Shown here in pieces: positions 1 to 64,000 of a stretch of DNA of 64,000 nucleotides. Position 1 is the first letter of the stretch. Every line of letters starts with the position of its first letter. The notes under the pieces are model-generated. The model worked only from the letters and a program-made list of their open reading frames with translations, ran no database searches and was not told the origin of the DNA. The stretch is from contig JASVEC010000020.1 of NCBI GenBank assembly GCA_030770535.1, positions 434,001 to 498,000 of the forward strand. Direction: 5' to 3'. Both the position numbers and the translations under genes were made by a program. Source of the stretch: Batkoa obscura. Taxonomy: Eukaryota.

Positions 1-88
1 TATTTTTGTATTTAAGAATTTTACTAATAATTTTTCCCCTCATATAGCACTTAAAAGATAAAAAAAGTGATAAAATAAAAACACCCTC
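1..88 (-). mobile_element. MITE copy (family A, ~98 bp), truncated by window start
   Basis: Reverse-orientation match to the MITE consensus (tttaagaattttactaa...tagcacttaaaa...aaaacaccctc) followed by ATAT. Confidence 0.8.
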
Positions 89-490
89 ATATATCGTTTT
101 TTACAGTTATCGAAATTCCAAAATAGTATAAAGTGTGGCCTTGTACCATATATATAGATCCAAATAATTAATTACATCCCTGCAATTATTAATTAGGTTC
201 GTTCCATTAAAAGTCAGTTTTAAGTATTAAAATAATTGATTCGAGCTATAACTTATTTTATAAGTATTATTTTAACTTACTTTACTATTAAGATTAGTTG
301 AAATAATTATACTTACAATAAGCTTTACAAAACATCTTTGCATACAAATAATATAAAATTTAATTTCATCAACAAGCAAAGATAAAAAATCATATAAACT
401 TCAACAATTATTTATTATAATTTTTAATCTAAACCGAAATAGTTAGCTACTATTAATTGTAATACCAATAACAAGTATCAGTTAAAGATT

Positions 491-1276
491 TTAATAATTT
501 TGTTCAATAAAGGACTTGAACATAAATAACTTAGTATAGACCCCTGGGAAATTCTTTTGAGCACATCCATGACCCCATGAAGTAATGCCAACAAGAGTAG
601 TTTTTCCTGCTTCAACTTTGAAGATTGGACCTCCAGAATCACCTTGACAAGCATCTTTAGCTCCTTCTGGATAACCAGCACAGAACATTACTGTATCATT
701 GACTATTTTGTTAACTGATTTATAAGAGTCAACACATTTCTTAGTATCATAAGTAGGCACTTTTAATTCTAGTAAAACATTACTTCCTTTACCACCTGCT
801 GAAGTAGCACCCCAACCAACAGTAACCAATAATTGATTTGTTGATTTAGCAAATGTACCATCATCAATAACAAAAGTATCTTTTTGAGCTAAGCCCCAAG
901 TACCATCAATTTTCCAAATAGCTACATCATTTAAATCAAACTTATTGGCATCATAATCTGGATGAGCTTTACGATCAATCACTTGATATCTCTTACCTTG
1001 TTCTTTATCTTCAGTAAGAGATATATCATGACGATGGAAACTGGCACTCCAATTCTTGGTATCATAAACAGTACAGTGAGCAGCGGTGATGATCAAATTG
1101 TTTTTGTAAGCCATTCCACCACATAAATGACGTTTTAAGAAATCTAAACTTAACATCCATGGATATTTAAATTTAGGTGATACTTCATATCCTCCAATAA
1201 TTCTTGCAGGTGGTAGTACATCGGCTGCTTGAGATAAAGTGACTAATGCTGAGAGAGCTACTAATTTCAAATTCAT
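491..1276 (-). CDS. Secreted trypsin-like serine protease (S1A), copy 1
   Basis: Intronless 261 aa ORF with signal peptide, PPAR/IIGG activation site, TAAHC, NDVAI, and KDACQGDSGGP (S1-pocket Asp indicates trypsin specificity). Confidence 0.97.
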   Translation of the reverse strand: MNLKLVALSALVTLSQAADVLPPARIIGGYEVSPKFKYPWMLSLDFLKRHLCGGMAYKNNLIITAAHCTVYDTKNWSASFHRHDISLTEDKEQGKRYQVIDRKAHPDYDANKFDLNDVAIWKIDGTWGLAQKDTFVIDDGTFAKSTNQLLVTVGWGATSAGGKGSNVLLELKVPTYDTKKCVDSYKSVNKIVNDTVMFCAGYPEGAKDACQGDSGGPIFKVEAGKTTLVGITSWGHGCAQKNFPGVYTKLFMFKSFIEQNY

Positions 1277-1313
1277 AATTGATTTTTTTCATTAATTTTG
1301 AAGCTCTTGCTTT

Positions 1314-1406
1314 GTATTTATACTTTTCAAATGTACTGATTGTATTATTTAATGTTGAAATCACGTTTTTAATTATTCTTAATTCGAGCATTGAGTACAA
1401 TGGTTC
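1314..1406 (-). promoter_or_regulatory. TATA box plus conserved upstream block of the trypsin genes
   Basis: TATAAATA on the minus strand ~40-70 bp upstream of each trypsin ATG, plus a block ttattctt(a/g)attc(g/a)ag...aat(g/t)gttc conserved at ~1373, ~3669 and ~6347. Confidence 0.5.
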
Positions 1407-2756
1407 GCTTTTATTTTGGATTGTCATGAATTGTGAGAATGTGGAAATTAATTTTATGCAAATTACTACAAAATTTAATAATTTTATTATTTACTATATA
1501 TAATATACACATTTATCAAAACTTAGAAATAAAAATAATAGTTCTGTTTAAGATACATATCTCTTCTGAATAAGGATGAATTTTAAGAGACCTATTTTAG
1601 CGTAAAGTTAGATTTATTTACTTTTAAAGTATCTTTACTATAGCCTTTACTATAATACTATTGAGTGTCACCCTACAAATAACAAATAGCTTTTTCTACT
1701 TAAAAGGGTAATCGCTTAATCTTTATATTAATAAATTAATTCTGATAACTAAACTAGTGGCTTATAAGGCAAAACATTGCGTTAGGTACTATTCCTATCA
1801 TTTATATAGAATTCAATCTTTATTTCTATACATCTGTATAAAATTTCAAAAACATAATCAGGTTTATAAAGATTGTTTTTAATTTCAACTACTTTGTAGT
1901 TGCTTTTTTAGTTTTACTTGCCAAATAGTTATAAAAGTTTTTAGAAAGACAGAGCATATATCAAAACCGCCTTGAATTGTTAATTCTTTATGTATCTTTT
2001 TTATAACCTAATTTCATAGAATTCATAAATTGAACCCATAATATTATACTATTTTTTACGTTTTAACAAAATGTAAAAAACTTAATGTGATCATAGTTTT
2101 TTTAAGAATGCTATAAATTTTTTGAATTTTAAACTACCTAAAAATGATCAAAACGAAAATAAGATAGGATTTTAATACAATTTGAATTTAGACAAATTAG
2201 CTGTAATTTACTTTCAAATAGTAAAAGGTTAGCTTTATCCTGTATGAAATTTTTATTTTTTTACAAAAAGTTATTCTTTTATCTCAGAAACTATATGTAT
2301 CCCATTAAGTTGTATTATTTGATTCTTTATGCTCTGTCAGAATATGGGCTCAAGCCTTGTGTTTAAATTTAGAAATTTACTTTATGTCTAGTCATATTAT
2401 TATGTTATGCTTGTATCATTAAAGACACATCTTAAAAAGTAAAATTCCAAGAACTGATTATAGATAATGAGTCTTAATACATATTCTTCGAGAACAACTT
2501 TATTGTTAGGATTAAATTAATTAGGGTTATACAGTCTTACTGGTAAATGCTATTGGCTTATACTAACCTTTTACCTGTATTTTAAAACATATCTATATTT
2601 AAATTAGTAAATTAATTTAGTTAACATAAAACACTTAAAGAAATAGACTGAACAGTTTGATACTTAAAATGATAATTCGTTATTAACTCCAATGTAAACT
2701 GGAATAGATATTATAATACTAATTTTAATATCAATTACAAATATTAACTAAAAAGC

Positions 2757-3542
2757 TTAAAACTTTTGGTCAATAAAAGATTTAAACATAAATAACTTAG
2801 TATAGACCCCTGGGAAATTCTTTTGAGCACATCCATGACCCCATGAAGTAATGCCAACAAGAGTAGTTTTTCCTGCTTCAACTTTGAAGATTGGACCTCC
2901 AGAATCACCTTGACAAGCATCTTTAGCTCCTTCTGGATAACCAGCACAGAACATTACTGTATCATTGACTATTTTGTTAACTGATTTATAAGAGTCAACA
3001 CATTTCTTAGTATCATAAGTAGGCACTTTTAATTCTAGTAAAACATTACTTCCTTTACCACCTGCTGAAGTAGCACCCCAACCAATAGTAACCAATAATT
3101 GATTTGTTGATTTAGCAAATTTGCCATCATCAATAACAAAAGTATCTTTTTGAGCTAAGCCCCAAGTACCATCAATTTTCCAAATAGCTACATCATTTAA
3201 ATCAAACTTATTGGCATCATATTTTGGGTGGGCTTTACGAGCAATTACTTTGTATCTTTTACCTTGTTCTTTATCTTCAGTAAGAGATATATCATGACGA
3301 TGGAAACTGGCACTCCAATTGTTGGTTTCATAGATAGTACAATGAGCAGCAGTGATGATCAAATTGTTTTTGTAAGCCATTCCACCACATAAATGACGTT
3401 TTAAGAAATCTAAACTTAACATCCATGGATATTTAAATTTAGGTGATACTTCATATCCTCCAACAATTCTTGCAGGTGGTAGTACATCGGCTGCTTGAGA
3501 TAAAGTGACTAATGCTGAGAGAGCTATTAATTTCAGATTCAT
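2757..3542 (-). CDS. Secreted trypsin-like serine protease, copy 2
   Basis: 261 aa, IVGG, catalytic triad motifs intact, near-identical to copy 1. Confidence 0.97.
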   Translation of the reverse strand: MNLKLIALSALVTLSQAADVLPPARIVGGYEVSPKFKYPWMLSLDFLKRHLCGGMAYKNNLIITAAHCTIYETNNWSASFHRHDISLTEDKEQGKRYKVIARKAHPKYDANKFDLNDVAIWKIDGTWGLAQKDTFVIDDGKFAKSTNQLLVTIGWGATSAGGKGSNVLLELKVPTYDTKKCVDSYKSVNKIVNDTVMFCAGYPEGAKDACQGDSGGPIFKVEAGKTTLVGITSWGHGCAQKNFPGVYTKLFMFKSFIDQKF

Positions 3543-5455
3543 GTTGATATATATTAATTTATACTAATTTTTCTTAATTTTGTTTAATTAATTTTTGGGT
3601 TCTTCCTCTGTATTTATAGTTTCAGGTGGCTTTTTCTTGTACTACTCAATGTCGAAATCATGCTTTAATTATTCTTAATTCAAGCATTGGGTATAATGGT
3701 TCTCTTTGGGTTCGATTTATCCCTACTTAAAACGGTAACTGCTTAATCCTATATTCTAAGAAATAAATTGAAAGCCAAATTAGTCGGCTATAGTACAATA
3801 CACCCCCTTAATAGTTATACTTGTCATTTATATCAAATCAACCTTTGAATTATTATAGCGGATCAGTGTGCCAATTTTTTAATAATATTCCTTTCTTACC
3901 CAATAGAAATTAATATAAACAATTGCTAATTTTTTAAGTTAATACCTTTAACTATAAGAACTATAAGCAAAAAATTAAAGTATAAACTATAATACCAAAC
4001 ATTAAATATTGTCTTATTACATGATTAAAGTTGATGAAAAGATTGGAAATCTAAATTCATAATTAATATTATTCTTGGCCTAATCCCAATCTTAACTTCA
4101 TTGTTAGCCTTGGTGCGACTCTAGCAGTAATAATAACCCTAGCATTAATACTTGCGTTGGTTTTATATACATTATAGTCTTTTAACATAAGGTTATTTTT
4201 TGATGTACAAGGATAATTGAGTAAATCGTTGACCTTCTGATCTATTGTCAAAAGCAAATTTTATTGTAAAGTATTATTATAAAATTATCAAAGGTTAATT
4301 AGCTCTTGAAGGTTACTTTTGATTATAACTATAAGCTAGTCTAAGGCGTTATGTTTACTTGTAAGTGGCTATAAAATTGCAAAAAAAGAGAGTATAAAAA
4401 ACTAAACTTAGTAGTAAAATTTGATGTACCTTATTCATAGCTTATTTTTATTAAAATCCATGTTTAAATTCATACTATTAACTTTCTTTGTAGCACTTCG
4501 ACAAATGTAAGAAATTGAATGTGAGCAGTGTTTTTATGTTTAAGAGCTTTATTAATAATTTTTAAAGCTTATACTACTTAAAAAGTAGATAAAGTACTAA
4601 AACAAAAAGGGCATTTATATATTATTTAGATCACAGAAGATTGGGCTCTGGCTAACTTTTAATAGCAAAAGGTTTCACTTTAATTTAGTTTAAACCTTCA
4701 TTCAATAGTAATAATAAAATTTATATTTTATAAACCAACTAGGATCCAACAACCAGACTACTGATAGTTTGCGTGTGTCCAGTCTCTTCCACTGTTGGGT
4801 GGCGTTATATAAATTAGAGTTCGAGTCTATGGAATTTAACCTACCTAAGTCGAAGTCAGGTAGGTAAAACTAAATCGACCAATTTTCCGGTTCTCTTTTA
4901 ATTCCTTTCATATCTCGATAAACCCCACTTCACTACTCAATCAGGCTTTCTATACTTTTGCTCATCTTTAGCAATAAATCACTAGGGATTCTAACTCCAA
5001 GATTCAAAAATTAACTGGAATCCCATTTTTAGGACTTAAATTTTAGAATTTTTATTTGTTAAAATCCCAAAAGAGTTTAAAATGGTGACTCAAACCCTGT
5101 GTTTAAATTTAGAAAGTTACTTCATGTCTTACCATCAACTATTGTATTATATTTGCATCATTAAACTCTAATTTTAAAACGAAGAGTAAAATATTTGACT
5201 ATAAACAATCGATCATTTTATAGAACCTTTTCTAATACCAATATTATCAGTTTTAATCCAAACAATTAAGTCTGTATTAAAATATACAAAAACTCATTTT
5301 ATTCTGGTTATATGTGATCAATTTCGTAATGTTACATAAAGATAAAAATTAGATAAATACAATAAATTCTAACAATCATTTAATAATAGTTTTAATTTAA
5401 ACTGCAATAGTTGTTTACTAAATTTGATGCTAATTACAAGTATTAACTAAGAAGT

Positions 5456-6241
5456 TTAAAACTTATCAATAAAAGATTTAAACTTAAACAATTTAACATA
5501 AACCCCTGGGAAATTCTTTTGAGCACATCCATGACCCCATGAAGTAATGCCAACAAGAGTAGTTTTTCCTGCTTCAACTTTGAAGATTGGACCTCCAGAA
5601 TCACCTTGACAAGCATCTTTAGCTCCTTCTGGATAACCAGCACAGAACATTACTGTATCATTGACTATTTTGTTAACTGATTTATAAGAGTCAACACATT
5701 TCTTAGTATCATAAGTAGGCACTTTTAATTCCATTAATAAATTACTTCCTCTTGCGCCTGGTGATGTAGCACCCCAACCAACAGTAACCAATAATTGATT
5801 TGTTGATTGAGCGAATTTTCCATCATCAAAAACAAACGTGTCTTTTTGGCTTAAGCCCCAAGTGCCTTCGACTTTCCAAATAGATACATCATTTAAATCG
5901 AACTTGTTACCATCGTAATTCGGGTGCGATTTACGAGAAATCACTTTGTATCTTTTACCCTGTTCTTTGCCTTCAGTAAGAGATAAATCATGACGATGAA
6001 AGCTAGCACTCCAATTCTTGATTTCATAAATATCACAGTGAGCAGCAGTGATGATCAAATTGTTTTTGTAAGCCATTCCACCACATAAATGACGTTTTAA
6101 GAAATCTAAACTTAACATCCATGGATATTTAAATTTAGGTGATACTTCATATCCTCCAACAATTCTTGCAGGTGGTAGTACATCGGCTGCTTGAGATAAA
6201 GTGACTAATGCTGAGAGAGCTACCAATTTCAAATTCATCAT
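5456..6241 (-). CDS. Secreted trypsin-like serine protease, copy 3
   Basis: IVGG, TAAHC and GDSGGP intact; start at 6241 or 6238. Confidence 0.97.
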   Translation of the reverse strand: MMNLKLVALSALVTLSQAADVLPPARIVGGYEVSPKFKYPWMLSLDFLKRHLCGGMAYKNNLIITAAHCDIYEIKNWSASFHRHDLSLTEGKEQGKRYKVISRKSHPNYDGNKFDLNDVSIWKVEGTWGLSQKDTFVFDDGKFAQSTNQLLVTVGWGATSPGARGSNLLMELKVPTYDTKKCVDSYKSVNKIVNDTVMFCAGYPEGAKDACQGDSGGPIFKVEAGKTTLVGITSWGHGCAQKNFPGVYVKLFKFKSFIDKF

Positions 6242-7859
6242 TAATTTTATTATTTAATTTTTGTTAATTCTTAAGTTCTTGCACCGTATTTATAGTTTTC
6301 AAATCCTATGATTATATTGTTTGATTTCAGGGTCACGTTGTTTTAGTTATTCTTGATTCGAGTACTTAATATAATTGTTCACTTCATTTATCATATTTTT
6401 CTCTTTGCTTAATCTTTTTATTAACAGATTGTAAATTGTTAATTTACCAAAATCATGCGGTGGGAAGTGCTTTTTTACATATAAGTTACCTTATTCCCTA
6501 TATCTATTTTAACATTTAAAAATATATTTTTTAATTGTGTTAGCCAATCAATCAACCTCCCGGTACCCAATTTCCAGTTTTAACAAGGAATCGTTAAGTT
6601 TAAATATATATTTAATAATATTATATTAATAATAAACTAAGTTTATTTATAGTTTATTACTTAAAACAATATAATATAAGAATATTTTGATGAACAAAAA
6701 TAAATATCTGGCGAAGTTTATATCGTTATAGTTATTCGAACAATAAAATTGTTAATTTTAAATATTTAATCTGATTATCATGTTAATAGTTAGCATAAAA
6801 TAAAGTATTAAATGGTAAAACAAAACACTATAATTATTTTTTAAGCATGCTACAATACAGTTACAAATAGAACATTAAAACCTTTGTTCCTATCAAAAGC
6901 TATGATGAATAGCTAAAAAGTTTAGTTATTAAGCGTAGCTTAATAATTTTGCTTCTAAGTATACCTGGATTAACAAAAGCATTATTTGCTTTATGTTCTG
7001 ACATAGTTAAATATTAAAACCTAGAAACAACTTTGATTTGGCTTGATTTGGCTTTTTGGTTAATATTTTGATCTTAATTACACATTACTGTAGTTTCTAT
7101 ATATTTAAATTATGGCTAAAAGTTTGTTATGATTATAAATTATAAAGTACCAGTGTTTTCCAAAAGATTTATAACATAAATTCAAAATTTTGACTTTGAA
7201 TTTACTCTTGATTAACACTCAAATATGATGTTTATAAGAGTAAAAATACAAACTAATATTGACTTTCGTAAGCTAATGTACAAAAAATAGTTATTATATA
7301 TCAATTTATAATGCTTCAATAATCCTAAATGCCATTAAAAGTAGACTTTTTTGCACTAACGTGCCTGTCCCAGACTGTGACTTCATTAAAATTAACAAAG
7401 TCTTAATAAAAAGACATCTTTTGTAGCCACAAATCTAACAATAGCATGCTTTCTAAAAAATCCTTTTTGTATTGTCTCTAAAGCATCAAAACCTTGTACT
7501 TTCTTTATCCGATATATAAAACACCTAGGGCCTTATGATCTCTCAAGGTTTAAAAAGCCCACTAACTATGACTTTAAAACAGTTATTACTACATAATGTT
7601 AACGGAACAATGCTTCCTGCTTAAGCCTTAAAATTAAAATCTTTCTTAGTTAACTATTTTGATTTTTATCAGGTTTAATATGGCTAATAGCTTTGAACTC
7701 AGGGATTTAGGGAAGGATATGATAAAGAAGTACTGAATTATCTTGAAGACAAGAATAAAATCGATCTATTCACAAGCTGTAAAGAATAGAGTTAAGTGCT
7801 AATAACGATAATACGCGAGGATGTATCTCCGGGCCAATGTTACAAAGAAAGGAATGTAT

Positions 7860-7957
7860 GAAGATGCTTTTTTTAGTTTCATTACTTTTTCCATTTTTGG
7901 GTGTTATTTGAGCGGAAAATTTATTAGCAAAATTCTTAAACAAAAAAGTATATCTCT
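7860..7957 (+). mobile_element. MITE family A copy (diverged)
   Basis: gaagatgctttttttagtttcattactttttcc...aaaattcttaaac...tatctct; flanks GTAT/ATAT. Confidence 0.8.
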
Positions 7958-7970
7958 ATATTATTATTAT

Positions 7971-8074
7971 AAATTTATTTTTTTAGCTTCATCTTGATCA
8001 CTTTTTCCGTCTTTTAGGCGCTATTTGAATGGAAAATTTGTTAGTAAAATTCTTAAATACAAAGATACATTCCC
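7971..8074 (+). mobile_element. MITE family A copy (left end degraded)
   Basis: ctttttccgtcttttaggcgctatttgaatggaaaatttgttagtaaaattcttaaatacaaagatacattccc followed by ATAT. Confidence 0.8.
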
Positions 8075-8550
8075 ATATAATAGATATAAAAAGTATGAGA
8101 AACATATCAAATGTTTGGACCATAGAAGATATATAGATTTACTTATTCACCCTTCAGTCTACCCCAATATTACAAAACTGTATATTACTACATTAAGTAG
8201 ATGCTTGAAAAAAGACGATATTTGAAAGACATTTCACTGGTATATCTCGCTTAAAAAACTTTTATTAATGATATGAGAGCTGAAATATATATGCCTATTA
8301 ATAACATTTTTATCGAAGTGTTACAAAAATTAAAATACCTAGAACTCAATCATGTAGATAATTATTTCAGAAAGTCAATAGTATCTACTTTACCATTGGC
8401 TATAAGGGCATTATTAATTGAATATGGGTTTAACAATGAGATATCGTATTTTGGGAAACTATTAAATAAATTTGAAATACTTTACTTCTAAGGCATTTTA
8501 CCCTAGTACTTAATATAGTATCAAATCTAAGAGAGCTGATAGTAAGATAC

Positions 8551-8648
8551 AGGGATGTTTTTTTGGGTTCATTACTTTTTCCATTTTTTAAGCGCTATTT
8601 GAGTGGAAAAATTGTTAGTAAAATTCTTAAACACAAAAATACATCTCC
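8551..8648 (+). mobile_element. MITE family A copy abutting the 2.3-kb transposon
   Basis: agggatgttttttt...acatctcc; flanks ATAC/ATAT. Confidence 0.9.
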
Positions 8649-9964
8649 ATATGGGGTTGTCTGAATTAGTTTCATTATTTTATCCAATTTTTGAAAAATT
8701 TTGTATTTTAAAAACTTCGCTTAAAATTCTATAAAATCACATCTTTTATTAAAACAAAAGTACCCAGACATAGTTCTAAATCATTCTATTATAGCTCATA
8801 CTGTAAGTTAGTTGAATTTCTACTAGATCTTAAATACATGTTCTTATAAAACTTTATTGAGAAATATTTATTATCAACTGCTTTATAACCAACATTGTAG
8901 ATTTGTTATCAAATAAATAAACTATTTTAATGTTATGATTACATTATCAATATATTTCCAAGTTAATAAATAGCTGCATGGGAGGGAGTGATTAGCCCCA
9001 AAACTATAATTAACCATCCCTATATAGTACAAGTAATAATAGTTTTTACATATTATTACAGTTACTTGTTCTTTGACTATTTATTAACTTAGCTATCAAT
9101 AACTTAAGTAATCTTAACATTTAACAATCTATTTCTATCATTCAACAAACTACTTACTTGCTTAGTAAATATCGAAATTTTTAAATTCTCTGTTACCTTC
9201 GTAAGGTAAGCTGGGATCGATCTTTTAATTTTTCTGTTTTCTATAGACTCTATAACTTTAATTGGAACTATATCGCTTTTTTTTTGATGTATCAGATACT
9301 GGATAACAATGTAGTTTATTGTTATGTTTAATAAAGTGTAAATACTTTTTAATGCCCTGCATCTCTATTATTCTTTTTGTATTTTTGTTTCTTTTATACT
9401 TTTTAAATAGAAGCTCTGTAGAGATCAAATTGATTAAACAATCTCCTGCATATGCTGAATCATGATTCAATATTTCAGATAAATAATCAAAGTAAACTTT
9501 GCCTATTGTTTTATCATCTTTTAAATATAATACACCAAAGCCTAATACTGATATAGCTTGTTTATTATAATGATCTAGATTTATTGAATCTGGTCTTGTC
9601 CCTATTTCCATATTTTGTTTAAAATCTAAAATCATTATACAACTTTTTTTATTTAATTTTTTAATAGTTTCATTAAATGTGTTTTTTTGAGTATCAACAC
9701 AGAATTTATGTAATTTGTATAATTTTTCTTCTTCGTTGAAAATTTCTTCTATCTCTGTTTTGTTTTTTGCTGTATTTATTTTATTTTCAAATAACTTTTT
9801 TCTAACTGTATACTGAGCACATATATTACATAGATCCGTTTTTCTTGCTGGATTTTTGAAATTAGTTGGTATATATTTAAAGAATGTTGACCTGGCTACT
9901 GCTTTATCTCTTAGATCATTCAAATATTTACTATATATCATTCTTCTACTTTTATTTAATATAT

Positions 9965-10062
9965 GAGAGTGTTTTTTTTGACTTCATTATTTTTTCCATT
10001 TTCAAACGCTATTTAAACAGAAAAATTGTCAGTAAAATTCTTAAACACAAAAATACATCCCC
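9965..10062 (+). mobile_element. MITE family A copy nested in the transposase
   Basis: gagagtgttttttttgacttc...catcccc; ATAT TSD on both sides. Confidence 0.92.
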
Positions 10063-10253
10063 ATATATATATTATCTGATGAATATTTACTATCATTATT
10101 TTTTTTATTAAATCTTGATGAAATAGTTGAATCATTTAGTAAATATTGTATAATAGTTTCAATTTGGTCATCTTTAATTTTTTTGTATTTTTAATAATAG
10201 GTTGTAATCTTGATATTTTACTACTATTATTACTTATTTTTGAATAATCATAT

Positions 10254-10352
10254 GGGGATGTATTTTCGTGTTTAAGAATTTTACTAACAAATTTTCCGCT
10301 CAAATAGCGCTTAAAAAATGGAAGAAATAATGAAGTTAAAAAAAACACTCCC
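10254..10352 (-). mobile_element. MITE family A copy nested in the transposase
   Basis: ggggatgtattttcg...aaaacactccc; ATAT TSD on both sides. Confidence 0.92.
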
Positions 10353-11189
10353 ATATTGATTTCTATTTATATTAAACTCAAAACTCTTACATTCATCAAA
10401 AGAATATACTGAAGCTGTAGTTGATAATAACGCTACTTGCTGATTTTTATTTCCTATTTCCCTTAAAGCACTAATTTATACATTACTTAAGTTTATTATT
10501 ATCGATAGTAAACTTTGATAATATATCTTTTCTTTGTTTTGTTTTATTATAAAATTCCATAAACCTTGGGTTGTTATAAGTAGCTCTTAAAATTGACGTA
10601 AATGGATTATAATGTTTATATTGTGTACTCCTCCCTATTGTATTAAAATTTTCAAAAATTCCATTTCGAAGTTTAGTTATGAAAGTTTGCATTTTATTTT
10701 TATTTCAACAAAAAATAAAGTCAAATAAGTGTATTTATATAATTATATAATCATATAGTTATATATTATATATTTGTTAAATATCTAACAGAACTAACAC
10801 AAAATATATAGTTAGGAAAATTAGCTATTTAAGAAAAGGAAACAATTAAAATAAGTTTTAAATAAAGAGATTTAATTTTAGGCTTTTTAGATTTAACCGT
10901 TATATTGGACACAAACTTGAAATTTTAAATTTGGATTAATTTCTAAGTAGATTCTGAAACCAATTAGGACAGCCCCATATCTGAAATTAAAAGCATCTAT
11001 TTTATAATACTATAGAGCTGTAACCATTTACACTTTTATTTATAAAAATTTCAATCACTTTTACACCTTAGCCCAGCCTTAAATTTTAAACTTAAAATTT
11101 TATGTGTTTATTAATTAAAAGTTATATGAAATTATTATTTTTACTATTGTTTTATCACCAAGACTTTACTATTTCAACCTTTGGTATAA

Positions 11190-14100
11190 TTAATCCTCCT
11201 CATCAGTTTCACTTAAAAAATTTAAAATTTTTCTTACTAATTAAAATAATTACTTTTTATTTAAAGAAATTTCGTTTTGTGGTGATATTGGTGATATAAT
11301 CAACTCCTCAGGAACTTTATCCATATTTTGATTTTCTGATTGGGTGGCTTGGGCATTACATTTTTCTTCAATAGTGTCAAGAGAATATAATATGTCGTTA
11401 TCAGTTTCTTTAAAGTTAGGAGTGTCATGTCCAGAAATGACTATATCTTCTTCTGATAGCTCATTATTACTTTCTTCATCTTGACGTATTTTATTGCTTG
11501 AAAATGCTGCTTCAGTGTCAAACCTAACATTTAAAAACCCTGTATCACTATCAATATCTAAGCGTGATATTTCTTTTTGAATGTTGCTTAGCATTGTCAA
11601 TGCATTTTTTTTGAATTTGGCAGCTGTCTTATAATAGATTGATTTATCATCGTTGTAGAACATACAATTTGAGAAAATCAAAAGTAGTTTTTCCTAAACA
11701 TGAGTTTAAATGAAACATAGTTAATTATTATCTGTTACTTTAAATGTATTCAAGTCACGAACTTCATGATTATCAACAAGAGAGGATAGAGTTGCAAAGT
11801 CCATTGGATTTTTAATGTAATTATGATAATCTGGGGCTTGTTCTTTACTCACGGGTTGGGTAAATATAAATGTTTTATCATCACTAAAATTAGTTAAGAA
11901 TTATTACTAGAAATAGACTAAATTTACCTTATTAGTTTTAGGAGTACACTTCTAAAATATTTTGTCATTGGAAATAAGAAACTTTCCCAATAATTATATC
12001 GATATCTAATCAGCTCTAGCTTGTAGGCCTCCCTTTGCCTTATTAAAGAGGTAATTTTTTGAACTTTCTCGAGGCCATCTTTAATATTAACCAAATTCTT
12101 TAAAAGTTAAATCATTTATAATTTAAATTAATAAATAATTACTTCGTATATAATGACTTTCTCTTCTTCGGATTGGAGGGGTGTAGAAGCTGTCCAAGGC
12201 TGATTTAAGGTTAAATAAAAGTTAAATAACTAACTATCAAAACTACCTCCAAATGTAACCGTCTAATAAATGGAACATTCCTATATTCTCCCTTTTTAAG
12301 GGTCCAATATTTACAAATTTCTAATAAAATTTGATTTTTTTTTCGAGTCTTTACTTCTGTTTCAGTACTGATAATATGATGAAATACGTCCATGGATATT
12401 ATTTCAGGACTTGGATCAATTGCTTGTTGGTGAGCAATAGCAGCTTTAGAGCTTGAAGTTTTGAATACTACTGCTTAAATTTAATTTAATATAAACAAAT
12501 ATTTATTTTAACAAAGTAACTACCATGTTTAGAGTCTTTCTTATGAACTTTCTTAGGACTGAATTTTTTGGCAAAATACCCTTGTACTTCTTGAATATCA
12601 GCTTGGTCTTTATTATCTTTCTATTTTGAAAAGTTAAATATTATTACAAACCACACGAACAGCACTTACAGAGACATGTCTATGGCAATAGGGTTTTGTT
12701 GAAAGTGAGTCTGGCATAACTTTATATTTCATAGTAAACTTTGCAAAAAAAGCACATGTCACATGAAAAGAAGCAGAGCAAGATTTTACTGAACATTGCA
12801 CACATGCTCCTTTACGTTGTTTACACAGATAGCATATCTAAAAACTTAGTTGTGAAAAAAATAGTAATTAAAAAAATACCAATTTCCATCGACTTTTGGG
12901 AATAGTGTCGACACCTTCGATTGGTTCAATGTATACGCTGCTGCCAAAAGAAACTTCTGGGATCCATATGGCGCATAAAACATGAGCCCAAGAATTTAAT
13001 CCAGTTTGTTTAAATGCCCCTCCTTCATTAGGGCAAAGAATACAGGTCTTCTTATTAATACAGCTATTTAAAAAACTAAAAAACATTACCACTGGGTTGG
13101 AAGGAGAAACTATACATTTTCTACAAAGCCATTGTCCTTCAGGTATGTAAGGTACACCATAACAATCTGAATATTAGTATTAAGGTTATAAAAACAAAGA
13201 TAAGTACCCTGATGTACAGCTAAATCACAACCATCACAGAATATTATAGCGTTGCTATTTTCGCAATCAGTTTCTTTACAAATCTCACAAGGAGTATCTG
13301 GATTAAGCTCACTAGTTCGAAATTTATTTTGTTTTTCTGTTTGTTTACTCTAAAAGAATGTTATTGTTTGTCATATCAATGCTTAGCTTGCTTACATGAA
13401 TAAACCAGTTTTTTTCAATCCTATCCATGAATAATTCAAATATTTCCTCCATATCTAAAACCTCAGTATTGATTTCTAATTTTTCACAAATTACTTCTAA
13501 CCATGCCTTATCTTTAAAATATAAAAATATAAAAAACTTAATTTCAATATAAATTACCTTCAAGATCAAGGTCGTATTCTACTGCTAACTTAGACTCAGG
13601 AATTAATTCTGGAAACATTAAACATAAATAATAAATTAGAAAAGGAAATTACCGTTAGCTCTAAGATAATGATTCTTTGGCCTAACAAAAATAACCCTTG
13701 AATCCCCGTCCTCAAGCTCTGGATCATCAAATTTAAGGTAGTTATAAATATCAAAAGGTCTATAACTAGGTATAGGAATTGGTTTAGTTATAACTTCATC
13801 CTTTCCTTCTATTTCAAACTTATAAGATAAACTTAAATTTTAAAATAAAAATTACCAGCATTGTTTATTTTTTTATTAGAACCTGCCTTTGTATTGTTGC
13901 TCACTAAATCGTTGACTTTAATGCTCAACTTTTGATTGATATCAATGTCATCGATAGCACGCTCTTTAATTTCATTTTTTAAATGTCTTTTTTTTTGTTT
14001 TTTATCTTTAGGTTCAGGGATCTTTTTACTTTTTTGTATTGAGATAATGCTGTTTTCTGATTCTGATTTGTCTTCAATTTCAGGCTCATCTTCTTTAATA

Positions 14101-14291
14101 TCTAGTGAATTATCCGATGACTCGTGTAACTCCTGGTCTTCATTAGTATCTCCATTAAATAAACCTTTTTTCCTCTTTGATGATCTCCTCTTATTTTTAT
14201 TATTTGTTTCTTTTCCATCTAATATGTCATTTATATCTGAAAAAAAACCTGAGTATTTTGGCTTATTACTTAAATTACGTGTCCTTTTCAT
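11190..14291 (-). CDS. NTO1: NuA3/MOZ-complex scaffold, NTO1/BRPF-like (PHD-Zn knuckle-PHD plus bromodomain), multi-exon
   Basis: Exons encode [72 protein letters not shown] and bromodomain [28 protein letters not shown]; last exon uncertain (stop at 11190 or 11250). Confidence 0.88.
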
Positions 14292-16104
14292 AAGAAAGTT
14301 AAGTACCTCCTAACTCTTTCTTTAAAGAAAAATTGCTCAATCGGTTGTTTATTTTTAACTTATAAAAGCAAAATGCATTTATTGTTACAACCAATCAAAC
14401 CTTATGTTTAGCAGGATCACATGGTTTTAGTTAAGTTTAAATATTTTATTTTGTTTATATACCAGATTTGTTAAAAGCTATTAAATTTTTTAATAACATT
14501 TATTTCGCTATTAATAGTACCTTATTTTATTTCGATTCAATATATTTGTATATTTGTATACGTATAAATCTATTTGAAGATTGAATCCAAATTAGAATTA
14601 TTATTCAATTAGAACAAGAATAGGGTTAAAATGATCTGAAATAAATTGTATTATAAAAAAATTCAAAAACATTAAAATTAAATAAACAGCATTTAAACAT
14701 TTAAAACTTATCAGCTATGAAAACTAGCATTTAACCTACTTAAAATTCATATTATTATAAAATAATGTGTGTAAAAAACAAGGTTGGAAAGCTGAACTCC
14801 TCTTAAATTTCTACCCAAAAAAAATGCCTTAAGCTTAAATTTAAATATTTCTCCACTAGTTTTATAATTTTTTTGTGATAAAATAATAAAAGAGGGTTAA
14901 AAAATAAAAAACAAAAAAAATGTTGAGACAATATTTAGTTCCATAACTATATTGAATTGGCTTTTATAATTATTTTTAAGCTAAATCTGTTTTTATTTTG
15001 ACCCACATAAATTATTCTAACAGCCATTTCTTTATAAATTATGTTATCTATACTATTTAACAGAAGATGAAGAAATGAGAGTTTAGCTTATATTGACTAT
15101 TAAACAAACTTTAACAACACAAAAGTTTAATGCCAACCTAATACTTTAGTTCCTTTAGAAAAGAAGAGTTTTTTACACCATATCAAAAAAATTACCATCA
15201 CAAATATAGTTTAACTTAAGAAGCATACAAAGTTATAAAATTTTTCTAACTTTAATTGTGTATTAATTTGTTGCTTGTTATCACTCACTATTATACAATT
15301 CAATATCTCTTAGCTATCTTTAGGCTAATTAATTGCTTATTAACAAATTACTAAAAAAGGTGATTGCAGTGGGATACAAGCTTTTTTACTTTGTAACCAA
15401 AAACTGAATGAAAGACAAAATTTAAGGTGGTAAATCAGACTCCATATTAAAAATTACAGAAGCTTTTATTAGTATGATCTTTAGCAAATGAAAAGTATCA
15501 TTAGTTAAGTTTGACATATATTACTAGTTTGATTTGTAATATTAAAAGTAATGATAGCGTTATACTTCACTACTTTCATTCAAAAATTAATTTTATTAAA
15601 TAATACTATAAACAAACAAATTGAATTAATCGAATTAACGGAGCTAAACTAAAAAAAACTAGTTTGGTGTTCCATACAGTATAAATAATGTTCTTATTTT
15701 CTTTTATTCTTTTAGTACTAATAATAATATAATAAATAGCAGATAAAGTTATAAAAAAAAGTAGTAAAAAAGAGAGGATTTTTACCCTTAAAAAATAAAT
15801 AACTTATTGAAAAGTAAGTTTATAATCGTTAAAATTAGGGTATAATTAACTTTAAGAGGGATAAAAATTAATTTTGATATTGGTAAAACTCTCAGATAAG
15901 GAATATTAAGAAAGTATGCCTAAAGAATGAGTAAAGGTAAGGGGTATGTCTAAATGGTATTAATATGAATTGAAGCTATATACTATATTGACTTACAAAA
16001 GTTAAGGTGTTTAATACGTTAAGGCAAAATGGTTAAGGTATAAATTATACCGATTAAAAAACTAGCTCAAGTCTCACTTTAAAATTTGAAATTAATTGAA
16101 CTAT

Positions 16105-17029
16105 TTAAAGCGCTAAGCATTTGCGTGACTTTTTACCAGGTCGATTAATCGACCCTATGCGTTTAGGGGGCTCATTAAATCCTTGATCCGCTCTTATCAA
16201 TCGTACTACTTGATAAAACGCCATCTCTACATTGATGCATGCTTTAGCACTAGATTCTATAAATTCACAGTTTAAGCGTCTTGCCATAGTCACTCCTTCT
16301 TCACGTGCTACTTCCCTTTCAGTTGCTTTATCTGCTTTGTTACCAACCAAAATCATAGGTGAAAATTCATTGTCCTTTACTCTAAGAATCTGTTCATGAT
16401 AACGTTCTACTCGTTCAAAAGTGGAACGAGAAGTGATAGAATATACTAACAAAAATCCTTCACCATCTCTAATTTCAATTTTAATTCGTTATTTTTTTGT
16501 CTAAACCTATTATATACCTAATCCATTGATCTCTTAACGCAGTATATTCCTCTTTAAAGTTGTTAGTTTATTTTAGAGGTACATAAATTTCAATTTTACC
16601 TTGTCCGGCAGTATCTAAAACCTCTAATACACATGCTTGATCATCAATTACAACTTGCTTTCGGTAAGAATCTTCAATCGTTGGATCATATGTCTAAACA
16701 ATATGAGTAAATAACTTAAAAAACCTAAAAAGAAGGAGTAACTACCTCTAAAGAAAAGTAATGGAAGTTATAATTTAAATAAATAAAACCAAGTTAAATT
16801 AATTTGATGCTATTTTGTAATTATCTTACCGACGAAATGATTTAAACAAAGCTATTAAAAAGGGTTAAAGCTAGGCTTAGATGAGTTAAAAAATTAGTTA
16901 CCTGAATCGTTAACGCCGTCTAAATAAGATAATATAAAAAAGAAATTAGAATCTTAATAATCCAAATTTCGATTAATTTACCTTCCCAACACCACCATCA
17001 CCGAGTACTACTATTTTATATAACAACAT
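16105..17029 (-). CDS. ras2: Ras GTPase (fungal Ras2/RasB type), 7 coding exons
   Basis: Exons 16983-17029, 16902-16919, 16830-16851, 16746-16747, 16600-16693, 16518-16551 and 16105-16468 give [57 protein letters not shown] and CAAX CLAL. Confidence 0.93.
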
Positions 17030-18758
17030 CTATTCAAGAATTAATATATTTGATCAAAAAGAGAGTTGCTTGTATTATATAATTGAGTTAAATGATATAT
17101 CTTTCTAAATTTAATTCTCAAATAAATACACTTACTTTTAAAAGCAATAATTAAAATGGAAAGTTAAATTGGATAAATAAACAACTCTTAACTAATTAAT
17201 ATACAAGTTGAAAAAAGTGAGAGTTCGCTTACGAGGATAAAAGGGTTTTAAAAATTATGGTAATTAAAAGTAGGTGATTAAACGTTTAGCTTGACTTTCC
17301 CTTTAAAAAAAGTTGACTTTTACTTTTACTTGGTTTAAAAGGAGAATTTCTTTTTTTAATCGCTATCTACCAATCAAATTAAAATATTCCAAATTCAGTT
17401 CATAATTAACTGATATCACCTTCGAAGTGAACAATTTCAAAGCAGCTGACTATAAAGGTACTCCACTTTGATTGGGGATCAATTGCACAAGTTGCAATTT
17501 TAACTAGTATTTTTTCAAAAAAAAATAAGAATTAGGGTTTAAGTTTTGGTTGCAAAAATTCGATATGAGCATTTATTCAAAGTTTAACAAGAAGTAGCTC
17601 TGTCTTCTAATTATTAAATTGAGGTTTTAGGTTATAAAAGACCTAAAATTAGATTCAATAAGCTAGAATGATTGGTGGAAGTAAAAAGTAGAACCATTTT
17701 CAAGCTCTAAGTTAGAATTGTAAATGAAACCTAAACTACACCATATTTTTTTAATGTGCTTGATGAAATCCTTAAATTTAATTGATCACTATTGTCGAAT
17801 TCAAAATAAATTTTGTTATATAATGAAAGTATCATGGTAAAAAAAGATAGTAAACTTTCCATTTATTAAATTCGGTAAATTAATTCCAATTATTAACAGT
17901 AAATTTGAGCTAAACTTGAACTTTATAAGATCAATAGATTTGTTAATTAAATTTTTTGATTATATGGTAGTGTTACTAATTATTAATTACTAATAAATTA
18001 AAGTTAGCTTATTAAGTATGATTAAATACTCGAAACATTTGTTTTTTAAAAAACAAATATAAGCCTTAACAAAGCAAGAGTTTACTTAATAGTATGCAAG
18101 ACATGGGTTAAATTTATAAAATAAACATATTAATAAATTAGAATTGTTTTGTAAGATAAACAAACAGTTTATTAATCCGAAAATTAAACTTAATAAACAA
18201 AATATTGAAAAAAATTAAGCTCCCCTCAATTATTATAAAGTCTTTAAGTTTATTCGCTTAAGTAAGCTCAAAGGATTCTTAAACAATTGGCGGAATTAAA
18301 TACCTAGCCATAATGAAACAAGCCATGGGTAAACTTGAAGGAAATTTATTTGATTCTTTAAACTCCTCTTTCTTTTAAAAACTTACTAAATCCGAGGTGA
18401 CAAGGTTTTAAGCTTGGTATTTTATTGTAATATTAATAATAATTTATTGTCAAAGTTTTATGAGAAACTAGGTTTCAGTTTATAAATGAATTGCCAGCCG
18501 GATTTAATGTTAGCTCATCCGATTAATCGTGGTTTAAATGTTTTAAACTATTTTTAAATTTGATTATGCTTCGAGTATAAAAAGTAAACGTTGAAATTCC
18601 TATAATTGGAGAGTCAAACTAATTTAATATAAGTTAAAACTTATAAGAAATTAATAATAAAATCAAGTTACAAGTAAATAATATTGAAATATACAACTAT
18701 AATAATAAACTGTAATACCAATATACTGACAAATAAAATTAGACAAAAAACTAATAGT

Positions 18759-20850
18759 TTAATAAAAGAACAAAGGTTCAAAAGGAGGGATAGCTTTACC
18801 ACAAAGTAATGAATTTAGGATACGGTTATTAATGAGGTAGGAGTTAAAATAGCATGTTAAGTGGGGGACAAATGATAAGATTTTAAGCAGAGGAATAGAA
18901 ACGGGCTAATATGTAAATTTAACTAAATAATGATTAATAATAATATTTACTTGAAAATGGAAATAATGTATGTTCGTAGTATTAATATATCTAAATTGAC
19001 GTTGAAATTCAATTGGGGATAACTTGACCCCACCTTTTATAATTATTAAATAATGTGATATAAAATAAATATATAAAATACCTGGTAGTAAAGAAGGACA
19101 AAAAAGTTTTAGATAAATAGAAAAGAAAGGGAATTTTAGCCATATAACAGAAATTAATTGAATAATACATAGTACTACTAGCATGCTTAATTTTGCCTAA
19201 TTTAGTAAAATTAGATTATCAATTAAACTATTATTATCAACGAATATTACTAATAATGAAGCTAAATAATAAACAAAAATAGTTGGGAATAAGAAAGCAG
19301 ATACTGTAAATAATAAAGTACCAAGCGTAAGCTGATCCATATTATATTGACATTGATCAAATCGATCTCTTAACGGATTATAACGTTTACCTAATAATAT
19401 TAATTATATACTAGACTATTAAATCATGTTATTAATTACATACCTATAAATAAATTAAATAAACTCAGATTTATATTTAAATGCCAATGAAATAATTTTG
19501 AGGCTAATAGATAAAACCAATTTAAATGTAAACAGACCAAAGAAAACAAATCCATTGAAAAAGCTAATAATCCACTAAGACCAAATAATATAGAGATTAT
19601 TATTGCGAAATTTAGTAGAAAATTTATATAACTTGGCCATATATCCGATAACTCTAATCATTATATTACTTTACTTTGTATTAATACAATAGTATTACCT
19701 ATAAATGGATAGATAACACATAAAAACAGTTGTCCAAGGAATTTAGTTAATCCGGAATTTAATTTTAGACCAGCTGGCTCGCCTTGTAGCCAGCCAATTA
19801 GCTCCTTAATGTTTTCTACCGTAAACCTCTTTAATAAAGGTTAAAAATGAACTGGTCATAAATAAATAAAACCTTACTTGTATTAAAGAACAAATTTTAC
19901 GACCAATCCTGTATTTATTTAAGCTAATGAAATAAATGACAAAATAAACAACAATAGAATTTAGAATCAAAGTGATGACTAAATCCATGTATTTAAGCTG
20001 GTGGTAATAAATGGCTTCAGTTACTAGTTGATGCTTCTGATATAATAACTTTCGGTTCTTGGCTATATATTTGAAACTTTTATAGTTATATTTAATGATA
20101 GAAACTAACTGATTAATAAATGAAATTTTATATAAAACATAAAATACCTAAACTACTGAATTGTTGTTTTTCAACATTAGGAAATGGAATTAATTCTGGG
20201 TTCATTAGTTCGTGATTAAATTCCAATTTTAAATATTTAAAGTTATTAATCTAAAGCAAATTACTATTTATTTCATTATTATAAATATAGTCTTACTAAC
20301 AAAAATACTTGCTTTAAATCAAACTCTTTGTTTGTTGGACTATCGTTTTTGAAATAATTTTGAAAATCCAGAGAGTAAAAACCCTTCTTCACGTAAATTA
20401 ACTTTATGATTTCTTCATTTGAATTAAGCTGATATTTTGATTTAGCTTTATCTAACTCAAATAATAGCTCTATTTCTTTAAAGTCATATCCTAAAACATT
20501 TAGATCTGTTCTCGTCGGAACAAAAAGAAGCTTACTATCTATCTTTTCTTTATAACCCCCTATAATTACAATGGGGTAACTCAGTTCTTTATACTTTTTT
20601 AAATACTCCTGTTTTGTTCGGATTAAAGAAATTAATTCATCCATCTAAAACAGTTCATTTAATTAAAAAAGCTACATCTAAAACATTACCATTTAAAACG
20701 AAAAATATACATACCTCATAATCTACACTTTGAGTAATTAAATAAGACTTCCCGACTTTTAAACCAATAACCCATTTCCCTTTCCAACTTGTAGTTTTAC
20801 AAAAGCAAGTTTTAACCATAACTATAGCGTCTTGGAATATGGATTCTTAT
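18759..20850 (-). CDS. GPI1: GPI-GlcNAc transferase subunit GPI1/PIG-Q, multi-exon; start not resolved
   Basis: Minus-strand segments WLQGEPAGLKLNSGLTKFLG and KRYNPLRDRFDQCQYNMDQLTLGTLLFTVSAFLFPT match Gpi1 motifs. Confidence 0.82.
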
Positions 20851-21044
20851 CTTTTCTTTAGTTAATTTTTTACTAATAAATTGTAACAATAGTTTTAAAA
20901 ATAACAAATAACTTAATAAACTAATTATTAAAAACAATATTAAAAACAATATTAAATTCATTAAAACTTTATTTTTTAACTTTACTTGTTTTATAAACTT
21001 GAGGATTCGTTCATTGCAACTTTTGCTTAAAAATATACCCACTT

Positions 21045-21119
21045 TTTTAAGAAGTAATACGAATTTTTCTACTCAAATAACGCTTAAAAAATAGAAGTGA
21101 TGAAGCCAAAACTCTCCCC
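21045..21119 (-). mobile_element. Partial MITE family A copy
   Basis: ttttctactcaaataacgcttaaaaaatagaagtgatgaagccaaaactctcccc. Confidence 0.65.
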
Positions 21120-21204
21120 AAATAGATTTGTGCATCATTATAGATGCCCTTTTTAAAAATTTCGGCTCACTACTAATTATGTCTTATCATAGAATTAAAA
21201 ATTA

Positions 21205-21724
21205 GGGGACTTTTTAAACTTCTTAGCCCAACCTTTTATATTTTCGGTTGTCTTTTAAACTAATTTTCAAAGTACTATTAGTCATTTTAGAGAGGAAAGT
21301 TAAAAGCAATATTTTTTGCTAGCATTATTCTAATATTGGTCAAAAAAATGTCAAACATCCCCTAATCATAACGGTTTTAAAATAAGGTATTTTTAAATTC
21401 CAAAAAATATGCAATTTTTGCAGTTTCGTTTCTGTTTTAAATTCCAAATTTTAATCAACTTTCAATTTTATAATCGCTCTTAAAACTAACTGATAAGATA
21501 AAATGGGAGATATTGAAAGCAATGTGGACTTGGGGGATATTGGCATCACTTTAGTTTGGTGTTTCAGCTTTAGTCCATATTGTTAAAAATCAATAAAATA
21601 AAATATTTTTTGAAGTTTTCAAAGTAATTAAATTTTAAAAAAAATTATTTTAATTACTTGGAATAACCGATGGCTAAGGCTAAAATTTAAAATTTTGATG
21701 TTTAATTAATAACTAAAAGTCCCC
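21205..21724. mobile_element. Possible second non-autonomous TIR element (Tourist/Harbinger-like)
   Basis: GGGGACTTTT...AAAAGTCCCC ends with TTA on both sides; non-coding; single copy in the window. Confidence 0.35.
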
Positions 21725-22487
21725 TTAATCTAGGAGGTAAATAACCTTAGCAAGTCATAAGAGTAAGCTGAAGGCAAAATAAATTTCATACACTAAACTA
21801 TGTAATGTAATTAAATAGAACTATTGATTAATCTTTTATTTTATGATTGTTTATACAACATTATATTAAAAAGTCGAGCTTAGGTAAATTTTGAGATGCA
21901 TAAAATAGGGATGAAATGAATTTATTAGTATCTTCAAAAAAATATTATCGATAGTAATGATACAATTGAACATCTTAAAAAAGGTCTAAACAACAACTTC
22001 TAGTGGCTCTCAACAGTGAGAAAAGGCTATAGAATAAATAGATTTATGTATGTATAACCGAATAATAAAAATAAAAATAGAAAAAATGATCGAAACAGGT
22101 ACCACATAATGATGCATTTTTATATTTTTGTATGTTTTTTGTTCAAAATTTATGCACTTGCGTTCAAAAGCAAATTTCTTAATAATTAGAAATTTGTTAA
22201 GAACCGTTAGATTATCGTTGAAATTATTTTCAAATATTCAATTGTGTTATCACTGAGCAATATTTACTGAAAATATTTAAATAATAACCACTGTAAATAT
22301 ATTGCAGGAAAAACTTGGTTGCTATAGATAAAAGCGGTAATTTTTAAGTTTCTGAATTATAATGATTATAATATATTGAATGTAACGTCTAGGCTATAAC
22401 CACTTTTTCAAAAAGCTTTTACAAATTATGATTATCGAACTTTAAGTCGTGCTTTAAGTATGAACTATTATAATATTCTTATCATGA

Positions 22488-22582
22488 AGGGATGTTTTTT
22501 TGATTTCATTACTTTTTCCATTTTTTAAGCACTATTTGAATAAAAGATTGTTAGTAAAATTCAGACAAAAAAACACATCCCC
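22488..22582 (+). mobile_element. MITE family A copy
   Basis: agggatgtttttttgatttc...cacatcccc; TSD degraded. Confidence 0.85.
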
Positions 22583-22631
22583 ACAAGTAGCTTATTAAGT
22601 TAAGCTAACTTTTATAAAAAATAGGCTATAT

Positions 22632-22728
22632 GGGGATGTTTTTTTGATTTCATTACTTTTTCCATCTTTAAACGTTATTTAAGTGGAAAGGTTTTTAACA
22701 AAATTTTTGAATGAAAAAATACATCCCC
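22632..22728 (+). mobile_element. MITE family A copy
   Basis: ggggatg...catcccc; ATAT TSD. Confidence 0.92.
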
Positions 22729-25108
22729 ATATAATATTAACACAAACTTTGAGGTAAGTTTATTTGTTAATGGTTCCGCTAAATGTTAGTCCCTATATGG
22801 ATTGCTACTTTAAATACTAATTGCTGTCTTTTCAAAAACTCGATAATCTCGTATTAAAGCCCTTAGTTATTTTGTTACAGGCACTTAGAACTAAGCTGTG
22901 ATGATAGTATTTTAAAACCAACTTCGACTCAACCTTAGCCTAAAACCATTCTTTTTAAACAGGTATTGTAATATAAAAAATGAATTTGTTTAGGATTGAT
23001 TAAAAGCTGGGTTTTAAATTTGGGGTTATTTTTTTCACAAAATAAGGGTTAATTGAAAAATAACCAAAGTTCCAGAATTAATATTTACCTTGATTTATTA
23101 CACATAAATTGCCTTTTTATGAAAATTTGGGGGGGGGTTTTTTAAAAGCAATAATATGCAAGTATAAATGTTTAATTAGTAGTGTTTATATTGAAGTTTA
23201 TACACTTCAATTATATATATTAATATAAGGTTGTTTATAAAGTAATCTCCCTTCTTGGACAAATTCCTATTATTAAGAATATATAGTTGCTACAGACGAA
23301 TTTTTTTTACATCAAAAATATCTTGTTTTTAGAGATAAAAAAATGTTTGTTGTTGCAATCAATAACCTACCTATTTTCTTACCCAATAAAAAAGTCTACT
23401 CTAGAAGCCATCTTACAAATCCCAAATTAGCTTATTCTTTTTTAAATATATAGGCTGCTAGCTCATTACAATCTGTTAAAAGCTTGTTGTTTCAAGCACC
23501 CAAGTTATTATGGAATTTTTGAAATAATTTGCTATTAGTTATTTAGCTTTTAAGTATGTGGACTATTTTGTACTAATTTTTAAGATATTTAAAAAGCTCT
23601 AATTGATGGGTTTCATTAATGTAACATGGAACTTTTTAATATATAGAGCATATTAAATGGATCCATTTTATATCTCAGAGCATAATCTACTATCCCAAAG
23701 TTCTAAATACTTTGAATTTTTAAAAAATTCCTATTGTTATTGTAATAAAACGATTTAAAAGTGATTAAATGTGAATAAAATAAATAATGTAAAAATGAAA
23801 TAAAACTTATTAATTAAAAAAATATTTTTTTAATATCATAACATGAACACTTTTTGATCATAATGAATAGAGTACAAGTTATTTTGAAATTAATCGAAAT
23901 TAATATGATGATTAAGTCAAGAGCTTGGTTTACTTGTGTCCACTATCCGGTTCAATACATTAAATCTATTATGTCTTGAATAAATATTTAATTTACATAT
24001 CAAGTTAAACTATGATTCCATCAATTATCGCTATACCCATTTCAACCTGTACAACTCTTGTCTTTTAGTCAATCTCTAATCTATAAATGGTTTAGAGCTA
24101 ATGAGGAGGAACAATTAATTGGCTCAAGTACTTAACAACTAAGAAAATCGCTTTAGTCAAATAAAGAAATAAGCCTAGAAGTTAAATTTCAGTATCTTGT
24201 CCTCTTATTGGTTGGATCATAGATGAAATCACACTCTTAAACTCTTAAATAGTTTGTTTTTAGATAAAGCGTAGAGAATAAATTATTTCTATAATCAAAA
24301 TAAAAAGCCCCTTACTTCAATATATCACTAAGTATGGGGTAGAGGTTATTTTTGATAAAATAAAAGAATATTAACTAACTATTATCTAGCAATTACTTAC
24401 AAATTCTTTTTGTAGCAATACAACACACCTATAATAAAATACAAAATAAATTACATATATTCCTTAATGCACTACCACTTATTACTCGAATTGATGGTAA
24501 AAGTACAATAGCTATTTATCTACAGTAAAAAAACAAACTTAGATGCTTTTAAAAGTCATACTTGTTTTAATTCATGTAAAAACCTACTATAGCAAATAGC
24601 TAGTTAGACTTTTTAATAATAGATTATCTAGGACACCTTACTAAACTACAAATGAAACCTGCAATAAGGGAGAATAATCAAAGTTGAGCCAATAAAATAA
24701 CTTTAAAGGAACATTCATTTGTTTTAAATTAAGCTGAGTTAACGCATCAGCTAATTCTTTGGAATCTCCCTAGTTAATTGCCAAAAAAGTCAAGCCAAGC
24801 TCATTATTACGTCCCTAATTTTATTAAGATTGAGGAAAATTTGGAATTTCCCCTTATTTTTGGAAAGTGATTTTTTGGTATTCCAAAAAAAAGATAAAAA
24901 TAAGATGCAGGGTGGGTATTAAATTTCCGAAGCTTAATAAAACTCTCCTAAAAAAAATTATATAAATAGTAACAAACTCAATTAGATTTTTTTATATTCT
25001 CTTTCATTTTAAATTTTCAATCTCAATCAATCCTAATTTATTAATTTCTTGCTAGTGTGAGATATAAAACTTATTGTCATTTTAAGCATTTAACAACATC
25101 AACACAGA

Positions 25109-26257
25109 ATGCTAACAAGTAACAACGGTGATACATATATTGGACATGATAGGTATCTTGTCTTAGAAATGCTAGGGTACGGTGCCAATGGCACTATTTA
25201 TTTAAGTAAAGATATATCAAATGGTGAATTGGTAGCAATTAAAGAATTAAAACGCAATGGTTTGAACCCAAGAGAAAGAAAAATTCAAGATCTTGAGGCT
25301 TACTTTCATCAAATCCTTTCTGAATCAAATCATGTTGTCAATCTTTATGATACTGTTGAAGATGAAGATGCTCTTTATCTTGTTATGGAGTTTTGCGAAC
25401 ATGGGGATTTATTTGAATTTGTAGTTAGACAAACTGTACAGCAAAGATTAGACAATATACAATTAAACAAAAAATTAATAAAACAAGTGATATTAGCAGT
25501 TATTGATTGCCATAATAAAGGAATATATCATCGTGACTTGAAGCCTGAAAATTGTATGCTTTCAGGTGACGGGTTTGAAGTACGTTTAGGTGACTTTGGA
25601 TTATCTACAGACGAAATTATTTCTAATGATTATGGATGTGGATCTGCTTGTTATATGTCACCAGAATGTAACATACTATCACAAGATAAGGGACACGGAT
25701 TCAATACAATTAAAAATGATGTATGGTCATTAGGTATCATAATGATCAATGTAATGTGCGGATTGAACCCATGGAAGCAAGCTTGTATTGAAGATGAAGC
25801 TTTTGTCGCTTATTTGAGGAACCCATTATACCTATATGAAACTTTAGGAATATCGCACGATTTTTACCTTATCTTAAAAGATGTATTACAGATTGACCCA
25901 GAAAATAGAATTAGCTTAGAAGAGCTATTATATAGAGTAGAAAACTGCACTCATTTCTTAAAACTACAACCATTAGACGAAAATGTAGCAACAACAAATA
26001 ATACAACTCAACTAAAAGCTCCATTGAGTATATCTATTGACTCTGCTTCTTTATCAAACTTTGAAGATGAAGTATATTATTCAGATTCATGCCATTCCCT
26101 TTCTTCTCCAACTAACCCCATATTTGACTTATTACCTGGCGAGCCCAGGTTTGACAAAGATAATATGTTAGCCATGTACTTTGATGAGGGTATTGGATCC
26201 TCATCAGCCGGAAATAATCACCATAGCTATATCGATTTAATTGAATCGGATTATTAA
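25109..26257 (+). CDS. Ser/Thr protein kinase, Ran1/Pat1-Sks1/Vhs1-like
   Basis: Intronless 382 aa; GYGANG, VAIK, HRDLKPEN, DFG, GCGSACYMSPEC, NDVWSLGIIMINVMCGLNPWKQA; TATAAATA at ~24961. Confidence 0.92.
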   Translation: MLTSNNGDTYIGHDRYLVLEMLGYGANGTIYLSKDISNGELVAIKELKRNGLNPRERKIQDLEAYFHQILSESNHVVNLYDTVEDEDALYLVMEFCEHGDLFEFVVRQTVQQRLDNIQLNKKLIKQVILAVIDCHNKGIYHRDLKPENCMLSGDGFEVRLGDFGLSTDEIISNDYGCGSACYMSPECNILSQDKGHGFNTIKNDVWSLGIIMINVMCGLNPWKQACIEDEAFVAYLRNPLYLYETLGISHDFYLILKDVLQIDPENRISLEELLYRVENCTHFLKLQPLDENVATTNNTTQLKAPLSISIDSASLSNFEDEVYYSDSCHSLSSPTNPIFDLLPGEPRFDKDNMLAMYFDEGIGSSSAGNNHHSYIDLIESDY

Positions 26258-29200
26258 TCGATTATACTCTTCTAGGCTATTCTTTGTACCCTATTATTAA
26301 TTTATTTTACTACTTTCATTGTAATTCTTATTCAAAATTTCCACCAATAAAAGTGACTTTATTGTTAACAAAATTTTAATTAAACAGACTTTCTCAATAG
26401 CTTAAAAAATTAATTTAATACTTTAAACATCAATTAATGAGTAATTGATAAGTTATAACTCTTAGTTAAAGGCACCAAGTAATAATTATCTCATGTTAGT
26501 CATTATTATATAGTTTTTTATGATATTCTTTAAGTCGATTTTAAAAAACTTCGCTTAATAATTAGAAATCAATCAGGGTTATTGTTCCATTCAATTTATT
26601 TTTAACAAAGGGATGTAAAGATCGCTTTTACATATTATGTGGCGGCTATTTAGCTAGATTAGCAAAACAATACACATGATTCAAGGGATATAAAGCGTTT
26701 ATTTTTTTACCTCAGATCCCAGCCTAAAAAAAATTTATAACCTAGTTTTAATAGTAAAAAGAATCAAGTGTAATTAGGCAAATTAGTTTTAGTTAAATTA
26801 TGTTGGTAACTTAAAACGTTTTGAGTTCATTTCAGTTAAATACAAAAGAGTCAGATAAAAAATCTCAAATTTTTGCCCAATATAAATTATAAGTTATTTG
26901 TTCGTTCTTTCTATATACTTAAAAAAGTTAATTATAACAACAGTAGTCATTCTTGTCATTTTTTGAAGAAAGAATCTAAACTTTATAAAATATAGCTTAA
27001 TGCAATCACTTTTCACATCCCCTAAAGAGTGATTTTTGAATTAAGATTTATTTTTTGGTATCAAACAGTTATTTATACCCAAGATATTAAATATTTCTTT
27101 TTAATAAGAATCCAACAATGTATTGCTGATGTATTAATATGTTAGCTCATAGATAAATAAAACTAGCATATAATTAATTATATACCCTCATTTACTAAGA
27201 AAATCCTATCTTCCCCACCTTTTTCTATTCAATTTATAAGCGAACCAAACTTTCCCCAAATTTTATATCAAATTATTTTGTATGCTCCCACTTTTCTATT
27301 AAAATCATTAAAATTTTAGTTAATTCAAAATCCCTAATTAAAATATTAAAGTATTTATTTCAATTTATGCTTATTAACCGTGTGCTTTATTAACTTAAAA
27401 AAATTAATATCTTCCAGCATTAAGGTTTTATTTATATAAGACGAGCATATAGATGAATAGGAATTTATTATTATAAAGTTGGGTTTCGACTATTTTAATG
27501 TAATACATCATTTATGATAAAAGTAGTTAATTAACTTTGTGATTTAAGATAGATGTAGAAAGTTATATATTAAAATAGGTAACACTTTATTAACAGAAAC
27601 TATGAAAAAATTATGGATTCTCTACATAAATGTTTTATATGTTTTCATACTCATTACTTATTAACTAATTTCATGTTTGAAACATCTTAATGTTTGTTAT
27701 TATTTTATGCTAAAAATTAGCCTAGAATATCATCACCATTATTACAAATTAATTAACTATAAGTCTTTGAAGCTGTTGCATCTCTATTATAACCTAATTT
27801 GCGATAGTTTTAGAGTCAGTTGTTAGTTTATTTGATTTTTAGAGCCTAATCCTTAATTTTATCTGAATTTTGCTATAAAATGAACAGTTCTTAGTGCACA
27901 TTTGAGCTTAAGTAAATCAAATAAATTTTAATCTAAGATTTTGACTTGATAACAGGGTAACAGCTCTTTAGCTCCAAAAGTGCAGTGCTATCTATAAATT
28001 TAATTTAAGCATGAATTGGGATTTTCATTTTGTATTTGATAAATAGAAAATAGAACAAATCATCACAAATGAATTCTGCAAATACAGATATTTATTCACG
28101 TTTTAATTAAATTTGCAGAAAGCTCTGCTCTTTTGAAAATAAACAGCAGTGATTAAGCCTGTTAAAATTCATTTTGTTTTATGGCATTTCAATTTCGGCT
28201 TAAATAAAATCTAATAATACAGCAATAAATTTTTTCTACTGGTTCTACTCTAAAGATTTTTCTCAACCTTCTAATAAAAGATCACTTAAGTATTAATTTT
28301 ACTGGTTTGGGTAACAAAACCTAAAGTCAGATTCCAAATTTTTTATTACCCTGTCCCCACGACAATTAAAAATATTCTCTAAAGAACTGTAAAAATTTGA
28401 TATAAAATCAAACTTCGCTAATGAGTTTTTTTAATAATAGCAGTGCGGTTTGATGTGGTATTAATCTACGTTTTGGAAAGCTCCATTTTATACTAAGAAT
28501 ATGTCAAAGAGTTTATTATACAGATAAGCACCACAATTTATAAATAGTTGAATTATAATAGTATTTGAATTGGAATTAAAGTTTATTTAAGAAGATACTA
28601 TTATGCTCGAAGATAGTATCGAATAAACACCACTTTCAAAGTTTGAATTAGTAATATTCAAATAGGTTATTCGTATCTTTGATCATTTAAAATAATTTGA
28701 CAAAATTGCCTTAAAATAAAACTTGATACAAAAGTTAAAAATGATTACAATATATACTGATAATTACATCTGCTTTATTAACTAGAGACTTTTATATAAT
28801 CAGCCTTTGAACATTTTTAAATAGTGTAAACTGATAAAAATTAAAAAAAAAAGTGGAGGCGGAAAGTTAATTTTTGCTTAAAAATTCAGGGATAATGTAA
28901 CTATTACTTTGAAGTTAAATTTTAATTAAATTTTGAACATTTGATAACTTAAGATTAAAAGACTATTGATTAAATTTTATAAAAATGACTGTAAAGAGCT
29001 TGAAATAGAATAAATACTTTTCTAACATTCAATAATCAAATGCTTTTTAAATTGCTAAATTGATTATATCATAGTATAATCATAAAATTTTATATTTGTT
29101 TAAACAAAGTTTTGATTTTAGAGATTAAAAATATTTTAAAATAAGAATAAAAAAGTGATTTTGTAAAATATACTAAAATATTGTATGTTTTCAATTGGAT

Positions 29201-30320
29201 ATAAGAATTATAGTTTAATTGTACTGAAGTATTTAATAGAATAGTTTTTGGTATATAATTACATAATAAAATGTAAACGTTTAAATAATGTATACAAACG
29301 CTACTTTTGATTTTCCCTGTTAATCATTTTTTACTAATAAATTCTCCTAAAAGTTGCTAATTAATTGCTCAGCTTTTACACCTAGATTTCAGTTAGGTAA
29401 ATTCAAACCATATATCTTATCTTTTCACTTATGATGCCTTTCGTTGGATTTTATTTCTTTTCATTACTCCTTCAGCTGTCCCCACTCTCTTAACATTTAA
29501 TTTAACGCTTTTATCCAAATTTTTAGTTTTCCAATTGACAAATTTCTACTATCTCCCAATTACTTGCAAAGTAATCATGTTCGACTTTAAGCCTTCCTTT
29601 ACCAATACCTTTATTGGCTCAATTCTCTGAGCCGTTTACTGTTCATGCTGGAAATTTTATGTAAAAGCTCCTGATATAGACTTATTTGCACTTAACCTTT
29701 ACATAGAATGGCACATTGCTTAGCCAAATGAAGTTAACTTAACTTCAATTCACCTTTTCTCTAGAAAATCAGGAAGGTTCTCTCTTACAAAGTAGCCTCC
29801 GAATCTTTATAAACATATTTTTCTTATTTAATAAAAAACATTTCCCCATCTGGGTTCAAGGCCTCAAAAAAAAGTTATCATTTAATTATAAAAAACAATA
29901 GACCTTTCTGTACCAATACTCATAATCTGTTTTAAACTAAACGATGGACGATGGCTTTGACACTAAAAGCTTGTAAATAAGCTGAGTCAAAGGAGTTCCA
30001 TATCAGCTATAAGGTGGAAGTAAAGGTAGTCTACTTTTATATTTCAAGGAATGAAATAAAGCATTATTACATATATTATGGAAAGATATTGCTTCAGATT
30101 GCTATTATAAATATAAAAATGAAATGAATTTTTTTTTTGAAAGATATGGGCATTGTATTAAACATTTAAACTTCATGATGTTTCCAAAACTATTGATTCA
30201 TTACTCAATATATCTAAATAGTAGAAAACCTATTTATTATTAGGTCATTATTTAGATTATGTGAATTTTTTCAAAAGTAACCCTCTAGTAAATCTTTCAT
30301 ACAAACTTCCTTAATGGTAT

Positions 30321-30419
30321 GGGGATGTTTTTTTTGACTTCATTACTTTTCCATTTTTTTAAGCGCTATTTGAGCAGAAAGATTATTAGTAAAATTCTTA
30401 AACACAAAAATACATTCCC
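30321..30419 (+). mobile_element. MITE family A copy
   Basis: ggggatg...cattccc; flanks GTAT/ATAT. Confidence 0.92.
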
Positions 30420-30872
30420 ATATGTTGTGTCTTAGTTTGCAAAATTTTGAGATAGTAAATTGTTACTTTAATATTAGTATGCCTTTTTCAAATCATAAAA
30501 TGATAAAGGATACCAATTTACAGAATGTTACATTCAAATATATTGTATGTCCCAACTTAAAAAAATTCATAGACCATATTTTAATCTATTTTTAAAATAT
30601 AAAATCACTTAATTGTATAGGTTTAAAAGACACAAATTTTTATGCAGAGTATAAAACTGAACCTGACTTCTTCTTGTGACCAATTATCTGTATTAGAATT
30701 TTTATAACTCAGTATTGTAGAATGTTAAGGGATTCCAATTGATTGTGTATTTGGTATAAAGATAAATTTGGCCTTAACTTGTTTTAAGTTTACATCTTTA
30801 TACCTATATTATTAGTTTATTTCAAATTGACATTTTTAGATATTTCAATTGTTGTTATTTGTTATTTCATAT

Positions 30873-30971
30873 GGGGATGTTTTTTTTGGGTTCATCACTT
30901 TTTCCATCTTTTAAGCACTATTTAAGTAGAAAAACTATCACTAAAATTCTTAAATATAAAAATACAACCCC
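30873..30971 (+). mobile_element. MITE family A copy
   Basis: ggggatg...caacccc; ATAT TSD. Confidence 0.92.
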
Positions 30972-31592
30972 ATATAATAAACTACTTTTGAAAAATATTT
31001 ATTAAAAGCTGAAATATTATAAAAGAATCTAGTTGTGATATCTATGTTTTTTGAACATCTTAACTAGAATTCAAATCAAAGCTAGAATATATAGAACAAT
31101 TAGATTTTCGTTCATTAGAGGTACAATCTTTTCTGACGACTACCGTATTGCTCAATATAACCATAATCATTTCTATTTTACTTCTTCTAATAGCTCTCTT
31201 TCCCATTCTCTTTGAATGAAAAAACTTTTGATATCTAAAGTAAATGAACTTCTTCTTCTTAAAAAAGTAGAATTTTATCAGATAAAACTGTTTCCCTATA
31301 TATTTAATTGCTTTCGTTTTATTATTACAAAAGTGTCAACTTATAGCTCTCTTTACCTTGGCAAATGAAGCTCTTGTAACTTTTCAATCACTCAAAAAGG
31401 ATAAAGCATTGGTGTCCATAGTATTTTAAAATATAAAATAAAATAGCCTCTATTAAAAACTATTGTTATATAGACTTTCAATGTTATCAAATATAATAGT
31501 TATTTTATAAAATGTAAATTATAATAGGTTGACAATGTTCTAAATTCAATACATAAAATAAATTCAAAAACCTGAATAAAAAATCAATATCT

Positions 31593-31690
31593 GGGGCTGT
31601 TTTTTTTAGTTTCATTATTTTTCCATTTTTTAAGCGCTATTTATGTGGAAAAATTGTCAGTAAAATTCTTAAATACAAAAATACATCCCC
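31593..31690 (+). mobile_element. MITE family A copy
   Basis: ggggctg...catcccc; ATCT TSD on both sides. Confidence 0.93.
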
Positions 31691-31949
31691 ATCTATTAAA
31701 AATTTTGTGATATTTATTTATATACTTTGCTAGATAGCTGCTTGGATGTGAAACCTCAAATAATTTTATAATTTTATATTTTTATAATACTTTAATATGT
31801 ATTCAATAAAAATATCTAAATGTAAATTATAATAATTATCAAATGCTACATTAATTAGGTCATGGTTTAATATCACTTCTCTTTTGTTATTTAAAAATAA
31901 TAAGTTAATATTAAATTCAACTTTTGACCTCGAAGTGCTGTAAATTAGG

Positions 31950-33130
31950 ACATAATTTATATAAAAAATTTAAAAAATCGTTTTCTAAGGTAAAATTTGT
32001 AATATTCAATATCCGTTATGTTACAGTTCTTTATTAGAAAATTTTCTTTGATTAAAGGTAAAAAACTATAAGATACCTCTAAAGTCAACAGTGTAGTTGT
32101 TTTAATATTGGATATTGAATATAGATGCTTAGATAAAGTGCTATAAACATAATATGACTTTAATATTTTAGCATTGTAAATGTATCCTTATCTACAATTT
32201 GATGAGTTAAATTACAACCAAGTAATGTTAACTCCTATAAATTTGATATTTCATTAAACTTTAAGATTGAAGAATCTGAAATATTGAGCTTCAAGCTTTG
32301 TGTAATTAATAAATTTTATACGCGTCTCTTCTAATTTATTTATTTTCACACATTCAATACTTAACCTTTCCAATTGTGGAAATTGTTGATTTAACAAAGT
32401 TAAACTCTTCTAATTCAAGGCTAATATAATCTAGTTCAAGTACCTTTAAATTATCAAGTTTACTTATCAAATTTTCAAAAAATAGTATTTCAACATCGTC
32501 ATCACAACTGATTAGCAATGAAGTAACTGTTGATGGTAAATATGATATTATCAATATTATAGATTATGTAATCAAATTCCAAGTATTTCAAATAATAAAA
32601 CATCCCTTTAATATTGATTTTGTTCGGAAGTATACATTCTTCAACTGTTATATCATAAATAAGCGTTGTATAGGTAAGACCTAATGATAGAAAGTCTTTA
32701 AATTGATTTATATTTTTTAAACATCGATCAAAATTTGTATATAATTTAACATTGCTTGGATCTTCTAATAAATGCAAGGGTAGATTTAAATAATTCTTAA
32801 GCTTTAAACATTTGATACAATATCCCTGTTTTTTAATAGCTTTCTTGATTCTATTACTATAATTATTATAGTAGCTTCGACTCATACCTCCCCATAATAT
32901 TGGTACAATTACTTGGTTCCACTTTTTACAACAAATGAGTAAACTAAGTTTGTCATTAGATGAGAGGTGGTATAGCATTTGGGGGTGTTTTTTTTGACTT
33001 CACTACTTTTTCCATTTTTCAAGTGTTATTTGAGTGGAAGATTTGTTAGTAAAATTCTTAAGCACAAAAATACATTCCCATTTCTTTAATTATCTTTTTT
33101 TCTAAATCTTCCAGTTGAAAATTATTTTCA
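31950..33130 (-). pseudogene. Decayed F-box/LRR-like paralogue C
   Basis: NFQLEDLEKKIIKE[MITE]MLYHLSSNDKLSLLICCKKWNQVIVPILWG then LDNLKVLELDY; frameshifts between ORFs 32502-32978 and 32354-32554. Confidence 0.75.
32981..33079 (+). mobile_element. MITE family A copy inside the F-box coding region
   Basis: gggggtg...cattccc; ATTT TSD on both sides. Confidence 0.93.
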
Positions 33131-34560
33131 CACTAGATCGAACTGTAGTGTAAAAATTAAAAAATAAAAGATAAAAAGAGATATGAGTTTTTGTTTATAC
33201 TAGTACCAGTTGTTCATGGCTAAGTAATAGATTAACTTACATAAACTCAGATTAGATAACATTGCATCATAGTATTCTATGGTGTATTTTTTTATTATGG
33301 AGTCATGGTTAATCAATGTATAAAGTGGATTTGAAGTAGAATTATGTTTTAATTTTTCAATTTGATTTAGGCTTAAGTTTATAAATATTTATATAAATGT
33401 TTTTGTTACATGTCTTTCAAAAAGGTGTATTTTGTTTTCCTTATACAATATAAATTTTAACAAACTCAATCAAATCATGATAGAAAACATTTCCATGTAC
33501 TGATCAAAAATTAAAATTAAAACTGAAAAACTAGATTTTGGGCTAAGGTATATTTTAAACCAAAAAATAGGCATTTAAAATAATTTATTTTTCCCACTAA
33601 AAAATCCACCAAAATGATAAGTTCTGATATTATATTAGTTATTTTCCCCTTACCAGATTTAGTACTAAAACGTTCAATTTGATCGTCTCAATACATTTCA
33701 GTAACAAATAAAGGGTATCACAGTGGATTCAACCCTATCGCCGCTACCTACTCTGTACTCACTCTAGCTATATCTTTAACACTCAAGCCAAAACCAAGGA
33801 CCGCCTAGCCACGTAGCTATTTTCACTACGATTATAATAGCTACAAGGTGGTCGTCATGTAGCCATGGATAAGGGAATAAGCAATTGTAGCTTAATATAC
33901 ATGATACCTCAAAGATAGCTCACTAAATATTGTTTCTATTTTTTTATATAAAATAGAAATCTTACTAGATTTAATAGTTATGGGTATTAAGGATTTAAGA
34001 TTGTTTGAAGAGTTGCATTGTGTCATCTTTTTATAGATTATTTATTATATTTTAACATACAGTCATACTATCAAAATATCCTCAGGGGTGAGTAATTGTA
34101 ATACTAATGAGAATTTACATGAAAATAATTTAATTTTTTACCTATAAAAGCTTCTACTGTCTTAACTAATAATATAAAAATATTCATAAATGTTTAGGAT
34201 TTTTTTATTAAGTATCTTTAGTCACTATTTGCAGCAAAAAGTATATCTCATACTTAAATTTTGATTTATGAGAAATGTCAATTGCTGTGTACTACTTTAA
34301 CTTCATGATATGAACTATTGCTTGGTATTTGAGTTACTTTTATGAATTCCAAAACTTAATCAATTTGATTATCCTTTATGCAGCATAAAATGTGGAAAAT
34401 TAGTTATCTATTGCAGAAGTGAAGAATAATGTTTCAAAATTTTAGCCAAACCTTACTTGACTTTTAACTAGTTAATTGATATTTTCAAACTTAAATTAAA
34501 AATTTAAATCACTTAAGAATTAATCTTTTGTTAATTTAATAAAACTAATATAACTAAACA

Positions 34561-34995
34561 ATGCCAATTAATCGATCTAGAGAAGTTGAACCTATAAATA
34601 CACCTCAACCACCGTCATCAAAGAAAAAGAAGATCACTATTCAACAAGCTCGCTCCCGTATAAAATTATTAAAAACTTATGCTCAATGGTTGGATGCTAT
34701 CCCCGGTTTACCTATCAAAATTGGACTTGATGGGCTTATCGGATTAATCCCTGTTATCGGAGATGGTGCAACCTCTATCTTATCTATAATATTAATCATC
34801 TTAGCTAAAGATTTAAATTTACCAAAACATGTTTATGGGAAAATGATAGGGAATATAGTAATTGATACAACGGTGGGATCCATACCATTCTTAGGAGACG
34901 TTTTTGATGTATTATGGAGAGCAAATTTAAAGAATGTAGATTTGATGGAAAAGTGGGTGGAAGAGAATATACACTTGTTTGAACAGGAAGAGTAA
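34561..34995 (+). CDS. DUF4112-family membrane protein, copy 1
   Basis: WLD..IGLDGLIGLIPVIGD..KMIGNIVIDTTVGSIPFLGDVFDVLWRANLKN. Confidence 0.88.
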   Translation: MPINRSREVEPINTPQPPSSKKKKITIQQARSRIKLLKTYAQWLDAIPGLPIKIGLDGLIGLIPVIGDGATSILSIILIILAKDLNLPKHVYGKMIGNIVIDTTVGSIPFLGDVFDVLWRANLKNVDLMEKWVEENIHLFEQEE

Positions 34996-35370
34996 AAGCA
35001 GAAGAGGGACTTTACAAAATAGATGTGTTTTTTCTATCGAATCAAAATAAACAAATTTATTGAATTCATACTTAATTACAATTGAGTAAATTATTTTATC
35101 TTATTGTTTTTATCTTATTATTTTTACCTTATGATTATTAAAATATTAGACAAAAATAATAATTTAAATGAAATGTATAAGGTTCTCCAAATTACATCAC
35201 TCTCAAGTCATTTTTAAAAATTTTAAGGGTGGCTTAATAAGAATATAATTGGCTAAAATTAATTTTATAAAGAAATGATCTAAGAATTAGTTAATCTTAA
35301 AAATGTATATAAAACTCATAGAAAGATATACCAAGAAATCGAATAATAATATTTCTAATAATAATACGAA

Positions 35371-35988
35371 ATGAGTCAAACAGAAAGTAATAAACGTAGT
35401 TGGATAGGGTTAAATAATTGTAATTTATTCAATCGTAAAAAGACAGAAGTAAAAGAACCATCAGGTGTTATGGGTTCAAGAATGAGCGGAGATTTAGCAA
35501 TCCCACCTAAACTTCCAATGCGAAAAAAAGAAAAAAAGAGTAAAAGAGAAGTATTATTAGATACTTGGAATACTTTACCTGGTTATAAAAAGAAGACCTT
35601 AACTAAAAAACAAGCTATTAAAAGAATTGAGTTTATAAAACTATACGCTCAATGGTTAGATCGTATACCAGGTCAACCTATTCCTATTGGGATTGATGGT
35701 ATTTTAGGTTTAATTCCAGGAATTGGGGACGTGTCAGCAGCAGGTTTAAGTTTATTATTAATTTATTTGGCAAGAGATTTAAATTTACCTAAATCTATTT
35801 ATAACAAAATGTTTTTTAATGTTGGCTTAGATACTACTATTGGTGCAGCTCCTATTATTGGGGATCTATATGACATTTGGTTTAAAGGCAATTTGAGGAA
35901 TCTAAAATTAATTGAAAAATGGTTTGAAAAAAATATTGAATTATTTGAGGATGATGAAATTGTTGATTTGGGAGTATTATCCGAATAA
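35371..35988 (+). CDS. DUF4112-family membrane protein, copy 2
   Basis: IGIDGILGLIPGIGD..KMFFNVGLDTTIGAAPIIGDLYDIWFKGNLRN. Confidence 0.88.
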   Translation: MSQTESNKRSWIGLNNCNLFNRKKTEVKEPSGVMGSRMSGDLAIPPKLPMRKKEKKSKREVLLDTWNTLPGYKKKTLTKKQAIKRIEFIKLYAQWLDRIPGQPIPIGIDGILGLIPGIGDVSAAGLSLLLIYLARDLNLPKSIYNKMFFNVGLDTTIGAAPIIGDLYDIWFKGNLRNLKLIEKWFEKNIELFEDDEIVDLGVLSE

Positions 35989-36005
35989 ATTAAATAGTAT
36001 TTGTA

Positions 36006-36100
36006 TTATTATATTATATTATATTATATTATATTATATTATATTATATTATATTATATTATATTATATTTAATTATGTTTAATTATATTTAATTATATT
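36006..36100. repeat. (TTATA)n microsatellite with a degenerate 10-mer tail
   Basis: About 13 perfect pentamer units followed by ttaattatat variants. Confidence 0.95.
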
Positions 36101-36530
36101 TGATTAATTAAAGTTTAATTAATATATTATCTGATAAATTATCACTATTCTTAATTTATTGATTATTAAATTTAATTTTAGATTTATAGTTTAGTTTGAA
36201 TATTTACATCTCAATATGATTTAGCTTATTATAAATCTTTATTTACTTTTCATTAATTAATTTAAGATAAATAAATGTCTTAATGTTTTTATAAAGTTTA
36301 TCCCTTACCAAGCAATTTTATTGAAATCATTCCAAAATTTAAAAATTGGAAAGTTGAACTTTTTTTTAACAGCTAAAAAATAAAGAATGATCCAAGCTAA
36401 CGGACAATTAAAAACCAATATTTCATATTTTAAAAGTATAAATAATAAACAAAATTAAATAATTCGATTTTTTAACTTCAAATTTTTACTTTCTTACAAC
36501 TATTATCTTATTATCATAGTATTAATATAT

Positions 36531-38467
36531 ATGACTTCAAAATTAGCTAATAATCTAGTAAATTGATTCGTTTTATTATTTATCCCCTACTAATTTCATT
36601 TGACAGTCACGTTCAGCTTCCATTAACATTCGTAGTAGTAAGTATGAGTCTGATACACCAATTACTCACATACGTTCCAACTCTAATCCACAAACACTGT
36701 GGAATACACCATCTAAGAGACCAGTAAGTAGCAACTATAACTTCAATTAAAATGATAAATACTAATAAAAACTTATCATTTCTTTAGGCTACTGTAGTTA
36801 TTACTGGTCAAAGTCAAGATTGTTTTGTTTGTCATTTACCTGTTTATCCAGCTGAACAATGTTTAGTAGATTCCTATTCATTACATCCTAATTGTTTTCG
36901 TTGTCGTCATTGTAATCAATTATTATCATTATCTACAAATGAAAAATTAGATGGTAAATTAATTCTTATTAATTTTTATTATTTATTAATATTCATAAAT
37001 TCATTATTTTATTTATTATTTTATTTAGCTTATTTCTATTGTAAAGCTCACTATAAGCTTTATACTCATAATAATGAATTAATACGTTCCAACCCGTTAT
37101 TAGCTAATGCTAGTTATTCTCAATCTATTTCACTTGCTGTAGAAGTAACTTAATTCTCTTGTTTGTTTTTTATTGATTAATGTTTTTACTTTTAGGCTCA
37201 AGAAGCATTAGGAAAATCGATCAGTGGTAAAAAGGCAGCTTATGAAAGTCTAGTTAAAGCAAGTACAACTACTGTATTAGATCTTGCTTTAAATTCTAGT
37301 TTTAAATTATTGAAAGAAAACAGCAGTTTATCTTTAAAAGGGAGTTTAAAAAAAGCAAATAGTTTAGAGAAATCCAAATCTTTTTTGAATTTTAAATCAA
37401 TGAGTAAGAGTAGTAATAGCAAGGACAGTGCTGATATTTCTAATGATAATAAGGATATTAAAGTTATTGAAACTAGTTTTCCAGTTTCCAAAATTGTTCA
37501 AAATTGTTTAAATATTTATGAAGCTAAAAATCAAAGTTTATCTAAAGTAACAACTACATCTACTAAAACTCAATCTAGTTTTCAAGTGAAACGTAGTTTT
37601 TCAAGTGAAGTATCAAAATCAAATGTTACTTCAATTAGCACGAAAGAAAAGAGTTACTATCCACTTAGTAGAAGTAAGACCAGTATAGTAACTAAAAGTA
37701 ATATAGATCCCTCTTTAAATGCTTGTCAAAATACCACTTTACAATCAAGAATATTAAATTTTCAAACAAAAAATGAATGTTTACCAACTACAACTACAAC
37801 TATGACTACAACTACTAATGCTATTAATTTAAATAGTGGAATGAATAATAATAATAATAATATTAATAATATTAATAATAATATTAATAATATTAAAAAA
37901 AATAAAGTATTAAAAGAAACTAAATTTCAATCAGCAATAGAAAAATTTAGTTTATTGGATGAAAACAATAACAATAATAATCAACCTCCACAGTCATCCA
38001 GACAACCTCAATACAGATCAATTAATCGTAGTAACAGTTTATTAGAAACTAATAATAATTCTAATAGTAAACTTAATTCTATTATTCCATCAGATAGTAT
38101 TAAATTAATCTCAACATTAAATAAACCTAGTCGAATCTTAGTTAACGGGTTATTTTGTTATAAAAATATTAGTGATGATTCAGACTTAAAAGAAATCATA
38201 TCACAAATTAATCGATTAATGCCCAGTTTAATTGTTAAAAAAAATATTGAAATTGCTATTAATAATCTAGATCAAAAGTTAAAGGTAAACATTCTATTTA
38301 TGATTATAATATTATAACAATTGCTTTATTTTATTTTATTTTATTTTATTTTATTTATTAATATTTTACATCTATTTTTTTAGGATAAAGATGATTATAT
38401 TGAAAAATTACATGTTCAAGTTGGTATCTTAGAAACTAAACTTAATGCTCTTATTTTTAATAGTTAA
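36531..38467 (+). CDS. Single LIM-domain protein with S/T/N-rich region and C-terminal coiled coil, 6 exons
   Basis: GT-AG spliced frame gives CFVCHLPVYPAEQ..HPNCFRCRHC..YFYCKAHY; joins ORF 37310-38317 and last exon DKDDYIEKL..NS*. Confidence 0.8.
38327..38357. repeat. (TTTTA)n microsatellite in an intron
   Basis: About 6 units. Confidence 0.8.
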
Positions 38468-38768
38468 ATAACTTTTATCTCTATCTTTTTATATATTATA
38501 TATAACACTGTATACTATTATTTATAAATAAATTTTTATTACTATTTTTTTGAAATTAAATTAAATTAATATGTTTATTTTCAATTTATTTATTTGATCC
38601 CTAAAAAATAATCATTTTAATAATATTCAATTTTCCTAATATTAAAAGTTAGAACCAATCATCTGATCTTATTTCTCCTATCCCTTCAACATGTTAATAG
38701 TCCAATAATGAATTTAAAAAAATAGGCATTTCTTAACAACTTTATTTACTTCATTGTAATAAATAACA

Positions 38769-39362
38769 ATGCATGCCCAATTGTCCAATATAAAACAAGA
38801 GTTATTACAAAAGAACCATGAAATTACTCCGGTAATAGTAGATTTTATTGAAAATAGTGATTATCCAATATGTTATTATCAATATCATTTTACTTTAAAT
38901 ATTTTAAATCAATGTAAAAAACAAGAGCAAGAAGAACAAGAAGAACAAGAAAAACAAGAGGATAATAATAATAATAATATATCTTATCAACAACAGCAAC
39001 AGATTCACTCTCCTTCATTTTTATCTAATTTAAATAATTACTATTCTTCCATAGTCATCCCTTTACCCACTTATCTTGCTTCTATGTGTTATATTATTCG
39101 AGTATCAAAATGTAACTTTGAATGGTATTCATCCATTGATAAATATCAATTAATTATTGCTAGTTTATTATTAGCTAAAAATTATATTCAAGATGAATTA
39201 TTTGAATCTGAAGAAGGTTTATTAAAAGTGAAAGGAGTGGAGGTGGAAGAGGTTTTAAAAGTTCAAGTGGAATTATTTGAAAATTTAGGATTTGAATTAA
39301 CCTTCGATGATGGGTTATATATGTATTATTTACATGACTTTGTTGAATTGTTTTGGGGTTAA
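38769..39362 (+). CDS. Divergent cyclin-like protein (PHO80/PCL-like fold)
   Basis: TYLASMCYIIRV..YQLIIASLLLAKNYIQD..EVLKVQVELFENLGFEL resembles cyclin-box helices. Confidence 0.6.
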   Translation: MHAQLSNIKQELLQKNHEITPVIVDFIENSDYPICYYQYHFTLNILNQCKKQEQEEQEEQEKQEDNNNNNISYQQQQQIHSPSFLSNLNNYYSSIVIPLPTYLASMCYIIRVSKCNFEWYSSIDKYQLIIASLLLAKNYIQDELFESEEGLLKVKGVEVEEVLKVQVELFENLGFELTFDDGLYMYYLHDFVELFWG

Positions 39363-39518
39363 AAGAAGAAAAGAAGAAAAGAAGAAAGAATTTTGTTTTT
39401 TATTATTTTATTTTGGAATAAAGGGTTTTTTAAAATCAATTTTTTTTGCTTATTCTTTACACTCAAATCTTCAAAAATAATTGAAAGCTAGTTTTTACTT
39501 TTTAAAATCCAAGCCAAT

Positions 39519-40556
39519 ATGAATTTAATACAAACTATTCCATCTGATTCGATATTAAAGCACCTTAATAAATTATTAAAGTTAAGTGGTGAACCTTCAA
39601 TATACTCTATAACTTCAATGAATTTAGATTTATGGTTAACAATTTTATTTACTTTATTTATTAAACGTACATCTTCGATTACTATTAATAAATTAGAATT
39701 ATTTCAACAAACAATCTTAAAACTTCAAGAAAAAAATAAAGCTCATTTTGATACTCTTGATATTTCATTGATCCTTTCCAATGATGAAGCCACCTTAAAA
39801 TCTTTTTGTCATAGTTTAATAGCAATCTTAAAAGAAAAAATGATGTATAAATTAAAACCAAATGATTCAAGAAGAGTTTATGAAGCCTTAGAAAGTTTAC
39901 AAGAAGTAGTAGAAAGTTTAGGTTTAGATTATGAATTTGATAATTTTAATCAAGTAGAGGTAACTGTTTGGATGAGCATCATAACCAGTTTATTTAATAT
40001 ACCAGATAAAGAAAAGATGATATTGTTAGCGGAAAGAAACCCATTTTTAGCTATGAAAATTATACTTCAATTATTAGAAAATAAAATATTAAAAAAGCAA
40101 TTAAATTATATCTCTGCATCAGCTATTATCAAACATGATAAGTTTACTTGTACATTATTTACTGAAATCATTATCACCTTAAGTAAAATTGTTATCTTAC
40201 AACCATTTAAAAAAATACGTCAATTTAATTATAATAATCAACTATCGCCTCAATTATTATCTGAAAGTAATTTAGATATATCTGTTGAACCTTCAGTAAT
40301 TTTAGAAACTAATAAAGAAGATTCAAATGATAGTGTTGTACCTAGAATCTCTTTCCAAGAACAACAAAATAGTTTAAGGACATTAAGACAATATCAATTA
40401 GAATTAAAAGATAAAGAGATGATGTTGAAAAATAGTGAAGAAGGAATTGATGTAGATTATAAGCAAATACCACAAGAGTTACAAATTAAATTAGAAGACG
40501 ATATCATTGCTAAAAAATTAAAAGAAAAAAAAATTGAACAATTTTTACAAGATTAA
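39519..40556 (+). CDS. Hypothetical protein with two helical repeats (possibly CEP95 N-terminal/DUF5745-like) and a coiled-coil tail
   Basis: 345 aa ORF; ILQLLENKILKKQLNYISASAIIKHDKFTCTLFTEII pattern; family call weak. Confidence 0.6.
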   Translation: MNLIQTIPSDSILKHLNKLLKLSGEPSIYSITSMNLDLWLTILFTLFIKRTSSITINKLELFQQTILKLQEKNKAHFDTLDISLILSNDEATLKSFCHSLIAILKEKMMYKLKPNDSRRVYEALESLQEVVESLGLDYEFDNFNQVEVTVWMSIITSLFNIPDKEKMILLAERNPFLAMKIILQLLENKILKKQLNYISASAIIKHDKFTCTLFTEIIITLSKIVILQPFKKIRQFNYNNQLSPQLLSESNLDISVEPSVILETNKEDSNDSVVPRISFQEQQNSLRTLRQYQLELKDKEMMLKNSEEGIDVDYKQIPQELQIKLEDDIIAKKLKEKKIEQFLQD

Positions 40557-40699
40557 TTCCTTCTTTTAGGTTAATATTAATATTAATTTGTTTTAAATAA
40601 TAATAATAATAATTATTATTTTAATTCATTTTTTAATTCCATTCAATTTTAATTATAAAAAAATGGTCTTGAATTTTATTCGCGTTAATAACTTCTCAT

Positions 40700-44919
<4,220 letters not shown>

Positions 44920-45259
44920 TTTTTATTCTTATTGCCTCAATAAAAATACAAATGTAAGTTTTAGACTCAATAGTTTTTTTTGATTATAATTGAAATTGCT
45001 TAGAATCTTGATTGAAATAATGCCAATCAAATTAACTGTAGAAATACTAAAAATAGTAAACTCTAGTCTAAAGGCTAAAACTATTATTTTATATTCGTTG
45101 TATGCTTATAGTTTTTTATTTTAAAATGTATATTAAAATCTAATAAATAAAAAAGTAGATAATGACACAGTAATTAAAAATTTAACTAAAGCTTTATTTA
45201 AACTTTTTATAAGTATTAAATGAGAAGTAATATAAAATTGAAATATATAATAAGCTAAC

Positions 45260-48200
45260 TTAAGCAGTTGCAGAAATAGGTTCCTTTTCAGTAGTAGTAG
45301 TTGATTCTTCATAAGAAGACATTGGAGGACAAGAACAGATCAAATTTTTATCACCAAGGGTATCATCTAATCTCGAAACTGTTGGCCAAAATTTAGATTT
45401 TCTTAAATAAGCCATTGGATAAGCAGCAACATTTCTAGAATACGATTTATCCCATTTATCTTGTAATAAAATATCCATAGTATGTGGGGCATTCTTTAAT
45501 GGATTATCTTCACGTGAATATTTCCCATCTTCGATTGATTGAATTTCTTGACGAATTTGAATTAATGCATCACAGAATCGATCCATTTCATTTTTACTTT
45601 CTGATTCAGTAGGTTCAATCATCAAAGTATTAGTTACTGGCCAAGACATAGTTGGTGAATGGAAACCATAATCTTGTAAACGCTTGGCAATATCAATAGC
45701 TTCAATACCAGCTGATTGAATAAATGGTCGAATATCAATAATAAATTCATGAGCACATCTACCATTAGTATTAGTATATAATATTTTATAATGTTCTTTA
45801 AGACGATTAGCCATATAGTTGGCATTTAAAAGAGCAAGTTGAGTAGCTTTTTTAAGACCATCACCACCCATCATTTTAACATAAGCCCAAGAAATAGGTA
45901 AAATAGAGGCTGAGCCAAATGGAGCAGCTGATATTGGACCAATTTGTTCAGCTTTACTTTGAATAGCTGGATGACCTGGTAAAAATGGTGTAAGATGTTT
46001 AGCTACACCAATTGGACCAACGCCTGGACCACCTCCACCGTGAGGAATACAAAAAGTTTTATGTAAATTAAGATGACATACATCAGCACCAATAGTACCT
46101 GGTGATGTAAGACCAACTTGAGCATTCATATTAGCACCATCCATGTAAACTTGACCACCATTTTTATGAATTAATTCACAAATATCAATAATACCATCTT
46201 CAAATACACCAAAAGTAGATGGATAAGTAATCATAATGGCTGCTAAATTCTTAGAATGTTTTTCGACTTTAGCTTTTAAATCAGTTAAATCTAAATTTCC
46301 ATTGGCTTCACATTTGACAGGAATGATTTTCATACCAGCCATAGCAGCAGAAGCAGGATTAGTACCATGAGCCGAAACTGGAATTAAACAAATATTACGG
46401 TGACCTTCTCCACGAGATTCATGATAAGCTTTAATTACTCTTAATCCAGCATATTCACCTTGAGCGCCAGAATTTGGTTGAAGAGAAACGGAATGAAAAC
46501 CAGTGATTTGAGCTAAATCTTTTTCAAGTTCATCAATAAGTAATTTATATCCTTTTGCTTGAGATTCAGGTACAAATGGATGAATATTACCAAATTCTGG
46601 CCAAGTTACTGGGATCATTTCAGTAGTAGCATTAAGCTTCATAGTACAAGATCCTAAAGAGATCATTGAGTTAGCAAGGGAAAGATCCTTTGATTGAAGG
46701 TGATAAATATAGCGTAATAATTCAGTTTCAGAATGATAAGAGTTAAAAACCGGGTGTTCCATATAAGGTGTAGTACGTTGTAAATTCTCAGGTACTTTGT
46801 AGCCTTGAGTTTCGCTAACATTAATGGAGTTAGCAACTTGGAGCAAATCTGATTCACTATGACCAGTAAAACAATAAACAATATCTTGCAAATCTAAACG
46901 AGTCACAGTTTCATCAAGTGTAACACCAACGGCGTTATCACTTACATGACGGAAATTAATCTTTTTACTTTGAGCACGTTCGATGACTTCCTTAGCATTA
47001 CATTCAACAGTTAGAGTATCAAAGAAAGTACCGTTTAATACTTTGATTCCAGATTGAGTTAAAGCAGCTGAGAGGATAGCTGTAAGGTTAAGTATTCTTT
47101 GAGCAATGGCTTTTAATCCTTTTGGACCATGGTAGACACCATACATAGCTGCCATATTAGCCAATAAAGCTTGTGCAGTACAGATATTTGAAGTAGCTTT
47201 TTCTCTTCTGATATGTTGTTCACGAGTTTGGAGAGAAAGACGATAAGCAGTATTACCATGGGCGTCTTTTGATACACCAATAATACGTCCTGGGATACGG
47301 CGCTTATGAATATCAGTACAAGCAAAAAAGGCAGCGTGCGGACCACCATAACCCATTGGTACACCTAAACGTTGGGAGCTACCTAAAGCAATATCTACCC
47401 CAAATTCAGATGGTGGGGTAAGTAAAGTAAGTGCTAATAAATCAGTAGCACAAACGGCTTGTGCGCCTGCCTCATGAACTTTATCAACTATTTTTTTATA
47501 ATCGATAATACTTCCTTGAGTATTAGGATACTGTAATAATTTATAAACATGTCACAATATAAAAATAAACAAATGATTACCTGAAATATAACACCACATA
47601 ATTCACCAAGATGTGCTTCCCAGTCATTTTTACTAAGATCAACTTCTACAACGTTAACACCAAAACCTTCAGCTCTGGTCTTAATACAAGCAATTGATTG
47701 TGGGTGGCAATTCTTATCAACTACAAAAGTCTTTTTCTTACTTCTTGAATGATCGAAGCATAAGGCCATAGCTTCAGCAGCAGCAGTGCCTTCATCCAAT
47801 AAAGAAGCGTTGGCAATTGGTAAACCAGTAAGGTCGGCTACCATGGTTTGAAAATTAAGTAAGGATTCTAATCGACCTTGAGAGATTTCTGGTTGATAAG
47901 GGGTATATTGAGTATACCATCCAGGAGATTCCAAAATGTTTCTTTGAATTACAGCTGGTACAATGGTACCAGTATATCCAGTACCAATATAACTACGATA
48001 AAGTTGATTTTGATCCGCGATATATCGAATACGTTTAATTAATTCCGATTCACTAAAACCATCATCCATACTTGAGAGAGTTTCAGAACGGATCGAATCT
48101 GGAATAGCTTGATAAAGTAAAGTTTCTATATTTTCAACCCCTAAAGCGGATAGCATTTCTTTTATTTGATCTTCTTCAGACCCATTATGACGATTGACAA

Positions 48201-48360
48201 AGGTATCGAGAGGCGCAAATACATCTTTTGGTGCCGGTACTTGTGTATGATGAGTACGTAAGGCAGGCAAAGATTTTGGGTAAGAAAGAGTAGGGACGCG
48301 AGATAAAGTTGCCCTAATTAAATTGCGCTTAAATGTCTGCCTTAAGATCTGATGAAGCAT
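45260..48360 (-). CDS. GCV2: Glycine dehydrogenase (glycine cleavage P protein), one intron at 47531-47580
   Basis: [55 protein letters not shown]; Arg-rich mitochondrial presequence from MLHQILRQ. Confidence 0.97.
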
Positions 48361-48796
48361 CGTTAAAGATAAATAGAAAGTTAAAGAAAGGATTGAGAGT
48401 TGAGGAGGCTTATGTAGTAGCACTAATTAATGATGTAAAAATATGGTTGGTTTATTGAATAATCTCAGTAAATGATTCGTCGTTTTAATCAATAACCGTG
48501 CAGTAAAATAAAACATAATCTCTATATTTAAATGTTCAAGGATTCATTTTTTAGACTATAAGAGGTAATAAGGAGTATTAACTAGCATTATATATTTTTT
48601 AGCTTTCTAAATATGCAACTTAAGTTTAGGAATTATATTTCGAAATTAATTGAACAAATCAATTTGATTTATTGTTCAATTATTCTTAATGAATGGAATT
48701 TTAGTTAAATCACCTGATTCTTAAATATAAAAAAAAATCCAAATAGTGGTTTATCAACAAAGCTAGATTAATTGAATTCCTATTAAATATAATAAA

Positions 48797-48803
48797 TGAG
48801 TCA
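48797..48803. promoter_or_regulatory. TGA(G/C)TCA Gcn4/CpcA-type site upstream of GCV2
   Basis: TGAGTCA ~440 bp upstream of the ATG; could occur by chance. Confidence 0.2.
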
Positions 48804-49680
48804 CTTATTGATAAGTTGTAACATAAAAATTACTAAATACTGCTAATTCACTAAGTTATGAATGTATGATAGAATCGATAGCTTAACTGTTATATCATCA
48901 ATATACTATATACATTATTAAACATATAGAATATTGTCATCGATTGTATTATAGTGATATACTTTAATCAGAATACATTTTGTTTTGAATTCAATATCAT
49001 TTCCAAAGTAGGACTTTTTAAACCAGATGCTTGCTTAATAACTTTGGCTATATTTTATTCTATTTTTACCTGCAGCTAATATTCCCATCTTGAGCTAATG
49101 TTGGATATGGCATAAACCAGTCCACACAAATAGCTTGGCCAATTTTGTTGAATTGCTATAGATTTGCCCAAAATCAAAATTTTAGATCGACTAAGCAAAA
49201 AAATACAATCTGATAAAAGCAATTATTTAAACTATCACTATATGCTTATTGATTTAATATATATAATCGAGTAATAGATTGAAAAACTATGGATGTTTGA
49301 AGTGATATTTTGAAAAACAAGAAAGCCATATAATTAAATAAAAAGGATAATGTTTATAGCATTCTTAAGTCTTCATGAATGCGTTTAAGTTTAATTGATA
49401 ATACTAAAAATGATGCTAAATTAAATGTGGTGAACTTAGTTGATCTTTAAAATGAACTCTTTCAGTAAGGTTAAATAAAATAAGAATAATGAATAAGTAT
49501 AGGATCCGCTTTTAATCCTAAGTTTTTTTATCACTTTTTAAAATAAATTCAAAAATGTAATTTTAAATTCTAAATTCTATCAAACAATTTTAAAAGCAGT
49601 AATAAAAAATATCTACTTAAAGAAAACAAAAAAAGCGTATTAAATCTCTATTACCTCTCATTTAAACTCATACTTTAATA

Positions 49681-50028
49681 TCATTTTTCAATCACTAGTT
49701 TATCAGCACCAAATAAAGAGGAAATGAGCGTTTGTCTTTTAACCACCTCTAAGTCTTCTAAAGCCTTGTTGTAACAATTTATAATCTCTTGTTTATCCTT
49801 CAAGTCCTTGTTACTTCTAAAAGCGTCCTTAGTACGACGCAAACCATACTGTTGAAAGTTATAGCCATTAAACTTTTGGCATTGTTTTAAAAGCTGTTTA
49901 TACACCGACAATACTTGTTGTTTATTAGGCAAATTTTGCACTTTTTGAGTTGAATAGGCTGATACAGCAATTCTTTCTAAGGGCCTTGTTACACGTCTGG
50001 TACTATTTACTATGGCTTTCATTAACAT
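49681..50028 (-). CDS. ISD11: LYR-motif protein ISD11/LYRM4 (Fe-S cluster assembly)
   Basis: QVLSVYKQLLK..FNGYNFQQYGLRRTKDAF..LEVVKRQTLISSLF..KLVIE. Confidence 0.9.
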   Translation of the reverse strand: MLMKAIVNSTRRVTRPLERIAVSAYSTQKVQNLPNKQQVLSVYKQLLKQCQKFNGYNFQQYGLRRTKDAFRSNKDLKDKQEIINCYNKALEDLEVVKRQTLISSLFGADKLVIEK

Positions 50029-50988
50029 TTTAAAAAGTTAAAAAATTAAGTTAAAAAAATTAAGTTTTTAGTTTAAGTTTCTTAAGCGAATCGAATCATT
50101 TGTTAAATTTGAAGAATTTGCTTAGATAAAAGAAACTTGAGAATAATCTTTTAGTGTTCAAAATCATTATATGACATTGTTCAATAATTCCTTTTGCATT
50201 TTGGTATATAAAAGTAATTGTTGAACAATGTTGAAGTTTTTTAGGGGAATTTTGTACCGATTATTTTCATATATTTTGGTAAATTTAAGTCTTTAATTAA
50301 GAAAATTAATATTATAAATAAAATATAAGTTGTAATATCTCCAATAACGGGGATTAATTCGATAAATCTATCAAGTCCAATTTTGATGAGTAAATCGGAG
50401 ATAGCATGCAACGATTGAGCTTGTTTTTAATGATTTTATACAGAAGAGAGATTGTTAGATGGTGGTCTCCTTTTCCTTTAATGGTAATAATTGATGTATG
50501 TTTATAATGCAGCTTCGTTAGGTCTATTAATTCGAATTGTTTAGTTAATATTGGCTTTATTGAATCAACAAAAGATTAAAGTTATTGAGTGGTTTAAATT
50601 TAAATTTCAAGTTTGAGGTATTACTAGAGTTAATTCAAAACTAAGACTTAGTTAAGATTTTAGTACTTTGTTTTTTACTTCTGTAATAGATGACTAATTT
50701 TTCACGTTTTATGCTGTTTAGAAAATAGTTAAAACTTGAAATTTTCAAAGGAATCTTAATAAAAACATTGCTTTGATCATGTAGTTAAAGAACTACAACA
50801 GTGTTAATATTTTTACAAAAGCAAAGCTTATTTTACACAAGATAAATTTCTGCTGCAATTGTTAATAAAAATTTCTTTGGCAAAGCTCAAATATAGTTTG
50901 GCTATGATATTATGCTGTTCACTATAGTTCAGCAAATATTTATGCAACTTAAAAATATTAAATACTGATTAAGGCAGATATAGTATAT

Positions 50989-51076
50989 GGGAGTGTTTTT
51001 TTGGTTTTACCACTTTTTCTACTTTTTGAGCACTATTTGAGTGGAAAAATTATCAAAATCCCCAAAAGTCACCCCC
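50989..51076 (+). mobile_element. Short variant (88 bp) of MITE family A
   Basis: gggagtgttttttt...gtggaaaaattatcaaaatccccaaaagtcaccccc; ATAT TSD. Confidence 0.8.
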
Positions 51077-52477
51077 ATATGTTTTTTATAGTTGTAAGAT
51101 GAAATTATCTATAGATAAATCCTTGATGATGTTGCGACAAGTTATCTTCAGACAAATCAATTTGAATAAAAGTATGTCGAGACGTAGCGAATGATCTAAT
51201 ACAAATGGCATAATGCAACTCTTTAAGTTACAATTAACTTTTAAATACTCACAATTAATGAATAAGAATAGTTTTTTGCTCTATATAATAGTTTAAAAAC
51301 ATATTATTTGAGCAGCTAACTTCTTGACTACATGTCATATTAAACCAGAAATGCCAATTCTCTTCCTCATGGTTTCCAAGACAGTTGCTTCGTTTTCCGC
51401 ATAACGGTAATGGACATGGTTGCGTAGCTAAAGGAAAATCCAATAATCCAAATAGAAAATTTAGTATTAGTGCTTTAAAAATGAAATAAAGGTTGGGATA
51501 TAAATATATAATCAAATTGAATTTAATTGAATTTAGACAATATATAAATAATTATTTGTTACAGGAAAATAGATCAAATAAACAGCAATAAAACTTATGC
51601 TACACCAAAACATAATGAAGTGAGCCAAGTAAAAAAGAAGCATACAATTTTCGATAATAAAGTTGGGTAATATCTGGCAACAAAAGATAAAAAAACACAT
51701 GAAATAATGTATATATCAAATAGAAAAGGATGATAACAGGTATTTTTTAAAAGACACAAGTAGCAAAGGTTTATTAAGCATAGCTAGAAAAAATACAGTG
51801 AATAATGAGTCTAAGTTTACAATTCGTAATTGTATAGTAAAGGAAAAAGGTAGTTAGACTTCAATAATAGTAACAATAATAAAATGATCAATTTGATATT
51901 GACCAATGCTAACAACCACTTTGAATATATTTTAAAAGATACAAAATAAGGTGCCAATATGGTAGCTTTAAATACTTCATTAAAAGATAAACATAAACTT
52001 CTAATAAGATATATAAATCATTTAAATCCGTTTACAAGTTCTATATTTTTAGGACCTACTTAAATTAATATGATTCCGAACATGTATAGATTATAAAAAT
52101 ATCAAAACTTTAATGATTTGTATCGTTATTATTTATTGTTTTGGTATTTTATTGTTTATTATTATAGAACCTAATTAAATCAAATAGCTATGAATTTAAA
52201 AAAAACACGATTGAATCTAAACAAGTTCTGTAAAAGTTTTAAGTTTTTTATCTTTATTAAATGTTATTTTATTTCAGTTTGATATCAAATTTGATGTAAA
52301 TAGCTTTTTCAAGGTATTTAAAATTAGTAGTAACTCTGTTACACAAATACATTATACTAATAACTCTTTATATCTATCCTTACTATAAGACAAATTTTTT
52401 ACTATATAAAGATTGATCTTCGATCTTAGTAAAATAAAGGATTAGTAAATAAATTTAAAACATACTAATGATTATTA

Positions 52478-52575
52478 GGGGATGTTTTTTTGGCTTTATC
52501 ACTTTTTATATCTTTTAAGCATTATTTAAGCGGAAAAATTATTAGTAAAATTCTTGAACATAAAAATACATTTCC
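52478..52575 (+). mobile_element. MITE family A copy
   Basis: ggggatg...catttcc; ATTA TSD on both sides. Confidence 0.9.
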
Positions 52576-53085
52576 ATTAGTTATTAAACTAATGTGTTAA
52601 GATACAATATAGCGAACCTTCATGATTGTTTAACCAAAATAGCTCTATATAAAACTCCAAATTTAGAAACTTATGAAATATATAAAATCATCTTAAAAAT
52701 TCAAAAAATAAAAAGAACAAAATCAATAACGAAATCGGTTATCATCCTATTACAATTTTCGTTTCAATCAGTATTATATAAACAGTACTTTATTATTAAA
52801 CAAAGAGGATCCATACATTGACTTAAATTTTCGTATTTGACTTTTAATTTTATTTCAAAAATTAATCATTGAATTTCCTATGAAATTTGTAATAGTAAGG
52901 TTTTGTAATAGGAATGAGTGTCCTCTATTCATATCAATCAAAACCAGCTTTAGATGGCTTACGCATATTCATATTACTTCTCAGGTCTCCTTATCCGCCT
53001 CATCCGCTTATTTATTTTCAAAAATAGTACATCTATATAAAACAAACAAACTAGACTTTATTTATCTATAGAAATAACAAAATAT

Positions 53086-53181
53086 GGGGATGTTTTTTTG
53101 TCTTCATTACTTTTTCCATTTTTAAGCACTATTTGAGTAGAAAGATTATTAGCAAAATTCTTAAACGAAAAATACACCCCC
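53086..53181 (+). mobile_element. MITE family A copy
   Basis: ggggatg...caccccc; ATAT TSD. Confidence 0.92.
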
Positions 53182-53444
53182 ATATTCTAACCCAAATGCC
53201 CAACTTTTATAAAATAAACTCTTATACGATATTTGTTAGTACAAATTTCGTAGACCCAACATCTATCAGTATTTGCGATAAGTTTATAAGCACAGAATAC
53301 AATACAGAATACAGCATAGGATACATCATAGAATAAACCTCTTGAAGCATAATATCAATATAATATATTGAAATTTCACTGATTATAAGCAGTCATGTTT
53401 ATTGCTTTTCGAATTTGCTCAAAAATAAAAAATAAAATGAATAT

Positions 53445-53542
53445 GGGGATGTATTTTTTTGTTTAAGAATTTTACTAACAATCTTTCTACTCAAATAGCG
53501 CTTAAAAAATGGAAAAATAATGAAATCAAAAAAAACATCTTC
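53445..53542 (-). mobile_element. MITE family A copy
   Basis: ggggatgtatttt...aacatcttc; ATAT TSD. Confidence 0.9.
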
Positions 53543-54098
53543 ATATGTTTTTTGATTTCATTTACTTTTTCCCTCAATAGCTTTGGAAAAAGGGAAAAGT
53601 AACTGAAATTAATAAGAATATCCTTATGTTGATTATTAGTTGTGAGAAGTTAAGTTTTTTAGATTTTGGTAGTATATGTCGTGTAAAAGATGAACAAAGC
53701 TATAAAATTAGGCGTTCTGATAAATTTTGATCAGAAGTTTTTATAGTTAATGTTTTTTTTGATGTATTTAATATAGTAAAATTATTAACTTTATTACATT
53801 TTACTAACATAGACAAAAGCAAAGCAAATAATATTTTAAATGATAAAAAGATTAATATTTAAATTTTTAATTTTAATAATTCTAATTTGTCATAGTGTAT
53901 CAATGAATAGCTTAATTTAGTTCCACTTCTATTATATTTTTAATTTCTAGATAAAGTTGTATGTTTATGAAAACATTCTTTAAACACCAGATAACTTCAA
54001 TAACAGTAATATACATGGTATTAATCATATATAAGAATACAAAAATATTTATTAATAAATAACAAGATTAAACACAACTAATACAAAAAACACCTCAA

Positions 54099-55028
54099 TT
54101 AAGAGGCAGAAAGATAATCGGAATCATCAGAATCATCATCGCTATAATAAGACATTACATTACTCTTCTTAAACGAGCTTACTTCACTATCCACATCATT
54201 GAAATTAAATGGTAAACCAACATCATCTAAATCATCTAAGATTGAATCCAATTCATTGGAAGACGTAGATTCAACTCTACTATGTAGGATAGACCCAGAT
54301 TTAGCTGTTCTGTATGATTTCTTTGAAGAAGCTTCAGTATTGGCCACTGATTTAGGTGCAATAGATTCAGTATAAAATAAGCATTCTTGTGGGCTAACTT
54401 CATCGATAATGGAAGGATCTCCACCACAAATTTTAAACATTTCCTTAATAGAAGGAAAAACAGCTGAACTAGTTTGTCGATATTCGTATAATAAACCAGT
54501 ATTTCCAGGCCCAACGATAAATGTACCACCTAATTGAAATCCATCGCCATAAATATCTCCTGAGATGCCAATAGAGTTTGCTGCTTTTACAGCAGTCCTT
54601 GTAGCAAACGTAAGTAAATCAGATAATCCTTGTACAATCGACATCTTTGTTAACCCTAATGCTTTATGTACTGCACGATCAGTATCTAAATATAAATCCC
54701 AATCCCAATATTTACCATCAATGAATTCTTGTAAACCTACTTCTTCAAAACCAATACCAATTAATTTGACATTCAACTCATCAAAATATGGCTTAAGGTC
54801 AGATAGTAATCGAGATTCATATCGACATAGGGGACAACCAAATCTTCTCAACACTTTTAGTATGACTGTATTATTTTCCCAGAGGTTATTTACCATAATC
54901 GTATCCCCTGTTAAGCTTTGGACTACAATACCTTCGAGGAATCGCTTCTTTTGTTTACGTCCAAACGGCTTCAAATTTTTCATTGTCTTCATGAATGAAG
55001 TTTTATTCATCTTAGTGTTGATCATCAT
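54099..55028 (-). CDS. Peroxiredoxin-like 2 (AhpC/TSA_2, FAM213B-like) thioredoxin-fold protein with acidic Ser-rich tail
   Basis: LRRFGCPLCR, V.LIGIGFE, LYLD, GDGFQLGGTFIVGPG. Confidence 0.88.
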   Translation of the reverse strand: MMINTKMNKTSFMKTMKNLKPFGRKQKKRFLEGIVVQSLTGDTIMVNNLWENNTVILKVLRRFGCPLCRYESRLLSDLKPYFDELNVKLIGIGFEEVGLQEFIDGKYWDWDLYLDTDRAVHKALGLTKMSIVQGLSDLLTFATRTAVKAANSIGISGDIYGDGFQLGGTFIVGPGNTGLLYEYRQTSSAVFPSIKEMFKICGGDPSIIDEVSPQECLFYTESIAPKSVANTEASSKKSYRTAKSGSILHSRVESTSSNELDSILDDLDDVGLPFNFNDVDSEVSSFKKSNVMSYYSDDDSDDSDYLSAS

Positions 55029-57071
55029 TTTATTAATTATGAATTATAAAATCTGAGTTATGCTTTGTTTTTTATTTTGAATAAAATCAAAGATCACATA
55101 TATTAGATTCCTTGGTTCTTATATACTTTTAACATTTCACATATTAAATGAATATAAAATTATATACATTGTGCTTGAATCGAGGTACCACTAATGAAAA
55201 TGAGATTTTAAATGCATTATAGGTTTTAACTAACTTACTTTCTTTACCCTCCTTGGAAATTTTTATAACCCAGTAGTAAAAAATAGTATTATCTAATTAT
55301 TTTTCGTCTCTTTTTCCACATTCAACTAATCAAATACTCTTTTTCTTTGATTCTAACGATATGTTTTGATGCTCTTTTTTCTTTTGATCTATAGCTTATT
55401 TCTTTTTATTCCCCCATACTTTCCCCCTTTACCAATTTTCCTTAATTTTTATGCACGCTTTTAGTCATTTTTATGAAAAATTTTAAGTTGCAATCAAATT
55501 GGTTGGTAATTTATGCAGGTTTAATATTAACTCATCTTATTTTATCTTAAATAAATCTCGATTCTATCAAAGTTAATAGCATTAAAATAGTTTTAAATCC
55601 GTTAATAGGATGGTTGTCATGTTTTAATATTTACAGAAGTGTTAATTGTTACAAAAGTTTGTTGTATTTTTATAAATATTTAATTGAATTATTTACTCAA
55701 GTTGGTAAGTTTAATAGTTTTTTATTCTCCGATTAATATAGTCTTTTATTTTGTTACAAAAAATAATGAGTGTTTTTTATTATGGAGATAATCATTTAGT
55801 TTAATTTTTTAATTTAAGATCTCATTTAATTTAATACTTCGATCTTAAGGTTAATAAAACTATTATTTTTTAAGGTTTAAAACATTATTTTCAATAGACA
55901 CAGCTATTCAATTTAGAGCCTTGGATTTTGGTAAATTGGATTTTATAATTGTCCCCTCTTTTTTTGTTGGTACTAAAAGCAAAGATTTTTTAGCTTGTTT
56001 TTAGTTGGGGATAACAATTGATCATATTAGTATTATTATTATGCAACAAATTATTATTGTTAAGTACTATTTATATTACTACTTTTCATCTTGAATATAT
56101 ATATATTTAATATAGTAGTTATATTATTTAATTTATATAGTCTATAAAAATCTAAATTCCGACTTAATAATGATTTGATTTTAATTTAGTAATAAAATGC
56201 TAAAATCAAACATTTTTAAATTGAAACATTATCAAATTCTAGTCCTTTTAAAATTAAATAAAAGTTTTAAAACATAGATCTAATTGTACAGTTTATTGTC
56301 ATATTTTAGCTTTTTTACTCTATCAGAATCTAAAGCATAGAAATTATAAAAAAGTAAAATAAACAGAAAAAAAATTAGCAACACAATTTTAAAATATAGT
56401 ACTAGACATTTTCAAATTTTCATTTATTGAGTTTAACTATGATGACGACCTTTTCTATCTTCGCACTCATTAAATAAGAAAAATGTCTAGCTCTGTGTTA
56501 AAAAATTGGTAACAATGTAAAAATGATCTCATAAGCTATTTTACGAATAATAGAATCTTACTGGTTGTTTTCTTTTACCTTTTTAAAGACCAAATTACTC
56601 TTCTTTGAATTTAACATACTCATCGTAAACAATATTTTAAACGCTAAAGTATGTTCAATGAGATGTCATACCTATTATATATTTACTATCTTATTTCTTG
56701 TCCACTCTTCATTTTTTCAGTGGCAAAATCCACTTTAAAAATTTCTATTAATTTATGAGGTCATCAACTTCAACTCAGCTTTTAGAAAGCTTTACCCATC
56801 TAAGGAGTCAAAAAAGATGAAATATTATTGGATAAGGACAGTCTAAAACAAAAATTGAGTAGATTTGACCAAAGTTGAATCGAACTTGAGAATAAGCTGG
56901 CAGAAAAGAGATAGACTAGTAATTAAAAGATTCTATATTCATATTTTTTAAATAAAATGTATTCAATGTATTTTTTACAGCTTGTTTTATAGACATTGTA
57001 GTTTTGAATGGGTTTTACTAGTGAACTGTTATATCATGTAACTTTTAAAAACACGTTATTTGCACCTATAA

Positions 57072-57077
57072 ACGCGT
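57072..57077. promoter_or_regulatory. MCB-like box (ACGCGT) upstream of dUTPase
   Basis: ACGCGT ~250 bp upstream of the ATG in very AT-rich DNA, with ATTGG boxes nearby. Confidence 0.35.
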
Positions 57078-57323
57078 TTTTATTCCAAATCATTTTGACA
57101 AAAATAATTGGCTCAACCAGCAGAAAGCAGGAAATTTTAAAAATAGAAAGCCAACACGTCGATTGGTTCCTCTTTTTCTAAATAATCAGCCTCGTAGTTG
57201 ATTGGCTAACAAAAAAAACAAAATTTACCAAATCAGAAACTATAAAAATAAGCTGGTGGTTAAAAGCAAAAAAAAATGTTTTTATTGAAATTTAATCAAT
57301 TTTATCGCTTATCTACTTTAACT

Positions 57324-58239
57324 ATGTCTAGTCTTAAAAGAACTAAGGTATAGTTCTTTTCTTATTATTTAATTGCAATCATCATTAAAATTAATATCTA
57401 ATTAGTCCTCATCCTCCTCTGCTTCCTCTGCTTCCTCTGCTTCTTTATTAACTTTATCAACTAATAAAAGAGCAAAGGTAAAATTGATCCATAATTGTTC
57501 ATTTCTAAACTTGAATTAACATTCTCTTCTTTTAGTCTTCAACATCAGATACTTATGAAAATTCTTGCACTACTAATACTACAACTACTGAAATGAGCCC
57601 AACTACTAAGAAACATAATGTAATATAACATATAATCTCATTACTTATTGATACCAATTCTTTTAATTATAGTTCTATCACAAGTCTGTTGATAGAGATT
57701 CATTACTTTTAATTAAAAAGTTAAACTTGAATGCTCAATTACCAAAACGCGGTTCGGCTTCAGCAGCTGGTTATGATTTATATAGGTAAATATATTGTTT
57801 ATTATAAGAAGTTGGAATATTAAATTGAACTCTATCTTTTAGTTCTGAAGATACAATGATTCCAGCCCGTGGACGCGGAGTAGCGAAGACAGGACTAGCT
57901 ATTAAAGTACCATATGGTACTTATGGTAGAGTTGCCCCACGCTCAGGCTTATCAGTAAAGTTTGGTATCGAAACTGGAGCTGGTGTGGTAGATAGAGATT
58001 ATAGAGTAAGCAAGCGGATTTATTTTGAATTTCAGTTAATGACTTGTATTTTTTTATTTTAGGGAGAAGTAGGAGTATTATTATTTAACCATGAAGATAA
58101 AGAATTTGAAATCAAAAAAGGAGATCGTATTGCTCAACTTGTTTTAGAAAAGATTGTTACACCTGAAATTGAAATTGTAGATGAACTAGATGTCACTGTT
58201 CGTGGTAGTGGAAAGTTTGGATCTACTGGAACTAGATAA
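57324..58239 (+). CDS. DUT1: Trimeric dUTPase, 6 exons
   Basis: [54 protein letters not shown]; five in-frame GT-AG introns; S/T-rich N-terminal tail with KRTK/KRAK. Confidence 0.95.
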
Positions 58240-58785
58240 ATTGTGATGAAGCTGTAGATAGCTGTCTTGCTATTATATAAGGAAATTTGAATTCTAGAAT
58301 AGGAAGATGTCTATTTAATTATTATTATATGTATTTTTGTCCAGTATTAAGTTTGTTTCATAAAAAATTAATTGTACACTTAATAAAACTATTGACATGA
58401 TGTAATTTTAATATCTTGATAAATTTGGTATCATCAAATCCTTTTTATTATTGGTTTATCATTACTTCCAATTACAATAATATCTGATTATGTTGGTGTT
58501 AATAAATGCTATATACAGGCAGAACAGTCAGTTTTAGGACTAATTTTTTCCAATATCCTTTTCCAAAATAAGACTACTCAGTTGTATCCATTCGTTAATC
58601 ATGTATATCAAAATTAGACATATGATTCCATGCTAAACCAGCTGCAAAATATTTCATGGAGCAATCTTATTAAATTAATTTATGCATATTTTGTTCGTCA
58701 CCTTAGACATAATGAAACATCATTGAGTATATAAAGAAACATAACATTTTATTTCTTTATTTTTTTTACTTTGACTAGGTCCAAT

Positions 58786-60060
58786 ATGAGGAATTCGTTT
58801 AAATTTGAGAACTTGGAAAGGAAGATGATAAAAGAGGTTTTATATCATCTCACAGATAAGGATAAATTTAACTTGCTTATTTGCTGTAAAGAATGGAATA
58901 AAGCGATAACGCCCATACTATGGGGAGACATAACCCCAAGTTCATACTATAATGATAATAGAAAAGTGAAAGAAGCTTACAAAAAATATAGCCATTACAT
59001 AAAAACCTTGGACCTTAGATCATATTCGAATCTACCGGTGCATTTCTCAGTATACCCAAATAGCACCAAATTGTACATATATTTAGGTAAATATTTAAAA
59101 AAAAGGAACCACTTAAAAAATGTTCCTCTGACAGGACTTACTTGCACAACTTTCATTGATGGCATGACAACCAAAACATGCATATTAGTGAACAAAATCC
59201 ATACTAAATAAATATTTCAAAATATAAAGGATTTAGGAACTGGTAGATTGGATAACTATTTTGAAACGATAATAAGCGAATATTTGTCATCAACCATAGT
59301 ATCACTAACGATTAAAGACACTCGTGATAGTAAAATACCATATTTTGGAAATTTGTTAAGTGAGTTGGATGATTTAGAGATGATAAAATTGACTCTTATA
59401 AGTCCTAAAATAGAAGAGTTCGATTACTTTTTGAGTGAGCAGTATCTGCAGTTAAAAAGATTACGTATTTAAATTGTAAATGTAGATAATCTAGATCACA
59501 TAGTCATAAACTTAGACAATTAATTACTCAAAATTTGAAGTATCTTATTACGATGGATATACCATACTAGTGTTTAGAGAAGCACTAAGCTTGGGAGAAT
59601 TAGTATTAAATAAGCCAAATTATCCAAAACAGTCATAAATAATGGAATATTTCCAAAATTAATCAATTAAAGATATCTTACTGTACTAACATCTCATCAA
59701 AACATTTATATTCAGTATTCAATATGTCAAGGATTATTTGCTTAGATTTATCAATATATGAGGATGTTTTTTTTGCTTCATTACTTTTTCCATCTTTTAA
59801 GCGCTATTTACGTGGAAAAACTGTTAGTAAAATTCTTAAATACAAAAATACATCCCCATATTATGGTTATTTATTTTTGATCAGAGAAATTTATCCCAAG
59901 AAGAGCTACGATATAGTAGCATTAGAAATTATACACTTTACTTTAGTAAATGATTCTTTCAATTTTGTATATACATTGTGTCTTAAGCTATAAAATCTTG
60001 AGATGTTAGACTGTTATTTTAGCCTTGAGTCAATGTCTTTTGTTTGTAAAAAGGAGCTGC
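58786..60060 (+). pseudogene. Decayed F-box/LRR-like paralogue D
   Basis: MRNSFKFENLERKMIKEVLYHLTDKDKFNLLICCKEWNKAITPILWG; stop at 59209-59211, further LRR-like fragments, MITE at 59760. Confidence 0.75.
59760..59857 (+). mobile_element. MITE family A copy
   Basis: gaggatg...catcccc; ATAT TSD. Confidence 0.92.
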
Positions 60061-60472
60061 TATTAGATCATGGCATCACTAATATATTTTTCAACGTTTG
60101 TTATACTTTAAATTTAAATATTTTAATTGGCTATATTTTAGTATCATAAAAGTATAAGGTCATTTCAAATTTCAGAGCCAAATGGTTATCTAAAGAAGTA
60201 TATGGAAGAGCATAATTCGGCCATTATATAAAAATCGTTTTACAGCCTTTGATATATAATATATATACGTAGTTTATCTTCTATATGTAATGATCTCATT
60301 ATAAAAAATAAAGTTTGTTCTTTCTTAAATTAGTCGATTTTGTTCTATCAACTGACAATATATATTATAAATAAAATTATATGAAAGTTATATTAGGGTA
60401 TTACCAAAGCTTTAATAAATTTATACTAAAATGTAATATACTATGACGATTTTTTTTAACGACAGCATATAT

Positions 60473-60569
60473 CAGAATGTTTTTTTAATTTCATTACTTT
60501 TCCATTTTTTAAGTGCTATTTGAATGGAAAGATTGTTAGTAAAATTCTTAAACAAAAAAATACATCCCC
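60473..60569 (+). mobile_element. MITE family A copy
   Basis: cagaatgtttttt...catcccc; ATAT TSD. Confidence 0.88.
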
Positions 60570-60638
60570 ATATATATATTTACAATAATGCCGCTTTATT
60601 TTCTGATAAGCTACAGATCTTTGTTGTTAATATGATAT

Positions 60639-60737
60639 GGGGATGTGTTTTTGTATTTAAGAATTTTACTAGCAATTTTTCCACTCAAATAGCGCTTAAA
60701 AGGTGGAAAAAGTAATGAAGCCAAAAAAAACATCCCC
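60639..60737 (-). mobile_element. MITE family A copy
   Basis: ggggatgtgtttttg...aaaacatcccc; ATAT TSD. Confidence 0.93.
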
Positions 60738-60849
60738 ATATAGAGTATGGGATATGGTTATCTCGTGATACAAATTAACGACTTTTATAAAAACAAAATC
60801 TAGGGTCATGCTTGTATTTTGGAAACAAATTGCTACAATTTACAAGTTT

Positions 60850-62180
60850 AAAAGATCTTATATTTTTAAAATAAAATAAAATATAATAAGATATAATTAA
60901 TAAAAGCATCTGCATTTGAGGATTTAATATTAGTAAATGTTACATTAGTTAAAGTTGATTCTCTTACAACCGGATGCTTTGAAAATGGTATATCATTTTC
61001 AAAAGAACACTCCTCTATTTCAAGGTTATATAAATTGGGGCATAGAATAAATAAAAAGTAAAAAAAGTGATGTTATAAAGCTAAATTTCAAATTCTTAAT
61101 ATTACTATATTTTATAGTACATTTCGAATATATCTCTTCAATTAAAAATGGCCGATACTCTTTTTTGGTGGATTTAAATGATCAACTCTTATTCTATCAA
61201 TTAACCAGTGCTTTATCATAAATAGATTTAAATAAGTAACTGTAGTTATATTAAATATGGGATATGAATTCCTGGACAAAAATAGCATGTGTAAGACTTA
61301 ATTAATTTAATTTTGGGAATTTTTGTTTGCTTATCGTTGTTTTAGATAGATTAGGTTCTGACAATCTTAGTTTTCTTAAATCTGATACACCGTTAAATGT
61401 TATTCCTTTCATCTTTAGTACTCCGTTGATTTTAAATAAACTTTCTTCCTCAATATAAAGTGCTCCAAATTTTGGGTGATTGCTTAAATTCACGTACATC
61501 CTTTTGATATTTCTTCCATAGAAAAATCTAGAATAAGAACTATTAAAATCAACAAAAACACTGACTAATTCAAGTGTTTTCGAGTTCTGAAACTTATTTA
61601 TTAATATCCTTAGGCATAAAGCTGGTTTAATAATACCGTTTTATATTACTAATGAGATGATAGTTGATGGCAAATATGGTATTATTGGCCTTTTGAAACA
61701 ATAATACTCTTGGCTTTCTAAATCATCAATTTCCAAATATTTTAAATTCCGAAATATCTTTTTGATAGAACCTTCCATTACAAGTCTAAGCTCATCAATT
61801 GAAATATTTCTAGATAAACTTCTATAATAAAGACCTATTAATCGAATTTAATTAAGATAATCTTTGTATTTTAGATACCTAGATAATAAGGTATATAATT
61901 TAATGCTGCTTTAATAAATTGATTGTTGACCACAGGGTGCTTTAAAAGAAGTTCTAATACAATAATTTGATGTTATCACTATATTCCTTTAAGTTGCTAT
62001 AGATTTACTTACATTTGCAGTCTTTAGCTGTGGTTATATCCTCCCATAAGATCGGTACAATTACCATGTTCGATATTTTGCAATAAAAGGGTAAATTAAG
62101 TTTATACTTACCTGAGAAATGATATAAAACTTGTTTGGTTATTTCGTTCCCTAGATTCTCAAATATAAAATTATGTTTTA
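60850..62180 (-). pseudogene. Decayed F-box/LRR-like paralogue E
   Basis: HNFIFENLGNEITKQVLYHFSGKYKLNLPFYCKISNMVIVPILWEDIT, then FRNLKYLEI and LRKLRLSEPNLS..KFPKLN fragments with stops. Confidence 0.7.
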
Positions 62181-63039
62181 TTTTTGTTTTAATAAGGGAA
62201 GAGAAGAGAAAGTATTCTTAATTTAATTTATATATCAATAGCACTAAAATAATGGATGATGTTAAATTTTGCCAACTCTAATCCATTTATTAAAACATCA
62301 TTATAGTATTAACTACAATAAGCGCTGAACTTATAATAGCGAAGTCTTTGATACTCATTTTTTGTACATTTTTGATGTTTAGTTTAAAAACCTGATCTAT
62401 CTTGTTATAAAATTCAAAGTTCAAAAGGAATATGCTAAAACACTAAACCCTAAATGAATTCCCTACTTGCATACTTAATACATTAAGAAAAGTCTTACTT
62501 TATATAGATCTCAGCATGTTAAAAAAGGCTATCTAAAAAATTTAAAATATAACTTTAGACATTGAAGCTGTTAAAAACTAGTATAATAGTCGCTAATGAA
62601 TTTTATATAAAATATTTCCAACTAGAAAACAATTTGTAAATTTTTTATGGCTTCTTTTTTATGAGTTGGAAAGATGGCTATTGATGACTTATCAGATTGT
62701 ATATGTATCAAAAAGCATCTTGTCTGCTCCTAAAAAGCGCGTTTGAGTTTGAAAATTAAAGAATTAGAAACGTTTAGATCAATTAAATACAAAGGGAAGA
62801 ATATACAATTATGCTTATTGGCTATCTTTTTAAATTTGGGCTTGTGCTCAAACGATTAATGTCAAAAACACCAAATTAGAACTACGAAACTATGTAAGAT
62901 TTTGAAAATAAAACCTTTTTACTCAAATTCAACCATCAACTCAAAAATTTAACGACTTTAGTCATATTCAATATTAAGCTCAAATGCAAAGTAGATTTAT
63001 AGCTATTTATTAATAATTCCTATTAGCTAAATTCCTCAT

Positions 63040-63720
63040 TTAGTTCCCAATCTCTGAATCTTCCTCATTTTATACTACTAATAATACCATGTTTACTGAA
63101 GCGAGCCCAACTGCTAAGGAACACAAGGCATAAATATTGGTTCATACTCCAATAACTTTTTATAATAATTATTTTATAATATTCTAATACCAGATCTATC
63201 AATAGAGACTCGTTAATTTTGATTAAGGAATTAAGTTGATGTGCTCAAGTACTAAGATGAGGTTCTGTCTTAGCTTCTGGCTATGGTCTATATAGGCAAA
63301 TGATTGTATACATTATAATTAAAAATAATAATGCAGTCAACATGTTAGCTCTATGGCCATGGGATATTAAAGACAAGTATAGTTACCAGGACACTCTATG
63401 GTGCTTATATTAGAATTGCCCCTACATTCTGGATTATTGGTCAACTGTGAGGTTAGAACTGTGGCTGATATTATGGATATAGGCTATAGAGTAATTGCTC
63501 CTTTCTGTTTTAATAGTGATTCAAAATCATTTTCCTTTTTAGAGAGAAGTAGATATAGTATTGTTTAATCATGATTATAAAGCATTATTAGCTTCAAAAG
63601 GGGACCGTATTACCCAACTTATTTTGGGGGGAAATTGTCATACTTAAGATTGAATTTTTAGATGAATCGGATGTTACTTTATGTAGTAATAAAAAGTCCA
63701 GCTTCATAGGGACTAGAAAA
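63040..63720 (+). pseudogene. dUTPase pseudogene (intron-retaining duplicate)
   Basis: Colinear with ~57530-58239: gagcccaactgctaag, R*GSVLASGYGLY, GAYIRIA, ADIMDIGYR, GDRITQLI; in-frame TGA, frameshifts, and donors degraded to GC. Confidence 0.85.
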
Positions 63721-64000
63721 AGGTGTTTATGAGCTGAATGTAGCTATCTGACTTATTTTTAGATCATTGCATTTTTATTTCTTTTTTAAAATAAGGTGAT
63801 AGAATTACTATTTACTTTATTTATTAAATGCACATTAAACTTTAAGTTCGTTTTTATTGATTACGATTTATATGGGATTCGTTAGATTTTGAAAAAAATA
63901 CTGGGATGGCAATTATCTAATATATTGTATTTAATTTTATATTATAGTAAATATGTAATGGCTTTGCTATATTAATTTCAGTCTCTAATTAAGGTTGATT

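Follow-up and report, generated by a model that had tools for sequence, protein, structure and literature searches.

A dense family of 98-bp MITEs and the Sola2-type element that probably explains its spread in an entomophthoralean fungus

A dense MITE family

The window, i.e. the whole stretch of 64 kb that was analysed, carries 21 separate loci of a ~98-bp MITE, a long defective transposon and, within the latter, a broken transposase gene (Table 1). The MITE loci, retrieved using an nhmmer profile built on 5 seed copies, score 20.9–96.7 bits (best score of 10 dinucleotide shuffles, 7.2; reversed window, 8.0); matches to these seeds are expected by construction, those to the remaining 16 copies are not. 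They are found in both orientations (15 plus, 6 minus), in agreement with the initial annotation, which had counted about 20 copies. It had also proposed one copy per ~3 kb; this holds as a mean density (one per 3.0 kb) but not as an even spacing, as the copies are clumped (10 of the 20 gaps are shorter than 1 kb, P=0.014; the longest gap reaches 18 kb, P=0.02). The peptide that it quoted from short open reading frames is indeed frame 1 of this repeat.

The copies are 88–99 bp long and make up 3.2% of the window. They lie within the size rule for MITEs (<800 bp in the excerpt of PMC5199201), have no transposase, Rfam or tRNA match, and combine TIRs, TSDs and a high copy number with a uniform length. 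Their majority consensus (99 bp) has a perfect 8-bp TIR, GGGGATGT, that extends to 13/14. The 98-bp repeat represents a dense new family of MITEs within a known superfamily. At one copy, the contig depths add up to 1,400–2,900 times the single-copy depth in four runs, a value that is not a copy number, and scaling 21 copies per 64 kb to the 25 Mb of run X1 contigs would give ~8,000 copies, as an extrapolation only. Among the substitutions (152 transitions, 27 transversions), changes from C/G to T/A prevail (18.3% vs 5.1%). RIP of the CpA type is unsupported, because these changes have no dinucleotide preference (CpA 0.20, CpC 0.16, CpT 0.20, CpG 0.24).

Table 1. MITE copies, long element and transposase gene of the window
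Feature	Position	Strand	Remarks
MITE	1..88	-	cut by window edge; ATAT on intact side
MITE, decayed	4522..4615	-	20.9 bits; no readable TSD
MITE	7860..7957	+	flanks GTAT/ATAT; interrupts F-box-like relic
MITE	7971..8074	+	left end decayed; interrupts same F-box-like relic as 7860 copy
MITE	8551..8648	+	flanks ATAC/ATAT; right ATAT common to long element
Defective Sola2-type DNA transposon	8653..10976	-	2,324 bp, or 2,119 bp once both nested MITEs are subtracted
Broken transposase gene	9258..10692	-	tblastn and profile search, phmmer, motif census
MITE nested in transposase gene	9965..10062	+	TSD ATAT within (AT)n run
MITE nested in transposase gene	10254..10352	-	TSD ATAT; empty site = 99+4 bases
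MITE, decayed	21026..21120	-	34.5 bits
MITE	22488..22582	+	flanks ATGA/ACAA, 2/4 match
MITE	22632..22728	+	TSD ATAT
MITE	30321..30419	+	flanks GTAT/ATAT; interrupts F-box-like relic
MITE	30873..30971	+	TSD ATAT
MITE	31593..31690	+	TSD ATCT
MITE	32981..33079	+	TSD ATTT; interrupts F-box-like relic
MITE, internal deletion (88 bp)	50989..51076	+	TSD ATAT
MITE	52478..52575	+	TSD ATTA
MITE	53086..53181	+	TSD ATAT
MITE	53445..53542	-	TSD ATAT
MITE	59760..59857	+	TSD ATAT; in-frame 102-nt insertion in F-box-like relic with earlier upstream stop codons
MITE	60473..60569	+	TSD ATAT
MITE	60639..60737	-	TSD ATAT

Target site duplications

The ends were placed by eye for 17 copies, omitting copy 1, which is cut by the window edge, and the copies at 4522, 7971 and 21026, whose ends have decayed. 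An exact 4-mer duplication flanks 13 of these 17 MITEs (10 ATAT, one ATCT, one ATTT and one ATTA); the flanks match at 3 of 4 bases in three other copies and at 2 of 4 in one, and duplications of 3 or 5 bases were found in none of the 17 copies with readable ends. Exact 4-mer duplications have a random rate of 1.1%, and permuting the right flanks among the MITE copies yields 7.8 exact duplications on average and reaches at least 13 with P=5e-5. The ATAT-biased 4-bp TSD of the initial annotation is thereby confirmed, and so is its argument from the duplications at 31593 (ATCT), 32981 (ATTT) and 52478 (ATTA): these are direct, not inverted, repeats, and their bases therefore belong to the target and not to the TIR. 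As ATAT is palindromic, most sites fit a 4-bp TSD, or a 2-bp TSD plus T...A ends, alike. A strict TA target is excluded by ATCT and ATTT, and the outer two positions are directly tested only by ATTA. The preferred target extends beyond the duplication, A at -3 or T at +3 being found in 24 of 34 positions vs a background of 0.355 (P=3e-5 for one of four offsets looked at).

A defective Sola2-type element

The TIRs of the long element match at 18 of 23 bases. ATAT flanks it on both sides (8649–8652 and 10977–10980), i.e. a 4-bp AT-rich TSD as in Sola2, at one site only and palindromic. According to Bao and colleagues in 2009, Sola2 TIRs reportedly begin with 5'-GRG, and both ends of the long element begin with GGGG; the rule is not strict, because the ends of the PPa elements considered below begin with GTT. 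The summed contig depth at four sites of the element is 47–1,094 times the single-copy depth in four DNA runs, which again is not a copy number. The initial annotation gave no superfamily and overlooked this transposase-bearing element.

Remnants of the transposase are found at 10692–10489, 10475–10353, ~10253–10101 and 9965–9399. The gene is damaged by frameshifts, two MITE insertions and one deletion. This deletion has cost it the second and third catalytic Asp motifs; KTDxCxxC and the first Asp motif (DFKQN) are retained. A phmmer search with the window ORF yielded 387 matches at E<=1e-3. Paralogues with 77–91% identity are found in Neoconidiobolus thromboides, where fragments of this transposase have been annotated as at least six ‘hypothetical proteins’. 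The third Asp motif is intact in none of the six named N. thromboides paralogues, and no intact transposase was seen among these and the window copy. Longer relatives were found by a full HMMER search and not by a word-based one; a first look in the Atlas gave leads under 0.9 only, and a scan of viral contigs yielded no relative among 236 pattern matches.

The window ORF matches P0050 (DFA_08389 of Cavenderia fasciculata) at E=3.9e-15, and P0050, compared by eye, resembles the DFa-2 row of a published Sola2 alignment (PMC3627910, Additional file 10). The N. thromboides paralogue P0004 aligns with P0050 over 192 aa (31%, E=4e-19), a region spanning all three Asp motifs, and these motifs occur in order in 47 of 95 matches of the family. 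The homology of the long element to Sola2 runs through P0050 and DFa-2. Pfam names no transposase family for the window ORF or the N. thromboides paralogues and gives only weak matches to DUF7869 (in 8 of 43 relatives, the best of them with E=2.3e-4), so that the assignment to Sola2 depends on a single published alignment, of which DFa-2 is a divergent member. The model of another homologue, P0012 (pLDDT 88), has a Foldseek match to Mos1 (E=9.6e-5) and superposes on integrases, Metnase and Mos1 with Z of 10–11 and rmsd of 2.5–3.2 Å over 137–168 residues; this protein is predicted to fold as a DDE/D transposase. Judged by its sequence, the protein of the long element is kin to the Sola2 transposases.

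Named relatives of the transposase come from Conidiobolus coronatus and two Smittium species. In a FastTree phylogeny of the 95 matches of at least 280 aa (59 were dropped, one named Smittium protein among them), midpoint-rooted with no outgroup, the fungal sequences are on a different branch from DFa-2, and the six rows from Zoopagomycota are not a single clade (2 changes, a value equally low in 47 of 500 shuffles). A search for TIRs and TSDs at 7 of 9 metagenome loci detected one convincing element, L001, which encodes an intact 572-aa relative inside 18-bp TIRs starting with GGG and bounded by ATAT. Its flanks are the same inverted sequence on both sides, a possible assembly artefact.

The closest known systems are DFa-1, DFa-2 and DFa-3 of C. 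fasciculata and PPa-1, PPa-4 and PPa-5 of Polysphondylium pallidum (PMC3627910). These Sola2-type elements encode a homologous transposase sharing the motifs TDxCxxC, DFKEN, WxDG..HF and HGKS..D and, like the long element, have short TIRs starting with G and 4-bp AT-rich TSDs, of the form AWWT (e.g. ATAT, AAAT, ATTT). Their length is several kb and they also contain Fanzor1, whereas the long element has 2.1 kb and no second gene was seen in it; further differences are its GGGG ends, its fungal host and the amplification of a 98-bp MITE. Metazoan Sola2 transposases (Hydra, Aedes, Strongylocentrotus and Bombyx; PMC3627910, Additional file 10) align at DF.EN, SDG and HGK..D but have an additional VCVC..H cysteine block and a third motif ending in D G.GG, whereas the present family and DFa-2 lack this block and have D.HF.

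Empty sites and age of the MITE burst

The MITE nested at 9965 is absent from other copies of the long element: in 3 of 4 DNA runs, contigs join while skipping 102 bases (98+4). A skip of 104 bases, likewise in 3 of 4 runs, is also observed at this site, which lies in an (AT)n run. At 10254, a contig joint (10253–10357) skips the nested copy; removal of 99+4 bases restores the peptide of the paralogues P0003, P0004 and P0005, and skips of 99, 101, 102 or 105 bases match no paralogue peptide.

In run X1, obtained from another strain, 12 of the 15 covered MITEs are entered or crossed by contigs that come from the unique flank (15 of the 21 copies were compared; those at 9965 and 10254 are flanked by repeats, and 60639 is absent from the listed records). 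The joints listed (15 of 1,634 and 15 of 1,032) include no orthologous empty site. As 12 of 15 sites are occupied, none is shown empty and the copies diverge from their consensus by 10.9% on average (range 3.1–21.6%; pairwise identity 82%), the MITE burst appears to be old, as initially proposed. The family is probably inactive at present.

Relationships between the MITE and the long element

Beyond the first 8 nt, the left end of the MITE resembles the 8653 end of the long element with a score that was reached by 3 of 2,000 shuffles, and its right end resembles the 10976 end with a score reached by 23 of 2,000, whereas 1,016 and 1,196 of 2,000 shuffles reach the scores of the crossed pairings. 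The MITE therefore has the features of a non-autonomous Sola2 element, i.e. a 4-bp TSD and end homology in the correct polarity. The first 11 bases are identical at 8 positions out of 11 at each end; the Repbase grouping of non-autonomous elements relies on terminal 11 bases with at most one mismatch (PMC4455052). By this measure, the MITE did not simply derive by deletion from the 8653–10976 family itself; a sister element that is missing from the window could be what really moved it. Taken together, these data, drawn from 64 kb with ends placed by eye, suggest that the 98-bp MITE was very probably spread by a Sola2-type DDD transposase like the broken one of the long element.

It is improbable that the MITE belongs to another Sola group or another superfamily making 4-bp TSDs, its likeness to the long element then resulting from chance or old cross-mobilization. 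The low terminal identity and the modest match of the right end would suit such an origin, but each end resembles its counterpart in the correct polarity, crossed pairings giving no match, and the length and sequence of the TSD are the same in both elements. Sola1 reportedly makes 4-bp AT-rich TSDs too (a point again ascribed to Bao and colleagues in 2009). None of the 17 MITEs has a TTAA target, the sequence duplicated by Kolobok and Sola3, which argues against both of them and against piggyBac, whose target duplication is likewise TTAA (excerpt of PMC5199201). A Stowaway-like MITE of the Tc1/mariner group, duplicating TA and having a TIR that starts with T and ends with A, is very improbable. 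Tc1/mariner is the commonest group of DNA transposons in fungi (excerpt of PMC5751038), 10 of the 13 exact duplications can equally be read as A-TA-[T...A]-TA-T, and the empty-site length of 103 bases suits both readings. However, 3 of the 13 exact cases (ATCT, ATTT and ATTA) have TC or TT in the middle, copy 52478 has no terminal T, and the only element of the window with related ends encodes a Sola2-like, not a mariner, protein.

That the repeat is a functional element in dispersed copies, whether as a small structured RNA or as an in-frame peptide module under selection, is barely credible. The copies fold better than shuffles (z from -1.8 to -3.7 for 5 strands tested), but the TIRs alone account for this folding, and neither Rfam (0 matches) nor ARAGORN (0 genes) recognizes them. 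A stop-free frame is found in 16 of 17 MITEs, the length inserted together with the TSD is divisible by 3 in 8 of 17, and MITE-bearing contigs are present in two RNA runs. On the other hand, no longer protein with the in-frame peptide was found at E<=0.01 among 90 candidates, which is weak evidence, the one in-frame case examined, at 59760, sits in a gene with upstream stops, and substitutions are scattered along the copies, TIRs included.

Proposed mechanism and significance

For the Sola2-type reading, the following model can be drawn. The MITE would have been born by internal deletion in a sister of the long element, ~45–50 bp of each end being retained. A Sola2-type transposase would bind the MITE ends in trans and excise the MITE, which would insert via a 4-nt staggered cut in a palindromic AT-rich target, A-NN-ATAT-NN-T being favoured. 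As is usual in cut-and-paste chemistry, the TSD would arise by gap filling, and donor-site repair would increase the number of copies. MITEs would persist chiefly where the DNA is dispensable, for instance within the transposon or in F-box-like paralogues that have decayed. To our knowledge, the insertion chemistry of Sola2 elements has been little studied; for its study, the family provides a MITE with a matched parent, a target consensus that reaches beyond the TSD and, with L001, a natural relative that is intact.

The mechanism is ordinary, and the novelty lies in the host range, a Sola2-type element being present at high copy number in an entomophthoralean fungus. Our literature search found no description of the 98-bp MITE or of Sola2 in Zoopagomycota, although Repbase and the N. 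thromboides repeat tables may hold the family. In the excerpt of a fungal genome survey that included two Conidiobolus assemblies, Sola2 is reported in one case, Aspergillus flavus, and patchy fungal Sola elements are interpreted as horizontal arrivals (PMC5751038). We consider it rather probable that a DFa-2-type Sola2 lineage extends across Zoopagomycota (Neoconidiobolus, Conidiobolus and Smittium) and that surveys of fungi relying on profiles overlooked it. In the same proposal, it would have driven in Neoconidiobolus one of the densest single MITE families of fungi, with thousands of copies, ~3% of a compact genome and hundreds of defective 2-kb parents, forming a large part of the repeats labelled Unknown. 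Repeats amount to 13.5% in N. thromboides (bioRxiv 10.1101/2023.09.13.557621), and the family would account for part of them.

Sola2 MITEs are already known from insects, where they were assigned by TSD and TIR (excerpt of the iMITEdb article, PMC5199201; compared by description only). The MITEs of Epichloe festucae are, in the excerpt of PMC3227409, likewise degenerate fungal MITEs with relic autonomous parents; 13 families make up almost 1% of that genome, whereas the 3.2% reached here by one family refers to the window only.

The MITE family and its target site duplications

A profile seeded from five copies and run over the window found 21 MITE loci, 15 on the plus and six on the minus strand, in agreement with the initial annotation, which had counted about 20 copies of a ~98-bp element in both orientations. 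Their scores range from 20.9 to 96.7 bits; ten shuffles of the window scored no higher than 7.2, and its reversed sequence reached 8.0. The copies are clumped and make up 3.2% of the window. Their 99-bp consensus has a perfect TIR of 8 bp, their pairwise identity is 82%, and the window copies diverge from the consensus by 10.9% on average (3.1–21.6%). No CpA-type RIP signature was found in them. A hairpin-like relative with two left-type ends (53546–53624) adjoins the copy at 53445 at a common ATAT.

Ends were placed by eye for 17 copies; the other four, each truncated or decayed at an end, were excluded. The flanking 4-mer is exactly duplicated in 13 of them (ten ATAT and one each of ATCT, ATTT and ATTA); three of the remaining pairs of flanks agree at 3/4 bases and one at 2/4, and no 3-mer or 5-mer duplications were found at the 17 copies. 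The random rate of 4-mer duplication is 1.1%; when the flanks are permuted among the copies, a test in which the ATAT bias is retained, P is 5e-5. The 4-bp ATAT-biased duplication read from the sequence at the outset is thus borne out, and ATCT, ATTT and ATTA, then listed as exact duplicates, are all direct repeats. A is preferred three bases before the duplication and T three bases after it (24/34 against a background of 0.355; P=3e-5, which refers to one of four offsets), and a 10-bp palindromic target is therefore suggested.

At 9965, contigs from three of four DNA runs pass directly from one flank of the copy to the other and omit 102 bases (98+4). Because the site lies within an (AT)n run, three of the four runs also show a skip of 104 bases. 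At 10254, a skip of 99+4 bases, alone among five lengths tried, yields the peptide of three Neoconidiobolus thromboides paralogues.

The long element and its Sola2-type transposase

The long element (Table) has ATAT on either side, and its TIRs agree at 18/23 bases. Two MITEs are nested within it and a third adjoins it, with an ATAT common to both. Past the first eight bases, the score of the MITE left end against the 8653 end was reached by 3/2,000 shuffles and that of the right end against the 10976 end by 23/2,000; in crossed pairings of the ends, similarity is at chance. With 8/11 terminal bases identical at each end, the MITE falls outside the exact 8653–10976 family under the Repbase rule for grouping non-autonomous elements (PMC4455052). 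Its likeliest source is a sister of the long element rather than that family itself. Summed contig depth is 47–1,094x single-copy depth over the long element (four sites, four runs) and 1,400–2,900x over one MITE; these values are not copy numbers and are read only as very many copies of both.

The deletion in the window transposase takes out its second and third catalytic motifs. A full HMMER search gave 387 matches at E<=1e-3, and 47 of the 95 longer ones have all three Asp motifs in order. One match, P0050 (Cavenderia fasciculata DFA_08389; E=3.9e-15), resembles, as judged by eye, the DFa-2 row of the Sola2 transposase alignment in PMC3627910; for its DFa and PPa Sola2 elements that article describes short TIRs and 4-bp AWWT duplications such as ATAT, AAAT and ATTT. 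The N. thromboides paralogue P0004 is 31% identical to P0050 over 192 aa spanning all three motifs (E=4e-19). Another homologue, P0012, is 31% identical to the window ORF; its AlphaFold model (pLDDT 88) matches Mos1 and IstA in Foldseek and reaches Z 10–11 against integrases, Metnase and Mos1. The metagenome element L001 has 18-bp TIRs starting with GGG, is bounded by ATAT and has, close to the left end, an internal inverted repeat of 30 bp; the flanks of the element are identical and inverted, possibly through an error of assembly.

Features of the window and of the metagenome contig L001
Feature	Position	Strand	Description
Long element	8653–10976		2,324 bp; found from a weak MITE-profile match at 8653
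Transposase remnants	10692 to about 9260	minus	frameshifts, two MITE insertions, deletion
L001 Sola2-type element	45–2858 (metagenome contig)		2.8 kb, apparently intact; 572-aa ORF
Decayed F-box-like paralogues	7671–8482, 29944–30592, 31793–33168, 58735–60140, 60878–62214		four of five MITE-split
Trypsin genes	491–1276, 2757–3542, 5456–6241		three tandem, intron-free, near-identical, secreted-type
DUF4112 genes	34561–34995, 35371–35988		tandem pair
Second, likely non-autonomous element	21205–21724		520 bp; GGGG-starting TIRs (about 10 bp), TTA duplication

Mechanism of spread

The ends, their duplications, the empty sites, the end homology, the kinship of the transposase with Sola2 and the fold predicted for one homologue are all shown, and it is highly probable that the MITE was spread by a Sola2-type DDD transposase. 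Its history can be pictured as follows: the MITE would have arisen by internal deletion, a Sola2 DDD transposase would have mobilised it in trans, insertion would have proceeded through a 4-nt staggered cut, and copies would have been gained through gap repair, which belongs to established cut-and-paste transposon chemistry. The family would at present be inactive.

ATAT alone fits equally well a 4-bp duplication and a 2-bp one flanking T...A ends, as in a TA-type mariner MITE, but ATCT and ATTT exclude strict TA, the outer positions being tested by ATTA alone; a mariner origin is accordingly very improbable. A MITE of another group with 4-bp duplications would share this target length and is hardly more credible. 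A functional RNA or peptide module is the most far-fetched reading: 16/17 copies have a stop-free frame, and 98+4 bases being a multiple of three, in-frame insertion of 34 codons is possible (e.g. 59760–59857), but a search for a protein containing the peptide of this frame found none. Two RNA runs (X5 and X10) hold MITE-bearing contigs, which give neither level nor strand, with flanks of other loci; some copies elsewhere therefore probably lie inside transcripts. In the 45000–64000 part of the window, an intron at 47531–47580 is spliced in both runs.

Age and placement

Contigs of another strain (X1) differ from the window by about 0.5–0.7% (60/11,573 and 43/6,044 bases). Among 15 MITE copies compared, X1 carries 12, three are not judgeable, and no empty site was found among the joints listed. 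Given this occupancy and the 11% divergence of the copies, the two strains probably separated long after the burst, and its initial description as an older one stands. Five copies split decayed F-box-like paralogues (tblastx; Pfam support for the F-box is weak), two split the transposase gene, and none is present between 33 and 51 kb, where conserved genes form an 18-kb block; this distribution fits survival in dispensable DNA.

Relatives, host range and novelty

Five proteins of N. thromboides FSU 785 are 77–91% identical to the window ORF, and the window therefore probably comes from this fungus or one closely related to it. Six hypothetical proteins of this species (P0003–P0007 and P0009) are broken pieces of the long element's transposase, and its gene set therefore contains unmasked transposon; an intact third motif was found in none of these six named paralogues. 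The organism is named for eight of 20 further matches: N. thromboides, Conidiobolus coronatus and Cavenderia account for one each, Thalictrum for two and Smittium for three. The C. coronatus protein, of 479 aa, has the full set of three motifs. The two Thalictrum proteins (P0019 and P0023, on 1.3–1.9-kb contigs of a Thalictrum thalictroides assembly) group near the Neoconidiobolus proteins and may be contaminating fungal DNA. Zoopagomycota is the commonest phylum in an Atlas cluster at 0.96 (53 members, phylum known for 19). The tree is compatible with vertical descent as well as with transfer.

MITEs, Sola2 elements and Sola2 MITEs (the last in PMC5199201) were each known beforehand; the family described here is real and well supported, and it is its host group that is unexpected. 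The relevant part of a survey including two Conidiobolus genomes reports one case of fungal Sola2, in Aspergillus flavus (PMC5751038). A literature search, with Repbase and repeat supplements outside its scope, found no account of the MITE family or of Sola2 in Zoopagomycota. The main text of an entomophthoralean genome paper (10.1101/2023.09.13.557621), as far as accessible, gives 13.5% repeats for N. thromboides, part labelled Unknown, and does not contain the words MITE or Sola.

Other features of the window

The window has a GC content of 26.5% and eukaryotic genes, introns being present among them, that include three trypsins, Ras, a kinase, a DEAH helicase and glycine decarboxylase P. 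The trypsins plausibly help an insect pathogen to degrade cuticle, a role inferred for them. An inverted 150-bp DUF4112 fragment, 83% alike, lies at 50271–50420, 15 kb from the tandem pair. TTA duplications such as that of the second candidate element are a feature of Harbinger- or Zator-type elements; its depth is low in the four runs.

Follow-up and report, generated by a model that had tools for sequence, protein, structure and literature searches.

The window, by which we mean the whole 64-kb stretch of DNA analysed, is eukaryotic and AT-rich (GC mostly 0.22-0.30), with short, split frames. In its left part it carries a TIR transposon of 2324 bp, which starts with GGGG and ends with CCCC. 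Inspection of the sequence agreed exactly with the initial annotation in this length, in the ATAT TSD and in the imperfect 22-bp TIRs, which match each other at 18 of 22 positions. Three features had escaped that annotation: two MITEs within the transposase gene, a third MITE adjoining the left end, and an internal deletion (Table 1). BLAST found this MITE, approximately 98 bp long, in 20 copies in the window, one of them cut by the window start. To the left of the element, three tandem genes for secreted trypsin-like proteases, 87-94% alike in DNA, occupy 491-6253.

Table 1. Features of the element and of the MITEs discussed in the text
Feature	Positions	Strand	Evidence or remark
Defective Sola2-type (DFa/PPa-like) TIR transposon	8653..10976	gene on minus strand	TIR and TSD, depth step, protein homology
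Left TSD, ATAT	8649..8652	.	doubles as right flank of the adjoining MITE
Left TIR, 22 bp, GGGG start	8653..8674	+	18/22 against right TIR
Right TIR, 22 bp	10955..10976	-	
Right TSD, ATAT	10977..10980	.	
Transposase pseudogene	9104..10692	-	tblastn with sister proteins; indels in other copies; frames
Retained core	9399..9956	-	D-x-C-x-x-C, first catalytic Asp motif (DFKQN), NHDS
10-bp microhomology at deletion junction	9398..9407	.	loose contig ends on both sides; alignment
MITE inside gene	9965..10062	+	ATAT on both sides; joint 9960-10063 skips 102 bases in other copies
Second MITE inside gene	10254..10352	-	ATAT on both sides; joint 10248-10352 skips 103 bases in other copies
MITE adjoining left end	8551..8648	+	flanks ATAC and ATAT
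MITE cited in the initial annotation	31593..31690	+	ATCT TSD; closest of 20 to the element left end

The TIRs and the 4-bp TSD were observed directly, and both are of the kind found in Sola2 elements, namely an AT-rich TSD of 4 bp (ATAT on both sides) and short, often imperfect TIRs. Sola termini follow a G-R-G rule, and the element has GGG at both termini. In piggyBac, Kolobok and Sola3 the TSD is TTAA; the ATAT TSD does not fit these groups, and none of 13 MITE TSDs is TTAA. In run X1, summed contig depth was approximately 267,000-512,000 in the interior of the element versus 445-1,294 in its flanks and reached 5.5 million in the MITE bin. This sum is not a copy number and is taken as a sign of many copies and of the boundaries given in Table 1; in all four runs (X1-X4) it rose several hundred-fold over the element and dropped in the bin after 10981. 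The initial annotation had asked for other copies with differing flanks, and these exist: the left end including ATAT is attached to differing sequence in X1 (18 contigs) and in X2 (23 contigs), as judged by loose ends before 8649 (agreement 0.49 in X1 and 0.47 in X2). Contigs of other copies also carry private deletions at single-copy depth, such as 8887-9278 and 8983-9469, which show that the family is decaying.

The transposase gene of this copy is a pseudogene, delimited by an ATG aligned to residue 1 of the sister protein P0003 and by an inferred stop. The four motifs named in the initial annotation, KTDLCNIC, ILDFKQN, SVLGF and NHDS, are all present in a single minus-strand frame of 241 aa (9258-9983). 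Besides the two nested MITEs, whose sites are found in MITE-free form in other copies of the element, the gene has suffered one in-frame deletion, and its frame changes because of indels near 9277, 10177 and 10474-10486. Alignment A1 shows that the window frame and its homologues share D-x-C-x-x-C, DFKQN and NHDS, after which the frame continues without W-x-D and HGK-x-x-x-D, so that of the catalytic Asp residues only the first is retained. Sister copies keep the first and the second; P0001 and P0003 reach the second motif, W-x-D-T-G-N-H-F-R, and none of the six sister proteins read (P0001-P0005 and P0041) has all three motifs or represents an intact family copy. Contigs diverge from this copy before 9398 (four in X4) and behind 9407 (16 in X1, eight in X2 and one in X8), and the X8 contig extends for approximately 300 letters into the deleted part, which means that the lost stretch measures at least about 300 bp. 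From these sequences we infer that catalytic motifs 2 and 3 were lost by a deletion between two 10-bp direct repeats. This copy is not autonomous, as had been claimed, but a dead relic, since its gene is frameshifted, holds two MITEs and has lost motifs 2 and 3.

The X8 contig comes from a run with another organism code. It covers 8648-9407 at low depth before continuing into the deleted part, and is 98% like the element, with 15 differences in 760 positions (approximately 2%), and near the family majority. Horizontal transfer into the X8 organism was considered and rejected, since a low-depth, majority-like contig fits trace DNA of a high-copy repeat, and the contig is likely such trace DNA. 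In X2, loose ends at 9449-9454 indicate that other copies of the element bear a MITE there, making the element a repeated MITE target.

Closest to the element frame, at 84-93% identity, are five proteins that are annotated as hypothetical and carry the label Neoconidiobolus thromboides; the host is probably this insect-associated, entomophthoralean fungus or a near relative of it. A phmmer search at E<=0.001 gave 389 homologues and listed the best 150 of them, and 1294 candidates included no longer homologue. One of the homologues, P0014, is labelled Thalictrum thalictroides and stands on a 1.9-kb contig; it may come from a contaminated plant assembly. A profile search returned 14 proteins, all unnamed, and no named Sola protein among them. 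The classification was obtained through P0047, which is DFA_08389 of Cavenderia fasciculata: it matches the element frame at E 4.2e-15 in the library search and at E 4e-22 in pairwise comparison (33% identity over 169 aa), and by eye it is almost identical to the sequence given for DFa-2 in a published alignment of 'Sola2-Tpases' (PMC3627910). The element frame thus has significant similarity to a transposase already classified as Sola2. In an unrooted FastTree of 79 of 168 proteins without outgroup, DFa-2 sits among the homologues, and the window protein groups with unnamed proteins and one Smittium protein.

The catalytic machinery is recognizable at the level of the clade. All three motifs, with spacings near 82 and 41, are present in 67 of 159 stored proteins, a count that includes one mis-ordered protein and six near-duplicates, and they share a single open frame in 15 of 32 metagenome loci. 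A structural model was made of the relative P0011 (pLDDT 87.6); its best structural match is Mos1 (Foldseek E 1.2e-5; VIA Z 10.8, rmsd 3.0, 163 aligned), and other DDE enzymes were also matched. Together these place a DDD triad in an RNase H-type transposase fold predicted for the clade. The transposase similarity called for in the initial annotation is provided by the homology with DFa-2, and the RNase H fold by the model of a relative. The likeness to the catalytic domain of Mos1 concerns structure only: identity is approximately 11%, and mariner elements have a TA TSD, in contrast to the 4 bp of this element.

The nearest described relatives are DFa-1/2/3 of Cavenderia/Dictyostelium fasciculatum and PPa-1/4/5 of Polysphondylium pallidum, whose transposases are homologous to that of the element (PMC3627910). 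The likeness extends to the DFK-x-N, W-x-D, HGK-x-x-x-D-x-x-F and D-x-C-x-x-C motifs, to AT-rich 4-bp TSDs (AWWT; ATAT, AAAT, ATTT) and to short TIRs of 12-21 bp, partly imperfect (PMC3627910). However, the family described here is approximately 2.4 kb long, has a single gene and shows no trace of a Fanzor passenger, has a probable fungal host, and occurs alongside a MITE of approximately 98 bp; its ends are GGGG, whereas those of DFa/PPa are GAA, GAG or GTT and do not all obey G-R-G (PMC3627910). Sola1 elements and their MITEs also have AWWT TSDs, G-starting TIRs and an autonomous partner for the MITE (PMC3845634); they were compared with the element by description only, and the TSD alone cannot separate Sola1 from Sola2. 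Ginger2 has 4-bp AT-rich TSDs as well (PMC3845634), a length that fits the element, but encodes an rve-type integrase (PMC5751038). No rve domain was matched in the seven window frames or in 60 homologues, and Ginger2 is unlikely because the element directly matches a Sola2-type transposase. Repbase assigns superfamily membership in Sola by PSI-BLAST convergence with Repbase Sola proteins (PMC4455052).

The element belongs to a new fungal family of a known superfamily, for which the Sola2 label depends on the filing of DFa-2 in one paper. The initial annotation had seen a Sola-like, multi-copy TIR transposon with a 4-bp AT-rich TSD, which is supported by the depth step, the TSD and the homology with DFa-2. 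It had also called the element unclassified, perhaps an undescribed lineage and a new system, while naming a close match to a described family as what would remove its novelty; the published DFa-2 is such a match, and these descriptions do not survive, as the element belongs to a described group.

It is conceivable, although we would not favour it, that the DFKEN / HGK-x-x-x-D-x-x-F clade including DFa-2 forms a separate Sola subgroup rather than belonging to Sola2 proper. Animal Sola2 transposases (the Hydra, Aedes, sea urchin and Bombyx rows) share with the clade the three-Asp layout, HD before the second Asp, HGK before the third and a 4-bp TSD, but they carry DF[AS]ENY, VCVC-x-x-H and D-G-x-GG (PMC3627910), which are nearly or wholly missing in the clade. 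Consistent motif differences from 12 animal Sola2 rows were found: CVC-x-x-H, an animal Sola2 hallmark, occurs in one of 159 clade proteins, and the third Asp is followed by x-x-F in 92 of 94 and by x-x-GG in none of 94. The list of homologues is almost purely of the DFKEN clade, and Pfam DUF7869 was matched in only eight of 60 homologues, always weakly and below the cut-off; Atlas indicated DUF7869 clusters, at 0.88 for the window frame and 0.96 for part of P0008. Of 27 related loci examined, six have inverted ends that start with GGG and lie between A..T flanks, and in two of the six the flanks are identical on both sides; these ends were chosen by eye with no null, the contig ends of locus L001 mirror each other, and the count is only suggestive. 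The animal-type signatures are absent from DFa-2 and PPa-1 as well. On the other side, Bao and Jurka placed both in Sola2, aligning them over all three catalytic motifs (PMC3627910); the tree made here has no outgroup. A wider proposal, equally tentative, would treat the DFKEN clade as a Sola subgroup still without a name, represented so far by only a few dictyostelid elements filed under Sola2 yet widespread among environmental eukaryotes and such early-diverging fungi as Neoconidiobolus and Smittium. It would be characterized by GGG ends and ATAT-type targets and overlooked by Sola2 profiles; in the present fungus, much of the 'Unknown' repeat content would consist of it and its MITE, and an intact driver may persist. 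Apparently complete GGG-ended relatives with all three motifs lie at L001:45-2858 (573 codons), L015:103-3138 (698 codons) and L021:82-2245 (525 codons).

The relation of the MITE to the element was examined at their ends. A perfect 4-bp TSD flanks 13 of the 20 MITEs (ten ATAT and one each of ATCT, ATTT and ATTA). The match of 23 of 28 positions between the left end of the element and the MITE at 31593, given in the initial annotation, is correct, yet it is the best of 20 copies, the other 19 matching at 7-20 of 28 positions ungapped and at 13-22 gapped. The MITE consensus matches the two element ends at 31/46 and 24/36 positions (approximately 67%). With GGGG excluded, random window segments scored as well in 0 of 5000 and 14 of 5000 cases, and the ends of the MITE do resemble those of the element above chance; swapped-end controls were nearly as good (29/47 and 22/38). 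Under the Repbase rule, a non-autonomous derivative has the same TSD length and at most one mismatch in terminal bases 1-11 (PMC4455052). The TSD length is the same here, and at each end the MITE consensus mismatches the element at three of the 11 terminal bases; the rule is strict, as the element's own two ends differ at three of 11.

We consider it unlikely that deletion within the element family gave rise directly to the MITE, the first half of the 'parent or partner' offered in the initial annotation. The two have in common GGGG ends, a preference for ATAT, subterminal blocks at both ends and the above-chance end scores. However, an end identity of just approximately 67% contrasts with the divergence of approximately 2% between this element copy and the majority-like X8 contig, and the element contains nothing that significantly matches the MITE at its positions 40-98 (best E 0.07). 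None of the 15 joints listed connects the left end directly to the right end, 1048 further joints being outside that list, and the true parent could be a sister family with GGGGATGT ends. The half of the original proposal that fares better is partnership, which is plausible; to judge from these sequence comparisons, the MITE most likely originated in another family of this clade, either a sister or an older one, and would have been moved in trans. That the element copy is autonomous, or the start of an undescribed superfamily, is highly improbable: none of the seven window frames has a Pfam match above the cut-off and the sister proteins are annotated as hypothetical, but the relic state of the gene refutes the former and the direct match to a published Sola2-type transposase argues against the latter. 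A Pfam match to RnlA_toxin in a 49-aa fragment (E 0.0025; 18.5 of 27 bits) was treated as noise.

With high confidence, the element at this locus belongs to a high-copy cut-and-paste family with a transposase homologous to that of DFa-2, and is a non-autonomous copy that carries a deletion and is interrupted by MITEs; the neighbouring MITEs were likely mobilised by the same or a sister transposase. By analogy with DDE/D transposases, an intact copy would encode a protein of approximately 550 aa whose catalytic triad is D-(~82)-D-(~41)-D; this protein would bind the GGGG-ended TIRs, excise the element and reinsert it at ATAT-like sites, with a stagger of 4 nt. Of this course of events, the TSDs, the differing flanks and the empty MITE sites are seen directly. 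The present copy would then have lost its catalytic core between the two 10-bp repeats and gathered two MITE insertions, and any further movement would be possible only in trans. The MITEs inside the gene are identical to the MITE consensus at 85 of 99 and 89 of 99 positions, whereas their host copy differs from the X8 contig by only approximately 2%; this contrast could stem from MITE subfamilies or from faster decay. C-to-T and G-to-A changes reach 16-23% in all four dinucleotide contexts in the MITE copies, versus 5% for A/T transitions, and often strike the terminal GGGG. Such an excess may come from decay of the methylation or RIP type, or simply from AT bias.

A fungal survey whose set included two Conidiobolus genomes reported Sola2 to be nearly lacking in fungi, with a single case in Aspergillus flavus, and suggested that Sola1-3 had been acquired horizontally (PMC5751038). 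In N. thromboides, 13.5% of the genome was reported as repeats, including 'Unknown' elements, and the text available mentions neither Sola nor MITEs (PMC10515909). Searches with Sola2, Sola4, DUF7869, PF25273, Conidiobolus and genera of Zoopagomycota found no published description of the family; their coverage lay outside subscription journals and Repbase Reports. The high-copy family described here and the homologues labelled Smittium suggest that this Sola2-type group has been overlooked in fungi rather than being absent from them, and an abundant unclassified repeat pair of an early-diverging fungus gains a name. Intact compact relatives such as L001, 2.8 kb long, would permit a biochemical test of a Sola-type transposase.

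Some further repeats were noted in the window. MITEs form close pairs at 7.9-8.1 kb, 22.5-22.7 kb and 60.5-60.7 kb. The segments 34381-34830 and 50271-50716 are a 77% inverted duplicate overlapping an ORF at 34558, likely a paralogue. A 158-bp stretch at 21205-21362 runs from GGGG to CCCC with an inverted match of 15/22 and flanks ATTA and TAAT without duplication, and is possibly another small element.

Follow-up and report, generated by a model that had tools for sequence, protein, structure and literature searches.

A two-base exon in the Ras2 gene of distant fungi that is likely constitutive and probably freed from its downstream intron first

Can an exon of only two bases be a fixed part of a gene and, if so, how are the introns on either side of it removed? 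The question is raised by a fungal Ras2 gene on the minus strand of the window, a 64,000-nt stretch of a Batkoa obscura contig (JASVEC010000020.1, positions 434,001 to 498,000), where two bases, AG at positions 16746 to 16747, stand between introns of 82 and 52 nt. A preliminary description of this DNA had proposed them as a micro-exon and had added that skipping might serve as an on/off control. Our analysis of assembled contigs and orthologues gives us good confidence that the AG is a real two-base exon of Ras2, common to distant fungi and likely constitutive, and that its introns are likely removed sequentially, usually the downstream one first. It is likely a fixed part of the gene and not an on/off switch.

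RESULTS

Structure of the Ras2 gene

The gene has seven coding exons and a product of 193 amino acids that is identical to the annotated protein KAI9292954.1 of Neoconidiobolus thromboides FSU 785, so that a public gene model already contains the junction discussed here. All coordinates refer to the minus strand. The start codon lies immediately 3' of a 106-nt intron of the 5' untranslated region (17030 to 17135, ending in ..TAG|ATG), whose join (17029/17136) was found in all eight runs used as transcript evidence. Coding exon 1 (16982 to 17029, 48 nt) carries the P-loop GDGGVGK, while exon 2 (16902 to 16919, 18 nt), exon 5 (16600 to 16693, 94 nt, starting with ACA TAT GAT), and exon 6 (16518 to 16551, 34 nt) were delimited by sequence and contig joins. 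The last coding exon (16105 to 16468) includes the stop codon and encodes a protein end, CLAL, that we take to be CaaX-like. Exon 3 (16830 to 16851, 22 nt) encodes LCLNHFV plus the first base of Glu30 and ends in TTC GTC G. Bases 2 and 3 of that codon (G|AG) are provided by the AG exon, on the evidence of sequence, the mature join, half-spliced contigs, and orthologues.

The AG exon is flanked upstream by intron 3 (16748 to 16829, 82 nt, phase 1, GTAAGA..TTTAG with a pyrimidine-rich 3' end) and downstream by intron 4 (16694 to 16745, 52 nt, phase 0, GTAGTT..TTTAG), the latter seen in contigs as a join at 16693/16746 with CT..AC ends. All six introns of the coding region (62, 50, 82, 52, 48, and 49 nt) are of the GT-AG type, and the same six were recovered by a spliced aligner without a micro-exon rule, using Radiomyces Ras2 as the guide. 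Thus, the position of the AG, its 82- and 52-nt GT-AG introns, and the tiny neighboring exons (18, 22, and 34 nt) are exactly as first described.

With the range of switch I that we presume, alignment to Ras structures places Glu30 at its start. The P-loop, switch I, and DTAGQ motifs of fungal Ras2 small GTPases are all kept. The product clusters with sequences bearing the Ras2 name, with 65 to 85% identity to the aligned Ras2 proteins of early-diverging fungi, and has nothing unusual about it. The computed product stops at 31 amino acids if the exon is skipped, which agrees with the earlier statement that skipping destroys the protein, at 35 if intron 3 is kept, and at 36 if intron 4 is kept.

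Transcript evidence for the two-base exon

We used eight runs (X1 to X8) from three studies, in the form of assembled contigs only; their RNA nature is a tool guess, no run being on record as RNA, and the contigs were counted as transcripts because they join across GT-AG introns. All eight runs contained the two bases in a mature join. In X1, X2, X3, X4, and X5 this join was seen directly, while in X6 to X8, which represent a diverged strain or a relative, it shows as 24 letters that stand between exon 2 and exon 5. Several candidate joins were rejected. We left a join of depth 8.4 in X8, with 11 other letters, out of the count of mature joins, and the 16706/16982 "joint" in X6 to X8 is mature mRNA whose alignment overran 13 bases into intron 4. 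Joints at 16552/16832, 16853/16977, and 16853/16982 (with GAATAGT.. between), together with loose ends at 16517 and 16659, appear to derive from a paralogous Ras transcript, as the loose ends suggest.

The sequence GTC GAG ACA, by which the preliminary description would have the exon checked in cDNA, is therefore there in the mature join. However, this check cannot separate a micro-exon from a single 134-nt noncanonical GT..TT intron, because the exon and the acceptor of intron 4 both read AG and the two structures give an identical mRNA. With such an intron there would be no micro-exon, the AG would come from just before the next exon, and read mapping does place the mature join in this way (16695/16830). 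The ambiguity is settled by half-spliced contigs and by orthologues with AA in place of AG. In X1, X4, and X6, which belong to three different studies, contigs that keep intron 3 use the internal donor of the AG exon itself (16745 joined to 16693) and the true acceptor, which excludes a single noncanonical intron; the mature form in turn implies use of the acceptor at 16748. The 134-nt intron would also leave unexplained the AA orthologues, locus L015 (C+AG), and the internal YAG-AR-GT found in 86 of the 88 listed loci with a visible phase-1 donor, compared with 2.5% in resampled intervals. In the window itself, a site of this type is expected by chance in the 136-nt interval with a frequency of 3.5% (5000 resamples). 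We give this reading practically no credence.

The same applies to the idea that the AG is a signal and not an exon, belonging either to a recursive splice site of zero length or to a nested twin intron (stwintron), both of which are described classes. In its favor, the two introns almost adjoin and are removed in sequence. Nevertheless, two bases remain in the mRNA, which a zero-nucleotide recursive site would not leave, and each intron possesses its full donor and acceptor in the unspliced sequence, with AA tolerated between them. A stwintron has an internal intron that interrupts a donor, branch point, or acceptor, while here two exonic bases stand between intact introns. We regard this explanation as hardly tenable. 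What the contigs and the sequence present is an ultra-short (1 to 3 nt) internal coding exon, with two complete canonical introns, its bases in the mature transcript, and its own splice sites in use. Conserved as AG or AA, the pair acts like the last two positions of a Glu codon. Taken together, spliced contigs in eight of eight runs, half-spliced contigs in three of eight, and the orthologues described below bear out the exon as real.

Variation was also seen in the untranslated parts of the gene. A second intron of the 5' untranslated region (17187 to 17232, 46 nt) was removed from X5 and X8 contigs and read through in those of other runs, i.e., it is alternatively spliced. A 47-nt GT-AG intron at 15950 to 15996, 108 nt past the stop codon, was spliced in X3 and X5 and probably lies in an extended 3' untranslated region of the Ras gene. 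Between 16022 and 16147, X3 and X5 contained two forms, set apart by five substitutions and a one-base insertion; these are two alleles, copies, or strains.

Order of intron removal

Partially spliced intermediates, which the preliminary description had recommended looking for, were found in three of the eight runs, one from each study, always with intron 4 out and intron 3 kept. The depth of these contigs compared with that of the mature form was 1115 versus 1898 in X1, 140 versus 122 in X4, and 12.9 versus 126 in X6, giving retained shares that are rough because contig depth is a poor measure. The half-spliced contig of X6 retains introns 1, 2, and 3; in X1, the form retaining introns 1 and 2 had a depth of just 69 versus 2079. 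The intron-3-kept form was not seen in the contigs of X2, X3, X5, X7, and X8.

The reverse intermediate, with intron 3 out and intron 4 kept, was absent from the contigs of all eight runs, as was any other form retaining intron 4, and no contig entered intron 4 in any of four runs (the bin from 16699 to 16745 was empty in X1, X2, X3, and X5). Forms spliced only downstream thus outnumber those spliced only upstream (three of eight runs versus none of eight), with the caveat that missing forms count for little as evidence because contigs drop rare ones. An accumulating intermediate need not be the main path either, since removing the upstream intron first would leave the same picture if the second step were fast.

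Orthologues and evolution

One metagenome scan yielded at least 120 loci, and the counts given here are not frequencies in nature. The collection pattern barred G at six bases before the Thr codon, so that intron-less genes were undersampled and the gene of the window was itself missed. Among the 120 loci listed, 90 carry the two-base exon (84 by script and 6 by eye, 4 of the latter being cut at the 5' side and one having a GC donor). The exon bases are AG in 78 of these listed loci and AA, which is synonymous, in 12. The exon-bearing loci listed are mostly from Agaricomycetes, but some are Mortierella-like and one is chytrid-like. A single intron after Glu30, with the upstream one lacking, was found in 16 of the 120 and no intron at the site in 4, while none of those listed had the upstream intron only. 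Ten were set aside (five other Ras-family genes, two non-Ras, one truncated, the degenerate L038, and L049). At 90% identity, the listed loci form 49 clusters, of which 34 are purely exon bearing and 1 is mixed.

A quick tree was built from 40 named proteins and 37 of the 120 listed loci. In it, loci that carry the exon paired with Russula, Thelephora, Boletus/Suillus, Hysterangium, and Entomortierella with SH-aLRT values of 95 to 100. Locus L111 (16% GC) fell beside the chytrids, where it is weakly placed, as is a Glomeromycota-like locus. The single-intron loci need three changes on this tree: in the ascomycete clade, in L058 plus L032 among the basidiomycete rows, and in the long-branched L086. 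The spread of exon-bearing loci across the tree, together with the Zoopagomycota gene of the window, suggests that both introns existed early in fungal evolution, the upstream one having been lost several times.

Several loci deserve mention in their own right. Single-intron loci (L058, L032, L086, and the L001/L071 groups; 16 listed) always keep the downstream intron, which is the opposite of the outcome expected from reverse transcription of the observed intermediate. Eight loci (L001, L017, L019, L027, L039, L047, L078, and L090) form an ascomycete-like lineage whose introns after Glu30 measure just 35 to 44 nt and whose nearest named proteins are about 60% identical. L049, an AT-rich, divergent, and possibly Glomeromycota-like Ras2, has the six intron positions of the window upstream of its match (864 to 893, minus strand) and an exon that is likely TG (Val), so that the structure may persist even where the Glu does not. 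In the Mortierella-like L093, the downstream donor (upstream of position 307) is apparently GC and not GT. L038 (match 1501 to 1530, minus strand) is a degenerate Ras2 with a stop codon, in which decay seems to have reached the acceptor ahead of AA and further splice sites.

The preliminary description also held that gene predictors usually miss such exons. This is common in other genomes, although the public model KAI9292954.1 has the junction right. Among Ras2-like models from source-named genome proteins, counted as representatives of 90%-identity clusters, in which wrong models are overrepresented and some rows are divergent paralogues, FVETYD was intact in 18 of 42 from Agaricomycetes and 33 of 87 from early-diverging fungi. 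A break at the AG-exon junction was found in 17 and 23 of them, respectively, a break elsewhere near the junction in 4 and 13, and a lacking N terminus in 3 and 18. The exon therefore matters for annotation, as automatic Ras2 models are often wrong at this junction.

Branch point of the upstream intron

To compare branch points, we took 40 loci differing by more than 8% from the 81 listed with a full next exon; 39 of the 40 were of the basidiomycete type. Hexamer weights were set by hand after the branch-point consensus, while both windows and cutoff were fixed following a first look at the data. The upstream intron was longer than the others (median of 73 nt versus 53 to 56), and its best branch-point-like hexamer lay at a median of 33 nt from the intron end, compared with 14 nt in a pair of control introns from these genes. 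At 8 to 21 nt from the 3' end, a hexamer was present in 7 of 40 upstream introns (6.2 in shuffles) versus 47 of 76 controls, while at 23 to 40 nt the values were 24 of 40 (7.7 in shuffles) versus 12 of 76. A set at 85% identity behaved similarly (5 of 29 versus 34 of 54 at 8 to 21 nt; 15 of 29 versus 9 of 54 at 23 to 40 nt). The P values of these comparisons overstate certainty because the weights were hand-set, the windows were post hoc, and the loci are kin. The downstream intron also had some far sites (12 of 40 versus 6.6 in shuffles), and in intron 3 of the window the signal is ambiguous, the best hexamer lying 51 nt from the end in AT-rich DNA. For the potato invertase mini-exon, the branch point is reportedly set far off and accompanied by a U-rich tract.

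A mechanism can be proposed in which two spliceosomes would be unable to work 2 nt apart, so that the 52-nt intron would have to be cut first. Its removal would fuse the AG to the next exon, creating a normal exon of 96 nt, and the 82-nt intron would then be cut at the first YAG, before the GAG two bases further on. The upstream intron would be the slow step and might accumulate as a retained intron, while the far-set branch point predicted in mushroom-type orthologues may keep recognition of this intron clear of the neighboring donor. In this scheme the exon and the intermediate have been observed, whereas steric exclusion, the part played by the branch point, and the constitutive use of the exon are what we infer.

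Skipping and intron retention

The suggestion that the exon is alternatively skipped to turn Ras2 off would fit the skipped product of just 31 amino acids, as well as the presence, once intron 4 is gone, of a second AG two bases further along that might be chosen in error. Nevertheless, the 136-nt skip join was missing from the contigs of all eight runs, which may drop rare forms, and the 12 AA loci have no second AG. We consider a skipping switch very unlikely, and this part of the preliminary description found no support. The unproductive form that the contigs do contain is the one with the upstream intron retained, with its product of 35 amino acids.

Retention itself could act as a regulated throttle, with a variable share of Ras2 transcripts held unproductive and released or destroyed according to conditions. 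By contig depth, the retained share was about 54% in X4, 37% in X1, and 9% in X6, with none seen in X2, X3, X5, X7, and X8, and X4 was unlike three other runs of its study. The retained form would stop at 35 amino acids, the arrangement and the odd position of the branch point are conserved, and a regulated fungal microexon has been reported in Trichoderma Xlr2 (PMC11121469). On the other hand, a spread of this kind can also arise from contig depth and from the removal of bubbles by the assembler, plant data on such retention are read in PMC8831610 as slow posttranscriptional splicing, and the upstream intron is lacking in ascomycete-type and some basidiomycete loci. We therefore think a regulated throttle rather improbable, although clearly less so than skipping. 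A broader claim is that the exon and its far-set branch point, by making the upstream intron the slow step, form a splicing throttle conserved across fungal phyla: depending on conditions, as much as about half of the Ras2 mRNA would be kept unproductive by the retained intron. This seems to us equally doubtful. If true, it would set the dose of a central switch of fungal growth and development and add a splicing-level control to fungal Ras signaling.

DISCUSSION

The favored reading is a constitutive two-base exon whose downstream intron usually leaves first. Exon size is not what is new here, as 57 two-base exons in 50 genes are described in Coprinopsis cinerea (PMC12230235). The internal exons of 1 to 3 nt of that species are, like the exon of the window, fungal and critical for the reading frame. 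Neither the main text of that paper (0 hits) nor its text supplements mention Ras; its large tables and annotation files may do so, and since C. cinerea is an Agaricomycete, the Ras2 exon may well be among the 57. Cross-phylum conservation, splicing order, and branch-point analysis, which are treated here, were not found in those text parts. Within a literature search that left older subscription papers (fungal ras cloning) outside, we found no paper on the two-base exon of Ras2. What is added here for this exon is RNA evidence, the order of splicing, and the shift of the branch point. The Ras2 exon thus offers a natural, highly expressed, and widespread test case for how the spliceosome handles an exon of two bases, with matched species that have AG, have AA, or are without the upstream intron, an abundant intermediate, and a branch-point signature that can be mutated in a model mushroom.

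The order of removal has parallels elsewhere. In plant microexons, the downstream intron is described as removed first and the upstream one as detained (PMC8831610), in the 9-nt mini-exon of potato invertase the second intron is out before the first (as cited in PMC4674806), and a downstream-first order is given for most SRRM4-dependent microexons (PMC10250204). Plants also have 1-nt exons in APC11 and VPS55, along with other microexons, that are constitutive, deeply conserved, and lost by intron loss in some lineages (PMC4674806, PMC8831610). In plants, however, APC11 has been tested by mutation and fractionation data exist (PMC4674806, PMC8831610), while the Ras2 exon is known from contigs and sequence. 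The potato invertase exon differs in having nine bases, in being in frame, and in having signals mapped by mutation (as cited in PMC4674806), those of Ras2 being predicted.

Among fungi, the microexon of Trichoderma virens Xlr2 also sits in a regulatory gene, but it is included alternatively according to the glucose level (PMC11121469), unlike the Ras2 exon, for which the contigs hold no skipped form. The closest likeness in the way of discovery is the 1-nt exon of Fusarium CYP621A (PMC12940212), which is likewise fungal, splits a conserved codon, was found by frame logic, is supported by reads, and had been missed by annotation. As described there, that exon consists of one base in one genus, whereas the Ras2 exon has two bases, occurs in several phyla, and has been caught in half-spliced form.
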